DNA of 64,000 bases from Seison nebaliae (Eukaryota), in NCBI GenBank assembly GCA_023231475.1, contig JALJEE010000685.1:1-64000 (forward strand), read 5' to 3'. Each line of letters starts with the position of its first letter. Within the stretch, counting starts at the first letter, position 1. This document shows positions 1 to 64,000 of the stretch, in pieces. Position numbers and translations under genes: made by a program. A model generated the notes under the pieces. That model saw nothing but the letters and a program-made list of their open reading frames with translations, was not told the origin of the DNA and made no database searches.

Positions 1-257
1 CGAAATAATTAAATTAGTGCACATATTTGGGCACAGACGCCCTTACAAATAACATATTCTTTCATGAAAAATAATGCCGCATTTTTTGGTGCTTTTTTTA
101 TTTTGATTGGTGAGTGACACGTGGATGATGTTCCCTTGTAAGACGAATATCTAAGATATCTAAATTTAAATATTATATAATGGTTTTATTAATATTAAAA
201 TTAAGTTAAGCTTGTGAAATAGGAATTTGTTATACTTTTCATGTTGTCAGTTTTCAC

Positions 258-1187
258 ATGGCTGAATTATTAAAAAATTTAGGAAAGAATAATGAGAATC
301 TATCGTCGCCGGATTCCAAGAAACGTAAGAAGGATGTTCAGGACAGGTTAACGACAAAAGCACGAGTGTATGAAATGTCAACGGAGTTGAATTGTTTGAA
401 TCTCAAAGTTGATGTAATCAACAACAATATGGTGGAGTTAAATCGGAAAACGACATCTTATTCAAAGAAATAAGAGATAACAATATTCCTATCTGCAAGT
501 GTAATTTGGTGCTGGAGGAAATCAAGTCTGTAATATCCGAAGTTGAGGTAAAAATGTCGAATCTTTGTGATATCGCTCCCAACACCATTAAAAATATTGG
601 TACGGATGATTCGTCAACATCGATTGATGAATGTCTGGATTCTTTTGTGTCGGCTGTCCAGAGAAGTATTATAAATAATATAAATAATACCAGTGTTCCT
701 ACCGCTCCTGTCAGATGACACTCCTACGAAGAATCAGGTTATGAATAAGAGCACAAATAGTAATAAAAGAAATAAGAAACCTCGTCCAACAGTTAAATGT
801 TCGGGTGTGGAAGACTCATTAATAGTGGCGGTTCGCAAGGTCCCAGAATTGGCCACGAGAAGAGTAATTCTATCGAGAATCGATAGAACGATTCCTCTGG
901 AAAATATTAATCAATTCCTTAAGAATCGTAACATTGAAACTCGCGGAATTTCCAGAATTTGCAAGAAGAAAGATGGAGAAACGATGGAGAGTCGATCTTC
1001 TAAAGTGATCGTTGCGATTGCAGCGTCAGATATGGAAAAAATATCAAAACCAGAGTTCTGGCCATCGGGAGTGGAATCTCGTTCGTTTTTTTTCGATGAA
1101 AGAACGAAAAAATTTTTAAACAACCAATGTGAACATCTGAAGTGTAACATGGTTGGTTATATATACTTATATATAGATCGATGTTAG
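258..1187 (+). mobile_element. Degenerate non-LTR retrotransposon ORF1-like remnant (CR1/Jockey-type), broken into three ORFs
   Basis: Three consecutive ORFs (258-473, 506-718, 693-1187) are separated by stops or frameshifts. A coiled-coil-like N-terminal part is followed by RRVILSRI...SKVIVAIAASDMEKISKPEFWPSGVESRSFF, resembling the C-terminal 'P..WP.G+..R.F' motif of CR1-like ORF1 proteins. No introns are evident. Confidence 0.5.
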
Positions 1188-1463
1188 TTGATGAAGATAC
1201 CAACGTGAACGGTACCATCTGACTACAGGACGGCGTTACGAATGTTCACTCTAAAGAGACGTATAACAATAATAATTTTATTGGTGTTAATATTATTTCT
1301 TTCAACTCTCATGGACCTCAAGGTTTTCTTCCTGATCTATGTGAGTTGCTCCCCTTCCTCCTCCTCCCTAATCTTTCCAATGCCCGAAAATATAGATATA
1401 TATAATCCCCCCTTTTTTAAAAAAATGCAAAATTTTTCTGATAGCGCTACTTTACATATCATT

Positions 1464-2303
1464 ATGTCAAGGGTATATTTTCTACCAAGTTCCCGAGGGA
1501 ACGATATTTTAGTCCAAGAAAAGAGTTATTGTTTTTATAAATGAAAGACGTATAAGTCAGGAAGCTCGGCATGGACTTGCAGTCGACGGAAAACAGAAAA
1601 TTGCAAACTCACGGTTTGTCTTTCGGAAGAAAACAAGGTAATAGCCGTGAATCACCAACACTCGCATGGGCCTGATGAGTTAGAAGTGAAAAAATTAAAA
1701 GTGATGGACTCCATCATCAATCATCGCACGAACCTTAGGAAACGAAAACGAGGAGCCACAAAATAAGTTTGTAAGAATTTCGTCGGTTAAAAGAAATATT
1801 AGGCAAAAACAATGCAGTGCCACGTACAGTTTTGAGGACGGTATTAAATTCGATGAAGAAGACTTCATTTTATATATAAACAAAAACATCGTAGGAAGAA
1901 TGCCTTTCCAAATCCATCTTTTCGCCGATGGAACTTTCGATCGAACGCCGCAGAATTTCTTCCAAATATATTCCATTGCATTATTGGTTAATTGCAAATA
2001 TATTGTGTTGGAGAAGAGCGAAAATTAACATACTATCCCCTTCATTTTTATGAAGGGGAAGAGCGAAGAGCGCTACTTCAAAGCATTCAGCAAATTGAAG
2101 AATTTGTTGAATATAGATCCAGAAAGCGTCACCATGGATTTTGAATTGACTGCAATTAACGGGTAGAAAAGGATCTTCAATAATTGTGTTATGCACGGTT
2201 GTTTTTTCAACCTGGAACAGGCAATAAACCGGCATATCGCAACTACCGGGAAAAAAACATTATACGCGGAAGATAAAACCTTCCAAGTCAAGAGCCTTGG
2301 CTA
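1464..2303 (+). mobile_element. Mutator-like (MULE) transposase pseudogene with FLYWCH-type Zn finger
   Basis: Fragments across frames: SSRGNDILV..YCFYK*..AWTCSRRKTENC..HQHSH (FLYWCH/WRKY-like), HLFADGTFDRTPQNFFQIY (first catalytic D), DPESVTMDFELTAIN (second D) and GCFFNLEQAINRH (CxxH-region equivalent). Multiple stops and frameshifts. Confidence 0.75.
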
Positions 2304-2727
2304 GTTGACTCGAAACCATCTTGGCTTCTCCCCCCGATTCTGATAATCGCTCTGGTCCACCTTCCGGTGTTTTATGTACTTTGATTTCTAAAGATCTCCA
2401 CTCCTCTTCATTTACCCAACTATCAATAGAATTATTGACATGTAGAAAATTATCAAAAATAAAAGGCGATTGAATTCTTTCCGGTCCGAATACATGTAAG
2501 AATACCACTTTTAAAGAATGCTCAATAACTACGCAATTTTTTTGGAATTTTTTTTAATGTAGCTGATTATGCTGTACATTGTAGAGCTGCACAGTCTAGC
2601 ACATTGAAAAAGCCATGTTATGACAGAAGTTATGATCTATTTTATAAAGTTTCTATTTATAACTCCTAAAGTGTCCGATTACTTTAAATTTTTACCGTAA
2701 TAACAAGGCTAGTTTTGAAAAATTATA

Positions 2728-2846
2728 CCATAAAGCAAATCAATTAGGTTCATATCTTTTTTAATCATCTCCAAAGGTGCTATATATTCTGAGTGTCGTT
2801 TTATTAAACAACAAAAATATATGAACCAAATTAATTTACTTTATGG
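2728..2846. mobile_element. Short MITE-like element with ~34-bp imperfect terminal inverted repeats, flanked by TA
   Basis: Left end is CCATAAAGCAAATCAATTAGGTTCATATCTTTTT. The right end reverse-complements to CCATAAAGTAAATTAATTTGGTTCATATATTTTT. TA occurs at 2726-27 and 2847-48, as for a Tc1/mariner-type TSD. Confidence 0.55.
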
Positions 2847-3015
2847 TATTATCTTGATCAACAGTGATCTGCGTATGTCGTTGCACCCCTAGGAGTGCAA
2901 AAATCGTATCTTAAATCGTATGTATTAAAAGGGATCGTACTAACATATCGTAAGTAATATTTTTAACAAGAAAAATTACCACCTTGTTATACTATTCACT
3001 ACAGTATTAAAAATG

Positions 3016-3053
3016 GTCTCCGAATTGTCGAGTCTCCGAATTGTCTGTCCCCC
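3016..3053. repeat. Tandem GTCTCCGAATTGTC x2 ending in TGTCCCCC; likely MULE terminal repeat
   Basis: Exact 14-mer at 3016-3029 and 3032-3045, about 700 bp downstream of the MULE transposase remnant. Internally repetitive ends are common in MULE TIRs. Confidence 0.45.
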
Positions 3054-4859
3054 AATATCGAGCAAATTCTAATTTACTCACTACTCTTCCTTCCGAAATT
3101 CATCTATTTGACAGTCAATCAGTCTAGTATGATTTTTGACCATCTGTGTCAAACATTTACCAAGGACATAACAAATTATAGAGCATGAGCATAGAAGAAA
3201 AAAAATGAAGTGAAAAAAGAAAATATAAAAGAAACTGGGAAGAACTATCGAAAGGAAGAAACAATAGATTACCTGGATCAAATAGGATCAGTTTTAGCAT
3301 TAGATAATTTAGAAAAACATAAAGAATTAAAACATATTCATAACATTTGTCCCCCAAAATAATTTCGGTATATTATATTATTTCATTTTACTTTATAGTT
3401 TTTTCCTTTATCTAATATTGAATAACATTTTTCTTTAAATTCAATACTTCACTTTTTTTTAAATAACTTTTTTATAATGAAATTTAAAAATTGTTTTGAG
3501 GAGTAACATCGATATAAAATATCACGTGAAAAATGATTTAGTTAGAAATGACGCTCTTGAGAAATAACTGGGCTCCGATTTATCATTTGTAACTTGGGTG
3601 TTACTGCGATAGTAATAAAGGTAATAATATGCCGTCTCTTTATTTGACCCCACCTGCAGAAAATCAGCTGCATTGTCGTCTCTCAGTGGATGATGTTCAT
3701 GTCTATAAAATATATTATGAAGAAATTAATAACTTTTTCAACCTTGATCTCGATCTTTTTCTTTGCTTCTTGGCGCAACAAAATATAAAACAGACAAAAC
3801 ATAATATACCTGTTAGAAAACTTATACCAATTACCCAATAGTATACGCTTGTTTCAATTTTTTTTGCAGCGGGAATTTTCGAAATTATTTCTAAAAGAAT
3901 CATTAATCCACTGTGATTTAATATTATTAAACTTTGTTTAAAATCTATCAGTTCTATTGAAGTACCAATCTTCGCAAAAATTTTTGGGTCGGGAAGATTA
4001 AGCGACCATTCTAATAATGAATTATCTACCTAAGTTTGTTTAATTGCTTATGAAAAAAATTAATGCAACTTCTGCACTTGCTATTAATTCTGTCTCGCAA
4101 AATATATCTAAATCATTTGCCGTACCGTTAATGATTCGGGTTGAATTTATGTTCCACTTTATATTTTTTTTGTCTGTATAGTCCTTAATGAAAACGTGAG
4201 TTAGATAATTAAACAGAAGAACTGACTTTTAATGTCATTTTTGAACGACAGATTTTACGTTTTTCCTCTAACGTTGTCGAAGAATCTCTCATAGTATTTC
4301 TTTCACTTTCAGTAGATTTTGAAATTTTCGCAGTAAATTTAAGTTTCTTTGTAATTGTATTTGATTTGGATTCGGTCTTATATTTTGTACCATTTTCACT
4401 ATTTTTTTGAAAATTTTTCACAGAAGACATTTGCTGGGTTGTTGTCAAGAGCTACTGAGAAAGCATTATGCACAAAACTCCCGTCTATTCACAAATTAAA
4501 CTCATTTATATTTATATACACATATATTTAACAGAATAAAAATGTTTTTGATAGACGAAATATTATTTATCTTATTAAATTAAGGATTGTGGTTATTATT
4601 GTCCTTTACTCTGACATTTAGTTTTTTCTAATAAAAACGAAAGGAAAAAAAGGAGAAAAGAAGGAACAAGATTGGATGGAGCTGCAGAAAAATCAATTCA
4701 TCTATCGGAAAAAATATATAAAGAAAGATCAAAAAACATCTGTAAATTTCGATACAGGGACAAGTCGAACGCCACTCTCGATAAGAATCCTCAAGGCGCT
4801 AGACTGATTTTTTCCTATCAGGGTCTTGGTAGACTTCAAGGTAGGCACCTGTTCGTCAG

Positions 4860-5650
4860 GTAACCGAGACACTGATTAAAATGAGAAAATGAACTCACGA
4901 AATTCTCAAGAATTGTCGAAAGAGATGAGTGGTTTATCGAATAAGAAATGGAGGAATGTCGGTGACAGCGAAAGTAGGATTACGATTGATACTGCGGAAA
5001 CAGCCAATAAGTCGACGGACTATGTTGTTATAAGTTCGGTCCATTATGAGGAATGAGCTGTACGAGACAAGTGAAGAGAAAACGTGAATTCGAATTAACA
5101 AAGAAAAATACTTCGATCGTGTTGCGAATGAAAATGATTTTCGTACGAATTTTTTCCGATGTGATCGAGTGAGGCGGATGCAGCCATTTGGGAATCTAGG
5201 AGACCTCCTATGAGAACTAAAAAGAGAGATTTTTTCACGACGGAGAGAGTTGTGGAAAGTCCAACAACGTCGGATTAATCTTGATTGAAACTTCCCCTAA
5301 GGGAGTCTGTGCTCTTTCGCGAATTCGCATTCCAGAAAGTCGACGGGTTCGTGGACGTTAGAAGACGTTTCGCAGATTTATTCCAGCGGAGACGTCCGAC
5401 GCCATGTCGGAAAGAACGCGGATTAATGCGGCGCATATTTCTGGCGATGATGAGGTATGGGAAAGACTGGAGAGTTTTGCGTACTCTGTTCAGAGAGTGG
5501 TAGGATGGTGTGAAAAAGTGGAAGAGATCGTCAGTGTGATTGTTCGGTGTGAGTAGCTGATGAATGAGTGAGGGGTTACATTACTTGCGACGAGTCCAAC
5601 CAGTTGTGGTCACGATCGAAATAAAACTTGAAGCGTTGTGTCTGAGATTC
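4860..5650 (-). mobile_element. Possible decayed LINE ORF2 fragment (endonuclease-RT linker)
   Basis: GC is visibly higher than in the flanks. Minus-strand fragments RNMRRINPRSFRHGVGRLRWNK and PKWL loosely resemble the CR1/L2 linker. No RT core motifs are seen. Confidence 0.25.
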
Positions 5651-6329
5651 TTGGATTATGTCGTTAATTTTGCAATAGTTTTCACCAACATTTATTCCAA
5701 ATAAATTTCAACCAACTTTGTGGATTGAAGAACATCAATTGCTTTATGTACAAAAGAATTTTTGTTTCGATAAGAGATAAAACACAAACATTCATATTCA
5801 AATGGGTAAACATGCTATTATTAATTAAAAAACTAACAATATTAGTATTGTATAGTACCATATTCGTCCTTCTCTCAAAAGGTAATGTTGTTATCAGAGT
5901 TCTTACAAATTGCCTAAGTAAGAATATTTGTTTTATTATTAGAAATCTTTTATCTTATCATTTTTGTTATGAAAGTTTTGGAATTCTTGAAATATAGAAA
6001 TATTTGAACAAATACATTTTAACAAGACACTCGTGTAATATTCGTAACCTAATTCGTTTATGTTCTTATTCGGTATTTATATCTGTATCTTACCATTTTC
6101 CGCATTTATTAAATCACTTCTTAATCTTAAATTCAATATATATAACAGACTTCAAATTCTCTCACTCAAACTTAACTACTGTTAGTTTATATTTTGTATC
6201 TTTTCCTATAATACTAATATCCTTTAACTTTCTTTTTATACAGTAATAACAATTCGTAATATTTGTAATTTCTAACACTACTTAAGCAGTATAAGATTAT
6301 TATTCTCATTTGCTTGTCATTCACGACAA

Positions 6330-6391
6330 CTACGTAATAGCTAACCTGCTATTTTTTTTATTTACAGAAGTTGTGCTTGTCGTCGTCGCTC

Positions 6392-6422
<31 letters not shown>

Positions 6423-6450
6423 AGTGGTCGAGGTTGTTGTTGTTGTTGTT

Positions 6451-6521
<71 letters not shown>

Positions 6522-9514
6522 AACTGTTGTTGATGTTGGAACTGTTGTTGATGTTGTTGTTGTTGGTGGTGTGGTAGTAGTAGTAGTTTTTGTTGTTGTT
6601 GCTGGCGTTGTAGTAGTTGTTGCTGTTGTTGTTGGTGGTGGTGTGCCCGTTATCTGTAGTTTAGTTTCCATTCTTTTAGAGTTGTTTTCTGTTTCAGGTG
6701 TAAATTTTCCGTTATTACATCCTAAGACCAATTGGCTAGTCATATACTTACTATTTCTTATTAATAACTTCACATCGTTCAACTGCTCTTCTTCTGATGA
6801 ATGTAAGGAATCAATAACTAACAAATATGGTTGATATTGATTTTCTTTCAATTTAAATTTTATATCGATCATCGTTTTATCTTCATCAATTTCCATTTTT
6901 ATACGGTTGAGTAGCATATTCTCCTTATAATAATCGTGACGTTCCAAAATAATATTAATTCCGTCAATTTTATTGTTATATAACATAAATCGTTTTCGAT
7001 TAATTTTCACCGGTATTCTTCCACGAGACTTATAATAAAAATAGTCTAACAGAGACGTATTCAAGTCTTCTCCAACTACCGGTACAATGATTAGTTGAAA
7101 AACTGATTTCTGATAACAAAGACCTTTAATGAAATCGGTAAAAGTTCTTAAATCCAAAAACATGGTTGAATATTTCCTATAAGTATTGACTGGATTTATT
7201 AAGGTATCAACCAATTTAATTGGTAAGGTTGTCTCCTTGATAAAATCATTACAATCATTCATAGGATATTTATTCACATGTAAAGATAAATTTGGTTTCC
7301 GTATATTTTCACAAATTTCGATCTTCTTACAATATTTTGTTGGTTTGATTACTTTGTGGTCGTAAAGTTTCCTTCGGCCATAAATTTTTCTCCGAAGTTC
7401 TTTTAACTCTTTTTTATATATTCCTTTATAGTAGAGATGGAATCCATTACCTTTATAGAAATTTTTTTGTTGTTCATCCAAATCCATCGATGAGTCGTAA
7501 GTGAATGTTTGTTTTATAATTTCCTTATCGAATCTTTTATCGACTGTTAATTTGATTTTCACAATCGAATATATTTTCTTGGTTTGTATAAGATATGGAA
7601 GATCCGAAACTTCTCGATTACCACAAGTAGCAGAATAAATAGAAGAACTGTAAAAAATCTCTTTTTTCACTTCATCCTCTATTTTGTCTAATTTGAGATT
7701 TCTTATTATTTTTCTCCGATTTTCTATCGGTCCTGTTAAGTAATATTCCACAACAGTAAAATGATCATCTAAACATGTCATTGGATATTCTGCTGGAAAA
7801 GATATCTGACGATATCCACAAATAAAAACTAAATTTTCATTTTTTTGAAAATAAAATGAAATTGAACTTTTGCATAATCCAAAATTATTAAAATTGCTCC
7901 AGTTCGTGTGTTCACATTCGGTCTCAACCACCAAGTATATGTATATTTTTCATCTTTTATTGGATAATTGTCTGGCCATAACGGCGATGAAATTTCATCA
8001 AACGTGCTCAATATTTTAGGGAAACAATTAGTTTTTCGTTCATCTATTTCTGTTTAAAATTCCCAAATTGGAAGAAAAGTTCATAAAATAATATACTTTT
8101 TTCATTCAAATTGCTCCAAAGTTTGTTGAAAATTGTGGAATTGTATCGTTCCAAACAAATATCATTGATAGAACACCATTCTAATTCCATATCCCGTCCA
8201 CTTTTCCATCCTTCTATCTCCGGAGTTGGTACCATTGGGCAATAACTATCAAATTCTATTAGCATGAGAAACAGTTGATCAAACTAGAAAACTAGAAAAA
8301 AATAAGAAAATTTTTTAAACTATTTAATTTGATACTGAAATTTTTAGGTCGATTAATTTTGAATCTATAAAATTTTTTTGTTGCCAATAATTGATTGGGT
8401 TGACATAAATCTAGTGAACCAACTTAAAAGAATTAAAAGACAATTAAAACTAAAATACTAAACCTCCATTTACATTGACACCGGTTATTTCATGACAAAT
8501 AATTCCATCAATATTAATAGACCATTCCTTTAAGAAGGAAAGTTTAAATTACAAATATAAAATATATTCTTTCTAAAAAAAAACCATCGAATTGGACGAC
8601 TCGATATTGATAATTTTAATATTCTTCTCCACTCTTATCTCTCCATTTGTCTCTCTCATATTTCTCAAGTAAATGTTCCTCACTTCGTGTTTCTTATTAT
8701 CTTTAAATTCATTCTATATAAGACGTTGGACTAAAAATTAACTTGAAATTTCATAATGTTTTCGCGAATTGAGAACTCCTAAAATTTTTTGATCAAACTG
8801 TTCAAAAATTTTCATTAAAATTCTAATATCATCTTCACCAATATTCAAATCGTCACAATTGATCATAATCTCATTATTAATATTATCCATTCGACTAATA
8901 AATAAATTTTTAATGAAATCAAATTCTGGTTAACTTTTTTAAGTGAAAAATCAAATGGATATGTTGGAAATTAAGAAAATTCTCCAACGAATTACCATAT
9001 ACGGGAATATTTACAGGTTCGATATTGAGGAAAATCGAATAATATTTGTACAAAAACTTTTTATATAATCGTTCTAGTGCAAATGTTAATAGACGTTTTG
9101 TTTTACCTATTCACAAAAAAGAAAGTTTATTTTTAAACTCAATCCACAAATTTTCGACATAATAGTATTTCCCGTTATTAAAATGTTATTTATTTTTCTC
9201 TCATTTTATAAATGGATAAACCTGTCAATCGATAATCTAATTCATATTTCAGTGGTATGTACACAACAGGATCATAATCCAAATCATGTATTTTGTTCTT
9301 CCATTTGTACCAGTTGATATTGTCTTTAAGATACCGATCTACTAACATTGATATTCGGTCGAATGATATTCTTTTTAAATCATTTTAAATTACGATATTG
9401 TTCAAATATGAAAAAGTTCGAAAGAAACTTTTTATTAGAAGACCATCGATCAAATGACCATTGTGAATAACAATAACATAATTCCAATAATAGAAAGGAA
9501 TATATCAACTTCAT
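6330..9514 (-). pseudogene. Multi-exon secreted protein with CUB-like segment and poly-Thr (mucin-like) C-terminal tract; apparently frameshifted
   Basis: ATG at 9514 gives signal-like MKLIYSFLLLELCYCYS, followed by several GTT..AG introns. A CUB-like ISSPLWPDNYP..YTWW segment lies near 7990 and the long ORF 6330-7934 ends in a Thr tract. I could not keep the frame near 9030 and 7900 without indels. The 3' end is uncertain. Confidence 0.45.
6370..6645 (-). repeat. (ACA/ACT/ACC)n coding microsatellite, poly-Thr
   Basis: GTT/GTA/GTG runs on the plus strand translate as TTTT... in the minus-strand ORF. Confidence 0.9.
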
Positions 9515-9982
9515 GATGCGTTTAAACAATTTAAGAGATCATTCAATTGCTCTTAACATTATTTGATGGGGAATTTTATATACTCAAACGATGTGCAACC
9601 GGCCGGGTATAATTGGTCACTAATACATTTGAACAGTTGAATGGTGAACGCTTGTCATAAATTTCATATGACGATAAATCAGGGAACTCCATTAACAACT
9701 ATTACGAACAAATAAACGACCGTGGAAAATTAATTAGAATTTGACAAGGAAAAATTTCGATTAAGTTATATCTCGTTAAACTAACAATGACAGAGAAGTG
9801 GGTAACCGTTAAAAAGTGTTTCGTTTCCTTTATTTGTTCAATGACACAATAATAATATGTTAATAAGGTTAGAGAATAAAAAAATAAGTTTACCATTGAA
9901 TAACTTGTGAAAAATAATAGAATTTCTTTTTATACTTTTTCCAAATTGAGGAATGAAATTTTTATCTTACTTCTCATTATGA

Positions 9983-11311
9983 CTATAATGATGATGATCG
10001 CCTGATAATTACTTGATCGTTTGTTACATCATTCTCACCTGGTATCATGTAGACGAACATTGGAAAATATATTTTTTTTTCAATATCTAATTTACCTTCA
10101 ATCATTTGTCGTTCGAGACGTTCGCGTAATAACCTGTATGTTTGTGAGTAATTGTCTAATAATGGATGATCGAATAGTGGAGTATATTGATAACGACTCA
10201 TACATGTGATTGCTGCATTTACGTTGAACGTTTTCTGCATATCGATACATGTAATCAAATCCTCCGTATCGATTAGAACATTCGGATTTAACTGCTTTTC
10301 TTTCATATGATACAAAGTAAGAATTCTCGGATTTCTATTGATATCTGGCAACTGTTTCAACATCTCATTAATTTCACTCACACGACTATTCTTCTTGCTT
10401 TTCTTCATACTTGGCATTGTAATGATTGACGATTTATTCTCCATATTATTCATTCCATGATCATTGGATTGATCATCTGATAAACCCATTTTACTAAAGA
10501 CACTCGCTTTATATTTGGTTTTAGCGAAAGTGCTTCTTTTTTGACGTTCAGCCGCTTCCTCCAATTTAGCCATATGTTTCTTTTGAATTTCTAATGCCCG
10601 TCGATTTAATCTTTGTTTAGGTGCCGACATACCAGGAGCTGCTTTTGCAAAAATTCTTACATCTTGTTCATTCTCTCCTGGTTTTCCTTCATAATCGTCA
10701 CGAAAATGAGTTAACCATTTTTTCGCTGTTTTAGCTGCAGCTAAAGTGGTCATCAATTTTTCACGTTGACTTCCCACGTTCGGAGTTGGAAGTAAAAGAT
10801 TAGCTGGTACATTTTGTTTATTTGAAATTATTAAAGAATTAGTGGTTTGGAATGGTTTTAATAAGTTGGGAGATCTTTCGAAATGAATTTTGTCTTGTTC
10901 AGCCAATTGACGAAATGTTTTTAACCAAGGACATTTCTGTTCACTCTTATTTTTAATGATTTGTTTCTGTTGGATAATTTGCCATTTACATCTGAGTGTC
11001 ATATTTTTAGTAATTATCGGTTTCTTTAAATCATCAATCGTCATCTTAAAAATGGTAGGGAGATAGTTTCCTATGTTCTTCTTTTTCACAAACAATACAT
11101 CATCACTTCGACATTGGGAAATTTGATCGATCTGCTTCTTATCCCAACCTCTCATAACACTGATATCTGTGCAGCTTCGACGTCTTTTATGTTTGAGTAT
11201 TTTGGAGGATATTCTTTCGATTGTTTTCAATGAAGATTCGACACGTCTTCTTCTTTGTTTTATTGATTGATCGAAAATTGCATCTTTTTCGGTTTCGATA
11301 CTTTGCTGCAC
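9983..11311 (-). CDS. Hypothetical basic protein (~440 aa); 5' exon not resolved
   Basis: A 1.3-kb stop-free frame in AT-rich DNA. An acceptor-like TTCTGTTGTAG lies just upstream near 11355. No recognisable domain. Confidence 0.65.
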   Translation of the reverse strand: MQQSIETEKDAIFDQSIKQRRRRVESSLKTIERISSKILKHKRRRSCTDISVMRGWDKKQIDQISQCRSDDVLFVKKKNIGNYLPTIFKMTIDDLKKPIITKNMTLRCKWQIIQQKQIIKNKSEQKCPWLKTFRQLAEQDKIHFERSPNLLKPFQTTNSLIISNKQNVPANLLLPTPNVGSQREKLMTTLAAAKTAKKWLTHFRDDYEGKPGENEQDVRIFAKAAPGMSAPKQRLNRRALEIQKKHMAKLEEAAERQKRSTFAKTKYKASVFSKMGLSDDQSNDHGMNNMENKSSIITMPSMKKSKKNSRVSEINEMLKQLPDINRNPRILTLYHMKEKQLNPNVLIDTEDLITCIDMQKTFNVNAAITCMSRYQYTPLFDHPLLDNYSQTYRLLRERLERQMIEGKLDIEKKIYFPMFVYMIPGENDVTNDQVIIRRSSSL

Positions 11312-11963
11312 GATCGGCGACTGATTTTGCGTGGAATCGATATTGTTTATATTTCTACAACAGAAAAAAGAATTGTGAAAGTTTAAATTAAAGAGACAAC
11401 AATTGGATTTAATTTTAGCAAAAAATAATATGTCCAGATTATTCAGGTGAGCATAACAGATAACAAATTTGATTTGTTAATTATTATCTTCTATTCATTT
11501 TTTTTGAGAATTAATTAAATAAAAAAATACAGTTAGAATTAGCATTCTATATTAAGATTAGATTAGTCTAAAATTAATTATTCCACTCTCTCCAAAATAA
11601 TAAGTGATAGCTAAAAAGAAAAGGTTGAGAAATACTTATCAAACAAATGAGAAGAAATACGAATAATATCAAAGAATGTTCATGAATGAAAAGTTTCGAT
11701 GAGTAAAGAAAACAATTTCATGCTTCCATCCAAAACAGCAGATACAGTTCATTATCATCAATAAAATTTTAGGAAACGAATCAATCTTATCAACAGGGGT
11801 GGATCATGCTACTCACGCGATATCTATGTTCGGATGTATGCATAGAAACAAATCTGTAGACGAATCCATCAAATAATTAAAAATAGAATTACTTGAAATG
11901 ATTTTAAATAAATTTCATTTTTTTTCCAGTTTACACAAATTTTTTTTAAAAAAATAAAACTAT

Positions 11964-14035
11964 TTATGAGAAATTGAGATATGGTCTAAGGAAAACGACT
12001 TAAGTAAATAGATAAAAAATAAACTTCTTTTCCGCTTCTTTTTGTAGATCAGTTTGTGAGAGTAATTTTAGTTTTTGTTCAAGTGAAATATTCTTCAACT
12101 GAACTTCGCTATCGATCGACTGTTGTCGACAAACGGATAGATCGATATGATCGTCGACGAATTTTGTTTGTGAATAATTCTCGGAATTATCTTCGATACT
12201 TCGATTTGTGTCATGAAAATAAAAATTTCTTGTTATATCTTCACTCTCGTTCGAATTACATTGAAAACATTTCGTACAATTATTCATCTTCCAACAACAC
12301 AATGTCGTGTCACAACAAAAAGAACATGGTCCTGTATGATAATATTCACCATCAATATGATAGTCACCGGTAATTGCACTTTTAATATCAGCTGACACAT
12401 GTCGCATTTCAAAACAACATGGCGTCAATGAACATATTGATAATTGATCAGCTCCGACTGAATAATCTGGTTTTTCATCACCCTTCAAATTCTTACCAGC
12501 ACAAATGACATCACCATGAAGAGTCACTGCTTGTCTTTGTACTTCAGCTAAACGTAATCTCTCTTTCTTCTCATAATCAGCATTGATCTCCACAATCTTC
12601 AATACCAGAAGATTATAACTCGATGCGTAAACGGTTAATCCGAATAAGATGAATGTGATTGTAAATGCAACATATCCTGGTTGTTCAGTTAACATATTCG
12701 GTTTTTGTAAAGCAACATAATCACCGAAACCGATGGTTGTAAATGTCATCATTGTATAATAGACGGAGTCGATATATGTCCATTTTTCTTTCCAACTAAA
12801 TACCGCACTACCCAACAGAACCGTCAAAGTGGCTAAGAAACTGTCAGCCAATAAAATTTCATATTCACTCACTTTCAATTCATCACTATTATTTAATATG
12901 ACTTCCTCATCCAATACTTTATTTTGTTTCAATTTATACAAAATTCTCGAAGTCTTTTCAAATTTGACACTTTGTTGTATTTCCACATCATTTGTAAATT
13001 CTTCGATATATTGCTCCTTCAATTTCCTACACACGCAGCAAATTCGTCCCGTCAATTGAATACGTTGTTCAATTAATTTCGATTGTTTCTGACGACCTTT
13101 TTTATCCATTTTCTTCTCATTAATCAAAAAAGATTTTGTTGATATTTCTTTTGTTCGATCCTTCCGATGGATGATGTTTTCCATCTTTTCTTTCTGACAA
13201 TTACTTATCTTTCTATCAGAACAATCCTCGCAATAATTGATTTCAGTTTGGATAATTGATTCAATCGATTTCCTTCTTTCAATATTTTCCGATAAATTCT
13301 CTTTATTCGCATTTTGATCCGTTTCTTCTTCTTCATGAAATATTAATTGAGTATAACGAATGTGACGATAAATCGCACACTTCAATACTTTCTCATTACA
13401 ATATTGACAATATATTCGGCGACGACGAAAAAATACCTTTGCTCTTTTCACTATCCATGTGATTACCATGTTAATTCTTTCTCCAGCACTCTGAAACATG
13501 ATCACGGTCAATGGAATTCCAATAAATGCATAAATCATACACGCTGCTCTTCCTCCTCTTGTCTTCGGCGTACTATGGCCATAACCTTTTTTTGAAGAGA
13601 TTTTTTTTTCAATGGAATTCTTAGATTTTGTCGATATAAGAAAAATTAAACCGATCAATGCCAAAACTACTGTACAGAAATAAAACGACCCAGCGAAATT
13701 CCATTGAAGACCTGCACGAATTTTTAATTTATCCCGAACAACTTGGTCAACTTCGTTCATTTCTAATATGTTTTTCAAAGAATTAATTCAAATTAAATTT
13801 CAAAAAAAAATGAGAGGAATTCATGAATTTATTAATTTCATTCAAAATGTTAACCTTCTTTAGTGAGATTATATTTCTTTCGGATTTGGAGTTTAATTAA
13901 AGAATTTTCATTTCTAATTCTTTCTTCATTCGGTGATTCAAGTGCATCAAATATCGCTGCACCAACTAGCAAATATGTTCCCATGATGACGATCAAAGCA
14001 ACGCATCGTAAATTTTGATGTTTCAGTTTCGTCAT
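11964..14035 (-). CDS. Task7: Two-pore-domain K+ channel, TASK subfamily (invertebrate Task7-like)
   Basis: N-terminus QNLRCVALIVIMGTYLLVGAAIFDALES is TASK M1. Removing the in-frame intron 13586-13651 gives QWNFAGSFYFCTVVLALIGYGHSTP (P1). P2 is YYTMMTFTTIGFGDYVALQ and M4 ends NLLVLK. There are 2-3 introns; the last (to KKPYLNFS*, stop at 11964) is tentative, otherwise the stop is at 12000. Confidence 0.93.
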
Positions 14036-16860
14036 GATTCATATGACCATTCAGTTCAAAATTGAACATGAGATTATAATAAATTTATTGCATAATTTCT
14101 CTCTCTAATATTCTTTTGGGAGAGACATGTATGTTCTTCTTAACTTTTTTATTCATGAACAATTTGACTGGAAAGGCATCAGATACAAGTTAAACATATT
14201 GCACTCTAACTAGGAAGATAAGAAGACGAATAAACATATAATATAACAATTTTTCACGAATAGAAAAATGCGACATAGTTCCATTGAATTTATGCAGACG
14301 AATTCTACAAACCTCATATGTCAGAAATAGAAATAATTAAAGTGGTAATGAATAAATGAAGGAGTGAATGAGAGAATTGTGTATAAGAATGAAAAGAAAG
14401 AATATGCATATTGATAGCTGATATATTGATGAACTGGTGACCAAGGTAACCAATATTTTTTCAGGAAATTAATATAAATTATTTTTCATGGAAATTCTTA
14501 TTTTTATTCCTCTGTTTACATCTGTCTTACTTTAAGTTATGTCGTTAAGAAATGACACTATCTGCACATCAATATAAGAACGATAAACGTACTATACTTT
14601 TTATGGCAACTACCAATATTTTGTCGCATATAATAATACGTATTATCGATGAATAGTGCAAAATTATTTCCAAATTATTGTCTGTAGCTGACTGCTGAGT
14701 CGAGAACGAACGGCGAAGACCAAAAGAAATGAAGACCAATTACTAATAGTCAACATATTTATTTTATTACCATACATATCATCACTATAGAAGATTAATA
14801 AAAATAATATCATTTCATATCATTTTAAGACACATATTTCACCCCCATTTGTCAAGTTTTATTTGAATAACAATCTCCCATCTTATAATTATTTAATCGA
14901 AAATAATCATCATACTTAATATGGCTTCTTCCAATTTATCAGCTGTCATTTATTATAATCAGTAATTATTATAGGCTATGAATATTTTTTAAATATACAA
15001 AAAAAATCTATCTAACTCTATTGATCATTCAAATAGAATATTCCAATCCTCAATTTGGGAATTCATGTTATATTATGCATTGACATTCCGATCATGTCGT
15101 AATGGGAATTGATGATATTAATCGTTCCCAATATTGTGTATCTTTTCCGACTGATATCATCAAATAAATGATAAGATAATGTGACCATCAATGAAAATTT
15201 GGATTGAGAATAAATTAAATTTGTTGACGGATAATATGCACTGTAATTTATTCTGTCGCAATTCATTTCGGTATTAACAGAAAGTCTTCCTTGCGCTAAT
15301 CATTTTATGACTGAAATTTCAATGGAAACACTTTCGAATGAGAATAATTTGAGCTATAAAACAAATGAAAAAAATAAAAATTTCAAACATCGAATACTTA
15401 TCGATGGAGTTTTTCGACATGACTGGAATTTGATTAAATTATTTTATGCTTAACCCAGGAAAACAATCTTCTGATCCTACCAAGATTGTAATGTGCAAGA
15501 CATTTCAGCTTAAAGCAAAATTTAAAGTATTCGTAAATGAAAAGAAACATAAGAAAAAATTTAGTACCCTTCTCCTCACTGCTAACTATATGGACTATAA
15601 TCAATAGAACAATTTCGAAGAAAAGAGGAAGGACCTTCTGAACATTAGGAAGATTGTGAAGGTTAAATTTCTCTCTATAACACACAACTCCTCTTACATC
15701 ATAGTATTATATTCACATTCCATTTTTCATCCATTCTGTAAATGTTGTTGGCGACATGTGAAAAAAAGGAGTAGAATAACAATATGTTCGACATTAATTC
15801 TTTCTTATTCCTTCAACTCCTTTCACATTAGAAAGAATAAAAGATAGTTATATTTAAATATGAATACATTACTATTTATTTCTTCTTCTTTATCCTTCTC
15901 TTCTGCAAGAAGAATATTGTAAGAAAATCTCTTCTTCACCATCATCATTATCTTCACTTATCATTATTTATATTCATCATGAGAATAAGCAAATCCTAAT
16001 TTCAATTATAATATCGAAGAATAAGATTAATAATTTCTCGTACAATTTACGAAGAAAATGAACTAATTAAAATTAATTATTTCCATTCTATTCAATAATC
16101 TCTTCTTCTCAAAATGAAATTGAGAGAAATTAATGAAAAAAAATCTCAACCGAAAAATTGCGTATGTATATACAAAAATCGTAGTAATTGATAAGTGCAT
16201 TTTCTTGCTGTTCTGTAAAAGAATTCTTAATAAAAATTTAATACAATTTGCATCAATTAATTAGACCCAATACTATGACAGCATTAATCAAAACCAAAAT
16301 GTAATGAAACCTTTTTCGTGGAGATTACTACCATCAGTTTGTAAGAAATGATGATACTTGTCGATCGTCGTTCAGGAGATTAACATATGTAAACCGATAT
16401 TCCAATCGATCAATGTTTCTCTAAGTTTTCTTGACTGATAAAAAGCAGACTGGTGATTGATTATCATTCGAAGTTGAAGAAAACAAGTTGCCATATACAT
16501 CTTTGTGATTTTACCGATTCGAAAATTTTCGGAATTTTCTATACCCAATCGAAATTTCTCGAAATTGTTGACTTCATATTTTTTTTATTATTAGCAATTG
16601 ATTGTGGAAATTTTTTCAAGAAGAACTGAAGAATCGATTCTAGTGATAAAACGAACGAATTCACGTTGAATTGTTTGCCGACATTGTTTGATCACTTGAT
16701 CAATTGAGTGAATTCAGTGACGGAAAGCGGTTCTATTTAAGCGGTCAATTTTAATAGAGCAAGGAACAAATTGGAAGAAATCATTCAAAATTAACTTCTA
16801 GTGATTCCAATCAATTTATTGGAGAAGTAGAATATCTGGAACTATTCTCACTATATAAAC

Positions 16861-17652
16861 ATGCAGTCTTTAAGACAAAATCATCATCATTTGAATAACT
16901 TCTTATTATCGAACTATTATCCATTAATGAGTACTATGATTAATTTGAGTTTCAATCTTACTTCGTCCGATTCTGGTAATCAGACCATCTCCGATGAATC
17001 ATGTTACTTACCGACAGATGCATGTTATCCAACATTCTGTGATTTACCATTACCAATATCAAAAGGAATTTATTATCAAGAAGCTGATACGATTGATGTA
17101 GATGCGAAGCAACTGAAATATTTATACAACAAAATATCATCCAAAGGAAGAACGTCAGAGAAACGTCCGACCAAATCAGCTCTTCGTCCTTCAATTGTCC
17201 CCCAACGAACATCAACCATGAAATCACCAACACATGATTTTCAAGAACGACGAGTCAGTTTTAATATGAAAACGTCAGTCAGAAGATTGGTCGATAGCGA
17301 ATTGAACGAAAACAAATTCCGAAGAAACATTCGTTCACAATCCACAATGAGATTGAAATCAACTCCACAAATAATAGAGCAACCTCAATTCCAGTCAACA
17401 AAAATTAACGAAGACCTTTACGAAAATATTGAAAATACTTTCTTCATCGAAACATTACAAGATTTGAAAGACGATGAATGTGAAAAAGAACAACATTTCA
17501 AAAGGAATGCTCATGAACCGATTAGAAGAAGAAATTCGATGAAACAATCAAAAAATAAATGTGGAAGAACATCGAAAGTGTCGAAAAGTGTTTTGAATAT
17601 TTTGAAATCGGCATTGACGGTCAAACAAAATCGACAGAGAATTATTGCTTAA
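16861..17652 (+). CDS. Hypothetical protein (263 aa), basic and Ser-rich, contains an RVxF-like motif (RRVSF)
   Basis: Single 792-nt ORF from ATG with AATAAA near 17807. No family recognised. Confidence 0.6.
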   Translation: MQSLRQNHHHLNNFLLSNYYPLMSTMINLSFNLTSSDSGNQTISDESCYLPTDACYPTFCDLPLPISKGIYYQEADTIDVDAKQLKYLYNKISSKGRTSEKRPTKSALRPSIVPQRTSTMKSPTHDFQERRVSFNMKTSVRRLVDSELNENKFRRNIRSQSTMRLKSTPQIIEQPQFQSTKINEDLYENIENTFFIETLQDLKDDECEKEQHFKRNAHEPIRRRNSMKQSKNKCGRTSKVSKSVLNILKSALTVKQNRQRIIA

Positions 17653-20600
17653 ATATTTTAACAGAAACATTTCAATCTCCTTTTATTCATCTTTCCGTAA
17701 TATTTCTTTCCTTTTCCATTTTTATTATTTCTTTCTGTAGAGTTATCCAATCCATTATCTGGTTGTTTGAACGAGTGACATTATATTATTATTAAAATTT
17801 CCTAGAAATAAAATTATCATTAAAACTTTTCTAAAACAATTTTAATTAAAAATTTGTGATAAGTGATCGTAGACTAATTAAAAATTAACATAAACTCCTT
17901 TCTTCACATTTACTAATGTGAGTGTTGGTGTTGTAGTTGATGATAAAGTGTTGTTTATTTTTTATCATGTAATATATCTAAATTAAAATATTTCCAATTC
18001 AATCCATTTGTACCATCAAACCTTAATGAACTGACGATGAAGAAGAAGAAGAGGAAGGAAAAAAAGTATTTATTTATAGGTAAATCGGATAAATACAACA
18101 GTTAACTATTCGCCATAATTCAAAAGCGAATACCTTGACGGATAGTTAATTGAATTAGTTGAGGATAAACATTATATTTTAGTTGACGATAAATAAATTT
18201 CTTTAACGATAACACGAAAAAAAAACGAGTAATTTTAATAAACTCTCAGTAGAGAGAGTAGATCGTTAGAATTTTAAAATTCTCTTCCTCCTCCTCTTTT
18301 TGTTTTTGAAATGTTTTAAAATTTTAAATGTTTTGTTTATCATCATATCACATTAATATTAAATGCAAATGGCAAATAAAAAGAATATCAAGATGGAACG
18401 ATTGAACTACATCGTATAAATTGAATTGATAACACCATCAATAACAACAAGAAGAGTGGAGTGACTGAACTAAAAAAATTTAGAGAATAATTCAAATTTC
18501 GAATAAAACGAACAATTCTTTCAGGAGATTGGTAAACGACAGCTATTATTTTCAATAATGTGACTAATGAAATCAATATGGTCGGTTAATGTTAACCCGT
18601 CATCAGTTGTAATGAAGTTCGGTAAAAGGTAAAATAATAATATGGTGCATATTGACCAATTATGTTCCATTAACGAGACGAATGGAGAGTTGGAGAATTG
18701 AATAAAATTTAATCAAAATTGTGATTAAATATTTTGATCATGTCACTGATCAATGTTTACGCAAGTTCCATACGTGAATTGAAGCGAAAAATGATGATTA
18801 GTTCACATTGAAATTGAACAATTAAAAAAGGAAGACTTCTGTTCTCCTATAGAAGAAACGAAATAGAAGGAGAAAAAAGTGTCCAGGGAGAATGACTCAA
18901 TTGAATTTCGAATAAGTTTCAATTCAGTTTTCGAAATATTTTTCCTTTTTCTTCATTAAAATGATAATTACTCTCATTACTAAGATCGACTTATTTCATG
19001 ATGTTCATATTCAATAATACCATCATGATCATTATGAAAATGTTAATGAGATGAATCGGATAAGAATATGCTTTTTTCTCCGAAAGATATAGATTAAGAA
19101 TAGATAATGAAGATTTAAAATTTTCGTCATTAATTCATATACCAGTCAAGCTTGTGTTGATGTAGAAGGAGTTGACACTATATTATTCGGTATTGGATAC
19201 GATTATGTCCATCCATTTGTAGTTGTTTAACAATTTATTTGGACGGTAATGAATTAATATTTATTATCGATTAGCTAGGGGCGCTCCTATTCAGTAGATT
19301 CACCATTATCATATTTAACTGATAGCGTGGTAGTGCAGACAGTTGGACAGATATAAATAATATTGAAGACGAAATTCTTAAGCATAATCATTTTCATTTC
19401 CTTCTCAACTATTGCTTTTCATTTCAACTTCGTTTCGTTATTCCGAACTTTTTTTAATGTTCAGAGCATGTAACGTCAGTTATGGAATGGGCGGATGAAT
19501 ATCAATATTATTCTAACCGATAAGTCAGTTGCACCCATTTTAATTATCAGGATAGCGATAATGATAATTAGTCCGAACTCCATTGCATCATATCAATTAT
19601 TTCACGAACTCGTAATTGAAGGAGAATGTTTCGTTGAACGAATTTCTTTCCTTCGAACTTCCAATTTCTTCTCCTGAAACGTGCATGTGTACATGTTAAT
19701 GACGTTGCTACTGACGTGTGTCTGTAATATTATCGGAAAGGACGACTTATGATAAGTGAATGAATCTAATGAACAAGCGAAGAGGACCATGTCACCAAAT
19801 TTGTGAAAATTGTTTCGCCAATTAACGTCATCGTCCATTCGAACATGTGTGTGAGGAATTAGAAGAAAGGATTGTCTCGTCATAACTGCTGTCTACAGTT
19901 ATCAACATTAAAACTATGTTTGGGATAATTTATTTTGAATTGTCTTGTTTTTTGGTAGGTGAAGGACGATGATCGAGGAATCATTATTGCTGGTTCGCCA
20001 GATGGCGGGACGCGAGGGCCACTAAGACATGCACAACGTCAGAAAAAGCAAAGTAGATGCGTAGCTATTTCTATCTTGAAGAAAAACATGAACTTCTCAT
20101 ATATCATCAGAGACTGATGTTATGTCAATAATATTGATTGTAAACCGATTACAATTCGATTAACTGGTATCACAATTTATTAAACAATCATTGCACTCGT
20201 TAATTTCAAATGAATAACTTATCATTCTGATCATTCTTATCATTCTTAATTCTTTTCTTATGATAATTTATATTAGTCCCAATAACAATTAGTCGACTGA
20301 ATTCGACTTTTAAGTACTCTAACCTCCATTTTCACACTTCCCTAAAAATGGAATAATAAAGTTTGTGGAACAAACTCATTTTTAACGTTTGTCCATTTTT
20401 TTCCGATTTTTCCTGCATTAATCGCCGTATGTCCTCTCAAATCGCTATGCTTTGAAACATTACAAAGAGATCAGAATGTTCTTGAAAATTCCTCATTACC
20501 TGTACGTTCAAACTTTTTTCTTCTTAATTTAAACGGTATTCGTCGTCATTGCCTTCACGAAAAGAAAGCAATGACATATAATAAGAAACTTAAACTTATA

Positions 20601-20746
20601 ATATTCACGTTTCTTTTTTCCGACACATACCAAATTTCACACAAAATATAGAGATTGTATTAGCTTCATTCTCTCACGATGATACTTTCATTTATTTCCA
20701 CCATTCTTTCAAGAACGACATGTTTAGTGAGAAGTGAGCGACAATT

Positions 20747-23700
20747 ATGAAACGCGTATCATTCTACTTGTTTGGTTAAGTTTTTCTTTTAAACTCAAAT
20801 ACAGAAACAAGGTAATTCCCCTTCTTAACTAGCCATTCAATTGTGTCACGTAGTGGTATTAGGAAGTTCTTTTTCTCTCATTTTACTTCTTTCCTTTATT
20901 CTACATAACAATTCCAGTTTCAACCAAGTTGCAAACGACAGTCGAAATTTGTTTCGACGTCGAACAACGCTATGAACAATTTAAAGTTGAGTTGAGAGGA
21001 GAACATGAATCACGAATCAGATTTTACCAATACAAAGATTGGTATTTCTGTGATTGGGACATAGGTACAGTCCATTGGCCAAGATCAGATTGTATATCTG
21101 GATGTGCCCTAGTTTATTTTCGATTTAAGGACAATTGATAAATTTTCAACTTCTTATTATTATTAGGTGACTCTTGTATCTTCCTGCAATTGGGGTCCAA
21201 CCAAATATCATCAGAACTATGTTTCTGAATTTTACATCCAAAACTTTCTTAACAAAGAAACTTCTCCGGTCTCTCAAGCTACGGTGAGGAAGGTTAACAT
21301 AATATTATAAAAATTCATAATATTAACAGGAAAAATAACATCATTAAAATGAACATGACAAATTATCGATGAGATGTTTCTGATAACATTCTCTGATGAA
21401 TAATAAGATGGAAAATTTTATAATCTGAAGTACTGAATTTCAGATGAGAATTTATGAGCCGAATTTAAGAAAATTGATTAGTTGCAACGGTTGGAACTCC
21501 ACAATCATAGAAGATCATTGGACTGTATGTTATGAAGCTGAAACATATTCTGAAGATATTCCACTTCGCATACCACACTTTCCAAGTTCATTCTCATATT
21601 AGAGGTGAATAATAAGTAAAATTTAACATAAAAGGTTGTGAGTCATCTAAACCTCCTTATGTACCCCCGAAACCGAAAACCACACCGAAACCTGTAACCA
21701 TAATACCTGCCGAATTAACCGAATTGCCAGATCTACAGATAATTGATGAAGACGAAGAGCCTGAAGAAGAAAAACAGAGCATCCAAGACAAGACGAGAGT
21801 TGGTGAAATTTCGGAGAAAACAAACAGAACAGCCGAAGATGTAATTTTAGACGTTGGTGAAGAAATATCAAAAATAGATGAGGAATTGGACGAAGAAGAA
21901 GAGGTGAAAGAAACACTTGTTGAAATTATCAATGATGATAATGATGAGGATGATATTGAAGACCTCTCGTTACAAGGTTATCCATATAAACTTTAAGTAA
22001 AAATGTTTATTTATTTAATCTTCCATAAACGATGAAACAGAAGAAAAAATATTGAAAAACACCACAATCTTGTATTGTTATCAAAATGCGAAATTAGACA
22101 CCATATGGAGAAAACGACCATTCTTATGGACAACGGTACAATTCATGGACCGCGATCATACATGTCCGAGAAAAGAGAAAGCTTATATCTATGGTCTCGA
22201 TATACAATGTGAACAAGGATGTGCTATCATTCAAGTGAACATTAATAAATAATAATAATAAATTATTTATTTACATTCATATAGGTGGAATCGTCTTGTA
22301 ATTTCGAACCGGGAAATTCCATTTATGAAGTTTATGTCAGACGATTATTTCCCGATTGGTATAAGAAAGTTGAAATAACGAAAGTTTTCATTTGAACCAA
22401 TTTAAAAAGTAATTTTTATAAAACAGTTTCATATTTATGAACCGGGAATAGAAAATGTTTTTGATTGTCTTGATCCCAATATAAAACGAGTATATGTTCC
22501 AGGCTCAAATCGAATACGGTGTTTCCCAACACCAGGTCGAATACCTAATAAGCATGATTCCTTTGCCAGATTATATACTCCATGTTACTTCAAATTTTAA
22601 ATAGTTTGATCCTATATCGATAATATTGTTATTCTTTAAAAAAAAAGATTGTAAGATAATGGGTCAACCACAAAACGAAATGCAAATACCTTCAATTCCG
22701 GAATTAGCGGATGTTTATGGAAACAATTTTATGATGAGTTCTGCATTTATTTGTTAAAGAAATTTAAAATAAGTATTAAATTAATAGATGATCGTCATGT
22801 AAGAATTTTGAAATCAAAGAAAAAATTGTCAAAGAAGAATGTTCCCATGATTAAATATGATGAGAGTTAGCTCAAAACTTTTAAACTTTTTTCTTTAGAT
22901 ACCTTTGAAAAATTTTAGTTAAAGAAGCGAAGATCATTATTTGGTATCATGCATCGAAATATATTGAGAAAGCGAGAGATATTCGATATTACCCAAAAGC
23001 TCCCGTTACTGTTCGATTAGCCCAAAGAGGACATTGGAATTCATGTACATATTCGATTGGTGAAATTTCGTGGCCAAGAAACGCACATTGTGAAGTCGGA
23101 TTCATCCTCATCAAATTTATTCCGATGTGTCGGTTTGGGAAAAATGAATCAGATCCGAATGTCTTGACGAAAATGGAAGATGTTTATATTAGTAATCTGA
23201 TAGATCCTGAACAAAATGATGTGATTGCAATGAATATCACCGAAGTTTCTCTAATATTTTTTAAATTGTTTTCTTATTTTAATTTTGTATCAGTTATTAG
23301 TAATTAACCCTAATATGGGAATTACTGGTATCAGATATTCGGAAGTTCCAATTGATAAACCTGGAAAACATTGGATACAATTACAAAAAGAAAGAAAATA
23401 CGAAAATGAAATTATGACACCTGATCGTGCAAGTTAAATCATTATTATTTGAATTTTCAAAAAATATTTTTTAATTGAAAAGTTTGTAAGGAATTGAAAA
23501 TTTATAAAGAATACGTTGTCGATATTGAAAATATTGGGAAGAAGTATCCGGTAGCCGTTCCAGTGATTAATCTAGTTCATTATCTCGCGAGTAAAAGTGC
23601 GAAGGAGAATATGTTTGTTAATTCAGAGAAAAACTTACAAATTGCTCATCAATATTTGGAGAATAAGAAGAATCGTGAAATTACTGAAGGTTCTACAATT

Positions 23701-24372
23701 TGTTTGAAATTGTTTCATATGTTTTTCAGTTCTCGTACCAAATACTGGTTCTCGTGTGAAGTTCTGCTATACCAACGGTGTTATCGACGAAAGTAAATTT
23801 ATTCCTCAATTAACTTATACGGTTAAAGCAAGGTTGCATCAAAGTGGTCGATGGAAAGATTGTATCGTAAATAATCATGCAAAAATTTATGGTTTACATG
23901 AAAGATGTCTTCGAGGATGTGCAATTATGCAAGTTCACATTCCACATTTGTTCTATTATACATATCTATATTTGTTACAGATGGAATCATTTTGTAATTA
24001 TGATCGAATTGATGATATTGACGAAGTTTGGTTACGACCCTTATTTCCAGAATGGTATAAAGAAGTCATACTTCGTTCAGTTTACAATTTGCTTTATGTT
24101 TTTAAAAATTGATCGATTTGTAGATAACTCTGTATGATTCGAATATTAATATCATTTATAGTTGCAAAGCAGAACGTGCGACACATTACAAGGGAAAGAC
24201 AAAACAATCAATTTTGAAGGAAGTTTGGTTGAAATGTAGTAGGAAGAAATATCAATATAATACGTCGGAAAGAATAACAAATAAAGAAAAGATTCCATGT
24301 TATTTTTAAAGTGGTAAAATATGATAATTAAACAATATATTTATAGATTGTGAAACTGTTGCAGACTTATAA
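20747..24372 (+). CDS. Secreted protein with four copies of an unrecognised ~150-aa Cys-containing domain; 18 exons
   Basis: Seventeen GT..AG introns join into one open frame from MKRVSFYLFAIQLCHVVVLG (signal peptide) to ..YCETVADL*. Repeated motifs: GCALVTLVSSC, GCAIIQVESSC, GFILIKFIPMC, GCAIMQMESFC. Also RRLFPDWYKKV vs RPLFPEWYKEV and IGTVHWPR vs IGEISWPR. Confidence 0.8.
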
Positions 24373-25070
24373 TTATTTAATTATAATTACATGTTGTGGT
24401 TCGACTTAAACAGCAACAAAGGGAATGGCGAAGGAATCTCAATTTTATTTTATAACAATATGTTTGCTTCGAACTATATTCTTTTGTAATCTATCAATTT
24501 GCTCCTTTTATTTCTCTTTCCTTATACCTCCATTCATTACTAATTAATTAATTCTTTTTCTCAATTTCTGCTAATCAATATCGTATATTTCTCGTTATTT
24601 AAAGTTTATATTTATGAAAAAAAATTTAGCTAATTTCACAAACAACAAATATTTTGATTCTTCGTGAAAAAGGTGACACAATCAGTAAAATATTTTTATT
24701 ATTTCTTCACACCAGTCAACAATGTAGAATCTACATCGATTGTTCGCAACACATTATTTTTAAATTGATTTTATTTTCAAATTGTCTTTATGAATAAAAC
24801 GAAATTTATTTGTTCTTTTGTTTTTTTATATTATAAACAATCATATCATACGTATCAACTTTTTAATATACATTAATTTCGTTGATAATTGGTAATTCCA
24901 TATTGGAAAAATAGATGAAAAAATAACTTCTCAAATGATAAAGATGAGAAATTTTCCATAATGCATAAAGAGGGAGAAGAAATGACCGTTTTGACAGGTG
25001 AGGAAATCACCGTTTCTTAATTTTATTTGAAAAATGTAGAATACGCTGAGAAGAAGTCAGTGGTTGAGAG

Positions 25071-25258
25071 GAATCACGGAGAGTTCTACTCTTTTTTGGT
25101 TTTTTTCTTCAAAATAGGAGTAGAAGTGTCCGTAATTGTCCCAAAAGAGGTAGAACTGTCCGTTCTGGAAAAAAACAAGGAGTAGAACTGTCCGAATGAA
25201 AAGCGTAGAACTGTCTTTTTTAAATAAACAGGAAAAGGAGTAGAACTGTCCGGCAACC
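25071..25258. mobile_element. 188-bp MITE (MULE/foldback-like) with 8-bp TSD
   Basis: Direct repeat GTTGAGAG at 25063-25070 and 25259-25266. Ends are GAATCACGGAGAGTTCTACTC and GAGTAGAACTGTCCGGCAACC (imperfect 21-bp TIR). Five copies of GTAGAA(C/G)TGTC lie inside. Confidence 0.85.
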
Positions 25259-26816
25259 GTTGAGAGATAGCTCTGATCTGTCAGATCATAACACTATACA
25301 CTGTATAGTGAACACGATAAAATGCTAGAAGTTATGCCTACTGCCCACCCCTGCTATACAGTGGATAGGGTTATATATATAAATCTAAAAAACTTTTTAG
25401 AAGACAGTTCTCGACCCTTAAATAGGACAGTTCTCTACCCGCTGTTTTATTTTGTTCGACCGTTTTCAATCTTTTGTGAAAAAAGGACAATTCTTAACCT
25501 TAAAACAAATTGAAAGTGGAACCAGATCAGTGAGGGAAAAGAGAAAAGCTCTATTGCACTTACACGGGAAAACTTTGACTGCGAGGACTGACTATAAAAA
25601 AAAATTAAAAGTGGAATATCGTAAAACATTATTTTGCAAAACTTATTAACCAGTCCGATTATGCGTGTGGTGCATAATAAGTGCTCAATTTAATTAACAA
25701 CTTTTAAGCTTAGCTATCCATCACATGCATATTTGCGATATGTGTATATGTTTTAAATTTTCTTTTGAATTCTAATGGCCGAACTTCCCTTGTTAGTATA
25801 CGAAATTTAGTACAGGTTACAATAAAAGCCGAATTATATTGTAATAATAATATTTTTGTAAGATATTGATGAATTAGTTTCGAGTTATATACTGTTTTAT
25901 CCTACCTAAAGCATCGATAAAAATCCTTATGTTAGGAGTAGATCTTTCTCTATGAAGATATTTGCATAAAGGAATCGAATGTTATAACATTGGATTCTTA
26001 GATTTTGCTGAGATATATGATTTTTGGCAAGGACAGCGCTAAAAATCTGTTGTAATTTTAATGTTGGACAAAGAAAACATCAATTCATAAACATAAAAGT
26101 CTACCAAATAGTATGTCTAAATTGTTGAAAACTATCTCCTAGAAAATTATTATAAATATCTGCAATCTGTCTGTTACTCAATGATTCAAATGAATTTTTC
26201 GACAAAAGTGTTACAATATTAAATTAATGTCCAATCATATAATGAACTCTTCAAAAAGAATTAAATCAATGATATACTCCAGCAATAAGTTTAACATTTG
26301 TTAATTTATTGACTTGTTCGATAAGAATTAATGTAACATAACTTTTAAATAGGGAACGCCTCCAAAATTGATTATTGAATATTAAATCAATGAGAATCAA
26401 TGTTGTCGGATAATTCAATTCTATGATATTTCATATATATAGATAAGTTGACTGTATATGTGACTCTCCAAAAAACTTTGAAAAAAGGGGAAAAGGAGAA
26501 CATACTGAAGAACAGCATTTTCTTTTATTATTAATTCTATAAGTTCATAGAAATGAAATGTCCTTAAATTTGATTGTTTTGGTAATAAAGTTATGGAAGG
26601 TGGTAGACCTGTAAAAAATGAAGGTGAATTGGGGCAGTAGTAATTGTGATTAGTTAATAATGGAGATTATTGATAATTGTTTCAAAAAGTAAGGTAACCT
26701 TGAACTGTTAAAACTATTACTTCAATATCTTGTTCACAAACATACGTAATAATAACGCTCATGTCGATATATTTCTACAAATTCTTCCAAATCATTCCTG
26801 AAAATAATTACTAAAA

Positions 26817-27315
26817 ATGATGTTATATTTATGGGTGATCGTTATGACTTGTCATGGAATATTGATGGGAAAAAAGGTGCCTATTGACTGCAATAAGTAT
26901 TGTGAAGGAGGAAAAATCACGAAAAATCACGAAAAATATCGTCCACCGTCTTCAAATGGTTGTGGTCCAAAAGGAATTCAGTTTGTGGACGATCTTCTTA
27001 AAAGAAAAAAATTGGGAGATTTGACTTTATGTTGTGATGACCATGATAAATGTTATGGATCATGTAACGAAAATAGCTCAAAAAAGTTGATTTTTCGTGA
27101 TATTAATTTCTGATAAATTCTTCTCCAGGACATGTGATGAACAATTCAATCGATGTATGAATAACACTTGTAACCGATATTCAAGATTTCGATCATGGGT
27201 CTGTCATATCTACAGATTCGGTTTACATAAGGTAGTGGAGAAGTTTGGATGTCCATTTTTCAAAAAAGCCAAAGATCGTTGTTCATGTATTATAGGTAGA
27301 TTATCACCATATTAA
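26817..27315 (+). CDS. PLA2G12: Secreted phospholipase A2, group XII-like
   Basis: Signal peptide, Ca-loop-like NGCGP and catalytic CCDDHDKCY. One 43-nt GTTGAT..CAG intron joins NSSKK to TCDEQFNRCM. FGCPFF..C near the C-terminus. Confidence 0.88.
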
Positions 27316-28572
27316 TTATAAAATACTAAAATTATAAGAATTTCTTTTTTTTTAATTTTGAACGGTGAATTTTTTTTAAATGTTTATTAAAATTCTGACC
27401 AATATTATTTGTTTTCAAATTATTATAATATCATAACACTCGTATAAAAAATGGATTAAGGGAGTGTTGAATTTATAGTTGATCCAATGATCCAATAGTT
27501 TTCTTGGTGGTAAGTAGGTAAGTGGAAATATTCATCTTTCAAAACCAGTACACAACTGAGTCGTATAAAATCTAATTATTCTAGTCAATCAATGTTCATC
27601 AGTCAAGTGGAGATGAGGAAAATTTTAAAAGAAAGCGATAACGTATCGAAGAAGAGTAAAACATTCGGAGGTTGAACAAAAATTCTTTGTAGAAGTTCAA
27701 AGTTTATTTCTCCTTTCAAATATGTATGTTCTTATTGCGTCTTCATAATACTTGTTGGGAGATGTCGAGATGTTTGGAAATCATTTGCTAAATTGCATAA
27801 TTCAGTTGCATCATAAATTTTATTCCTTCTCTTAAACTCTGTCATTTAACCATTCACCATTTATGAAGAGTTAGTGATTATACAATGATTAATAGAAAAA
27901 TAATGAAAATTGTGTGTTTTCTCGAACAAATAAATGATGAATAATAAAATCTTATATTTACTTTCATATTGACTAGCATTAGAACAACCATCTGTTTCTC
28001 CAATATGGTACGAAATTCATCCATTAAAATTCATTTCTTATTTTACAAAATTTTTTGACCTTATCGAATGAAACGATATTTTTCTTTCTTATAATATTTA
28101 TATTGTTCAAATTAGGATTTTTCCTATGACATTAAAAAAATATGTAATTAAATCACAGAATATTGTGCATTAATATTTCAGAAATCATTTAAATGGTAGA
28201 TTATTTCTTATGAAAATTTCGATTGAAAATAGAAAAACTTTTGTTGAATTAAGAGCCTTTTAATTGGTAAAGCAATAACACCACCTCAATTGGATTTGAT
28301 TGAAAATTATTTTTATAATTTTCTACTTATTTAATATTTCTCAAGAAAAACAACAGAAGAACTTGAAAAAAAAGTATAATTTGTGAAAGATTATTCAATT
28401 TTCCCTAATTTGGAAGTGGGTCAGTGAAAAAGAATTTATCAATTTATTAAGATAAGTAAAATAAAATGCTTCAATTATTTTCAAGAAATCAATTTAAATC
28501 TTGTCAATATTTTTAATTTGACAACATTTAATTTTCTTATTTTCTCTCCTTTTTTCACCAATTCTTTACAAT

Positions 28573-31462
28573 ATGTCTCATGACGTCAAACTAACTCAGA
28601 TTGGATTTGACATCGTGGACTATCCAAACAATGTTCTAAACTCAACATTCCCGTTGGTGAATGTTGATTCACGCATTCTCTCAATGAATGACACAACACC
28701 GGAAGAATATCGAAATATTTGTACAAAATATCGTGCGAATCTCAAATATCGTGCATTGATCTACACAGGCTATGAAGGAATTCCTGAAAATCTGATAATC
28801 AACTTAATTGCTTTTTTTGTTAATAAACTTTTATTTCAAGTGACATATACGATTAAATTGTTCAATTCAGATAATTTTATGTTTATTCACTTTATTGAGG
28901 AGAATCGGCGATCATGGACGATTAGCATTATTACCAGAACAAAAGTTAAGAATATTTGAGAAAAAAAAAATTATAAAATTTCAAAATATTTTCAGATGGC
29001 AGACAATTTTCCGAGATCCGACCGCACATGAAGAAATCATTTCAACGAATGATGAAGGTGATCAGATGAATGACGATGTAGAACATGATATGAATAGGAA
29101 TAACAAAGTGAGAGTAAAAGTAAGAAGAGCAGAAACTAAAAGACATGCCAGTCCAACAGATAGTCTTCCAACAAAATATGTTCCATTTAAGAATCATTCG
29201 CTACCAAATGCTCCAACGGAAATCTTATCGAAAGATGAATCACTTTTGGATTGGGTAAAGAATTTCTTCAAGATGGATCAAACAAACTTCAAATCAAAAA
29301 TTGGACCAGATGCTGAAATTTATTTACGATTCCAAAAATATCTTATCGTTTATATGTGGACCATTTGCACATTATCCATCAGTATTATATTACCCTTAAA
29401 TTATTTAGCACCAAATTCCACATTATCGAAAGACGAAACGTTCGCCAAATCGACAATATCGAATATGGATCCCAAAAGTAATTTGTTGTGGGTTCATGTT
29501 GTTATGTCATTTCTCTATTTGGTTTTAGCTGTAATATTTATGGATCGTTTTACTAATCGAACAAATTATGCAGAAGATGATACAGTAACAAGAACATTGA
29601 TGATATATCATATTCCTTTGGAAGTGTGTCAAAATGAAATAATCGCTGAATATTTCTTGAAACAATTTAATGTTCGAGTACAATCAATCGATTTCGCTAG
29701 AAATGTTTCTCTCATTTTCAAATATCAAAGACTACTAGATCGTGCGAGAGGAGCTTTAAATCGTTGCGAATCAGAATTGAGAGAACATAATCATACACCC
29801 ACAATCATTCCACATCGTTGCGGTACTTTCTGCAATTGTTGTTGTCCTTGTTGTCCGTGTTGGGAACGAGAGAATGCCATCGAATTCTATGGAAAGAAAG
29901 TTCAAAAGTTTAAGAATAAATTAGAGAATACTAGATCGAAAATTGAATTATTGGGAATTGCTTTCGTCACTCTCCCCACAATGGAGAATGTTTATGAGAT
30001 TTTGAAGGAATTACATCGACCATTTCATTGTTTCTCATATTGTATGGGCGGAGGTCGTCATCATACGATTAGGAGACCGTTGGAAAATGGAGAGGCCAAT
30101 ATTGAGAATAGAAACAACCATTCACAAGTAACAGAAAATACTATGATATCAGAAGATGGGATGATTATTAATGAGATTAATGGAACAAAATTGAAAACGA
30201 CTCAATGGATCGTTGATTATGCTCCATCGCCCAAAAACATCAAATGGGAGAACTTGTCCAATGCATATTATAGTTGGTGGATAAGATTTATTTTGTTAAA
30301 TATTGGAATCTTCCTAATCATGATCTTCCTTACCACACCATCTATTATTATTGTATCGATAAGAATTCCTAAATTCAACGAATCTCTAACGACCAATTCA
30401 TCGAATTATATGCAATCTAAAGTTCTCACTTTCATCCAAGAGTTCTCACCAGTAATCATCTTAAGAATTTGTGCTGCCACTTTACCCGTAATCGTATCTC
30501 AATCAGCGTTAATTGAATATCATTGGACAAAATCGGCAGAGAACGTTTGGCTTATGAGAAGAACATTTACATTTCTATTATTTATGATATTGATATGTCC
30601 TTCACTTGGTCTAGCTAGTCTTCTTGGTCTATTCAGTTCGACGGATCCATGGAAATGTATCTTCCTTCCAGATAATGGTGCATTCTTTGTCAATTATGTC
30701 ATCTTTTCCGCGTTCATTGGAACGGCTGTCGAATTATGTCGCTTACCTGCATTATTCTTATATGTTTGTCGATTGGCATGGACAAGGAGTTTCGCTGAAC
30801 AATATTCGGTGAAGAAAGCGGTAACTTATGAATATCAATTCGGTTTAGAATATGCTTGGACATTAGCAATTTCTGGAATTGTATTGACATATTCCATCAT
30901 CTGTCCTATTATCACTCCATTTGGGGCCGTTTACATATCATTCAAATATTTGGTTGATCGATATAATTTATATTATGCATTCAGCACATCAAGTGTAGAT
31001 AAACAATTCCATCGAACTGCTGTCAATTTTTTCCTATTGCTCACTATCATTGTTCAGATCATTCTCTTCTTCTTCACTTATATTCGATCAAGTTCTATTC
31101 ACTTCACTTATCAAAATAAACTTCTTCTTCTAATATTAGGTGTGGATGATGCTGATGGAAAGATGATTGCTTTAGCATTGATGGTCACTATTTCGTTCGG
31201 TGTTTGGATTGGTCGCGTCGTTTTCGGATTCTTTAAAGATATCCACATTTTTGGATTTAAAGTTTTTTTTCTCTTTCTCTTCTATCGAATTATCATTTCA
31301 TTCATTTAGATCCTTCGAGAAGATCATACAACTACTGATCCTCCCGATGAATATTTAGATGTTATTCCAATTATTTTCCATTCTATCACTTAATATCTTT
31401 CTTCACAGGATTATGCACAACAGCGTTATAGTATCAATGATATTCTTACTGATCAAAGCTGA
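28573..31462 (+). CDS. TMEM63: TMEM63/OSCA (CSC1-like) mechanosensitive channel
   Basis: Motifs GYEGIPENL, GPDAEIYLRFQKY, FAKSTISN, APSPKNIKWENL, CIFLPDNGAFFVNYVI, YEYQFGLEYAW and KYLVDRYNLYY. Five GTT..AG introns. Confidence 0.95.
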
Positions 31463-31756
31463 ATATTTATTTACAATCAAATAGTGTACGAATGAAATGA
31501 TTTTATTATAAACATCATAAAATTAAAATTTATCTTATTATCATATCCAATAGTTACATTCTTCCAAAATTTATAATAATAAAATTTAGAATGAACGAAA
31601 ATTGAACAGAATAAATATTATAATATTTCTAACATATTCAATGTAGTTGTATTGTAAATTATTGGCTGCTAAATCAATTCTATAAAATTAAATATATTCA
31701 ATTCTCATTCGAACAAACTATATAGTGAACAAAACATATTATTATTAGGATAAGAC

Positions 31757-32749
31757 ATGGCTCTTTTAGAATTTTTTGGTTGTTTGTTAACCATTTGGAC
31801 ATTTCCCGTCATGTTCTTCATTCTAATAATTGCAAAAGATTCGGTGAATGTTGTAATGATGATGACAGCATGCTTCTTCTTCGCTCTATCTCAATTGTTC
31901 TCTTCATTGATAAGTAAAGCAATCGTACCGTTACAACATGTCATTCCTTTCAACATATTTGTATCAGTTCTATTTCAAGAGATATTTCGTCTTATTCTTT
32001 ATGTTATTCTTCGACGAGCCGAATTAGGTTTTCTTTTTATTTCCACTTCATATGTGCTGTTAATAAAGTATTTGGAAAAGGTGTATCAAAATTAAGACAA
32101 AATGGATTTTTACTCGACATCAAAATTAACGCTAGGAGAAATTCTGTTAATTGTGGAATGGGATTCGGAATAATGTCAGCAATTTTATTGTCGACGAACA
32201 TGTTATCTGCAATTACAGGACCGGGAACATTCGGTATAAAAGATTTCAAACAATCATCTGTTGGTAAAGACCCAAAAGACACAGGATTAAACAACGACTT
32301 TTTCTCCCTACAACAATCAATTCAAAGTTTATTGATCATCATTCTCAATATTCTGTGGACGATGATTGCATGGAATTCCATACAAACTAAACATGCTACT
32401 TACAGTAATCGATCTAATTTCATCATTCAAAAAATGTCGGGAGTTATCATTGCTTTCTTGTCTCATTTATTCGTATCTTATTCTGTTAGTTCTTCCATCT
32501 TCTCTCTAGTCCAATCATCTTCATGATTTCTAGACATTATTTCATCAATATGACAGAAGCATTTATATTTCTTCAGGTGTCATCTTCTCAATATTCTTAT
32601 TCAATATCATCGGCATGCTCATCATCTCTTACATTTATATTAAACGCTCCATCCAATCTACAACAAACGCTCAAATTAATTTGAATGTGAATAATATTCA
32701 TGGGAATGATAATATATCCGTTTCAGTAAATAATGAATTGATCACATAA
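31757..32749 (+). CDS. APH1: Gamma-secretase subunit APH-1
   Basis: Motifs MALLEFFGC, SVLFQEIFR..RRAE, GMGFGIMSA (GxxxG), GPGTFGI and SHLFVS. Two introns (GTTTTC..AAG, GTTAGT..TAG). Confidence 0.92.
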
Positions 32750-33748
32750 TAATTAAAAAACGATTTTAATCATTTTTATCCATTCCTATTCCAATTTTTT
32801 TTCATACTATTTGAATAATTTCAAACTAATTTTCATCATATTATTTAATATTTTCATCGTTTTAATTCTGAAATTTTATTACAACTTCTTATTCGTCAGA
32901 ACTGTCATTTTATTGCACTCTATTATTTTGATATTATTCATGTTTTTAAAACTATATTACAATTATAATTAACTAATTATAAACTAATCTTAAATCATCT
33001 CATCATTTTTTTCATAGTCATTTTCATTTTATATTTTGGTACATGGAAGGTTTCCCCAAAGTTTCTCTTTACTAAAAATTTTTCTCCCTCCATTTTTTAA
33101 TTTGGCATTTAAAAAATCGAGGATTGTTTCCTTTTTTCCATATTGTCTTCATGTTAGACAAAAGAAACGTCTTGGGTAACTTTTATTTTTTTAGATTTCT
33201 TTCTTATTTATGGACATGGTTTGCCCATGATGTTTAATGAAATATATCAGTTTGATTGTTGCAAGAATTATATTTCAATTCACAGTAAAAATAGATTCTA
33301 GGATGAGTCCCCCATTCGAAAATTATCCATTGTTATTTTTTTATTATATCATATATTTATATCACAGCACCAAAATGAATCTGAAAAAAGAGATTGTATG
33401 TTAGAAATGTTAAACGATTATGAAACGGAAAACGGATTCGATTTTTGTTTTTTAAAATTATATTTTTTAGAAGTTAATAGAAAGGAGAACAGAAAAAAAG
33501 GCTACACTTCGATCAAAAATTTATTCCGTTCATTAATACAAGTTCAGTAATATATAAAGAAAATGAGAAGCTTAAATTTAAAGTGTAAAAAAAAATTAAA
33601 ACATATCGATGAAATTTTTAAATTTGCTCTTCTATTTTAGAATTTGGGTATTATGCGGTGTAATGGAAACAAGCTTTACCGCAAAAATTCATACAGTGAT
33701 TATCGAATATTTTACAAAACATTTTATGCTTAAAAACAATTGTGCACA

Positions 33749-35017
33749 ATGTCAATGCGTAGCGTTTTTGGCGTCGGTTCTAATTTTGGTGGACAATTAG
33801 GAGAATGTGGAGAAGATGTGTCTGAGTTTAAAAAAGTGAAAATGATACGATCGTTGAGAATGTTGAGTGAGAGATTTGGTACAAAGCCAACTCAAATTTG
33901 TGCAGGTGGAATGCACAGTATCATGTTGGACAACAAAGGAAATATATTCACTATTGGAGCGAATGATGATAATGCTTTGGGACGTACAACAGAAGATGAA
34001 AATTGTGATAATGATTTGCACAAGAAAATTTTTGATGATAAATTTCTGGATAATAATATGCCAGAATTCATTCCTGCAAAAGTGTCCATTCCTGAGAAGG
34101 CATGTCAGATATGTACTGGAGATTCGCATTCGATGGCATTATGTGAAAATGGTGAAATATTTGTGTGGGGTACATTCCGTGATGGTCACTCTACTTTGAA
34201 TGTTTCATCAAATTCTCCTGTAAAAGTTACAGTTTCTCCGTTGGGGAAAGGAGAGAAGATTATTGATATACAAAGTGGAGATCAACATCATTTATGTTTG
34301 TCCAATATTGGCAATGTATTCTCTTCTGGTGATGGAACAAATGGACAATTGGGTCGAATATCTAAATATTGTGCTGATCGAGGAGGACGTCGTGGAATTG
34401 AAGAATTCCTCAATTTGTTCAAAGTGAGATTTCCTCGAGGCATAAAGAAAATAGATCGTATATGGTGTGGAAAGAATTCTTCATTCTTTCTTTGTTCAGA
34501 CAAAGCAGAAAATAGAAAAATGTATGTTTGTGGTATTAATGTGAATAAAATGTTGATGGATGATGAGAAAATTCAAAATATCTATTTTCCAACAATCCAT
34601 CAACAAATTACCAATTTTCTTATGAAACATGACAAAAATTCAATTATTGATATCACAATGACATTAACAACCATCCATATATTGTTGAATGATGGATTCG
34701 TTTATGTAGTAGGAGAAAAGAAAGATTGTTGTTTGGGCATTTCAATGCCTAACACTAAATTATCGATAAAAGAATTTAAAGGAATCCCATTGAAAAATAT
34801 CCAGTTAATTTCTGCCAGTGACAACGTAATGTTCGCTGTAAATAAGAAACATGAAATATATTCTTGGGGACTAGGCACTAATGCTCATCATGGACATGGC
34901 AATAATGATATTCAAATTCCAAAGTTATTGAAGATTCCAAATACGAAGAATGTTCATGCAATTTCTACAAATACTCAACATACATTGTTTCTTTTAAATT
35001 CCAACGAACTTTGTTGA
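33749..35017 (+). CDS. RCC1: Regulator of chromosome condensation (RCC1) beta-propeller
   Basis: RCC1 repeats: GGQLG, ICAGGMHS, GANDDNALGR, GDSHSMAL..VWGTFRD, GDQHH..GQLGR..RGGRRG and YSWGLGT. Single exon. Confidence 0.92.
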   Translation: MSMRSVFGVGSNFGGQLGECGEDVSEFKKVKMIRSLRMLSERFGTKPTQICAGGMHSIMLDNKGNIFTIGANDDNALGRTTEDENCDNDLHKKIFDDKFLDNNMPEFIPAKVSIPEKACQICTGDSHSMALCENGEIFVWGTFRDGHSTLNVSSNSPVKVTVSPLGKGEKIIDIQSGDQHHLCLSNIGNVFSSGDGTNGQLGRISKYCADRGGRRGIEEFLNLFKVRFPRGIKKIDRIWCGKNSSFFLCSDKAENRKMYVCGINVNKMLMDDEKIQNIYFPTIHQQITNFLMKHDKNSIIDITMTLTTIHILLNDGFVYVVGEKKDCCLGISMPNTKLSIKEFKGIPLKNIQLISASDNVMFAVNKKHEIYSWGLGTNAHHGHGNNDIQIPKLLKIPNTKNVHAISTNTQHTLFLLNSNELC

Positions 35018-35442
35018 TGCGATTCCATTTTCAACTTAAAACATACCAGCAAAAACTCGTGTAACACATTAATTTCCTTGCATTATATATCTTCCTATTA
35101 AACGTTTCTCTCATATTCTTAATTGGGAATGTTTTCCCAAATTATTTCGAACTATATTTATGTTTGGTTAGAAAAATGTTTTCATAATTTATTTAGTTTT
35201 ATAAATCGATGACTGTAAAAAAAATTGAATCAATAAAAGAAGATGTGACAAACGACAGGTGAGTAATAATCGCGTGATAATGAAAGAAATATGATAGATT
35301 AGGAAAGAAGGGGACAATGAGAAATTGGTCAAATGTTTAAAATGAGAAAGTTCGAGTTAAATTACTAAGGAAAGTATTATAAAAAGTATAAACATCCATT
35401 TTTTATTAAATTAATTTGGAAACGAAATATTTCTAGAACAAA

Positions 35443-36354
35443 ATGAATAATTTGGTTGACATTTTTTTCTCGATAAGAAAAATATATTTATTGAAATTTT
35501 TTTTAGTTTATTTTCAGTTTCTTCTGTTTAGCTATTACTCTACAATTAGCTCAATGTAATTCCCTATCATTCTCTAACATTAACAAAGATGGTGTTACAT
35601 TAAAGAAAGATCCTAATATAGATCTGTGTCCAACATGTTTGAATTTCATGGACGAAAGTCTCAACACTTTATTAAACATTATTTTAAGTTAGTCATAAAA
35701 TATATAAAACTTTAATTACGTATATAATTATTATAGATTCCGGTGTTATTGGCAGCTGCAGTGCCTTATGTGGTGAATTAGCACAAGTGACACATAGTCC
35801 ATTATTGGGAACTGTATGCAGTGTAATTTGTGATGTAGTAGGTCTCGATTTATTCATTCACGCTATTGAAAAGTTTCAGTTTTTTTTTCAACTTTTATTA
35901 GTTTCACTTAAATAGGGCTGATCTCGATCCAATTTATTATTGTGAAATAATCGACATTTGCCCAGTCTTCGATCAAGGTGATGCTGAAATTATTTCATTC
36001 AATGCTTTCCCAAAACAAGCAACCCAAGGAGCTGTCTTCAATTTAAATCTAGCCTTCCGAACGATTAATGGAACTGGAACTGGACAAATTGATGTTGGAA
36101 TAAAAACTGTTGATCACGAACCAGTTGGTGCAAGTTTCTTAAGCGAAATGTTGAAACCTGGAGTTTATGGCCAAAAGATTCAAGTAAGCACAGATCCAAG
36201 TGGTTGTGATCCAAGTCAAGGTCCTTGTGAACAATGGCTTCCTGGAAACTATACTGCTAAGATTGCAATCTGCAATGGCGAATGTGGTAGTCGTCATCCA
36301 CATTCAAAGATTTATGCTGAACAAGAATGCACTTTCACCATCACCGGTACTTAA
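35443..36354 (+). CDS. Countin-like secreted saposin-B protein
   Basis: Spliced across three GTT introns: MNNLFIFSFFCLAITLQLAQC..DLCPTCLNFMDESLNTLLNIILNSGVIGSCSALC..CSVICDVVGLDLFIHAIEKADLDPIYYCEIIDIC..NGTGTG..ICNGECGSRHPHS. This is the pattern of the countin family. Confidence 0.88.
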
Positions 36355-36634
36355 GTGTGATGAAAAACATCAATCATTATCATGATATCATTGTGTTGTT
36401 TTTTTACGAGAATAAAACCATATTCTGGAAGTAATTTCTGAATTTTTAATTAATTAAAAGTCATTTAAAGTCATTCAAAGTAATGAGGAGGAATAGAAGA
36501 TAAGTGGAATTTATAAGATCGAAAAATATATTTCGATAGTAAAATGAAAAATGTGAAAATTTGAAGCATATTCAAATAATTTCAATTTCCATTAAAATGA
36601 TAATTTCAAATTTCGTCCAACATCTCTTTCTCAT

Positions 36635-37183
36635 TTATATGGTTACTCTTACCATGGGACAGTAATATTTACTTCCATGTGATCTACAACCAAGATGAAG
36701 ACATCCAAGATTACAGAAGAATCTGCTGCTTTTAAGTCTTCTACATTCTGCCCGTTTTTGGTAACCAAAACCCCAAACGTGAATGGTGCCCCAATCACAT
36801 ACGTAATTGCTTGAACAATGTGTTTTCGCACAAGGATCTTCTTCTGTCGTAGTTGTTGTTGTCGTAGTAGTAGTAGTAGTTGTTGTCGTAGTAGTAGTAG
36901 TAGTTGTGGTTGTGGTTGTGGTTGTTGTAGATGTGGTGGTGGAAATCTCATACATTTGAAGTGCCTTATCATAATCTAAATCAAAAGACAAAATTTAAAT
37001 GTTGCATTATCTTAATTCATTCAAACCATCACAGATTGGACAACATCCTCCAGGTTCTAAATATTCGTAACCCGCGCATAACATCGGTTCACAATGATCC
37101 ACATCGCAATTATCTTGCATCGTACTACCGTTTGCAGTCACCACCAAAACGGTGAGGAAAATAGACAGAAATAAACTTTTCAT
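36635..37183 (-). CDS. Small secreted protein: VWC-like Cys motif, poly-Thr linker, Cys-rich C-terminus
   Basis: Exon 1 is MKSLFLSIFLTVLVVTANG..CDVDHCEPMLCAGYEYLEPGGCCPICD. One GTTTGA..TAG intron leads into ORF 36635-36991. Confidence 0.8.
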
Positions 37184-37985
37184 TTGTTCAAATTTCGGTA
37201 AAAATTTTTTTAAGAAAAACTTCTATAATTTTATTAGGAACTACTTTGTTATATATCAATATTTATATCAATTACCTAATTATCAATATCAACTTCAACT
37301 ACTCATTGACGTGTGCTATCATCAACTTTTCACATCTGTACTCAATGCTAGAGTGCTCGTCAAGAAGCATTGAAGCATTCTTCATTAATTTCAAATGTTT
37401 CTTGTTTTTTTTAAAAAGTTTCATCAATGCTTTTGCTTCTTTTCTCAATTTTCAAGAAACAAAGAAAACATGTTTTTTCAATAAGTTTGAAATAACAAAT
37501 AAATCCACAATACTTCACTAATAAGATTGAAGTATTATGATAAAATTGTCAGTTATCTAACAAAACCACTTGTCCATTTTTAGAATTTAGAAGATTTTCG
37601 AAAAATTTAAGAAATTTTTTTTAAATTAAAACTGTTTCCTAATAAGTTAAGCCCAAATGAAAAAAAATCATCTTTTTTTCATTAATGATAACTCTAAAGT
37701 TATCATTGATTGACTTGAGTTTTACTAATTATCCTCAAGAAAAATTAATTATAAATAATTTTAAAAAAAATTAAAAAATAAATAAAGTAAAAAAATGAAT
37801 TTGGTATGAATGTATGCCTAATAATTACAAATATGAATAAAGCCGAAAATTTAAATAGTGGAAATTTTTGAAAATTTTTAACAGTTGAACTGACGGTCCT
37901 TTGAAAAGTAATCGATGCACGTTTTACTTTCCGGAATAAAATTTCAAATAAACTCACAATTAATTATTCAATCATTTAAATAACT

Positions 37986-38454
37986 ATGGTTGGTTGTGTA
38001 TCTTTAACAATTTGATGTTGGAATATTAATACCATTTCTTGTATTTTCAGGATGAGAAAACAGCCATAAAGGAAACTCAAGAAAATATCATCAAAATTCG
38101 AATTCTTCTCACCAGTTCCAATGTAAAAGCACTAGAAACGAGTTAGTTGATCTTTTAAAGATTCGATTTGAATATCTTATTTTTTAAGTGTGTCGTGATC
38201 TCATATCGGCAACGAAAGCGAATAATGCAAAAGTTATTGGACCAATTCGTTTACCGAATAAAATTTTGAGAATAACAACGAGGAAAACGCCATGTGGTGA
38301 AGGTTCGAAAACATGGGACAGATATCAATTAAGAATTCACAAACGTTGTCTTCATGTGGAAAGTCACCAAGAGGCATTCCGAAAGATTATCAGTATTAAT
38401 CTTGATGCGTCGGTCAATGTAAAAATTACTTCGACTGGTGCTCAAGGTCGTTAG
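37986..38454 (+). CDS. RPS20: 40S ribosomal protein S20 (uS10)
   Basis: ATG-only first coding exon, then introns GTTGGT..CAG and GTTAGT..AAG. Protein IRILLTSSNVKALETMCRDL..GPIRLPNKILRITTRKTPCGEGSKTWDRYQLRIHKR. Confidence 0.97.
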
Positions 38455-40011
38455 AATGCATTATTAACTGTTTCGTACTATTTGAAATTTAATAAAATAA
38501 CGAATTAATTGTATCTTTTCTTTCTTCCCAAATCATTCTACTTTTACCATATATTATTTTTGTGAAATCAATAACATTATTTTATTTTATCAATTTTTAC
38601 TAATTGAAAAATTAACAATTAAGGGTTAAGAATTATAATAAAATCTAATTTAGATAAATTATCCTATAAACTTTTCTTGTCTCGAATTGTATCATTTGAG
38701 AATAATAACTAGTATAACATCTCTTATTGGTGACATACATATATATATAAGTTTAAAATTGATAAACTTGATAATAATCGATTAGATAAAATTTTTTAAA
38801 ATTCTGTTAGTTTTTGAAAAAATTTTTGGAGAGTTAATTTTTTGTAAATTAGGAATTTACGAATTAATGTTAATTAATGTTTGTATAAAACTCAAACGCA
38901 CTTTTAATAAGAGGAAGGTGCAAAATCAATGAAACTAGTTGAATTAGTTGATGAGAAATGGAATAAGTGCAGATAAGAATTATAAGAGGGAATTGAAAAT
39001 TTTAATTATCGATTCCATATCGTTCGAATTCCTAAGTTGATATTTTTGATATAATTGTGAAAAGTTTTGTCTATTTTAGTGTATTTGTGTAGTGTATGAT
39101 ATTTTATTATTCAGTTTCCGAATGAAGCATATCTCTTAAGTTTCTATGTTATCGATTGTGAATAGAATCGATACAATTAGGAAATAGTTCGAAAGAATTT
39201 CTATTTGACTGTTATTTATCTTCCTTCTTCTTCGGTAAGTTGTGCTATGATGAAAAGTTGGAGTAAATTGTTCATATTTAAATAAACACTTGTGACTGTG
39301 TTGCTTCTAGAGCATCTGTTTATCAACAAGTCGCTTTAATTAATAAGTTTGATTTCCGTTCAATTCTTTCTGCTCATTATTTCATCCATTGTGCAGATGG
39401 ATTGAAGATGAAAAGAAAAGCAGAGTGAATATACTAATGAGTAAACTTCGCCTAGATAGTTTTTTCCTATAAAAAATCACGAGGAGTCAAGTGAAAATGT
39501 GAGGAATTGTATATGAATTATGAGGAGGGGAGGGATAGTATCGATTGTCATGTAGAGATTGACAAACAAAACTGAATGAATATCAATTGTTGATGTTGAT
39601 TATCGTTTTACCTATTACTTCCTTTATTGTATATTGTGCTTATATTCAATTCTTCCCATTTCTGTTTTGTTCGTTTTAATTATCAGGTTCGTCTTCCCAT
39701 ATACTGAAGTTACTTACGATTACAATTGTTCTGCGAATGAAGATAATCATAAAATTGTATTGGGAGAATATATTTGTATAATTTACCCTCGTTCAACTCA
39801 CTTTTATCGCTCCAAGTAATTGATCTGTGGTTATGTTGATTGCATGTATTTGCATAAAATAATCATATTATAATGGAAAGAAAACTTTCAATCTTAGTAA
39901 TTCCAGAGACGAAAATAGAAATCTCTCAATCATTCAATCCAATCATTTTATTTCGCCTCACATAACTTATTCCATCTTTTTCTTCATTCATTTCCACAAT
40001 TCCAGAATAAA

Positions 40012-43000
40012 ATGAAAGAACTTTTATTTGTATATCTCTTCACTCTCCATACAATGATCTACCTTGCCAGATCAGCATATGATGATTATTTCACGGATGA
40101 AGATGAACAGATTATCGAAGAAATTACCGGTCCTGTTATTTCTGTTTCAGAAGATGAGAAAATTGGTACTCTCATCTTTAATTTTAATGACGCCATCGAC
40201 AATTCTTTTCGAACTGAAGAAGATAAAGAAAATCTGAGGAAGCAAATAAAATTCAATTGCTCTTTGGAATTTTCTGATAAGAATAAGATCAATAATTTTC
40301 TTTCAATCGATAACTACTCGGTAATCATAGAAAAACGGCTAAATCGTGAAGAACTTTGTGGATCAGCTATTATTTGTGTCTTTAATCTAGTCATGGAAGC
40401 CATCTCTCTCGACATCAATCGAACACTAATCAATTTCAATGTTCGTTTGGTCATTACTGATGCGAACGATAATAGACCCCAATTTAATCAAACCGAATTC
40501 CATATCCTTCTAAATCTTACCGATAATTATAACAATCAACAATTCCAATCTTATCAATTACCTACAGCACATGATGCAGATACTTCTTTAATGAACATTA
40601 TTCAATTCTATGCCATATACCCATATGATTTCCATAAAATTCAAAATCTTAATCAATCCATTATCGACTTTATTGAGACTCCTAATAATGTTATACTTCG
40701 AAAAAACTTCTATCAAACAAGAAGTGAAACTAACAATTTCGATTTATCTTTTTCTAATCCAAATGAATTATTTCTGTTAATTAATTTGAATTTTGTTGAA
40801 ACTATAAAATTTCCATTTTATCTGATGTTGCTCGCTTGTGATAAGTCGCCAAAATATATTGACCTGATAAATTTGAATGAACGTTGTGGAATGATAAACA
40901 TTATTATACGAATTAATCAATCAACAATTAAACCATTGATTTTTTGCGATATCGAACATTTGGGACAAAATTTAATCGTTCGAAATTCCTCCTTGCAATT
41001 TACATACATTTCTTCAATCGTCAATCATATCAACGTCAGAAGAAATGAGACATTCATCAATTCTTCATATTCTTCATCTGATTTAATTAAGAACGATAAT
41101 TTAGTCTCTATATCAATAATAAATGAGATATTAAAAGATTATTCAAATTTGGAAATTGATAATTTGGACGAAAATTGTTTAACTTCGTTCAGAATTGATG
41201 AATCTTCCCATATAATGGAACGTCAAATTCAAATTTCAGTTACAGCAAATGAATATCAATTTAAGGAATGTATTCTTCCTATTAAATATTCACTGAAATT
41301 TAATAGATTTCAAATATCAACAATTTGTTTAACTCAAATAAACTTTGTTCAAGAGAATGTTGACGAAATTTTATTGATCGAAGATTATTTTCGAGTAAAG
41401 AATGAAACAAGTTCAAATTCTTCAGTTAGTTTTACTGTTTTTCGTTTTTCTGCTTCATTTTACTTGGAATGAATTTTAGTTTGTGGGAAATTTAGAAATT
41501 GCAAATGGATATGAAATAGAAAAAGTGAAATTAATAGATATGAAATGTTCGAAATCTGTTTCAACGAACAATCATTCTTATCGACAACTTCGATCAAAAA
41601 TGAATTATTTCTTTCAAGTGAAACTTGACAAATTATCCGGATTTGTCAAATTATTTATTAATTTACAAAAATTGATGTTTAATCAATTAAATTGTGGATT
41701 GTTTAAGTTGAAACTATCTGTAAAGATTTGTCCCGTTATTGAAGAATTTAATCAGAAAAATGTTTCATATCGTTCAAACAATTCCACGAAACATTTCGTT
41801 CATCATCCTGCCACACAAGTTGATATTTTTGATAATGATGAAAGAGAATGTATGAACGATGTACCAACGATATTTATCGAAATATTACCCATAAATAATA
41901 TTCCTCCAAAATGTGGAATGAATTTATTTGAGATTGATGAATTAACTTCGAAAAACGACCAAAAGTGGCATTCATTGGGTTATATTACTGCACATCTCCC
42001 TCAATCTCTGTTAAATACCACAGCCATACAATTGTGTTACTACGGGAACTGGTCAAATGTTGTAATTTTCGGGTCTCATTTAATGATAAATTATTCGACA
42101 GGACAATTATTTATTAGTTCTGATATTATGGATGCAGAAGAATTGAGGTTAATCGATACAAATGTCATTGTGCGAAGTCGTGAACTAAACGAAAATGTCG
42201 ACGGAGATATTTGTCGATTAGATAATGTCACAAATGAACCATTTTCCATTTGTGATATATCAATTTCAATTAATGATGTTGATGAATATCAATTGAAATT
42301 TAATTTTTCTCAATTCATTTTTTCGAATAACTTAAGATTTATTCTAACTAATGAAACATCAGTTGAGATTAACATTGACGAGGATTATCAAATATCTCAA
42401 GAGTTGTTATTCATGCCAATTAAAGATGAAGATATTGAATTAGTGGATTTCGCTTGTTTCATTATAACACCAATTGATGAAATTGATTTTAATTTGTTAA
42501 TCATTCGCAATCAATCAATCTTCATCATTAACGAAACTTTGATCGATTGTGAATATTATGATGATTGTCGTTCTTTCAATTTTATTATCGATCTTATTTC
42601 TTGTCAAACTCATAAACAAATTGATTCATTTAATCTCCTATTATCAGTCAACGATATCAATGATCATTTTCCAATAATTCTAAACAATTCTAATGAAGTG
42701 GAACTAGCGGCAAATAATGTAGATATGAAATGTTTAATGACGAACCTTCAAATTTCAGATGAAGATCGAACAGAAAAAAATCGAGAGATATCTTCAAGAA
42801 CAATAATAAAAAATTATTTTCTTAAAAAAGTTAAAAATGAATTTAAAATAGTTGAAGGACAGAAAAAAACCTTAATTGAATACTATAAACTTCAAAATAG
42901 CACCATCGATAATTTCCAATTTAATCTCAATGCCAGTGATACAGTTGGAGAATATTTGATTCATGAACAAATTATTTCAGTACAATTGGAAAACAATAAC

Positions 43001-43489
43001 ACTTCCAGTCGAAATTTACAGTCACCGAGAAACATTTTCACAATAATTAAATGTCATCATAATAAGAATGAATTTAATCCAACTCGTTTATTAAATGGAA
43101 AATTGACAAACGAATCGATCTGTAGAAAAGACAATTTTTTTGATTTACCAAATATGTTGAATGAAAATTTAACATCGAGAAGAAAAATATTTACGGGTAA
43201 TTCATTTTGGATTTTGCCGTTGTCAATAGGCTTATTTATTTTTATTACTTTTGCTCTATTCTTTTATGCGTCGGCAATTGTGAAAGAGACTGAAAAGAAA
43301 AGACCACCATCGAGTTATGATCGAACGGTAGTCGCTGAACAATGTCAATTAATTTTGAATGATGAGAATAAATCTGAAAAATTAGCATGTTGCTATCCCT
43401 CTCGTTCAGTGACAGAAACATGTAATAATCTAAATCAACCAATTGTCGCTGTTCAATTCATTGGGGAATTTGAAGTAGTAAATGAATAA
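40012..43489 (+). CDS. Divergent protocadherin-like type I membrane protein
   Basis: Signal peptide; cadherin motifs SVSEDEKIGT, LNREELCG..C, ITDANDNRPQF, AHDAD, INDVDEY, IDCE and VNDINDHFP; TM FWILPLSIGLFIFITFALFFY. One GTTAGT..TAG intron joins ORFs 40012-41472 and 41483-43489. Confidence 0.85.
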
Positions 43490-43608
43490 ATAAGAATGTG
43501 AAAAAGTATCTTTCTCAATTCAATATTTATTTTACAACATTTGCTTGGAAGAACGTCAGATCATTTTTTGAAAAAGAAAATTTATTTGAAAATCCAAAAT
43601 TTTCTAGA

Positions 43609-46600
43609 ATGAAAATTCTTATACTAAATATTTTATTTCTTATTTCGACGTATGGATATAATGTCGGCAATTTGCAACAAGATAAAAGTCGTCATTTTAT
43701 TCCTCCCGATTTCTTCCGTCCATCATTCGAACCATCCAACCAACAATGTTCTCACAAATTCTCTACTCTCACAAGTTCAACGATAAGAGAATTCTGTCAT
43801 AGTCTTCCTTATGATGAATTTGAAATGACAGCACCGATTGGAACGATCGCGAATACGATTGAAGAAGCAATTGATGTTCAGAGGAGGAATCGCATTCCAT
43901 TATTAAGACATTTCGTCTGTCAACTCTACTTACCAAGATGCATCAAAATATCTATGAAAATAGAAAAATTATGTCAGTCAACATGTTATGCGTTTACGAA
44001 TTATCTTCGAACAGTTTCAGGCTCTCAAGATATGACACTCGCTTATTTAATAGATAACGTATGTCGAGAGTTACCTAATGAGAAATGTTTAGTGACACTC
44101 AACCGGCTAAGTCCATCATCAGCAATGACAATCGAAAAAATAGTTTCAGAAAAAGCATGTGATTTCATTGGAATAAATGCTCAATTGCCGATATTGGGTA
44201 ATATTCATTCATATCAAGAATGTATATTAAAAGATTCCTATATGACTACTAATCATAGAACATGTGCCAATAGGGAATTCGATCCGATTAAAGAACATTG
44301 TCAAATTGTTAATGGTGGATATCTTCCAAACGAACCTGTTCATGCAGTTCAAAGTGTGGAAATTGTAGATGGATGTCAGTCGAAACCTTGTGGCAAATAT
44401 GGAACTTGTTTATCGAAGAATGGTGGAAAATATAAATGTCAATGTTTCTTAAATTATCATGGTGCACATTGTGATAAGTTATATGATTATTGTGGTTCGA
44501 ATTCAAATATATGCCGTACAATTGGTCATGGTTCACCGTTCGTTAAGGGAGAATGTTTATCTCATGGAGATAATCGTCATTTATGTCGTTGTATTGTGGA
44601 GAAGAATCGAGAAGAATATTTGAGTAATACTGATTGTATGGAAAATGATGTTAACTCCATGACGTATATTGTGAATCCTTGTGTAGATTATTCATTGAAA
44701 TATTTCAACAAACAGAAATTACAACAAGATCGAACAATTGATGGTCACGCAATGTCGATTGGTGACACATTTCCTTATTTATGGGATTACTCTGCATTTA
44801 TTCAATGTGGTGCAGCAAATCATATTCATGTTCAATATTGTCCTCCAACTCATGGAAGAAATCGATTATTGATTTATGATGAATTGAAATATCGATGTGA
44901 ATATTATACGACAAAACCTCAAAGAATTGTACATCATACAGGATCACAACCGTCGGTCTATAATTCAAAGCCAACAACTTCTCATATTCCAGTACATCGG
45001 AATAACATCAATCAGAAAAACTATGAAAATCGACAGAACATTATTGAACCAATAGTATATCATCAAGTAAGTGAACATATTGAACCAAATTTAACACCAC
45101 ATCAACAAACTGAAATAACTCATCATGAACCGATTTCTCTCCATTCACAGAAAATTCAGCATAACAATATCGCAAATGAAAAACCCCATTTCGTTCATAA
45201 GGAAAGAATTCACCATAAACCGATTGAACATCAATCAGAAGTTCAATTCCATCAAATTCCTAAAACACAAGAACATGTTCAAGAACCACAAAATTTTGGC
45301 GAATTTGGACCCGTAGAACAACAACGACAACAAGATAATAATCACAACCGTCAACCTCATGTTCCAATACCAAATGTGAATATCAGGTCTGAAGTATTTG
45401 ATGATATTATGGAAGGAGATAGTCATCAACCAAAAATTAACCAACATAGAGTTCCTGTTGAGTCGAATGTCAATCATCATCAACAGCCAGAGATGCACAC
45501 ATCAATGTTAGAAGAGCATCGAGAAGGAGAGAAACATTTATCGAATAATCCTTCTTCTTTATTGAATCTTGTACCACATATGCCTCTAACAATCAATACT
45601 AACCCAGATACAATTCAACAATCAATTCATCAACCAGCTCCTGTTGTCCATCAACAACTACCTACACAACATTCGCTGATGAACCAAGGTAACACAAATC
45701 ATGTGGAATCGTTTAATCAACAAGAGGTACAAGTTCCTGCACCTACTCACCAAGCAAAACTTTCTATTAATAATCAACCTCCACAGCAATCACAAATTAA
45801 TCATTTTAATCAGCAACATACATCAAGTCATGATTTACCACATCCCAATCAATCTGGCCTATTACGAAATCAGCAACAACATTTACCATCACACAATCAA
45901 GAACAACATTTACCATCAAATAATCAAGAACAACATTTACCACAAATTAATCAACAACAACATTTACCATCCAACAATCAACAACAACATTTACCATCCA
46001 ACAATCAACAACAACATTTACCACAAATTCATCAACAACAACATTTACCACAAATTAATCAACAACAACATTTACCACAAATTAATCAAGAACAACATTT
46101 ACCACAAATTAATCAACAACAACAGTTACCACAAATTAATCAACAACAACATTTACCATCCAACAATCAACAACAACATTTACCACAAATTAATCAACAA
46201 CAACATTTACCACAAATTAATCAACAACAACACTTACCATCAAACAATCAACAACAACATTTATCACAAATTAATCAACAACAACATTTAACATCAATTA
46301 ACCAACAGCAACATTTACCATCAATTAACCAACAGCAACATGTATCTACTAACAATGATAATTTTGCAAAAGAGAATGTTCATTTTATTCAGCATCAACC
46401 TACTGAATCTCAGCAACATGTTAATAACCATTTTCAATCCCAACAATCATTCTTGCAACAACCAGAACATCATGAAACTACTAATGCAATGAAAAACTCT
46501 GAAATATCAAGTGACTATAACGGAATTGATTATACTAATCCGATTGACATGCCCACATCGGTGAAGAACATGTTCTCAATGAATCATGATTACACATGGG

Positions 46601-46902
46601 ATGGGGTCTTTAATTTAAAAGCTAATGATACTGCCGACGGCAACGTTACCACAAAAGTACGAGAAAGTTATCTGGAATGTACGGTAGACGTGTCGAGAAT
46701 ATTGTACGATATTGGGTCGAAAAAATTATTGACGTTAAAAGCAAAGGAAGCGAATATTGAAAAGGTTTGTGAAATCGCCCATAAACCGTGTGTCAATACG
46801 TATAAACTGTTGCAAACTGTCCAAATGAAAAATGCAGAAACTACTATTCGACATTGTGTTAAGATTCTTATGGAATTTGTAAAAGAAAGTTTGCGACATT
46901 AA
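43609..46902 (+). CDS. Secreted multidomain protein: Frizzled-CRD-like, EGF x2, chitin-binding (CBM14)-like, His/Gln-rich repeats, C-terminal Cys domain
   Basis: ATG 43609 gives signal MKILILNILFLISTYG. Then CHSLPY..LLRHFVCQLYLPRC..LCQSTC (CRD-like), CQSKPCGKYGTC..YKCQCFLNYHGAHC (EGF) and FPYLWDYSAFIQC..VQYCP..IYDELKYRC (CBM14-like). Single long exon. Confidence 0.85.
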   Translation: MKILILNILFLISTYGYNVGNLQQDKSRHFIPPDFFRPSFEPSNQQCSHKFSTLTSSTIREFCHSLPYDEFEMTAPIGTIANTIEEAIDVQRRNRIPLLRHFVCQLYLPRCIKISMKIEKLCQSTCYAFTNYLRTVSGSQDMTLAYLIDNVCRELPNEKCLVTLNRLSPSSAMTIEKIVSEKACDFIGINAQLPILGNIHSYQECILKDSYMTTNHRTCANREFDPIKEHCQIVNGGYLPNEPVHAVQSVEIVDGCQSKPCGKYGTCLSKNGGKYKCQCFLNYHGAHCDKLYDYCGSNSNICRTIGHGSPFVKGECLSHGDNRHLCRCIVEKNREEYLSNTDCMENDVNSMTYIVNPCVDYSLKYFNKQKLQQDRTIDGHAMSIGDTFPYLWDYSAFIQCGAANHIHVQYCPPTHGRNRLLIYDELKYRCEYYTTKPQRIVHHTGSQPSVYNSKPTTSHIPVHRNNINQKNYENRQNIIEPIVYHQVSEHIEPNLTPHQQTEITHHEPISLHSQKIQHNNIANEKPHFVHKERIHHKPIEHQSEVQFHQIPKTQEHVQEPQNFGEFGPVEQQRQQDNNHNRQPHVPIPNVNIRSEVFDDIMEGDSHQPKINQHRVPVESNVNHHQQPEMHTSMLEEHREGEKHLSNNPSSLLNLVPHMPLTINTNPDTIQQSIHQPAPVVHQQLPTQHSLMNQGNTNHVESFNQQEVQVPAPTHQAKLSINNQPPQQSQINHFNQQHTSSHDLPHPNQSGLLRNQQQHLPSHNQEQHLPSNNQEQHLPQINQQQHLPSNNQQQHLPSNNQQQHLPQIHQQQHLPQINQQQHLPQINQEQHLPQINQQQQLPQINQQQHLPSNNQQQHLPQINQQQHLPQINQQQHLPSNNQQQHLSQINQQQHLTSINQQQHLPSINQQQHVSTNNDNFAKENVHFIQHQPTESQQHVNNHFQSQQSFLQQPEHHETTNAMKNSEISSDYNGIDYTNPIDMPTSVKNMFSMNHDYTWDGVFNLKANDTADGNVTTKVRESYLECTVDVSRILYDIGSKKLLTLKAKEANIEKVCEIAHKPCVNTYKLLQTVQMKNAETTIRHCVKILMEFVKESLRH
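45871..46356 (+). repeat. Coding 27-bp tandem repeat, 18 units (QQQHLPQIN / QQQHLPSNN)
   Basis: Units such as CAACAACAACATTTACCACAAATTAAT, counted from the translation. Confidence 0.95.
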
Positions 46903-47139
46903 CTTTTTTCTATCTCTCTTAGTTTTAGTTAGTTATAACAGAATTTTCAGTTCTTTATTTTCTCTCATATTATTAATTCCGCGATTTAAATTATTTCCTC
47001 CATTTTAACATTAAATAAAGTTTTGATCATCAACTCTTTGATTCAATAAAAAAAATTTATGACAAAATTTAAATAAAAAAAAGGCAATTCTTGTTAGGTT
47101 TATAAATTAAAATCCATAAAGTTTCGTTGAAAATAATCT

Positions 47140-47228
47140 TCTCGCGAAGCGGATTTGAACCACTGACCTAAGGATAACAGCGTACATAATTCTACAGTCC
47201 TCCGCTCTACCAACTGAGCTATCGCGAG
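47140..47228 (-). tRNA. trnY-GTA: tRNA-Tyr (GTA) with 16-nt intron
   Basis: Minus strand reads CTCGCGA TA GCTC AGTTGGTA GAGC G GAGGA CTGTAG [AATTATGTACGCTGTT] A TCCTT AGGTC AGTGG TTCAAAT CCGCT TCGCGAG A. Full cloverleaf, intron at canonical 37/38, T-run downstream. Confidence 0.96.
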
Positions 47229-48003
47229 ACGATTGGATGGTTCAAATATGATACTAATCATTATTATTTCTTATTTCTTACAACAAATCTCCGCATAAAT
47301 TAAAAGAGAAACGTTAAGACTCAACTGATGAGTTATTAGAGTAAAACTAAAAATTAATTAGACTAAAAAGTAGTATGGAAAGATGAAAAGAAGTTATCTT
47401 CGACGTTTCTCTTTCTCCAAGAAATAAGAAAAAAGACTATCCCTTATTTTCTTCTTTTCGATTTTCCAACCTTTCTTTTTTTATTTTCAGATTTGAATCG
47501 AATACAAAAAAATCGAAGATAGCCACTTTTTTTCTCTTATTTCCTATCAATTTTGTCCGATGTCAAGAATTGAAATGGTCCTTCATTTTCGTATTTTTTT
47601 GGAAATACGAGCCGTCCGTTTTTGCAAGTGCGGTATCTCCGCTTTCCTCCGTGAGAATTGTCTGTTTAGCTAAGGAGCCAGTTGATGGTTTTTTGTTGGT
47701 CCTGTTGAGATTGACTGAACTTACAATGAACTTGGTTGATTAAAGAACGTTGTGCTCCATCGAAAAAGATGTGGACTATCAAAGAGAAAACAGAAATAAT
47801 TAGAGTCGCTGAACTCAGAGATTCTGTTAAATGTCTGTTAAATAAATAAAAAAAATAATTAATAAAATAGAAAATGAAATTTAATTTTATAAGTTCAATG
47901 ATTGAAATTTTCGATTTCATATTTTGATTGAGTTAAAACAAATAAATCTTTAACAAAATCTCTATTTTATTTTTTTAATAATTTTTAAAATTTTTTAAAA
48001 AAA

Positions 48004-48868
48004 ATGATCGGAAAAGCTATCATAATTCTAAGATTATTTGAGAAATTATTTTTACTTAGTAAATGTTTCGAATTATCTAAAAATAATGGAAGTACTCGTT
48101 ATCCTAATGAAATAACTGAATTAATAGAAGAACAATTCCAGTTTAATTGGACAAATACAGACGAGTTCTGTATAAAGAATATAAATTTCCAAGTTTAAAT
48201 TCTTTCTTATTATTTGAAAAGTTTAAAGAAAATTTATCAGAATAAAACGGATAACATTAGTTTAGAGGATTATGAAATAGAGCATATTAATGTAACACGA
48301 ATGATATTTAATGAATCATTGAACTGTTCAAATATTTATTTTTTGAAGCAGAAAGTTCATTGAAATAATGATTGTACTTAAATCTATTTTTAGAAAAGTA
48401 CTATACTTCAAAATTTCATCAATGAAGAGTTTCTTTTGTCCCAAACTGCAACTTCCACAAATTTACCAGGAACCACGAAATTATTTTTCTTTTTTAATAA
48501 TGATCTCCAACCAAGAAAAGTTAATAAGAAAAAGGAAAAAGAGAACAGTAGTTTTATGTCAGGTCACCTAAAAATAGTACTGATCGTAGGTACCATTATT
48601 GGTACCATATTTCTTTTTTGTTGTGGTTGTCGCTTAGTACTTCTTCGGGTACAAAAGTTCTTGCACAATTTCTATACATTAAGACTTATCTTATTTTTTC
48701 AGAAAATTAGAAACAGAACGATTCTTGAAAGGAAATGTTCTTCATGAGTTAGAGGTTCATTCTGAAGAATACAGCGAATCGTCAAACGAATATAAGGATT
48801 GGAATATAGTGCTGAATGAACCTGCTCAAGAATATGTTTATCATTATTCATATACATATGACGCGTGA
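48004..48868 (+). CDS. Lineage-specific single-pass membrane glycoprotein, paralogue A
   Basis: Three GTT..AG introns give an open frame: NWTNTDEFCIKNIN, LEDYEIEHINVTR, TM IVLIVGTIIGTIFLFCCGC, C-terminus YVYHYSYTYDA*. Confidence 0.8.
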
Positions 48869-49244
48869 GAAAATAATTGTTTAGTTATTTATTCGACGAT
48901 GAATTGGACAAACAAATGAATTTTTTCCAAAATTTTCGTCAATTAATCATTGACGAATAGTAAATATTATCTGATTAGTTTCTTCATTTATTAACGGAAC
49001 CATTGAATTTAGAAACCAAATAATTAGTACCTTGTCAAATAATTTTGATTTCGGAAAAAACTTTTCTTGTTGATTAAAATGGTAATTCTTAATTTAGTTC
49101 AAAATATTATTTGTTAGTAATTCAATGAAGTAATAGATAAAATTTTCAATTTCTCTTTTTGATTAACTCTAATTTTACAAATAAAATATTTAATATAAGT
49201 TTCGTTTTATTTCAAAATATTTTAATGCTAAATTGGTGAAATAA

Positions 49245-50239
49245 ATGATCAAATTCTTTATTATCAGTCTAAGGATATTATTAAAACTATTGGTAACGTG
49301 TGACTGTCATGAATTATTGGAATCTAATGGAACCACTCCATTCATTAACCAGATATCAACCGAAATTATAAAAGAAATTACGTCGGAGGTTATAGTTCAA
49401 CACATTCCGGAAGTCACTCAAATGGTAGTTGAACATTTCTCTTCTAATTGGACAGATAGCGATGAATTTTGTATAAATCATATAAATCTGGAAGTTAAAT
49501 TTTTTAAGAATAAATCATTATACCATTATTTTAACAGGAAAAAATTGAGAATATCACGTTAGATGATTATGAAATTAAGAATATAAATGTGACACGAGTA
49601 ACATCAAATGATACATTGGATTGTATTAATGTCTATTTCTTTAAAGGGAAAGTTAATTCGAAGAATTTTTATTCCATAAATTCAGTATTAGAATATTTCA
49701 AAATCTCATTCGACCAGAGAAGAAGATCTTTTTGATGCATATCTTACGACAACAGAACTGGATATAACATCAACCAGTTTTCACTTTCATAGTTCATAAT
49801 ATAAGAAGGAAATATTTTCAGTTCAAAAGAATACTACAACGAAAAATAATAGCTTCATAGCAACTCATTTTAAAACGATAATGATCGTCACTGGAATATT
49901 AGGAATCTTACTTATCATTATTTGTGTCAGTAGAACAATGATTGATCGGGAATCATCGATTAATAGATTTCAAGAGTTCAAGAAAGAATAAGTAAATAAT
50001 TATTAATTTTTCTTTTTAGAAAATTTGAAAAAGAAAGTTTTCTAAGCAAAGTAAAAGAGAATGAAGCATTGGCGAGATCGAATGGATTAAACATCAGAGA
50101 ACTACGTTCACGCAATGATTTTAATGGTTGGAACGAAGCAGTAACGAAAGAAATGCCAATTCAAAAAGATACTCACCCGCCACCGAATGATCTACCGAGT
50201 GCTTATGATTATAATTATTCGTATACGTACGACTTATAA
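49245..50239 (+). CDS. Lineage-specific single-pass membrane glycoprotein, paralogue B
   Basis: Four GTT..AG introns: NWTDSDEFCINHIN, LDDYEIKNINVTR, TM IMIVTGILGILLIIICV, C-terminus YDYNYSYTYDL*. Intron positions are shared with paralogue A. Confidence 0.8.
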
Positions 50240-50675
50240 GAACAATAATTTATTACAATTTAATTAATTAAAAATCAAAATCAAAATGTAATTTGAAAAG
50301 AATGAACTCTAACTCTAACTCTAGTAAGAATAAAAGTTTGTTCTAATGGAAAAAAATTCATAAAATTTTCTTCTAAAATTAAAGATACGTATGAATATTT
50401 GTACGAATCTAACAAGAGAATATTTCTAACAAATATTTAGATAATATATTCTTCAACTGTAAGAAATTATTTAGACGTAGATCTGCATAATTTTCCTCTT
50501 CAACTAAATGGACAACAGATAATGGAAAAAACGAACGGTGAACATGTAAATAATATTAATGTATTGAAATTAAAAAAATAAATATATATATATATATAAA
50601 AAATAAATTAATAAATAATCTTAGAATGTAGAAAAATTATGATTTTATTTTACTAGAAGAATATGATTTTTTATT

Positions 50676-53600
50676 TCATAATAAATCTTGTTTTCCTTCT
50701 TCCTCGAAGATGGCCCAAGAGTCATTCAGCTGCATAAAAATACCTCTAGCTAACTCTTCATGTTCACTTCCAATCATCTAAAAATGAAAATGAAATTTTA
50801 ATGAAATAATAAATAAAATAAATTAATAACTTTGTCAGGATGTACTGATAAAACGGCTTTCCTGTAAAATTTTTTCACTTGTTGAACTGTAATCAGATCG
50901 CCCATAGTGATAGGTTTCCATCTTTGTTCTCCATCCCACAACACTTCATGTAAGGAGCAAAGTAGAGCTCTAATATTTTTCTCTTTTTCTTGAGACCAAT
51001 TCATTATTTTAATATCATTCTCTGACATTCCCCGTGATTGATTCTCCAATTTTTTGTCATTTAATGTTTTCGGTTTCTCCTCATTCTTCTTATTTCTGTT
51101 GTCTAACGAAAAATCCCATTGATTGAAGTTATCAAAAAAGTTATTGGATGTATCTTCCTTCTGTTTTTCAGTTTTCTTCATTTGAGGTCTCGATTGTGAT
51201 GGTGGTGGTGGTATTGGTGGTGATGGTTGTGCCGTTGGGATGGTCTTTCTTTTTTCGGAAATATTCGTAGTTGGTATTTCATTTACCGATTTCGTAAAAT
51301 CAGGAAAGAAATTAAGAAGATCATCATTAGGTGGTGACGTCTTCGTCGGTGCTGTGTTTTGGGGTTTAGTTAAGTTGTTTGGAATATCAAATGTCAAAGT
51401 ATCAAAATCGACATTAGAATTATATTTTTTTTGCTCTGGTTGAGAATCGGTTACAAAACTAAAGATGTCATTCATATCTTGTTCACTCGAATTTTTCAAT
51501 GTAATTGCTGAATTTCTATCATTGTTTTGTAATGAATCATTTAATTCTAATAATCTCTCTTCATCTTCATTCGTTTTACATTCTGATTTTGGTTGAAACG
51601 ATTCTTCTTCATCTCTCGAACTGCCCAAATTCAATAAGGAACTTTCAGCAGATAATTCCTTTTCTTTCATTCCGTTTGATGGTTGTGTACCGTTAACATA
51701 TAAATGAGAGAAATCGCCAATGAAATTATTTTGGATATTTCTAATATCTTAAAAGGACAATTTAAATAAGAAAATTTATTAAAATAAAATGAAACTTGAA
51801 TTTATATCATTTGTTTGTAGTTTCATTGCTTGTACCCATTTCTTACTGTTGTCAGGACTCAATGTGACAAATGATTGTTGATTTTGATTCAAATCGAAAA
51901 GAAGTGTAAATTCTTTAATTTGTTGAGGTGGCACTCGACAAATATCTAAGTCTTTCCTATAACCGGAATATGAATTTGATAATAATGAATGAAGATATTA
52001 ACGCTAAAATTGAATATTCAACAACTCGATCCATTTTCAAAGGAAGAAAAGCAGTATAGAAACGAATTCGACATATTTCCATCGGAATCAATCGACCGAA
52101 TTGCATCCGAGCATGATTAATAGCAACAGTAATATTTCCATAAAGACGAACATTATTTACAAATCTTATTATGATTTCATTATCATCATTATAATTAAAT
52201 TGTGTGACTGATGCAATCGAATTATCAATCTCTTCAAAATCTTGTGAAATAACAGCATACGGTTTACATCCCGTTTGTAATTTATTCATCAAAGGAATTC
52301 CACCAATTCTTATTTGTCTTAAATGAAGAACACCGAGTGCCACACCTGATGTATCGGTTGGCAATCGAATTAATTGATTTGATGAGAATTGAGGCGACTT
52401 TAATTTGAATAAATAATCGACAAATCTAAAAATGGAAAATGAAAGAGAGAAAAAAGAGGAAGCGAACCTTCTAATTAAGGTATTGAAACTGATTGGGAAT
52501 GTTAATTTGGAATTTCTTTTCCTCAATTCAATTAAATGATTCATAAGAATCTCGACAGAATAAAATTGTTGTGTAAAGACTAGAATTCCGGCAGAGATCA
52601 AATTAACAATGCAATCTGTAATCAGCGAATAAATGCCTGCACTGGTTAGAATGATGGTGGAATTGTTATTTTTCAATTGATATCGTGTCAAATTCATGAC
52701 GATTTTTAAGAATTTGGAAAAATCGGGAATGTCGTCCGATTCGTTTAAAAGATATGTTTGAAATTTAATTGAATTATTTATACAATTCTCATCGATGGAA
52801 ATACAAGAATGATTCGTATAAATATTTGCCACAAATAATTTTTCACAATCCACTATTTTCATTAATTCATTCAATTCTTCTTTACATTGACGTTCCAACA
52901 TATCTTTCTGCATATGTGTTGTGTTCGTTTGATAATTAATGATTGATTGTGTCTTATCCAATTTCATTTGGTAATCGGGAGCAGAATTAAAAAGAATGAA
53001 TGATTGTAAATTAAATAAATTATCATTGATCTTATATAATGAAGTGGTGACATGGGAATCTCTCACTGGTGCATTATGACCAGATGAATTGAATGATGCT
53101 CCCGATGTATCCATTACATTCTTTAAATTTTCAGTAATTGTTGAAGTGAATTTGTTGGCTAAATTAAATAAATTGAATTGTTGGGAATTGTTGTTATCAT
53201 CAAAATTATTTTCAGAATGATGAATCTGTTGTTGTTGTTGTTGATGTTGATGTGGAGGAGGTGGAGGTGGAGAAGATTGTCGATTATTATGTGAAAATAA
53301 TGAATCAGATGATGGATTATTATTTGATGGTAATGGATAATCGACATCAGTGGAATTATAATTATCGATTGGTATCTTCCTCAAATAATTCTCTATTGAA
53401 TCGATCGTTTGACCAGGCTGTAAATGAACAATCTCTTTGATATGATTCGTTTGTAAAATGTTCATTATATCGAAAATTGATGGTCGATCATTCGGATTAT
53501 TATTCAATAACTTTCTAATTAATAATGATAAATATTTATCACAGTTACTTGGTAATTGATAATTACCATTAATGATAGCTAATCGCGAACTATCCGGAAA

Positions 53601-54413
53601 TGGATGTTCACCAATTGTCAAATTGAATAAGATACATCCTAGACACCATACGTCCAATTTCGGACCAATTGAATAATTCAAATAAAGGTCGACTAATTCA
53701 GGTGGTCGATACATGGGCGTCGTTCTCTCATTCAATTCATCTTCCACCATATCTCGTTCACTCGCTGTCCATTCTTCATTGACGTCATAAGTTTTCGTTG
53801 AACATGAACCGAAATCACATAATTTTACTATGGCCGATTTGGAAATGAGAATATTCTGAATCTTTAAATCATAATGAACGATCTTCAATTGATGTAATAC
53901 TGAAACGGCTGAAGATATTTGGAAGAATATCTTCAAAGTATCTACCACCGTCAATTGGAGATTTGAGAGATGTTGATCGATCGATCCAAATGGAAGATAT
54001 TCCATCGCTATAAAATATTCCATTCGAAAGTTATGATCATCCTTCATGAGAGAATTTCCGATAAATTGAACAATATGATGCGATTTCCCCATAATTAATT
54101 TCATGACGTTTATTTCATTTTCAATTTCCGATTTCTTCCTCTTATCATTCAACGGAGTTAACATCCGTTTAATGGCGACATCTTTCTGTGATTGGAGTTC
54201 GGTGGCAATGAAAATAATTGAGAATCCACCTTCAGCAAATCCTTCATTCAATCGATATTTTACATGACTGATATCGATCACTCTTCCAATTTCGCTTTGG
54301 CCGATCACATTAGATATTGGTGAAGTGACATTGGTAGAAAGATTTGATGTTGGAATGGTATTTTGTATTCCAAAATTGTTGACGGCTGATTTTAGATTGT
54401 TGAGGAAATTCAT
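50676..54413 (-). CDS. GAK: Cyclin G-associated kinase / auxilin (NAK kinase, degenerate PTEN-like, C2, J domain)
   Basis: Kinase motifs [26 protein letters not shown] and [10 protein letters not shown]2 [15 protein letters not shown]; auxilin J-domain [39 protein letters not shown]. Four GTT introns. Confidence 0.95.
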
Positions 54414-55336
54414 TTTTAAAAAAATAATTTTTTTTGACTAGAACTTGTCGAGAAAGACTTAATAAAATTTATTATTTTGATCAAATATTAATGGAATTTG
54501 CTAGTAGATATATTCTCTATATATTCTTGATAATGATGAAGAAGAAAAGTAATTATGATAAAAATATCATTTGGTAAGAATGATTAAGCTCATCATTTCT
54601 CTAAAGTGAATGGAAAGAAGGGAATAAGTCAAATTTCTTCTTTTTCTATCCCAAAAAAAAATTGTAAATGAATTTCCCTTTTAATACAAATCAAATTTAA
54701 CAAATTCAATAGATTAAAAAATTTGTGAAAGTATTACTATTATTAAGGATCGACTTTACATTTATGTCATAACCTTTTCCAAATTAGTTCGCTCTTTTCT
54801 ATCTTTTCACTCCGCCTCCAACAAACAGAACGAACATGTGACTAAATAATTTTACATTTTTCTCCCGCTACATTTAACTTCAAACAACGTAAAATTAATG
54901 TCTCCCCCCATTCGACAACTGTTGTCCGAATGATAAATGACAATAAAAAGAAGAATGGAGAATGATAGAAATCTTACAATCTTAGTTGTTAGTAGAAAAA
55001 AAAGTTTAATCATATTTACTTTATTCAAAACAAAAAGAATCTTTCAATTTTTTTCTCATTCAAATTCATCTTCTAATGCAAAAGAGACGATTATCAAAAA
55101 GTTTTCATTACATTATTCCAAGAACATTTCTTTCAATGAAGAAGACAAGTATTATTATTTAATAATAATCTAAACATTTAACTGTTTGTTGACATGTGTG
55201 TATGAAGTGAAGGAGAAATTTCGAAAATTAATAATATTGTCAACATTAAATTATTATTGATTTATATAACAATTTGTTAAGTGAAATGAGTAAAATTAGG
55301 ATGATAAATACATTCAAATTTTTCGCTTCTTATTTA

Positions 55337-56162
55337 TTACGTTTTAAATAAAGCGAAAGCATCTTTGCCCATTGAACCGCGAACAGCAGCCCAAGTAAAT
55401 ATGGAGGCACCAATGACAAATAGAATGCCAATAGTAATTGTAATTCCGATGAGGAATCTCATTCGGAAAAGTTTTTTCTAAAACAATTCATAATTGTGAA
55501 TGTGTTGAAATAAAAGTAACTGTCGATTCTCGCTCAAGTATTCGTTGATATGTTGACTTGTTAATTCGTTCACCTCTCGCATTAGTAAATCGCAAATCGA
55601 AATTATCGCTGGTCTTATTCAGAGGAATATCTTTGAAGTTCTTTGTGGCTTGATTTTCTTTCTGAATTTGTTGCGCTACTGTTTTCATTTTGTTTTTCGA
55701 TACTTGCTCCATTTCTTTTTCTCTCTTCAATTTCGCTTTATTAGCCGAATTAACTAGTCGTTCATTTGGATATGGTTTGGGTGTTCTCACAATTGGCTTG
55801 GGCGTTGTCGATGTTGTCTTTACTGGTTCAACATAAGTTTCTTTCGAATCATCTACGACTATTTCACTTGGTAATTTATCTCTTTCTCGAGAAGCACTCA
55901 ATTGAATATCTCGTATGGTTAAAGTTGAGGGTGACGGTGAAATCATGTTTATCGGATCATTGTAAGATCGTAAAGCTACATCCGGTGTCCGTTTAGGTGT
56001 AACAGGCATCGATTTTTTCTTTAGTTGTTCGATAATTTTTTTCGTTTTTCTCGATGACGTTATCTGTGGTGTTTGGCACGTTTCAACTAAGGAATATTCC
56101 AACGGATTTGGAGCGTTCTCATCGTAACGGTAAGCAACATTGTTAGTCTTTTGAATCGACAT
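55337..56162 (-). CDS. Hypothetical tail-anchored membrane protein
   Basis: ORF 55488-56162 plus a GTTACT..TAG intron into a final exon KKLFRMRFLIGITITIGILFVIGASIFTWAAVRGSMGKDAFALFKT* (single C-terminal TM). Confidence 0.75.
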
Positions 56163-56471
56163 TGGTATAAAATGAAACTAATAAAACTTTTTTAAATGAA
56201 TGTTAAATAATTTTTTATTGAGAAATATCGATAGAAAATCTACGCTTCAGGCAAATTTCTCTTGTTATTCTTCTCTACTTACTCCTTCTTTGGTAAAATT
56301 TATGCGATATCATAATTCATTCTCCCAAAACTTATTAGTATGACATTTTGTTTTAATATGAAATTATAATTACCAATTTCGCTACACAATCTTTATTTTA
56401 TTATTAATATAACTTTTATAATTTATCAAATAATTTAATGTTTTTCATGTGATCAAAATATAGTTCAAAAA

Positions 56472-57523
56472 TCAAATTGATTCGTTTTCGTTCAAAGTAT
56501 CATATTTGCTTATTCCTGCTGGTGCGAAATCTGGAGTCATCGCCACAATGCCTAAGACTACTATGTTAACGGAAAAAATGGTTCCTATCACTAATGCTGG
56601 AACGAAATCTCGGTATATTATTGTATTACGAAATTTTACCCAACAGCCAATTATTGGTAGGCTTTTTCTGAAACATAACCTCTTATTAGGAACGTCATAA
56701 AGGTCAAGGTCGGAAAATGGAGTATCCCATTCCACATTACTCTAATTATTGATTGAAATCCAATAAATTAAATGTTAAAAAAAAATTAACAAATTTTTCG
56801 TAACAACAAGAAAACGGATACTCTTGTTCAATATATTGTCGACCCCATTCAGTTTTAAACTTTGACCAATCGTCACTTGATTGCCATCCACAACATCGAT
56901 ACTAGAATTCCTAAATGAAACTTAAAATGTACTATGAAATGAAACTTTGTATTGCACGCGATGCATTCGCTCGAGATATGGTTTGTCTTTTGTTCTACTA
57001 TTCATTGTTTGTGTCCTTTTCATCCAATAGTTCACTATTAAATTCTCCACAGCGAAATATAAATTCTGATGAATTCGAGGAACTGAAAAGTACATTACCA
57101 TTAACAATAAAGATTGTCCTAAGATATAAATTGCCGCCTTCAATTATCGTTATGGTTCGAATATTAAAGTAGAAATAAATAAGAACTTTAAAAAATTTAC
57201 GTTGTTTCAATTTTCTACCAATAAACCACATGATGAAAGCCAACATCAAGGAATAACTAAGAATAAGACAAAGATGGATGTGTAATGAAGGTACATTATC
57301 TAATCGTTTATAATCGATGTCGATAAGGTCTAATACTCGTTTGGTTGGAGAAAAGACGAATACGTAAGAATGATAAAGGAAGACTAGTATAGAAAGCACC
57401 TTAACAATTCATTATTTTGTTGAGATAATTTTCAGATTTTCTTATAAAAACTCTAACAGATAGCCCAAAATATAACCAAGCACCTGCGTTTACTATCAAC
57501 CTCCCTTTCTTATTCAGCATCAT
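56472..57523 (-). CDS. Divergent tetraspanin
   Basis: Four GTT introns join four hydrophobic helices. The EC2 loop carries QYKYRCCGW..DW, YPFSCC and IGC before TM4. Confidence 0.85.
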
Positions 57524-57690
57524 TTGGAATTGCTAAATTTCCGGTTCGGAAGAAAATAATTTTAACGAAATTAAATGGAACCGAAGTTAAATGAAAATTA
57601 AATTAAGGAAAAAAGGCGAAAATTTATTATGTAAATCAAACAAAAGATTTTTAACGACTTCATATCATTTGTTTGTTTGTTGAAGTTTGT

Positions 57691-58050
57691 TCATTTTAGA
57701 CTACTATATTTGGTAACAGCTTTGGTTCCTTCGGAGACGGCATGCTTAGCCAATTCACCCGGTAACAGCAAACGTACAGCTGTTTGAATTTCTCTTGAGG
57801 ATATGGTTGATCGTTTATTATAATGTGACAAACGAGATGATTCCTGAGCAATTCTCTCAAATATGTCATTCACAAACGAATTCATAATACTCATTGCTTT
57901 CGATGATATTCCGATATCCGGATGAACTTGTTTGAGAACCCGATAGACATATATTGAATATGTCTGCTTCCTCTTCTTACCTTTCTTCGGGATTGGTAAT
58001 GATGATCTGATAGCTTTCTTCGCCCCCTTGCTTGGAACTTTAGAATTCAT
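57691..58050 (-). CDS. H2B: Histone H2B (solitary, intronless)
   Basis: [68 protein letters not shown]. Confidence 0.98.
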
Positions 58051-58128
58051 CTTTAAACTATAGTTGGTGGGAAATATTAAGGACTAAAATTAAATTTGTT
58101 ATATGACGAACAAAATGATAATGTTACG

Positions 58129-58174
58129 TTATATACTAATCATCTTTTTAATATGTTTCAAGGAGTTTGATTGG
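58129..58174 (-). promoter_or_regulatory. Putative TATA and CCAAT boxes of H2B
   Basis: Minus-strand TATATAA at 58129-58135 and CCAAT at 58170-58174, in typical order upstream of the ATG at 58050. The AT-rich background lowers specificity. Confidence 0.4.
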
Positions 58175-58550
58175 TTCATCGTATGACGAGTGATATTGAT
58201 GATAACATTTCATAATATTAGCTAAATTTTTGATTAGTCATCTAACTTGTAATTAGAATAAATTGTAAGTTCAAAGAGTGGAAACACTGAAATTTGAAAG
58301 AAAAAAAATTCAAAAACATGAATTTCAATTTTAAGATTTTGCAATATGTTGTAAATATAATAACAGATTGAAGATCGATATGAAAGAAATTTCAAAGTTT
58401 AAAAATTAATGATATTTATGACAAATAGAAAAGAGTGGATATACTTGCAAAATTTAATAAAATATTTAATTCTCTCTCGTATGAATATGTTTTTCCATCC
58501 AAATGATTTTACTTTTCATAGAATTGGGCACTGAACAACAATATTTCCCA

Positions 58551-59019
58551 TCACTTGCCAAAATGTCCGGAAGGAACGAATCTTTTACGTCCGAAATGTC
58601 CGTTTGGTATAAATCTTTTCCCAAAGTGGCCATTAGGCATGAATCGTTTGCCGAAGTGACCATTAGGCATGAATCTCTTACCAAAATGACCGTTAGGCAT
58701 AAATCGTTTACTCTCGATTATTTTGTCGATAATTGAATTATTCAATCTTTCCTTCAAACTTTCAATGTCTTTCAACAAATTATCGACTAATAGAAAATTG
58801 ATTTAATATGTAAAAATAATAGTTAAACTAACCATCATCCATTTCATCGTCGTCATTATTATCTCCAACGGCCGGTTCCAATGAGTTCAATAAATTCCCT
58901 TCTATATTATTGTTATTATCTTCAGTGGCACTACCAGAAATTAATGAATTACAATTGATAGAGGGAAGAATTATTGCTAAGAAACATATTGTTAATTTTG
59001 AATAGAAATGAAATTTCAT
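58551..59019 (-). CDS. Neuropeptide precursor: FMPNGHFamide x3, FIPNGHFamide, FVPSGHFamide
   Basis: Signal peptide MKFHFYSKLTICFLAIILPSINC, acidic spacer and one GTTAGT..TAG intron. Then five repeats bounded by basic cleavage sites, each ending in a Gly amidation donor. Confidence 0.93.
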
Positions 59020-62000
59020 TTTTTTCTGATAGATTTCTACAAGAAAAAGTAAAATTTGAATTAAACAAAAATTTTTACTCATTCTTCCGTTCTTCTATTG
59101 AGCACAATAAGAATAATCGGAAGAATGTTAACAATGAAAATTGGATGATGATGATGATGATGACGAAAAAAGAAAAAAGAAAAAATAAAAAGTATTTGTT
59201 TATCAAATTCTCGTTTATCATTCAACCGATTTTGAGGAAGATGAAAGTTTTCTGTTATGAAACATGATAAATGAGAAAATATAAGACTATTGCATACTTG
59301 ATGTTGTAATCAATTAAGATTTAAGAAGAAATTCTTGATAAGCGACAAATAGGAATGTCAAATAGAAAACTTCTCTTCTAATTTCATCAATTATACTTAA
59401 TTATAGTTTAGATAGATGCATTCCTTCATTGATAATTCATTCTTCTTATTGTTGATATTGTCATGAACATTGTCTATCATCAATAATGATAAATTCAAAA
59501 ACAATGTACATAGCTTCAACAGTTTTTATTGGAACTAATCTTCACTTCATCAATCATTCTTTGGAACAAATATTTCTGTTTTACTTGTCTGATAGACAGA
59601 TTGCTCAACTAAAACATAGTTAGATAGAAATCTGAAAATCTTCTTAAACAAACACTATATTCTGCCAATAACTTCCGCACACTCTTCAGTTCTCGTTATT
59701 CAATATTAATCATTGTCATTCATGAGGGAGACTCTCTTCATAAGAATGGGAAGTAGTCTCGCAAATTTATTGTATAATAATATTCTTAAATCTATCGAGA
59801 AAAACCTAAATTATAATTCATGGTTTCCAATTGATATTCTAATTATACTCTTCAAATGAGAAACTTATTCAGAATATCGTTTGAAGTTTCGAGAGTGTTA
59901 AATGAATTGTGGGTAACTCTCAAGTAATAATTATGTTGAAATGCAAGATTGATTGAGCAAATGCTAAATTGAAAATTTGGGAAAGTTGATAGATTTTTAT
60001 GCATTATATCTTTCGTTCTTTATTTATAGAAATAACAGGTAACTCTTGTTGATATTCCTCTGAAGGAATTGATAATGGAGACGTTAAATTTTGAAAGACA
60101 TGCAATCTTTATCAAAGGCAAATGGATATGAATTACTGATAACATGACTACAAGTTTACAGTCAAAATTAGTCAAATGGAAAATGGTGCAAACAAAACTT
60201 TTTTTAGACATCGGTTTGTTCAAAAATGTAACCAAAGTTTAAGATGTTTGATAAATTTTTAAAAAGAAAGATAGAATCCTAATTTAAGTCTATTATTATT
60301 TCTTTATCACTTAAAGGTGATAAATGGCTTTCTGAAGAATTTGGTTGCAACTAGTTTTTATTTTCCATAGTAACGTCGATGGTAACACTTAAATTGAAAT
60401 CGATAATAACTTTTGATATAACAGGACGAGTATGAAATAGTTGAAATACATCTATCGTATTATTTAAATATCAAAAAAAGGATAAACAAAGATGATCTAT
60501 TCTAGATAGTCCTAATATATTAGCAACTCAATGAGTTGAACTATTCTGAATATAATATTAATTTAATTTTGAAAAATGACTGAGGTTAGTTTAATCCAGG
60601 TGATTTACATATAAATATGAATTTGAATATGAATTAATTTTGAAGGTATATTCATCTCAAAGAGATCTGTTCCATTACAATATCGTACAACAATTACATG
60701 TTATCCCTCATATAGACTCTAGAATCTAGAGTCTAGATAATGATTAGATAATGTGGCATTTGTAGATGTATAATAGATATGATCTACAATAAGATGCTTT
60801 AAATTATGTTGAAGTGTATACGAATATATTACGGAAATAATGAAATATAATTTAGTGTTTAAAGTGCCTTATAATAAATTGTCCACTCATTTCATTTCAA
60901 GATTGATCTAACTTTTTCTCATTAAAATCATTGTGCATTTCCCGTCCAGGATGTTCTTATCAGGAAAATGGGAATTAAATTAATTGGCAATTGAACAAAT
61001 ACATAGAGGAAACATCGGAATTTAAATATTTTGAATATAGGATACGGGATATTCACCACGATTTATACAGGCTCTCAAAATTACTAAAACCTTAAACTTT
61101 TGGGTATTGTATTCTATTACGTTGAAAAATCTAATGTCTATCGAAAAAACCAATTAGCGGATATACCTAATATTTGGTAGCTGTACACAAAGAGTTTAAT
61201 TGGACAAATTTATGCCTAATTTTCCAAGATTAAGTTTTGTTCTTGTTATTACGTTCATATTGAGTTAATGAATTTCAAAATTATTTTACTTTCATTGGAA
61301 ATAAATTATTCGCCCAATGAAGAACGAATGTCATTTCCCATTTATATTTCTAATCAGTTCTTGTTCGTTTCATATCTTTTTAATAAATAATTAGATTTGT
61401 TTCGGCCAATTAGGGAATGTGGTATAATCAGCAGACACTGGTTTAATACTTATGTTCCTAGGATTAATAGAGTATCTTTCATTTATTCTTTCTGAAAATC
61501 TTTCTTATCGCGTCTTATAATCTTAAAATAATCAACGTAATTGCTAATATGTTCTTAAAAAAGGATTTTGAAATAATTTCCCATTAAACAAAGAAAAATG
61601 ACGAAAGGTCCGATATCTAGTTCGACTAAGAAAATTATAGGGATCTTAAGAAGAAACATCTAATTAAAAATAATTACACTCAATTATGTTCTAATAGAAT
61701 AATATGAACGAATAAACAGTTTTTTTCCTTTCTATTACCATTAAATTTTGGTAAAAAAAGAAAGAAAATCTTTATTTTTAAATTAATTTTCAAAGTTTCC
61801 ATAGATAAGGATATAAAGAATATTAGAAAAAAATTTCATAGCAATGGATTATGATTGTTCATAAAATTTCTGCTGGAAACATAAAAAAAGTTACTATCGA
61901 TATGAATCAAAACAATAATTATTGCTTAATTCTTGGACAGTGCAATAAAAACAATATTGTTTGGAGTGTTCATAAAAATAATAAATAATTCTTGATGGTA

Positions 62001-62778
62001 ACGCAATATGTTCCATCCAAAAAGGTGGTGTAACCAACAGTTGCACTTCATCTAACTATCGAATATTAATCAATATTTTAACTATTTCTACAAATTGAGC
62101 GACATCATCAACGATTAGATAAGATGTTACAATGATTGATGAATGATTAAAATACAAGTGACAAATAATTTTAAAGAATCGTCCTTCATGATTGTGTAAT
62201 TAATAAATATGATTTCCTGTAAACATTGATTTCAGTTATGAAATATTTGGGGACCATTATTGGTGACAAGACGGGTTTGATAATACATGATGGAAAGTAA
62301 GTGAGGGAGGAAAAAATTATTCAAAGTGAAAAATAAGAAAGAAAAATCTGTCATTAAATTGATAAGCTGAATGAATATGAAGATGCAATACGCATGGACT
62401 AAACTTGAATTAATCGATCAGTGGAATTGAGAAGGAGAAGGTGATTTGTTTGTTGTGATATGTAATTTAAGACAGGATTGCATTACTACTTGAATGCATA
62501 TCAAAGTAATAAATGTATATTAATGAAAATTATATTACTTTCGTGAAATTTCATATTATAATCTCATATGCAACATCATATTCTTCGAAATGCTTCAAAT
62601 TATTGTTGATGTTTTCTGTTATTTGTTGGCGGTGCACAATTTACTAATCAATAATTTATCGCTTGTATTTATTTGATTTAGAGGGTAATCTGGTTAATAA
62701 TAAGAATGATGAGTAATCAGAGAGAATTTGCTCAATGTTTATTCTTGTGAAAATAATATTTATCGAAATTAAAAAAAG

Positions 62779-64000
62779 ATGTTAAGATGTCGATTCTTTA
62801 CGTTGATATCGAACAATATTCGTTCGACAATTAGTCAACTTTCGAGCATCGGTAATAGTGGAAGGAGATTAAAGAATATTACGGGAGATAAACCAATAAA
62901 TTTACAGTTGAGTGATTTACCTTCATTTCCATCATTCATCTTGTTAAACAAACGTGATACGCTTAACTTATCAGGAAATGTCCATTGCTCCTTAATTGGT
63001 TACGAAACGGAGAGAATTGACGAATGCTTACACAAATTCCATTTATCCTCTAGACATATTTGGCAAATTGGGAAACGATTAACATCCAATATCGTCATGA
63101 TTCATTCAGCTGCATTAGGTTCCCATTTGTCTATTTGACGAAATTAATTTATTCTTTCTTCATTTATTTATTCTCCTTCTTTTTGATTCATATGAAAAAC
63201 AGGAATTAATGTTTGTCTCTATGATTCGAAATGTTCTACGAATTACGTCACGAAACTCATTTATCCATCCATCCAACATTTAAATATCAGAAATGGAAGA
63301 AATCATTTCAACAATTATCTGGATCATTTAGCTTTCTGTTCGATTAATCAATCAGATGCTATTGAAGCTATCGAACGATTGACGAATATGGAAGACGGAG
63401 GTACAACGATCATCAACGAGAAGATTATATATAATAAACATGATGAAAAAGAAATGAGACTTATCTCTTTTATACCCAAATCTTCTAATTCTTCACTCAA
63501 ATATGTTGTGACGATTCCATTCAACAAATTTAATCAGATCGGACGATTTATCCATTTGAATAATGGGAATGGACTACAACATATCGCTCTTTATTCATCA
63601 GCAATTATCGAACAAATTAAAGAGTTGAGGAAGGATAATCAAATTAAGTTCAGGAAAATTCCATCGGCCTATTACGAGAATTTAAGTGAATTAAATAAAG
63701 TTCGTTTTTTTCTTTCTAATTCGAATTAAACCATTTCACACTATTTTCTAAGGAGAATGAATTTATTTCCAGCAACGTCTCCGATTTCCAACACAACAAT
63801 ATTCTCATCGATTCAAATGATAATCAGTTATTAACTATTATTACTATTACTATTGTTACTTCAATCCTTCTTCAACATTTTCTTTTTTAGTCATTTAATG
63901 CAAATTTTTACTGAGAGCATTGGCCAAGGTAATGATGATTCGTTATTTCTCGAATTTATTCAAAGATCAAAAACTGCCAAAGGATTTGGAGAAGCTAATA
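62779..64000 (+). CDS. HPDL: 4-hydroxyphenylpyruvate dioxygenase-like protein (partial, runs off window)
   Basis: Iron-ligand motifs YLDHLAF, GNGLQHIAL and LFLEFIQR..KGFGEAN, plus PSAYYE, ILIDS and LMQIFT. Arg/Ser-rich, acid-free N-terminus resembles a mitochondrial presequence. Three GTT introns. Confidence 0.85.

What the first reader, a model, noticed from the sequence alone, without database searches (positions are those of the whole stretch)
11964..64000. Rewired 5' splice-site code: introns begin GTT almost without exception
Seen: of about 55 introns I reconstructed in 16 genes, 54 begin GTT, one begins GTG (near 22235) and none begin GTA. One further possible GTA lies in the broken gene near 8096. 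Many junctions are fixed independently by conserved protein sequence: the TASK P1 filter, RPS20, countin, the GAK HPD junction, PLA2, APH-1, the tetraspanin CCG and HPDL. Positions +4..+6 are mostly degenerate, but GTTAGT recurs (RPS20, APH-1, countin, cadherin, neuropeptide) along with GTTAGC, GTTAGA and GTTGGT. Established: the usual metazoan consensus is GTRAGT, and +3 pairs with nucleotide 6 of U1 snRNA (AUACUUACCUG). Inference: this lineage has a shifted spliceosomal recognition code, most simply a U1 snRNA beginning AUACUAACCUG, or altered U6/U1-C/Luc7/Prp8 contacts. Caveat: manual model-building can bias towards GTT.
Basis: partly seen in the sequence, partly recalled or inferred. Interest (0 to 1): 0.9.

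Follow-up and report, generated by a model that had tools for sequence, protein, structure and literature searches.

The report
An animal whose introns start GTT
In Seison nebaliae, a tiny rotifer relative that lives on marine crustaceans, nearly all predicted introns in this stretch of DNA start GTT rather than the GTA/GTG usual in animals, likely because the small RNA that reads intron starts has changed one letter to match.

Summary
Confirmed for this window. The DNA is Seison nebaliae. Three deposited proteins map exactly with 24 introns: 23 GTT, 1 GTG, 0 GTA. My 60 introns in 17 genes: 58 GTT, 1 GTG, 1 GTA; 33 of 35 frame-forced donors are GTT against a background of 45-55%. Summing over all gene parses in held-out genes puts T at +3 near 0.9-0.95. 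Bdelloid-like orthologous loci with equally short AT-rich introns are 93 of 123 GTA. Their GTT donors always carry -1G or +5G; 36 of 58 Seison GTT donors carry neither, so +3U looks like a match, not a tolerated mismatch. The donor is A(A/G)|GTT with a faint AGT tail. No RNA reads and no U1/U6 sequence were obtainable, so the mechanism is untested; U1 nucleotide 6 changed to A is likeliest (~55%). A published BUSCO table lists METTL16 as missing only in Seison. Closest precedent: Entamoeba GUUUGU with a co-evolved U1. This scan noted GTT donors before in the protist Bonamia; ten paper searches found no animal case.

The parts
6330..8890 (-). Unnamed gene, 6 introns: donors 8776, 8584, 8463, 8320, 7867 GTT; 8096 GTA (the only GTA counted; frame-forced within 45 nt)
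   Evidence: own model; no hit among 1.84 billion representatives, no useful Pfam hit: may be unannotated or broken
12000..14035 (-). Two-pore K+ channel (TASK-like), donors 13854, 13651 GTT; second junction restores the pore motif IG|YG
   Evidence: Pfam Ion_trans_2 positions 22-36 and 41-77 on the two sides
20747..24372 (+). SNEBB_009685, 17 introns: 16 GTT and GTG at 22235
   Evidence: exact mapping of deposited protein P0012
26820..27315 (+). Group XII PLA2-like gene, donor 27086 GTT
   Evidence: Pfam PLA2G12 below cut-off, E=1e-6; frame-forced
28573..31462 (+). TMEM63/CSC1 (SNEBB_009687), donors 28819, 28945, 31092, 31262, 31361, all GTT
   Evidence: exact mapping of P0001; 28819-28870 also found by neutral spliced alignment of a bivalve homologue
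31757..32749 (+). APH-1, donors 32028 GTT and 32485 GTTAGT (in-frame GTA alternative at 32473 would drop 4 residues)
   Evidence: Pfam Aph-1 2-96 then 97-192
35443..36354 (+).
36635..37192 (-). Cys/Thr-rich secreted protein gene, donor 37026 GTT (not forced)
37986..38454 (+). RPS20 (SNEBB_009692), donors 37989 GTTGGT and 38142 GTTAGT
   Evidence: exact match to deposited P0013 only with 37989; colinear with fly, amphioxus, mussel, nematode RPS20
40012..43489 (+).
48004..48868 (+). Membrane protein paralogue A, donors 48193, 48355, 48657 GTT
   Evidence: junctions match paralogue B by eye
49245..50239 (+). Membrane protein paralogue B, donors 49494, 49652, 49777, 49976 GTT
50676..54413 (-). GAK/auxilin-like gene, donors 52467, 52002, 51795, 50830 GTT
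   Evidence: Pfam DnaJ at the HPD junction
55337..56162 (-). Single-pass protein gene, donor 55520 GTT
56472..57523 (-). Tetraspanin, donors 57457, 57186, 56945, 56790 GTT
   Evidence: Pfam Tetraspanin E=2e-5
58551..59019 (-). Neuropeptide-precursor-like gene, donor 58832 GTTAGT
62779..64000 (+).

Best explanation
Predicted introns of Seison nebaliae in this window begin A(A/G)|GTT, and U at +3 is likely read as a positive match, most likely by a U1 snRNA whose nucleotide 6 has changed from U to A. Shown: the donor pattern, its departure from bdelloid-like relatives, and the lack of compensation at -1/+5. Inferred: (1) the pattern is genome-wide; (2) in ~50-nt introns with no detectable branch motif and weak acceptors, recognition has shrunk to a five-base core around the cut, read by a U1 with A6 (possibly also U9, which would pair with the A or G at -1); (3) the U6 ACAGA contact at +4..+6 has weakened, in keeping with a possible METTL16 loss, and U5 loop 1 pairing with exon A's carries more of the hand-over.
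For: +3 is T in 58 of 60 while intron bodies are 46% T, so +3 is under positive constraint, not relaxed. C at +3 is 0 of 60, which fits an A reader better than a G reader (G would accept C). In bdelloid-like loci, presumed to have the standard U1, all 22 GTT donors (6 intron positions) carry -1G or +5G; in Seison 36 of 58 (16 of 23 deposited) carry neither, Fisher p=9e-8 (orthologous donors are not independent). The residual tail sits in the normal register: +5G 11 vs 4.5 expected (p=0.005), +5G+6T 7 vs 2.1, AGT 5 vs 0.72, TGT 0. Fixed-register energy: standard U1 -1.1 kcal/mol, not better than intronic decoys (p=0.15); A6 variant -2.3 (p=2e-6); A6+U9 -3.3; bdelloid-like donors reach -4.4 with the standard U1. 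Precedent: Entamoeba GUUUGU with U1 ACAAAC and Mastigamoeba ACGUAC (10.1101/2022.06.08.495308, sections read). U1 nt 6 faces +3 (established). METTL16 'Missing' in Seison alone of 25 syndermatans (PMC12256650 supplement); its loss weakens U6-class and favours U5-class donors (PMC11732430, PMC10581693 passages).
Against: No U1 or U6 sequence was seen. The energy gain of A6 is circular (it was chosen to fit +3U), A6+U9 is fitted after the fact, and a G6 variant scores as well (-2.5). Most lineages with atypical donors keep the standard U1: 69 Saccharomycotina, Giardia, Trichomonas, Thecamonas, Micromonas, though those shifts are at +4. U1 pairing energy predicts splice-site use poorly in human assays (PMC11732430). 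-1G is only 15 of 60, which C9 does not explain. METTL16 loss predicts +4U, but +4T is depleted here (17 vs 27.8, p=0.003) and +4C enriched (15 vs 6.9); about 35% of metazoan BUSCOs are missing in this genome, so one absence is weak. Only one 64-kb window; no spliced reads.
Confidence: 0.55

Rival explanations
1. U1 is standard; +3U is selected later, at the hand-over to U5 and U6, for instance as a wobble pair with U6 G44 once the m6A43 contact and the +4..+6 helix have weakened, or by a changed U6 ACAGAGA box.
For: +3 faces U6 G44 and commitment occurs at the U1-to-U6 hand-over (PMC11732430 section 6); -2A 36 and -1 purine 52 of 60, acceptor +1 purine 46 of 60 fit U5 loop 1; METTL16 listed missing; Entamoeba's GUUUGU also pairs better with U6.
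Against: A G reader should accept C at +3 (0 of 60); the U6-type tail TGT is 0 of 60 and +4T is depleted; SNRNP27K and PRP8 are listed complete.
Confidence: 0.2
2. A protein reads +3U: a diverged U1-C, Luc7 or TIA1/Nam8-type U-binding factor makes a standard, weakly paired U1 accept only GUU sites.
For: Entamoeba U1-C is strongly diverged; pairing here is weak under any U1, so protein support is needed anyway.
Against: No Seison U1-C/Luc7 sequence examined; a U-binding factor would favour a U-run, but +4T is depleted.
Confidence: 0.1
3. Standard U1 pairs one base shifted (+1 register), so that A7 reads U+3, C9 reads G+1 and U10 reads the A/G at -1.
For: Explains +3U and -1 A>G with no snRNA change; +5 purine 36 vs 25.4 (p=0.004); shifted pair count exceeds decoys. 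Lead taken from earlier findings e1-7385134 and e1-7381044; the Roca and Krainer 2009 paper itself was not read.
Against: The shift predicts +6G: 4 vs 4.5 expected; +6G+7T 2 vs 2.1; mean energy only -0.24 kcal/mol, below zero for 18% of donors; the tail is in the normal register; -2 is A, not C/U.
Confidence: 0.08
4. The excess is an artefact of model building, self-trained annotation or AT mutation bias.
For: GTT is the commonest GTN (42-55%); the deposited models are predictions; no spliced reads seen.
Against: Frame-forced 33 of 35; held-out likelihood optimum 0.9-0.95 with flat antisense control; the same neutral logic returns GTA in AT-rich bdelloid-like introns.
Confidence: 0.05

Closest known systems
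Entamoeba GUUUGU(U) donors with co-evolved U1 (ACAAAC), Roy and Bowser, bioRxiv 10.1101/2022.06.08.495308
   Same: Near-universal U at +3 (96.9-98.5% GUUUGN there; 58 of 60 here).
   Different: Entamoeba is intron-poor with a strict six-to-seven-base donor and clear branch motif, changed at +3 and +4. Seison is an intron-rich animal with only +3 fixed, +4..+6 nearly free, -1 mostly A, no branch motif found, and its U1 is unknown.
Mastigamoeba balamuthi GUGCGC donors with U1 ACGUAC (same preprint)
   Same: Single-site donor change in an intron-rich genome with a matching U1 change.
   Different: Change is at +4, in an amoebozoan.
GUAUGU lineages with standard U1; +4U linked to METTL16/SNRNP27K loss (PMC10581693, PMC11732430)
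   Same: Donor consensus shifted at one position; METTL16 listed as missing in Seison too.
   Different: There +4 turns to U and +5G stays strong; here +3 turns to U, +4T is depleted, +5G collapses, SNRNP27K is listed complete.
Standard major-spliceosome introns of bdelloid rotifers (loci L001-L019 aligned here)
   Same: GT-AG ends, median about 50 nt, AT-rich.
   Different: +3 A 0.76, -1 G 0.55, +5 G 0.53 versus 0.02, 0.25, 0.18 in Seison.
Bonamia ostreae GTT(T) donors
   Same: GTT donors, some AAG acceptors.
   Different: A protist with 19-32-nt introns and +4T; not tested here.

Membership tests
Major (U2-type) spliceosomal introns | GT...AG ends that restore reading frames | tested here: met
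   60 of 60 GT-AG, acceptors TAG 31, CAG 18, AAG 11; only GT donors were modelled in Seison, but exact mapping of the deposited proteins allowed GC and AT starts and needed none
Major (U2-type) spliceosomal introns | Removal from mRNA | not testable with these tools
   no RNA holder listed; laid runs are DNA contigs
Usual animal GTRAGT donor | Purine at +3, G at -1 or +5 in most introns | tested here: not met
   +3 purine 2 of 60; neither -1G nor +5G in 38 of 60
Minor (U12-type) introns | RTATCCTT donor (motif recalled) | tested here: not met
   none among the 60 donor hexamers
Entamoeba-type donor/U1 co-evolution | Atypical +3U donor genome-wide | tested here: inconclusive
   met in one 64-kb window; genome not held
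Entamoeba-type donor/U1 co-evolution | U1 5' box changed to complement the donor | not testable with these tools
   no snRNA in the window at gathering or E<=1
Entamoeba-type donor/U1 co-evolution | Strict GUUUGU hexamer | tested here: not met
   0 of 60
+1 shifted-register donors | Tail displaced by one base (+6G, +7T) | tested here: not met
   +6G 4 vs 4.5, +6G+7T 2 vs 2.1
METTL16-loss +4U donors | +4U preference | tested here: not met
   +4T 17 vs 27.8 expected

The most novel reading that the evidence does not exclude
Seison nebaliae is an intron-rich animal whose whole genome has moved to an A(A/G)|GTT donor code, with a U1 snRNA re-paired at nucleotide 6 and perhaps nucleotide 9, and U6 m6A methylation lost: a natural re-coding of splice-site recognition across tens of thousands of introns since the split from bdelloids.
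Probability: 0.4. Interest if true: 0.9.

Novelty: new variant of a known kind. Interest (0 to 1): 0.75.

Why it matters
The purine at intron position +3 is close to universal in animals. A genome-wide switch to U in an intron-rich animal would need most donors to change together with their reader, which published models tie to intron-poor genomes. It gives a clean natural test of whether U1 or the U5/U6 hand-over sets the donor consensus: reading one snRNA gene decides between them, and the genome and RNA data already exist publicly (PMC8351084). In practice, aligners and gene finders that reward GTR donors would misplace junctions in this lineage.

Tried and rejected
No whole genome held. 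Sequencing-run search: no RNA holder listed; the four runs laid on 20001-37700 showed no intron-like joints, as expected of DNA. Rfam: only a tRNA in the window, nothing in 7 bdelloid-like loci. HMMER against 50% representatives with the large exon of the GTA-bearing gene: 0 hits, so that GTA could not be checked against a deposit. Neutral spliced alignment of distant TMEM63 homologues to the Seison gene was mostly uninformative: one intron exact, one donor right with wrong acceptor, three spurious calls in divergent loops. Branch-point motifs were not enriched over shuffles. The ab initio models chose non-GTT donors at RPS20 37998, APH-1 32473, 24065, 49631 and tetraspanin 56957; the deposits overturned 37998 and 24065, colinearity or paralogy argued against the others by eye. 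Left out of all counts: 1-5700 (repeat-like), 9983-11721, 14600-19700 and 59500-62400 (no stable model), and the upstream part of the 6330-9514 gene. Of 24 metagenome loci, 14 were aligned and 10 were not (L007, L008, L015-L017, L020-L024). Shifted-register, Entamoeba-hexamer, +4U and U12 readings were tested and not met. The paper describing the annotation (Hydrobiologia 2024, doi 10.1007/s10750-023-05268-6) is not held and may discuss splice sites; supplements of the bioRxiv preprint were not opened.
Full report
Identity. Three window exons match deposited proteins of Seison nebaliae at 100%: SNEBB_009687, _009685 and _009692; the species is a seisonid rotifer. The window is 30% G+C. No whole genome is held. 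Independent DNA contigs agree with the window over 20001-25209 and 25748-35997 with 0 and 1 differences.

Observation. Exact mapping of the three deposited proteins gives 24 introns: 23 GTT, 1 GTG at 22235, no GTA (p=1.4e-7 at a background of 0.45). These models are predictions made by others; how they were made I could not read. In RPS20 the deposit matches only with GTT 37989, not the in-frame GTA nine bases on. My curated set of 60 introns in 17 genes (24 deposited, 36 own) has 58 GTT, 1 GTG, 1 GTA, median length 49.5 nt. Counting only introns where no other kind of GT keeps the frame open and read-through is impossible leaves 33 of 35 GTT, or 29 of 31 if the acceptor may move; giving every doubtful case to a non-GTT alternative still leaves 33-37 of 60 GTT. 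A gene model blind to +3 returned 61 of 84 GTT in real-looking genes and 34 of 76 in shadow genes (first version 51 of 77 overall). Summing over all parses in 14 gene regions other than the deposited ones, likelihood peaks at P(T at +3)=0.90-0.95, 15 nats above neutral, 40 above a bdelloid-like model and 82 above GTR; the antisense strands show no gain.

Control in relatives. The Adineta vaga TMEM63 protein found 24 metagenome loci; 14 were aligned with a spliced aligner neutral at +3. They are 76-87% identical to the Adineta protein, so bdelloid-like, though unnamed. Their introns are as short and nearly as AT-rich, yet 93 of 123 distinct donors are GTA, 22 GTT, 5 GTC, 3 GTG; by intron position 17 of 23 are mostly A; one locus alone (4 of 21 T) differs from 22 deposited Seison introns at p=2e-7. 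These are orthologous introns of one gene, so not independent draws. All 22 bdelloid-like GTT donors have -1G or +5G, as expected if +3U is a mismatch needing compensation; 36 of 58 Seison GTT donors have neither.

Anatomy of the donor. -2 A 36, -1 A 37 and G 15 (21.7 and 10.5 expected from coding sequence), +3 T 58, +4 A 25/C 15/T 17/G 3, +5 G 11 (4.5 expected), +6 at background; AGT at +4..+6 five times (0.72 expected), TGT never. Acceptors are TAG 31, CAG 18, AAG 11 with a weak T tract and no branch motif above shuffles.

Mechanism. Established: U1 nt 6 faces +3; after hand-over +3 faces U6 G44 weakly, +4 faces m6A43, and U5 loop 1 binds the exon end (PMC11732430: passages and sections 6 part 1 and 8 read). 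A position fixed at 97% T against 46% background is being read. A at U1 nt 6 reads only U and fits the absence of GTC; the standard U1 pairs with Seison donors no better than with decoys (p=0.15) whereas the A6 form does (p=2e-6), and adding U9 gives every donor a stable helix, but both are fitted to the data and G6 scores alike. Precedent exists in Entamoeba and Mastigamoeba, and counter-examples in yeasts, Giardia, Trichomonas, Thecamonas and Micromonas, where +4 changed and U1 did not (bioRxiv 10.1101/2022.06.08.495308: abstract and sections 3, 12, 14, 15, 16, 22 read). A BUSCO sheet in the supplement of PMC12256650 (rows seen; file cut when stored) lists METTL16 as missing in Seison and present in the other 24 syndermatans, SPF45 and LSm2 missing only in Seison, SNRNP27K and PRP8 complete. 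METTL16 loss favours U5-class donors and +4U (PMC10581693 passages): the exon-side A's fit, the depleted +4T does not, and a third of BUSCOs are missing in this genome anyway. I put U1 A6 at 0.55, a U5/U6 route at 0.2, a protein reader at 0.1, shifted register at 0.08 (no +6G), artefact at 0.05.

Novelty. Ten full-text searches gave no report of Seison donor sites or of an animal with GTT donors; the genome paper PMC8351084 (passages and supplement search), the lamin paper PMC10125929 (passages) and PMC12256650 (passages) do not describe them. The library lacks most subscription journals and the annotation paper. The kind of thing is known (Entamoeba), and this scan has unchecked notes of GTT donors in Bonamia, none on this genome. 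It is a new variant: an intron-rich animal, only +3 fixed, tail and -1G relaxed.

Noticed in passing
window 22039-22388, 23369-23437, 23978-24084: Low-depth contigs (2-5x against 14-30x) about 90% alike lie on SNEBB_009685 in the laid runs: a second lineage of the species (two are described in PMC8351084) or paralogues. They would give orthologous donors.
   Followed up: no
window 58551-59019 (-): Precursor with signal-like N-terminus and five GHF-G-K/KR repeats, predicted amidated peptides ending GHF.
   Followed up: no
window 6330-9514 (-): Large multi-exon gene with Thr-rich tail, no hit among 1.84 billion representatives; holds the only GTA donor counted and a frame break upstream.
   Followed up: partly
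window 59500-62400 (-): Gene-like fragments broken by many stops; no stable model.
   Followed up: partly
window 24950-25800: High-copy repeat, depth up to ten times the flanks, with short tandem units.
   Followed up: no
window 47140-47228 (-): tRNA with an insert in the anticodon loop by Rfam; ARAGORN in its mode here missed it.
   Followed up: no
window 37986-38454 and 57691-58050: RPS20 is at most about 60% identical to any other listed homologue and histone H2B looks divergent: fast-evolving lineage.
   Followed up: no
PMC12256650 supplement: ZMAT5, recalled as a minor-spliceosome protein, is missing in Seison and both acanthocephalans but present in all 22 other rotifers.
   Followed up: no
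L006, L019, L002, L013, L018: Bdelloid-like GTT donors sit at the same few intron positions across species and nearly always keep both -1G and +5G.
   Followed up: yes
window 15397 (-): Possible GTA donor in an unresolved gene-like stretch at 15000-15560.
   Followed up: no
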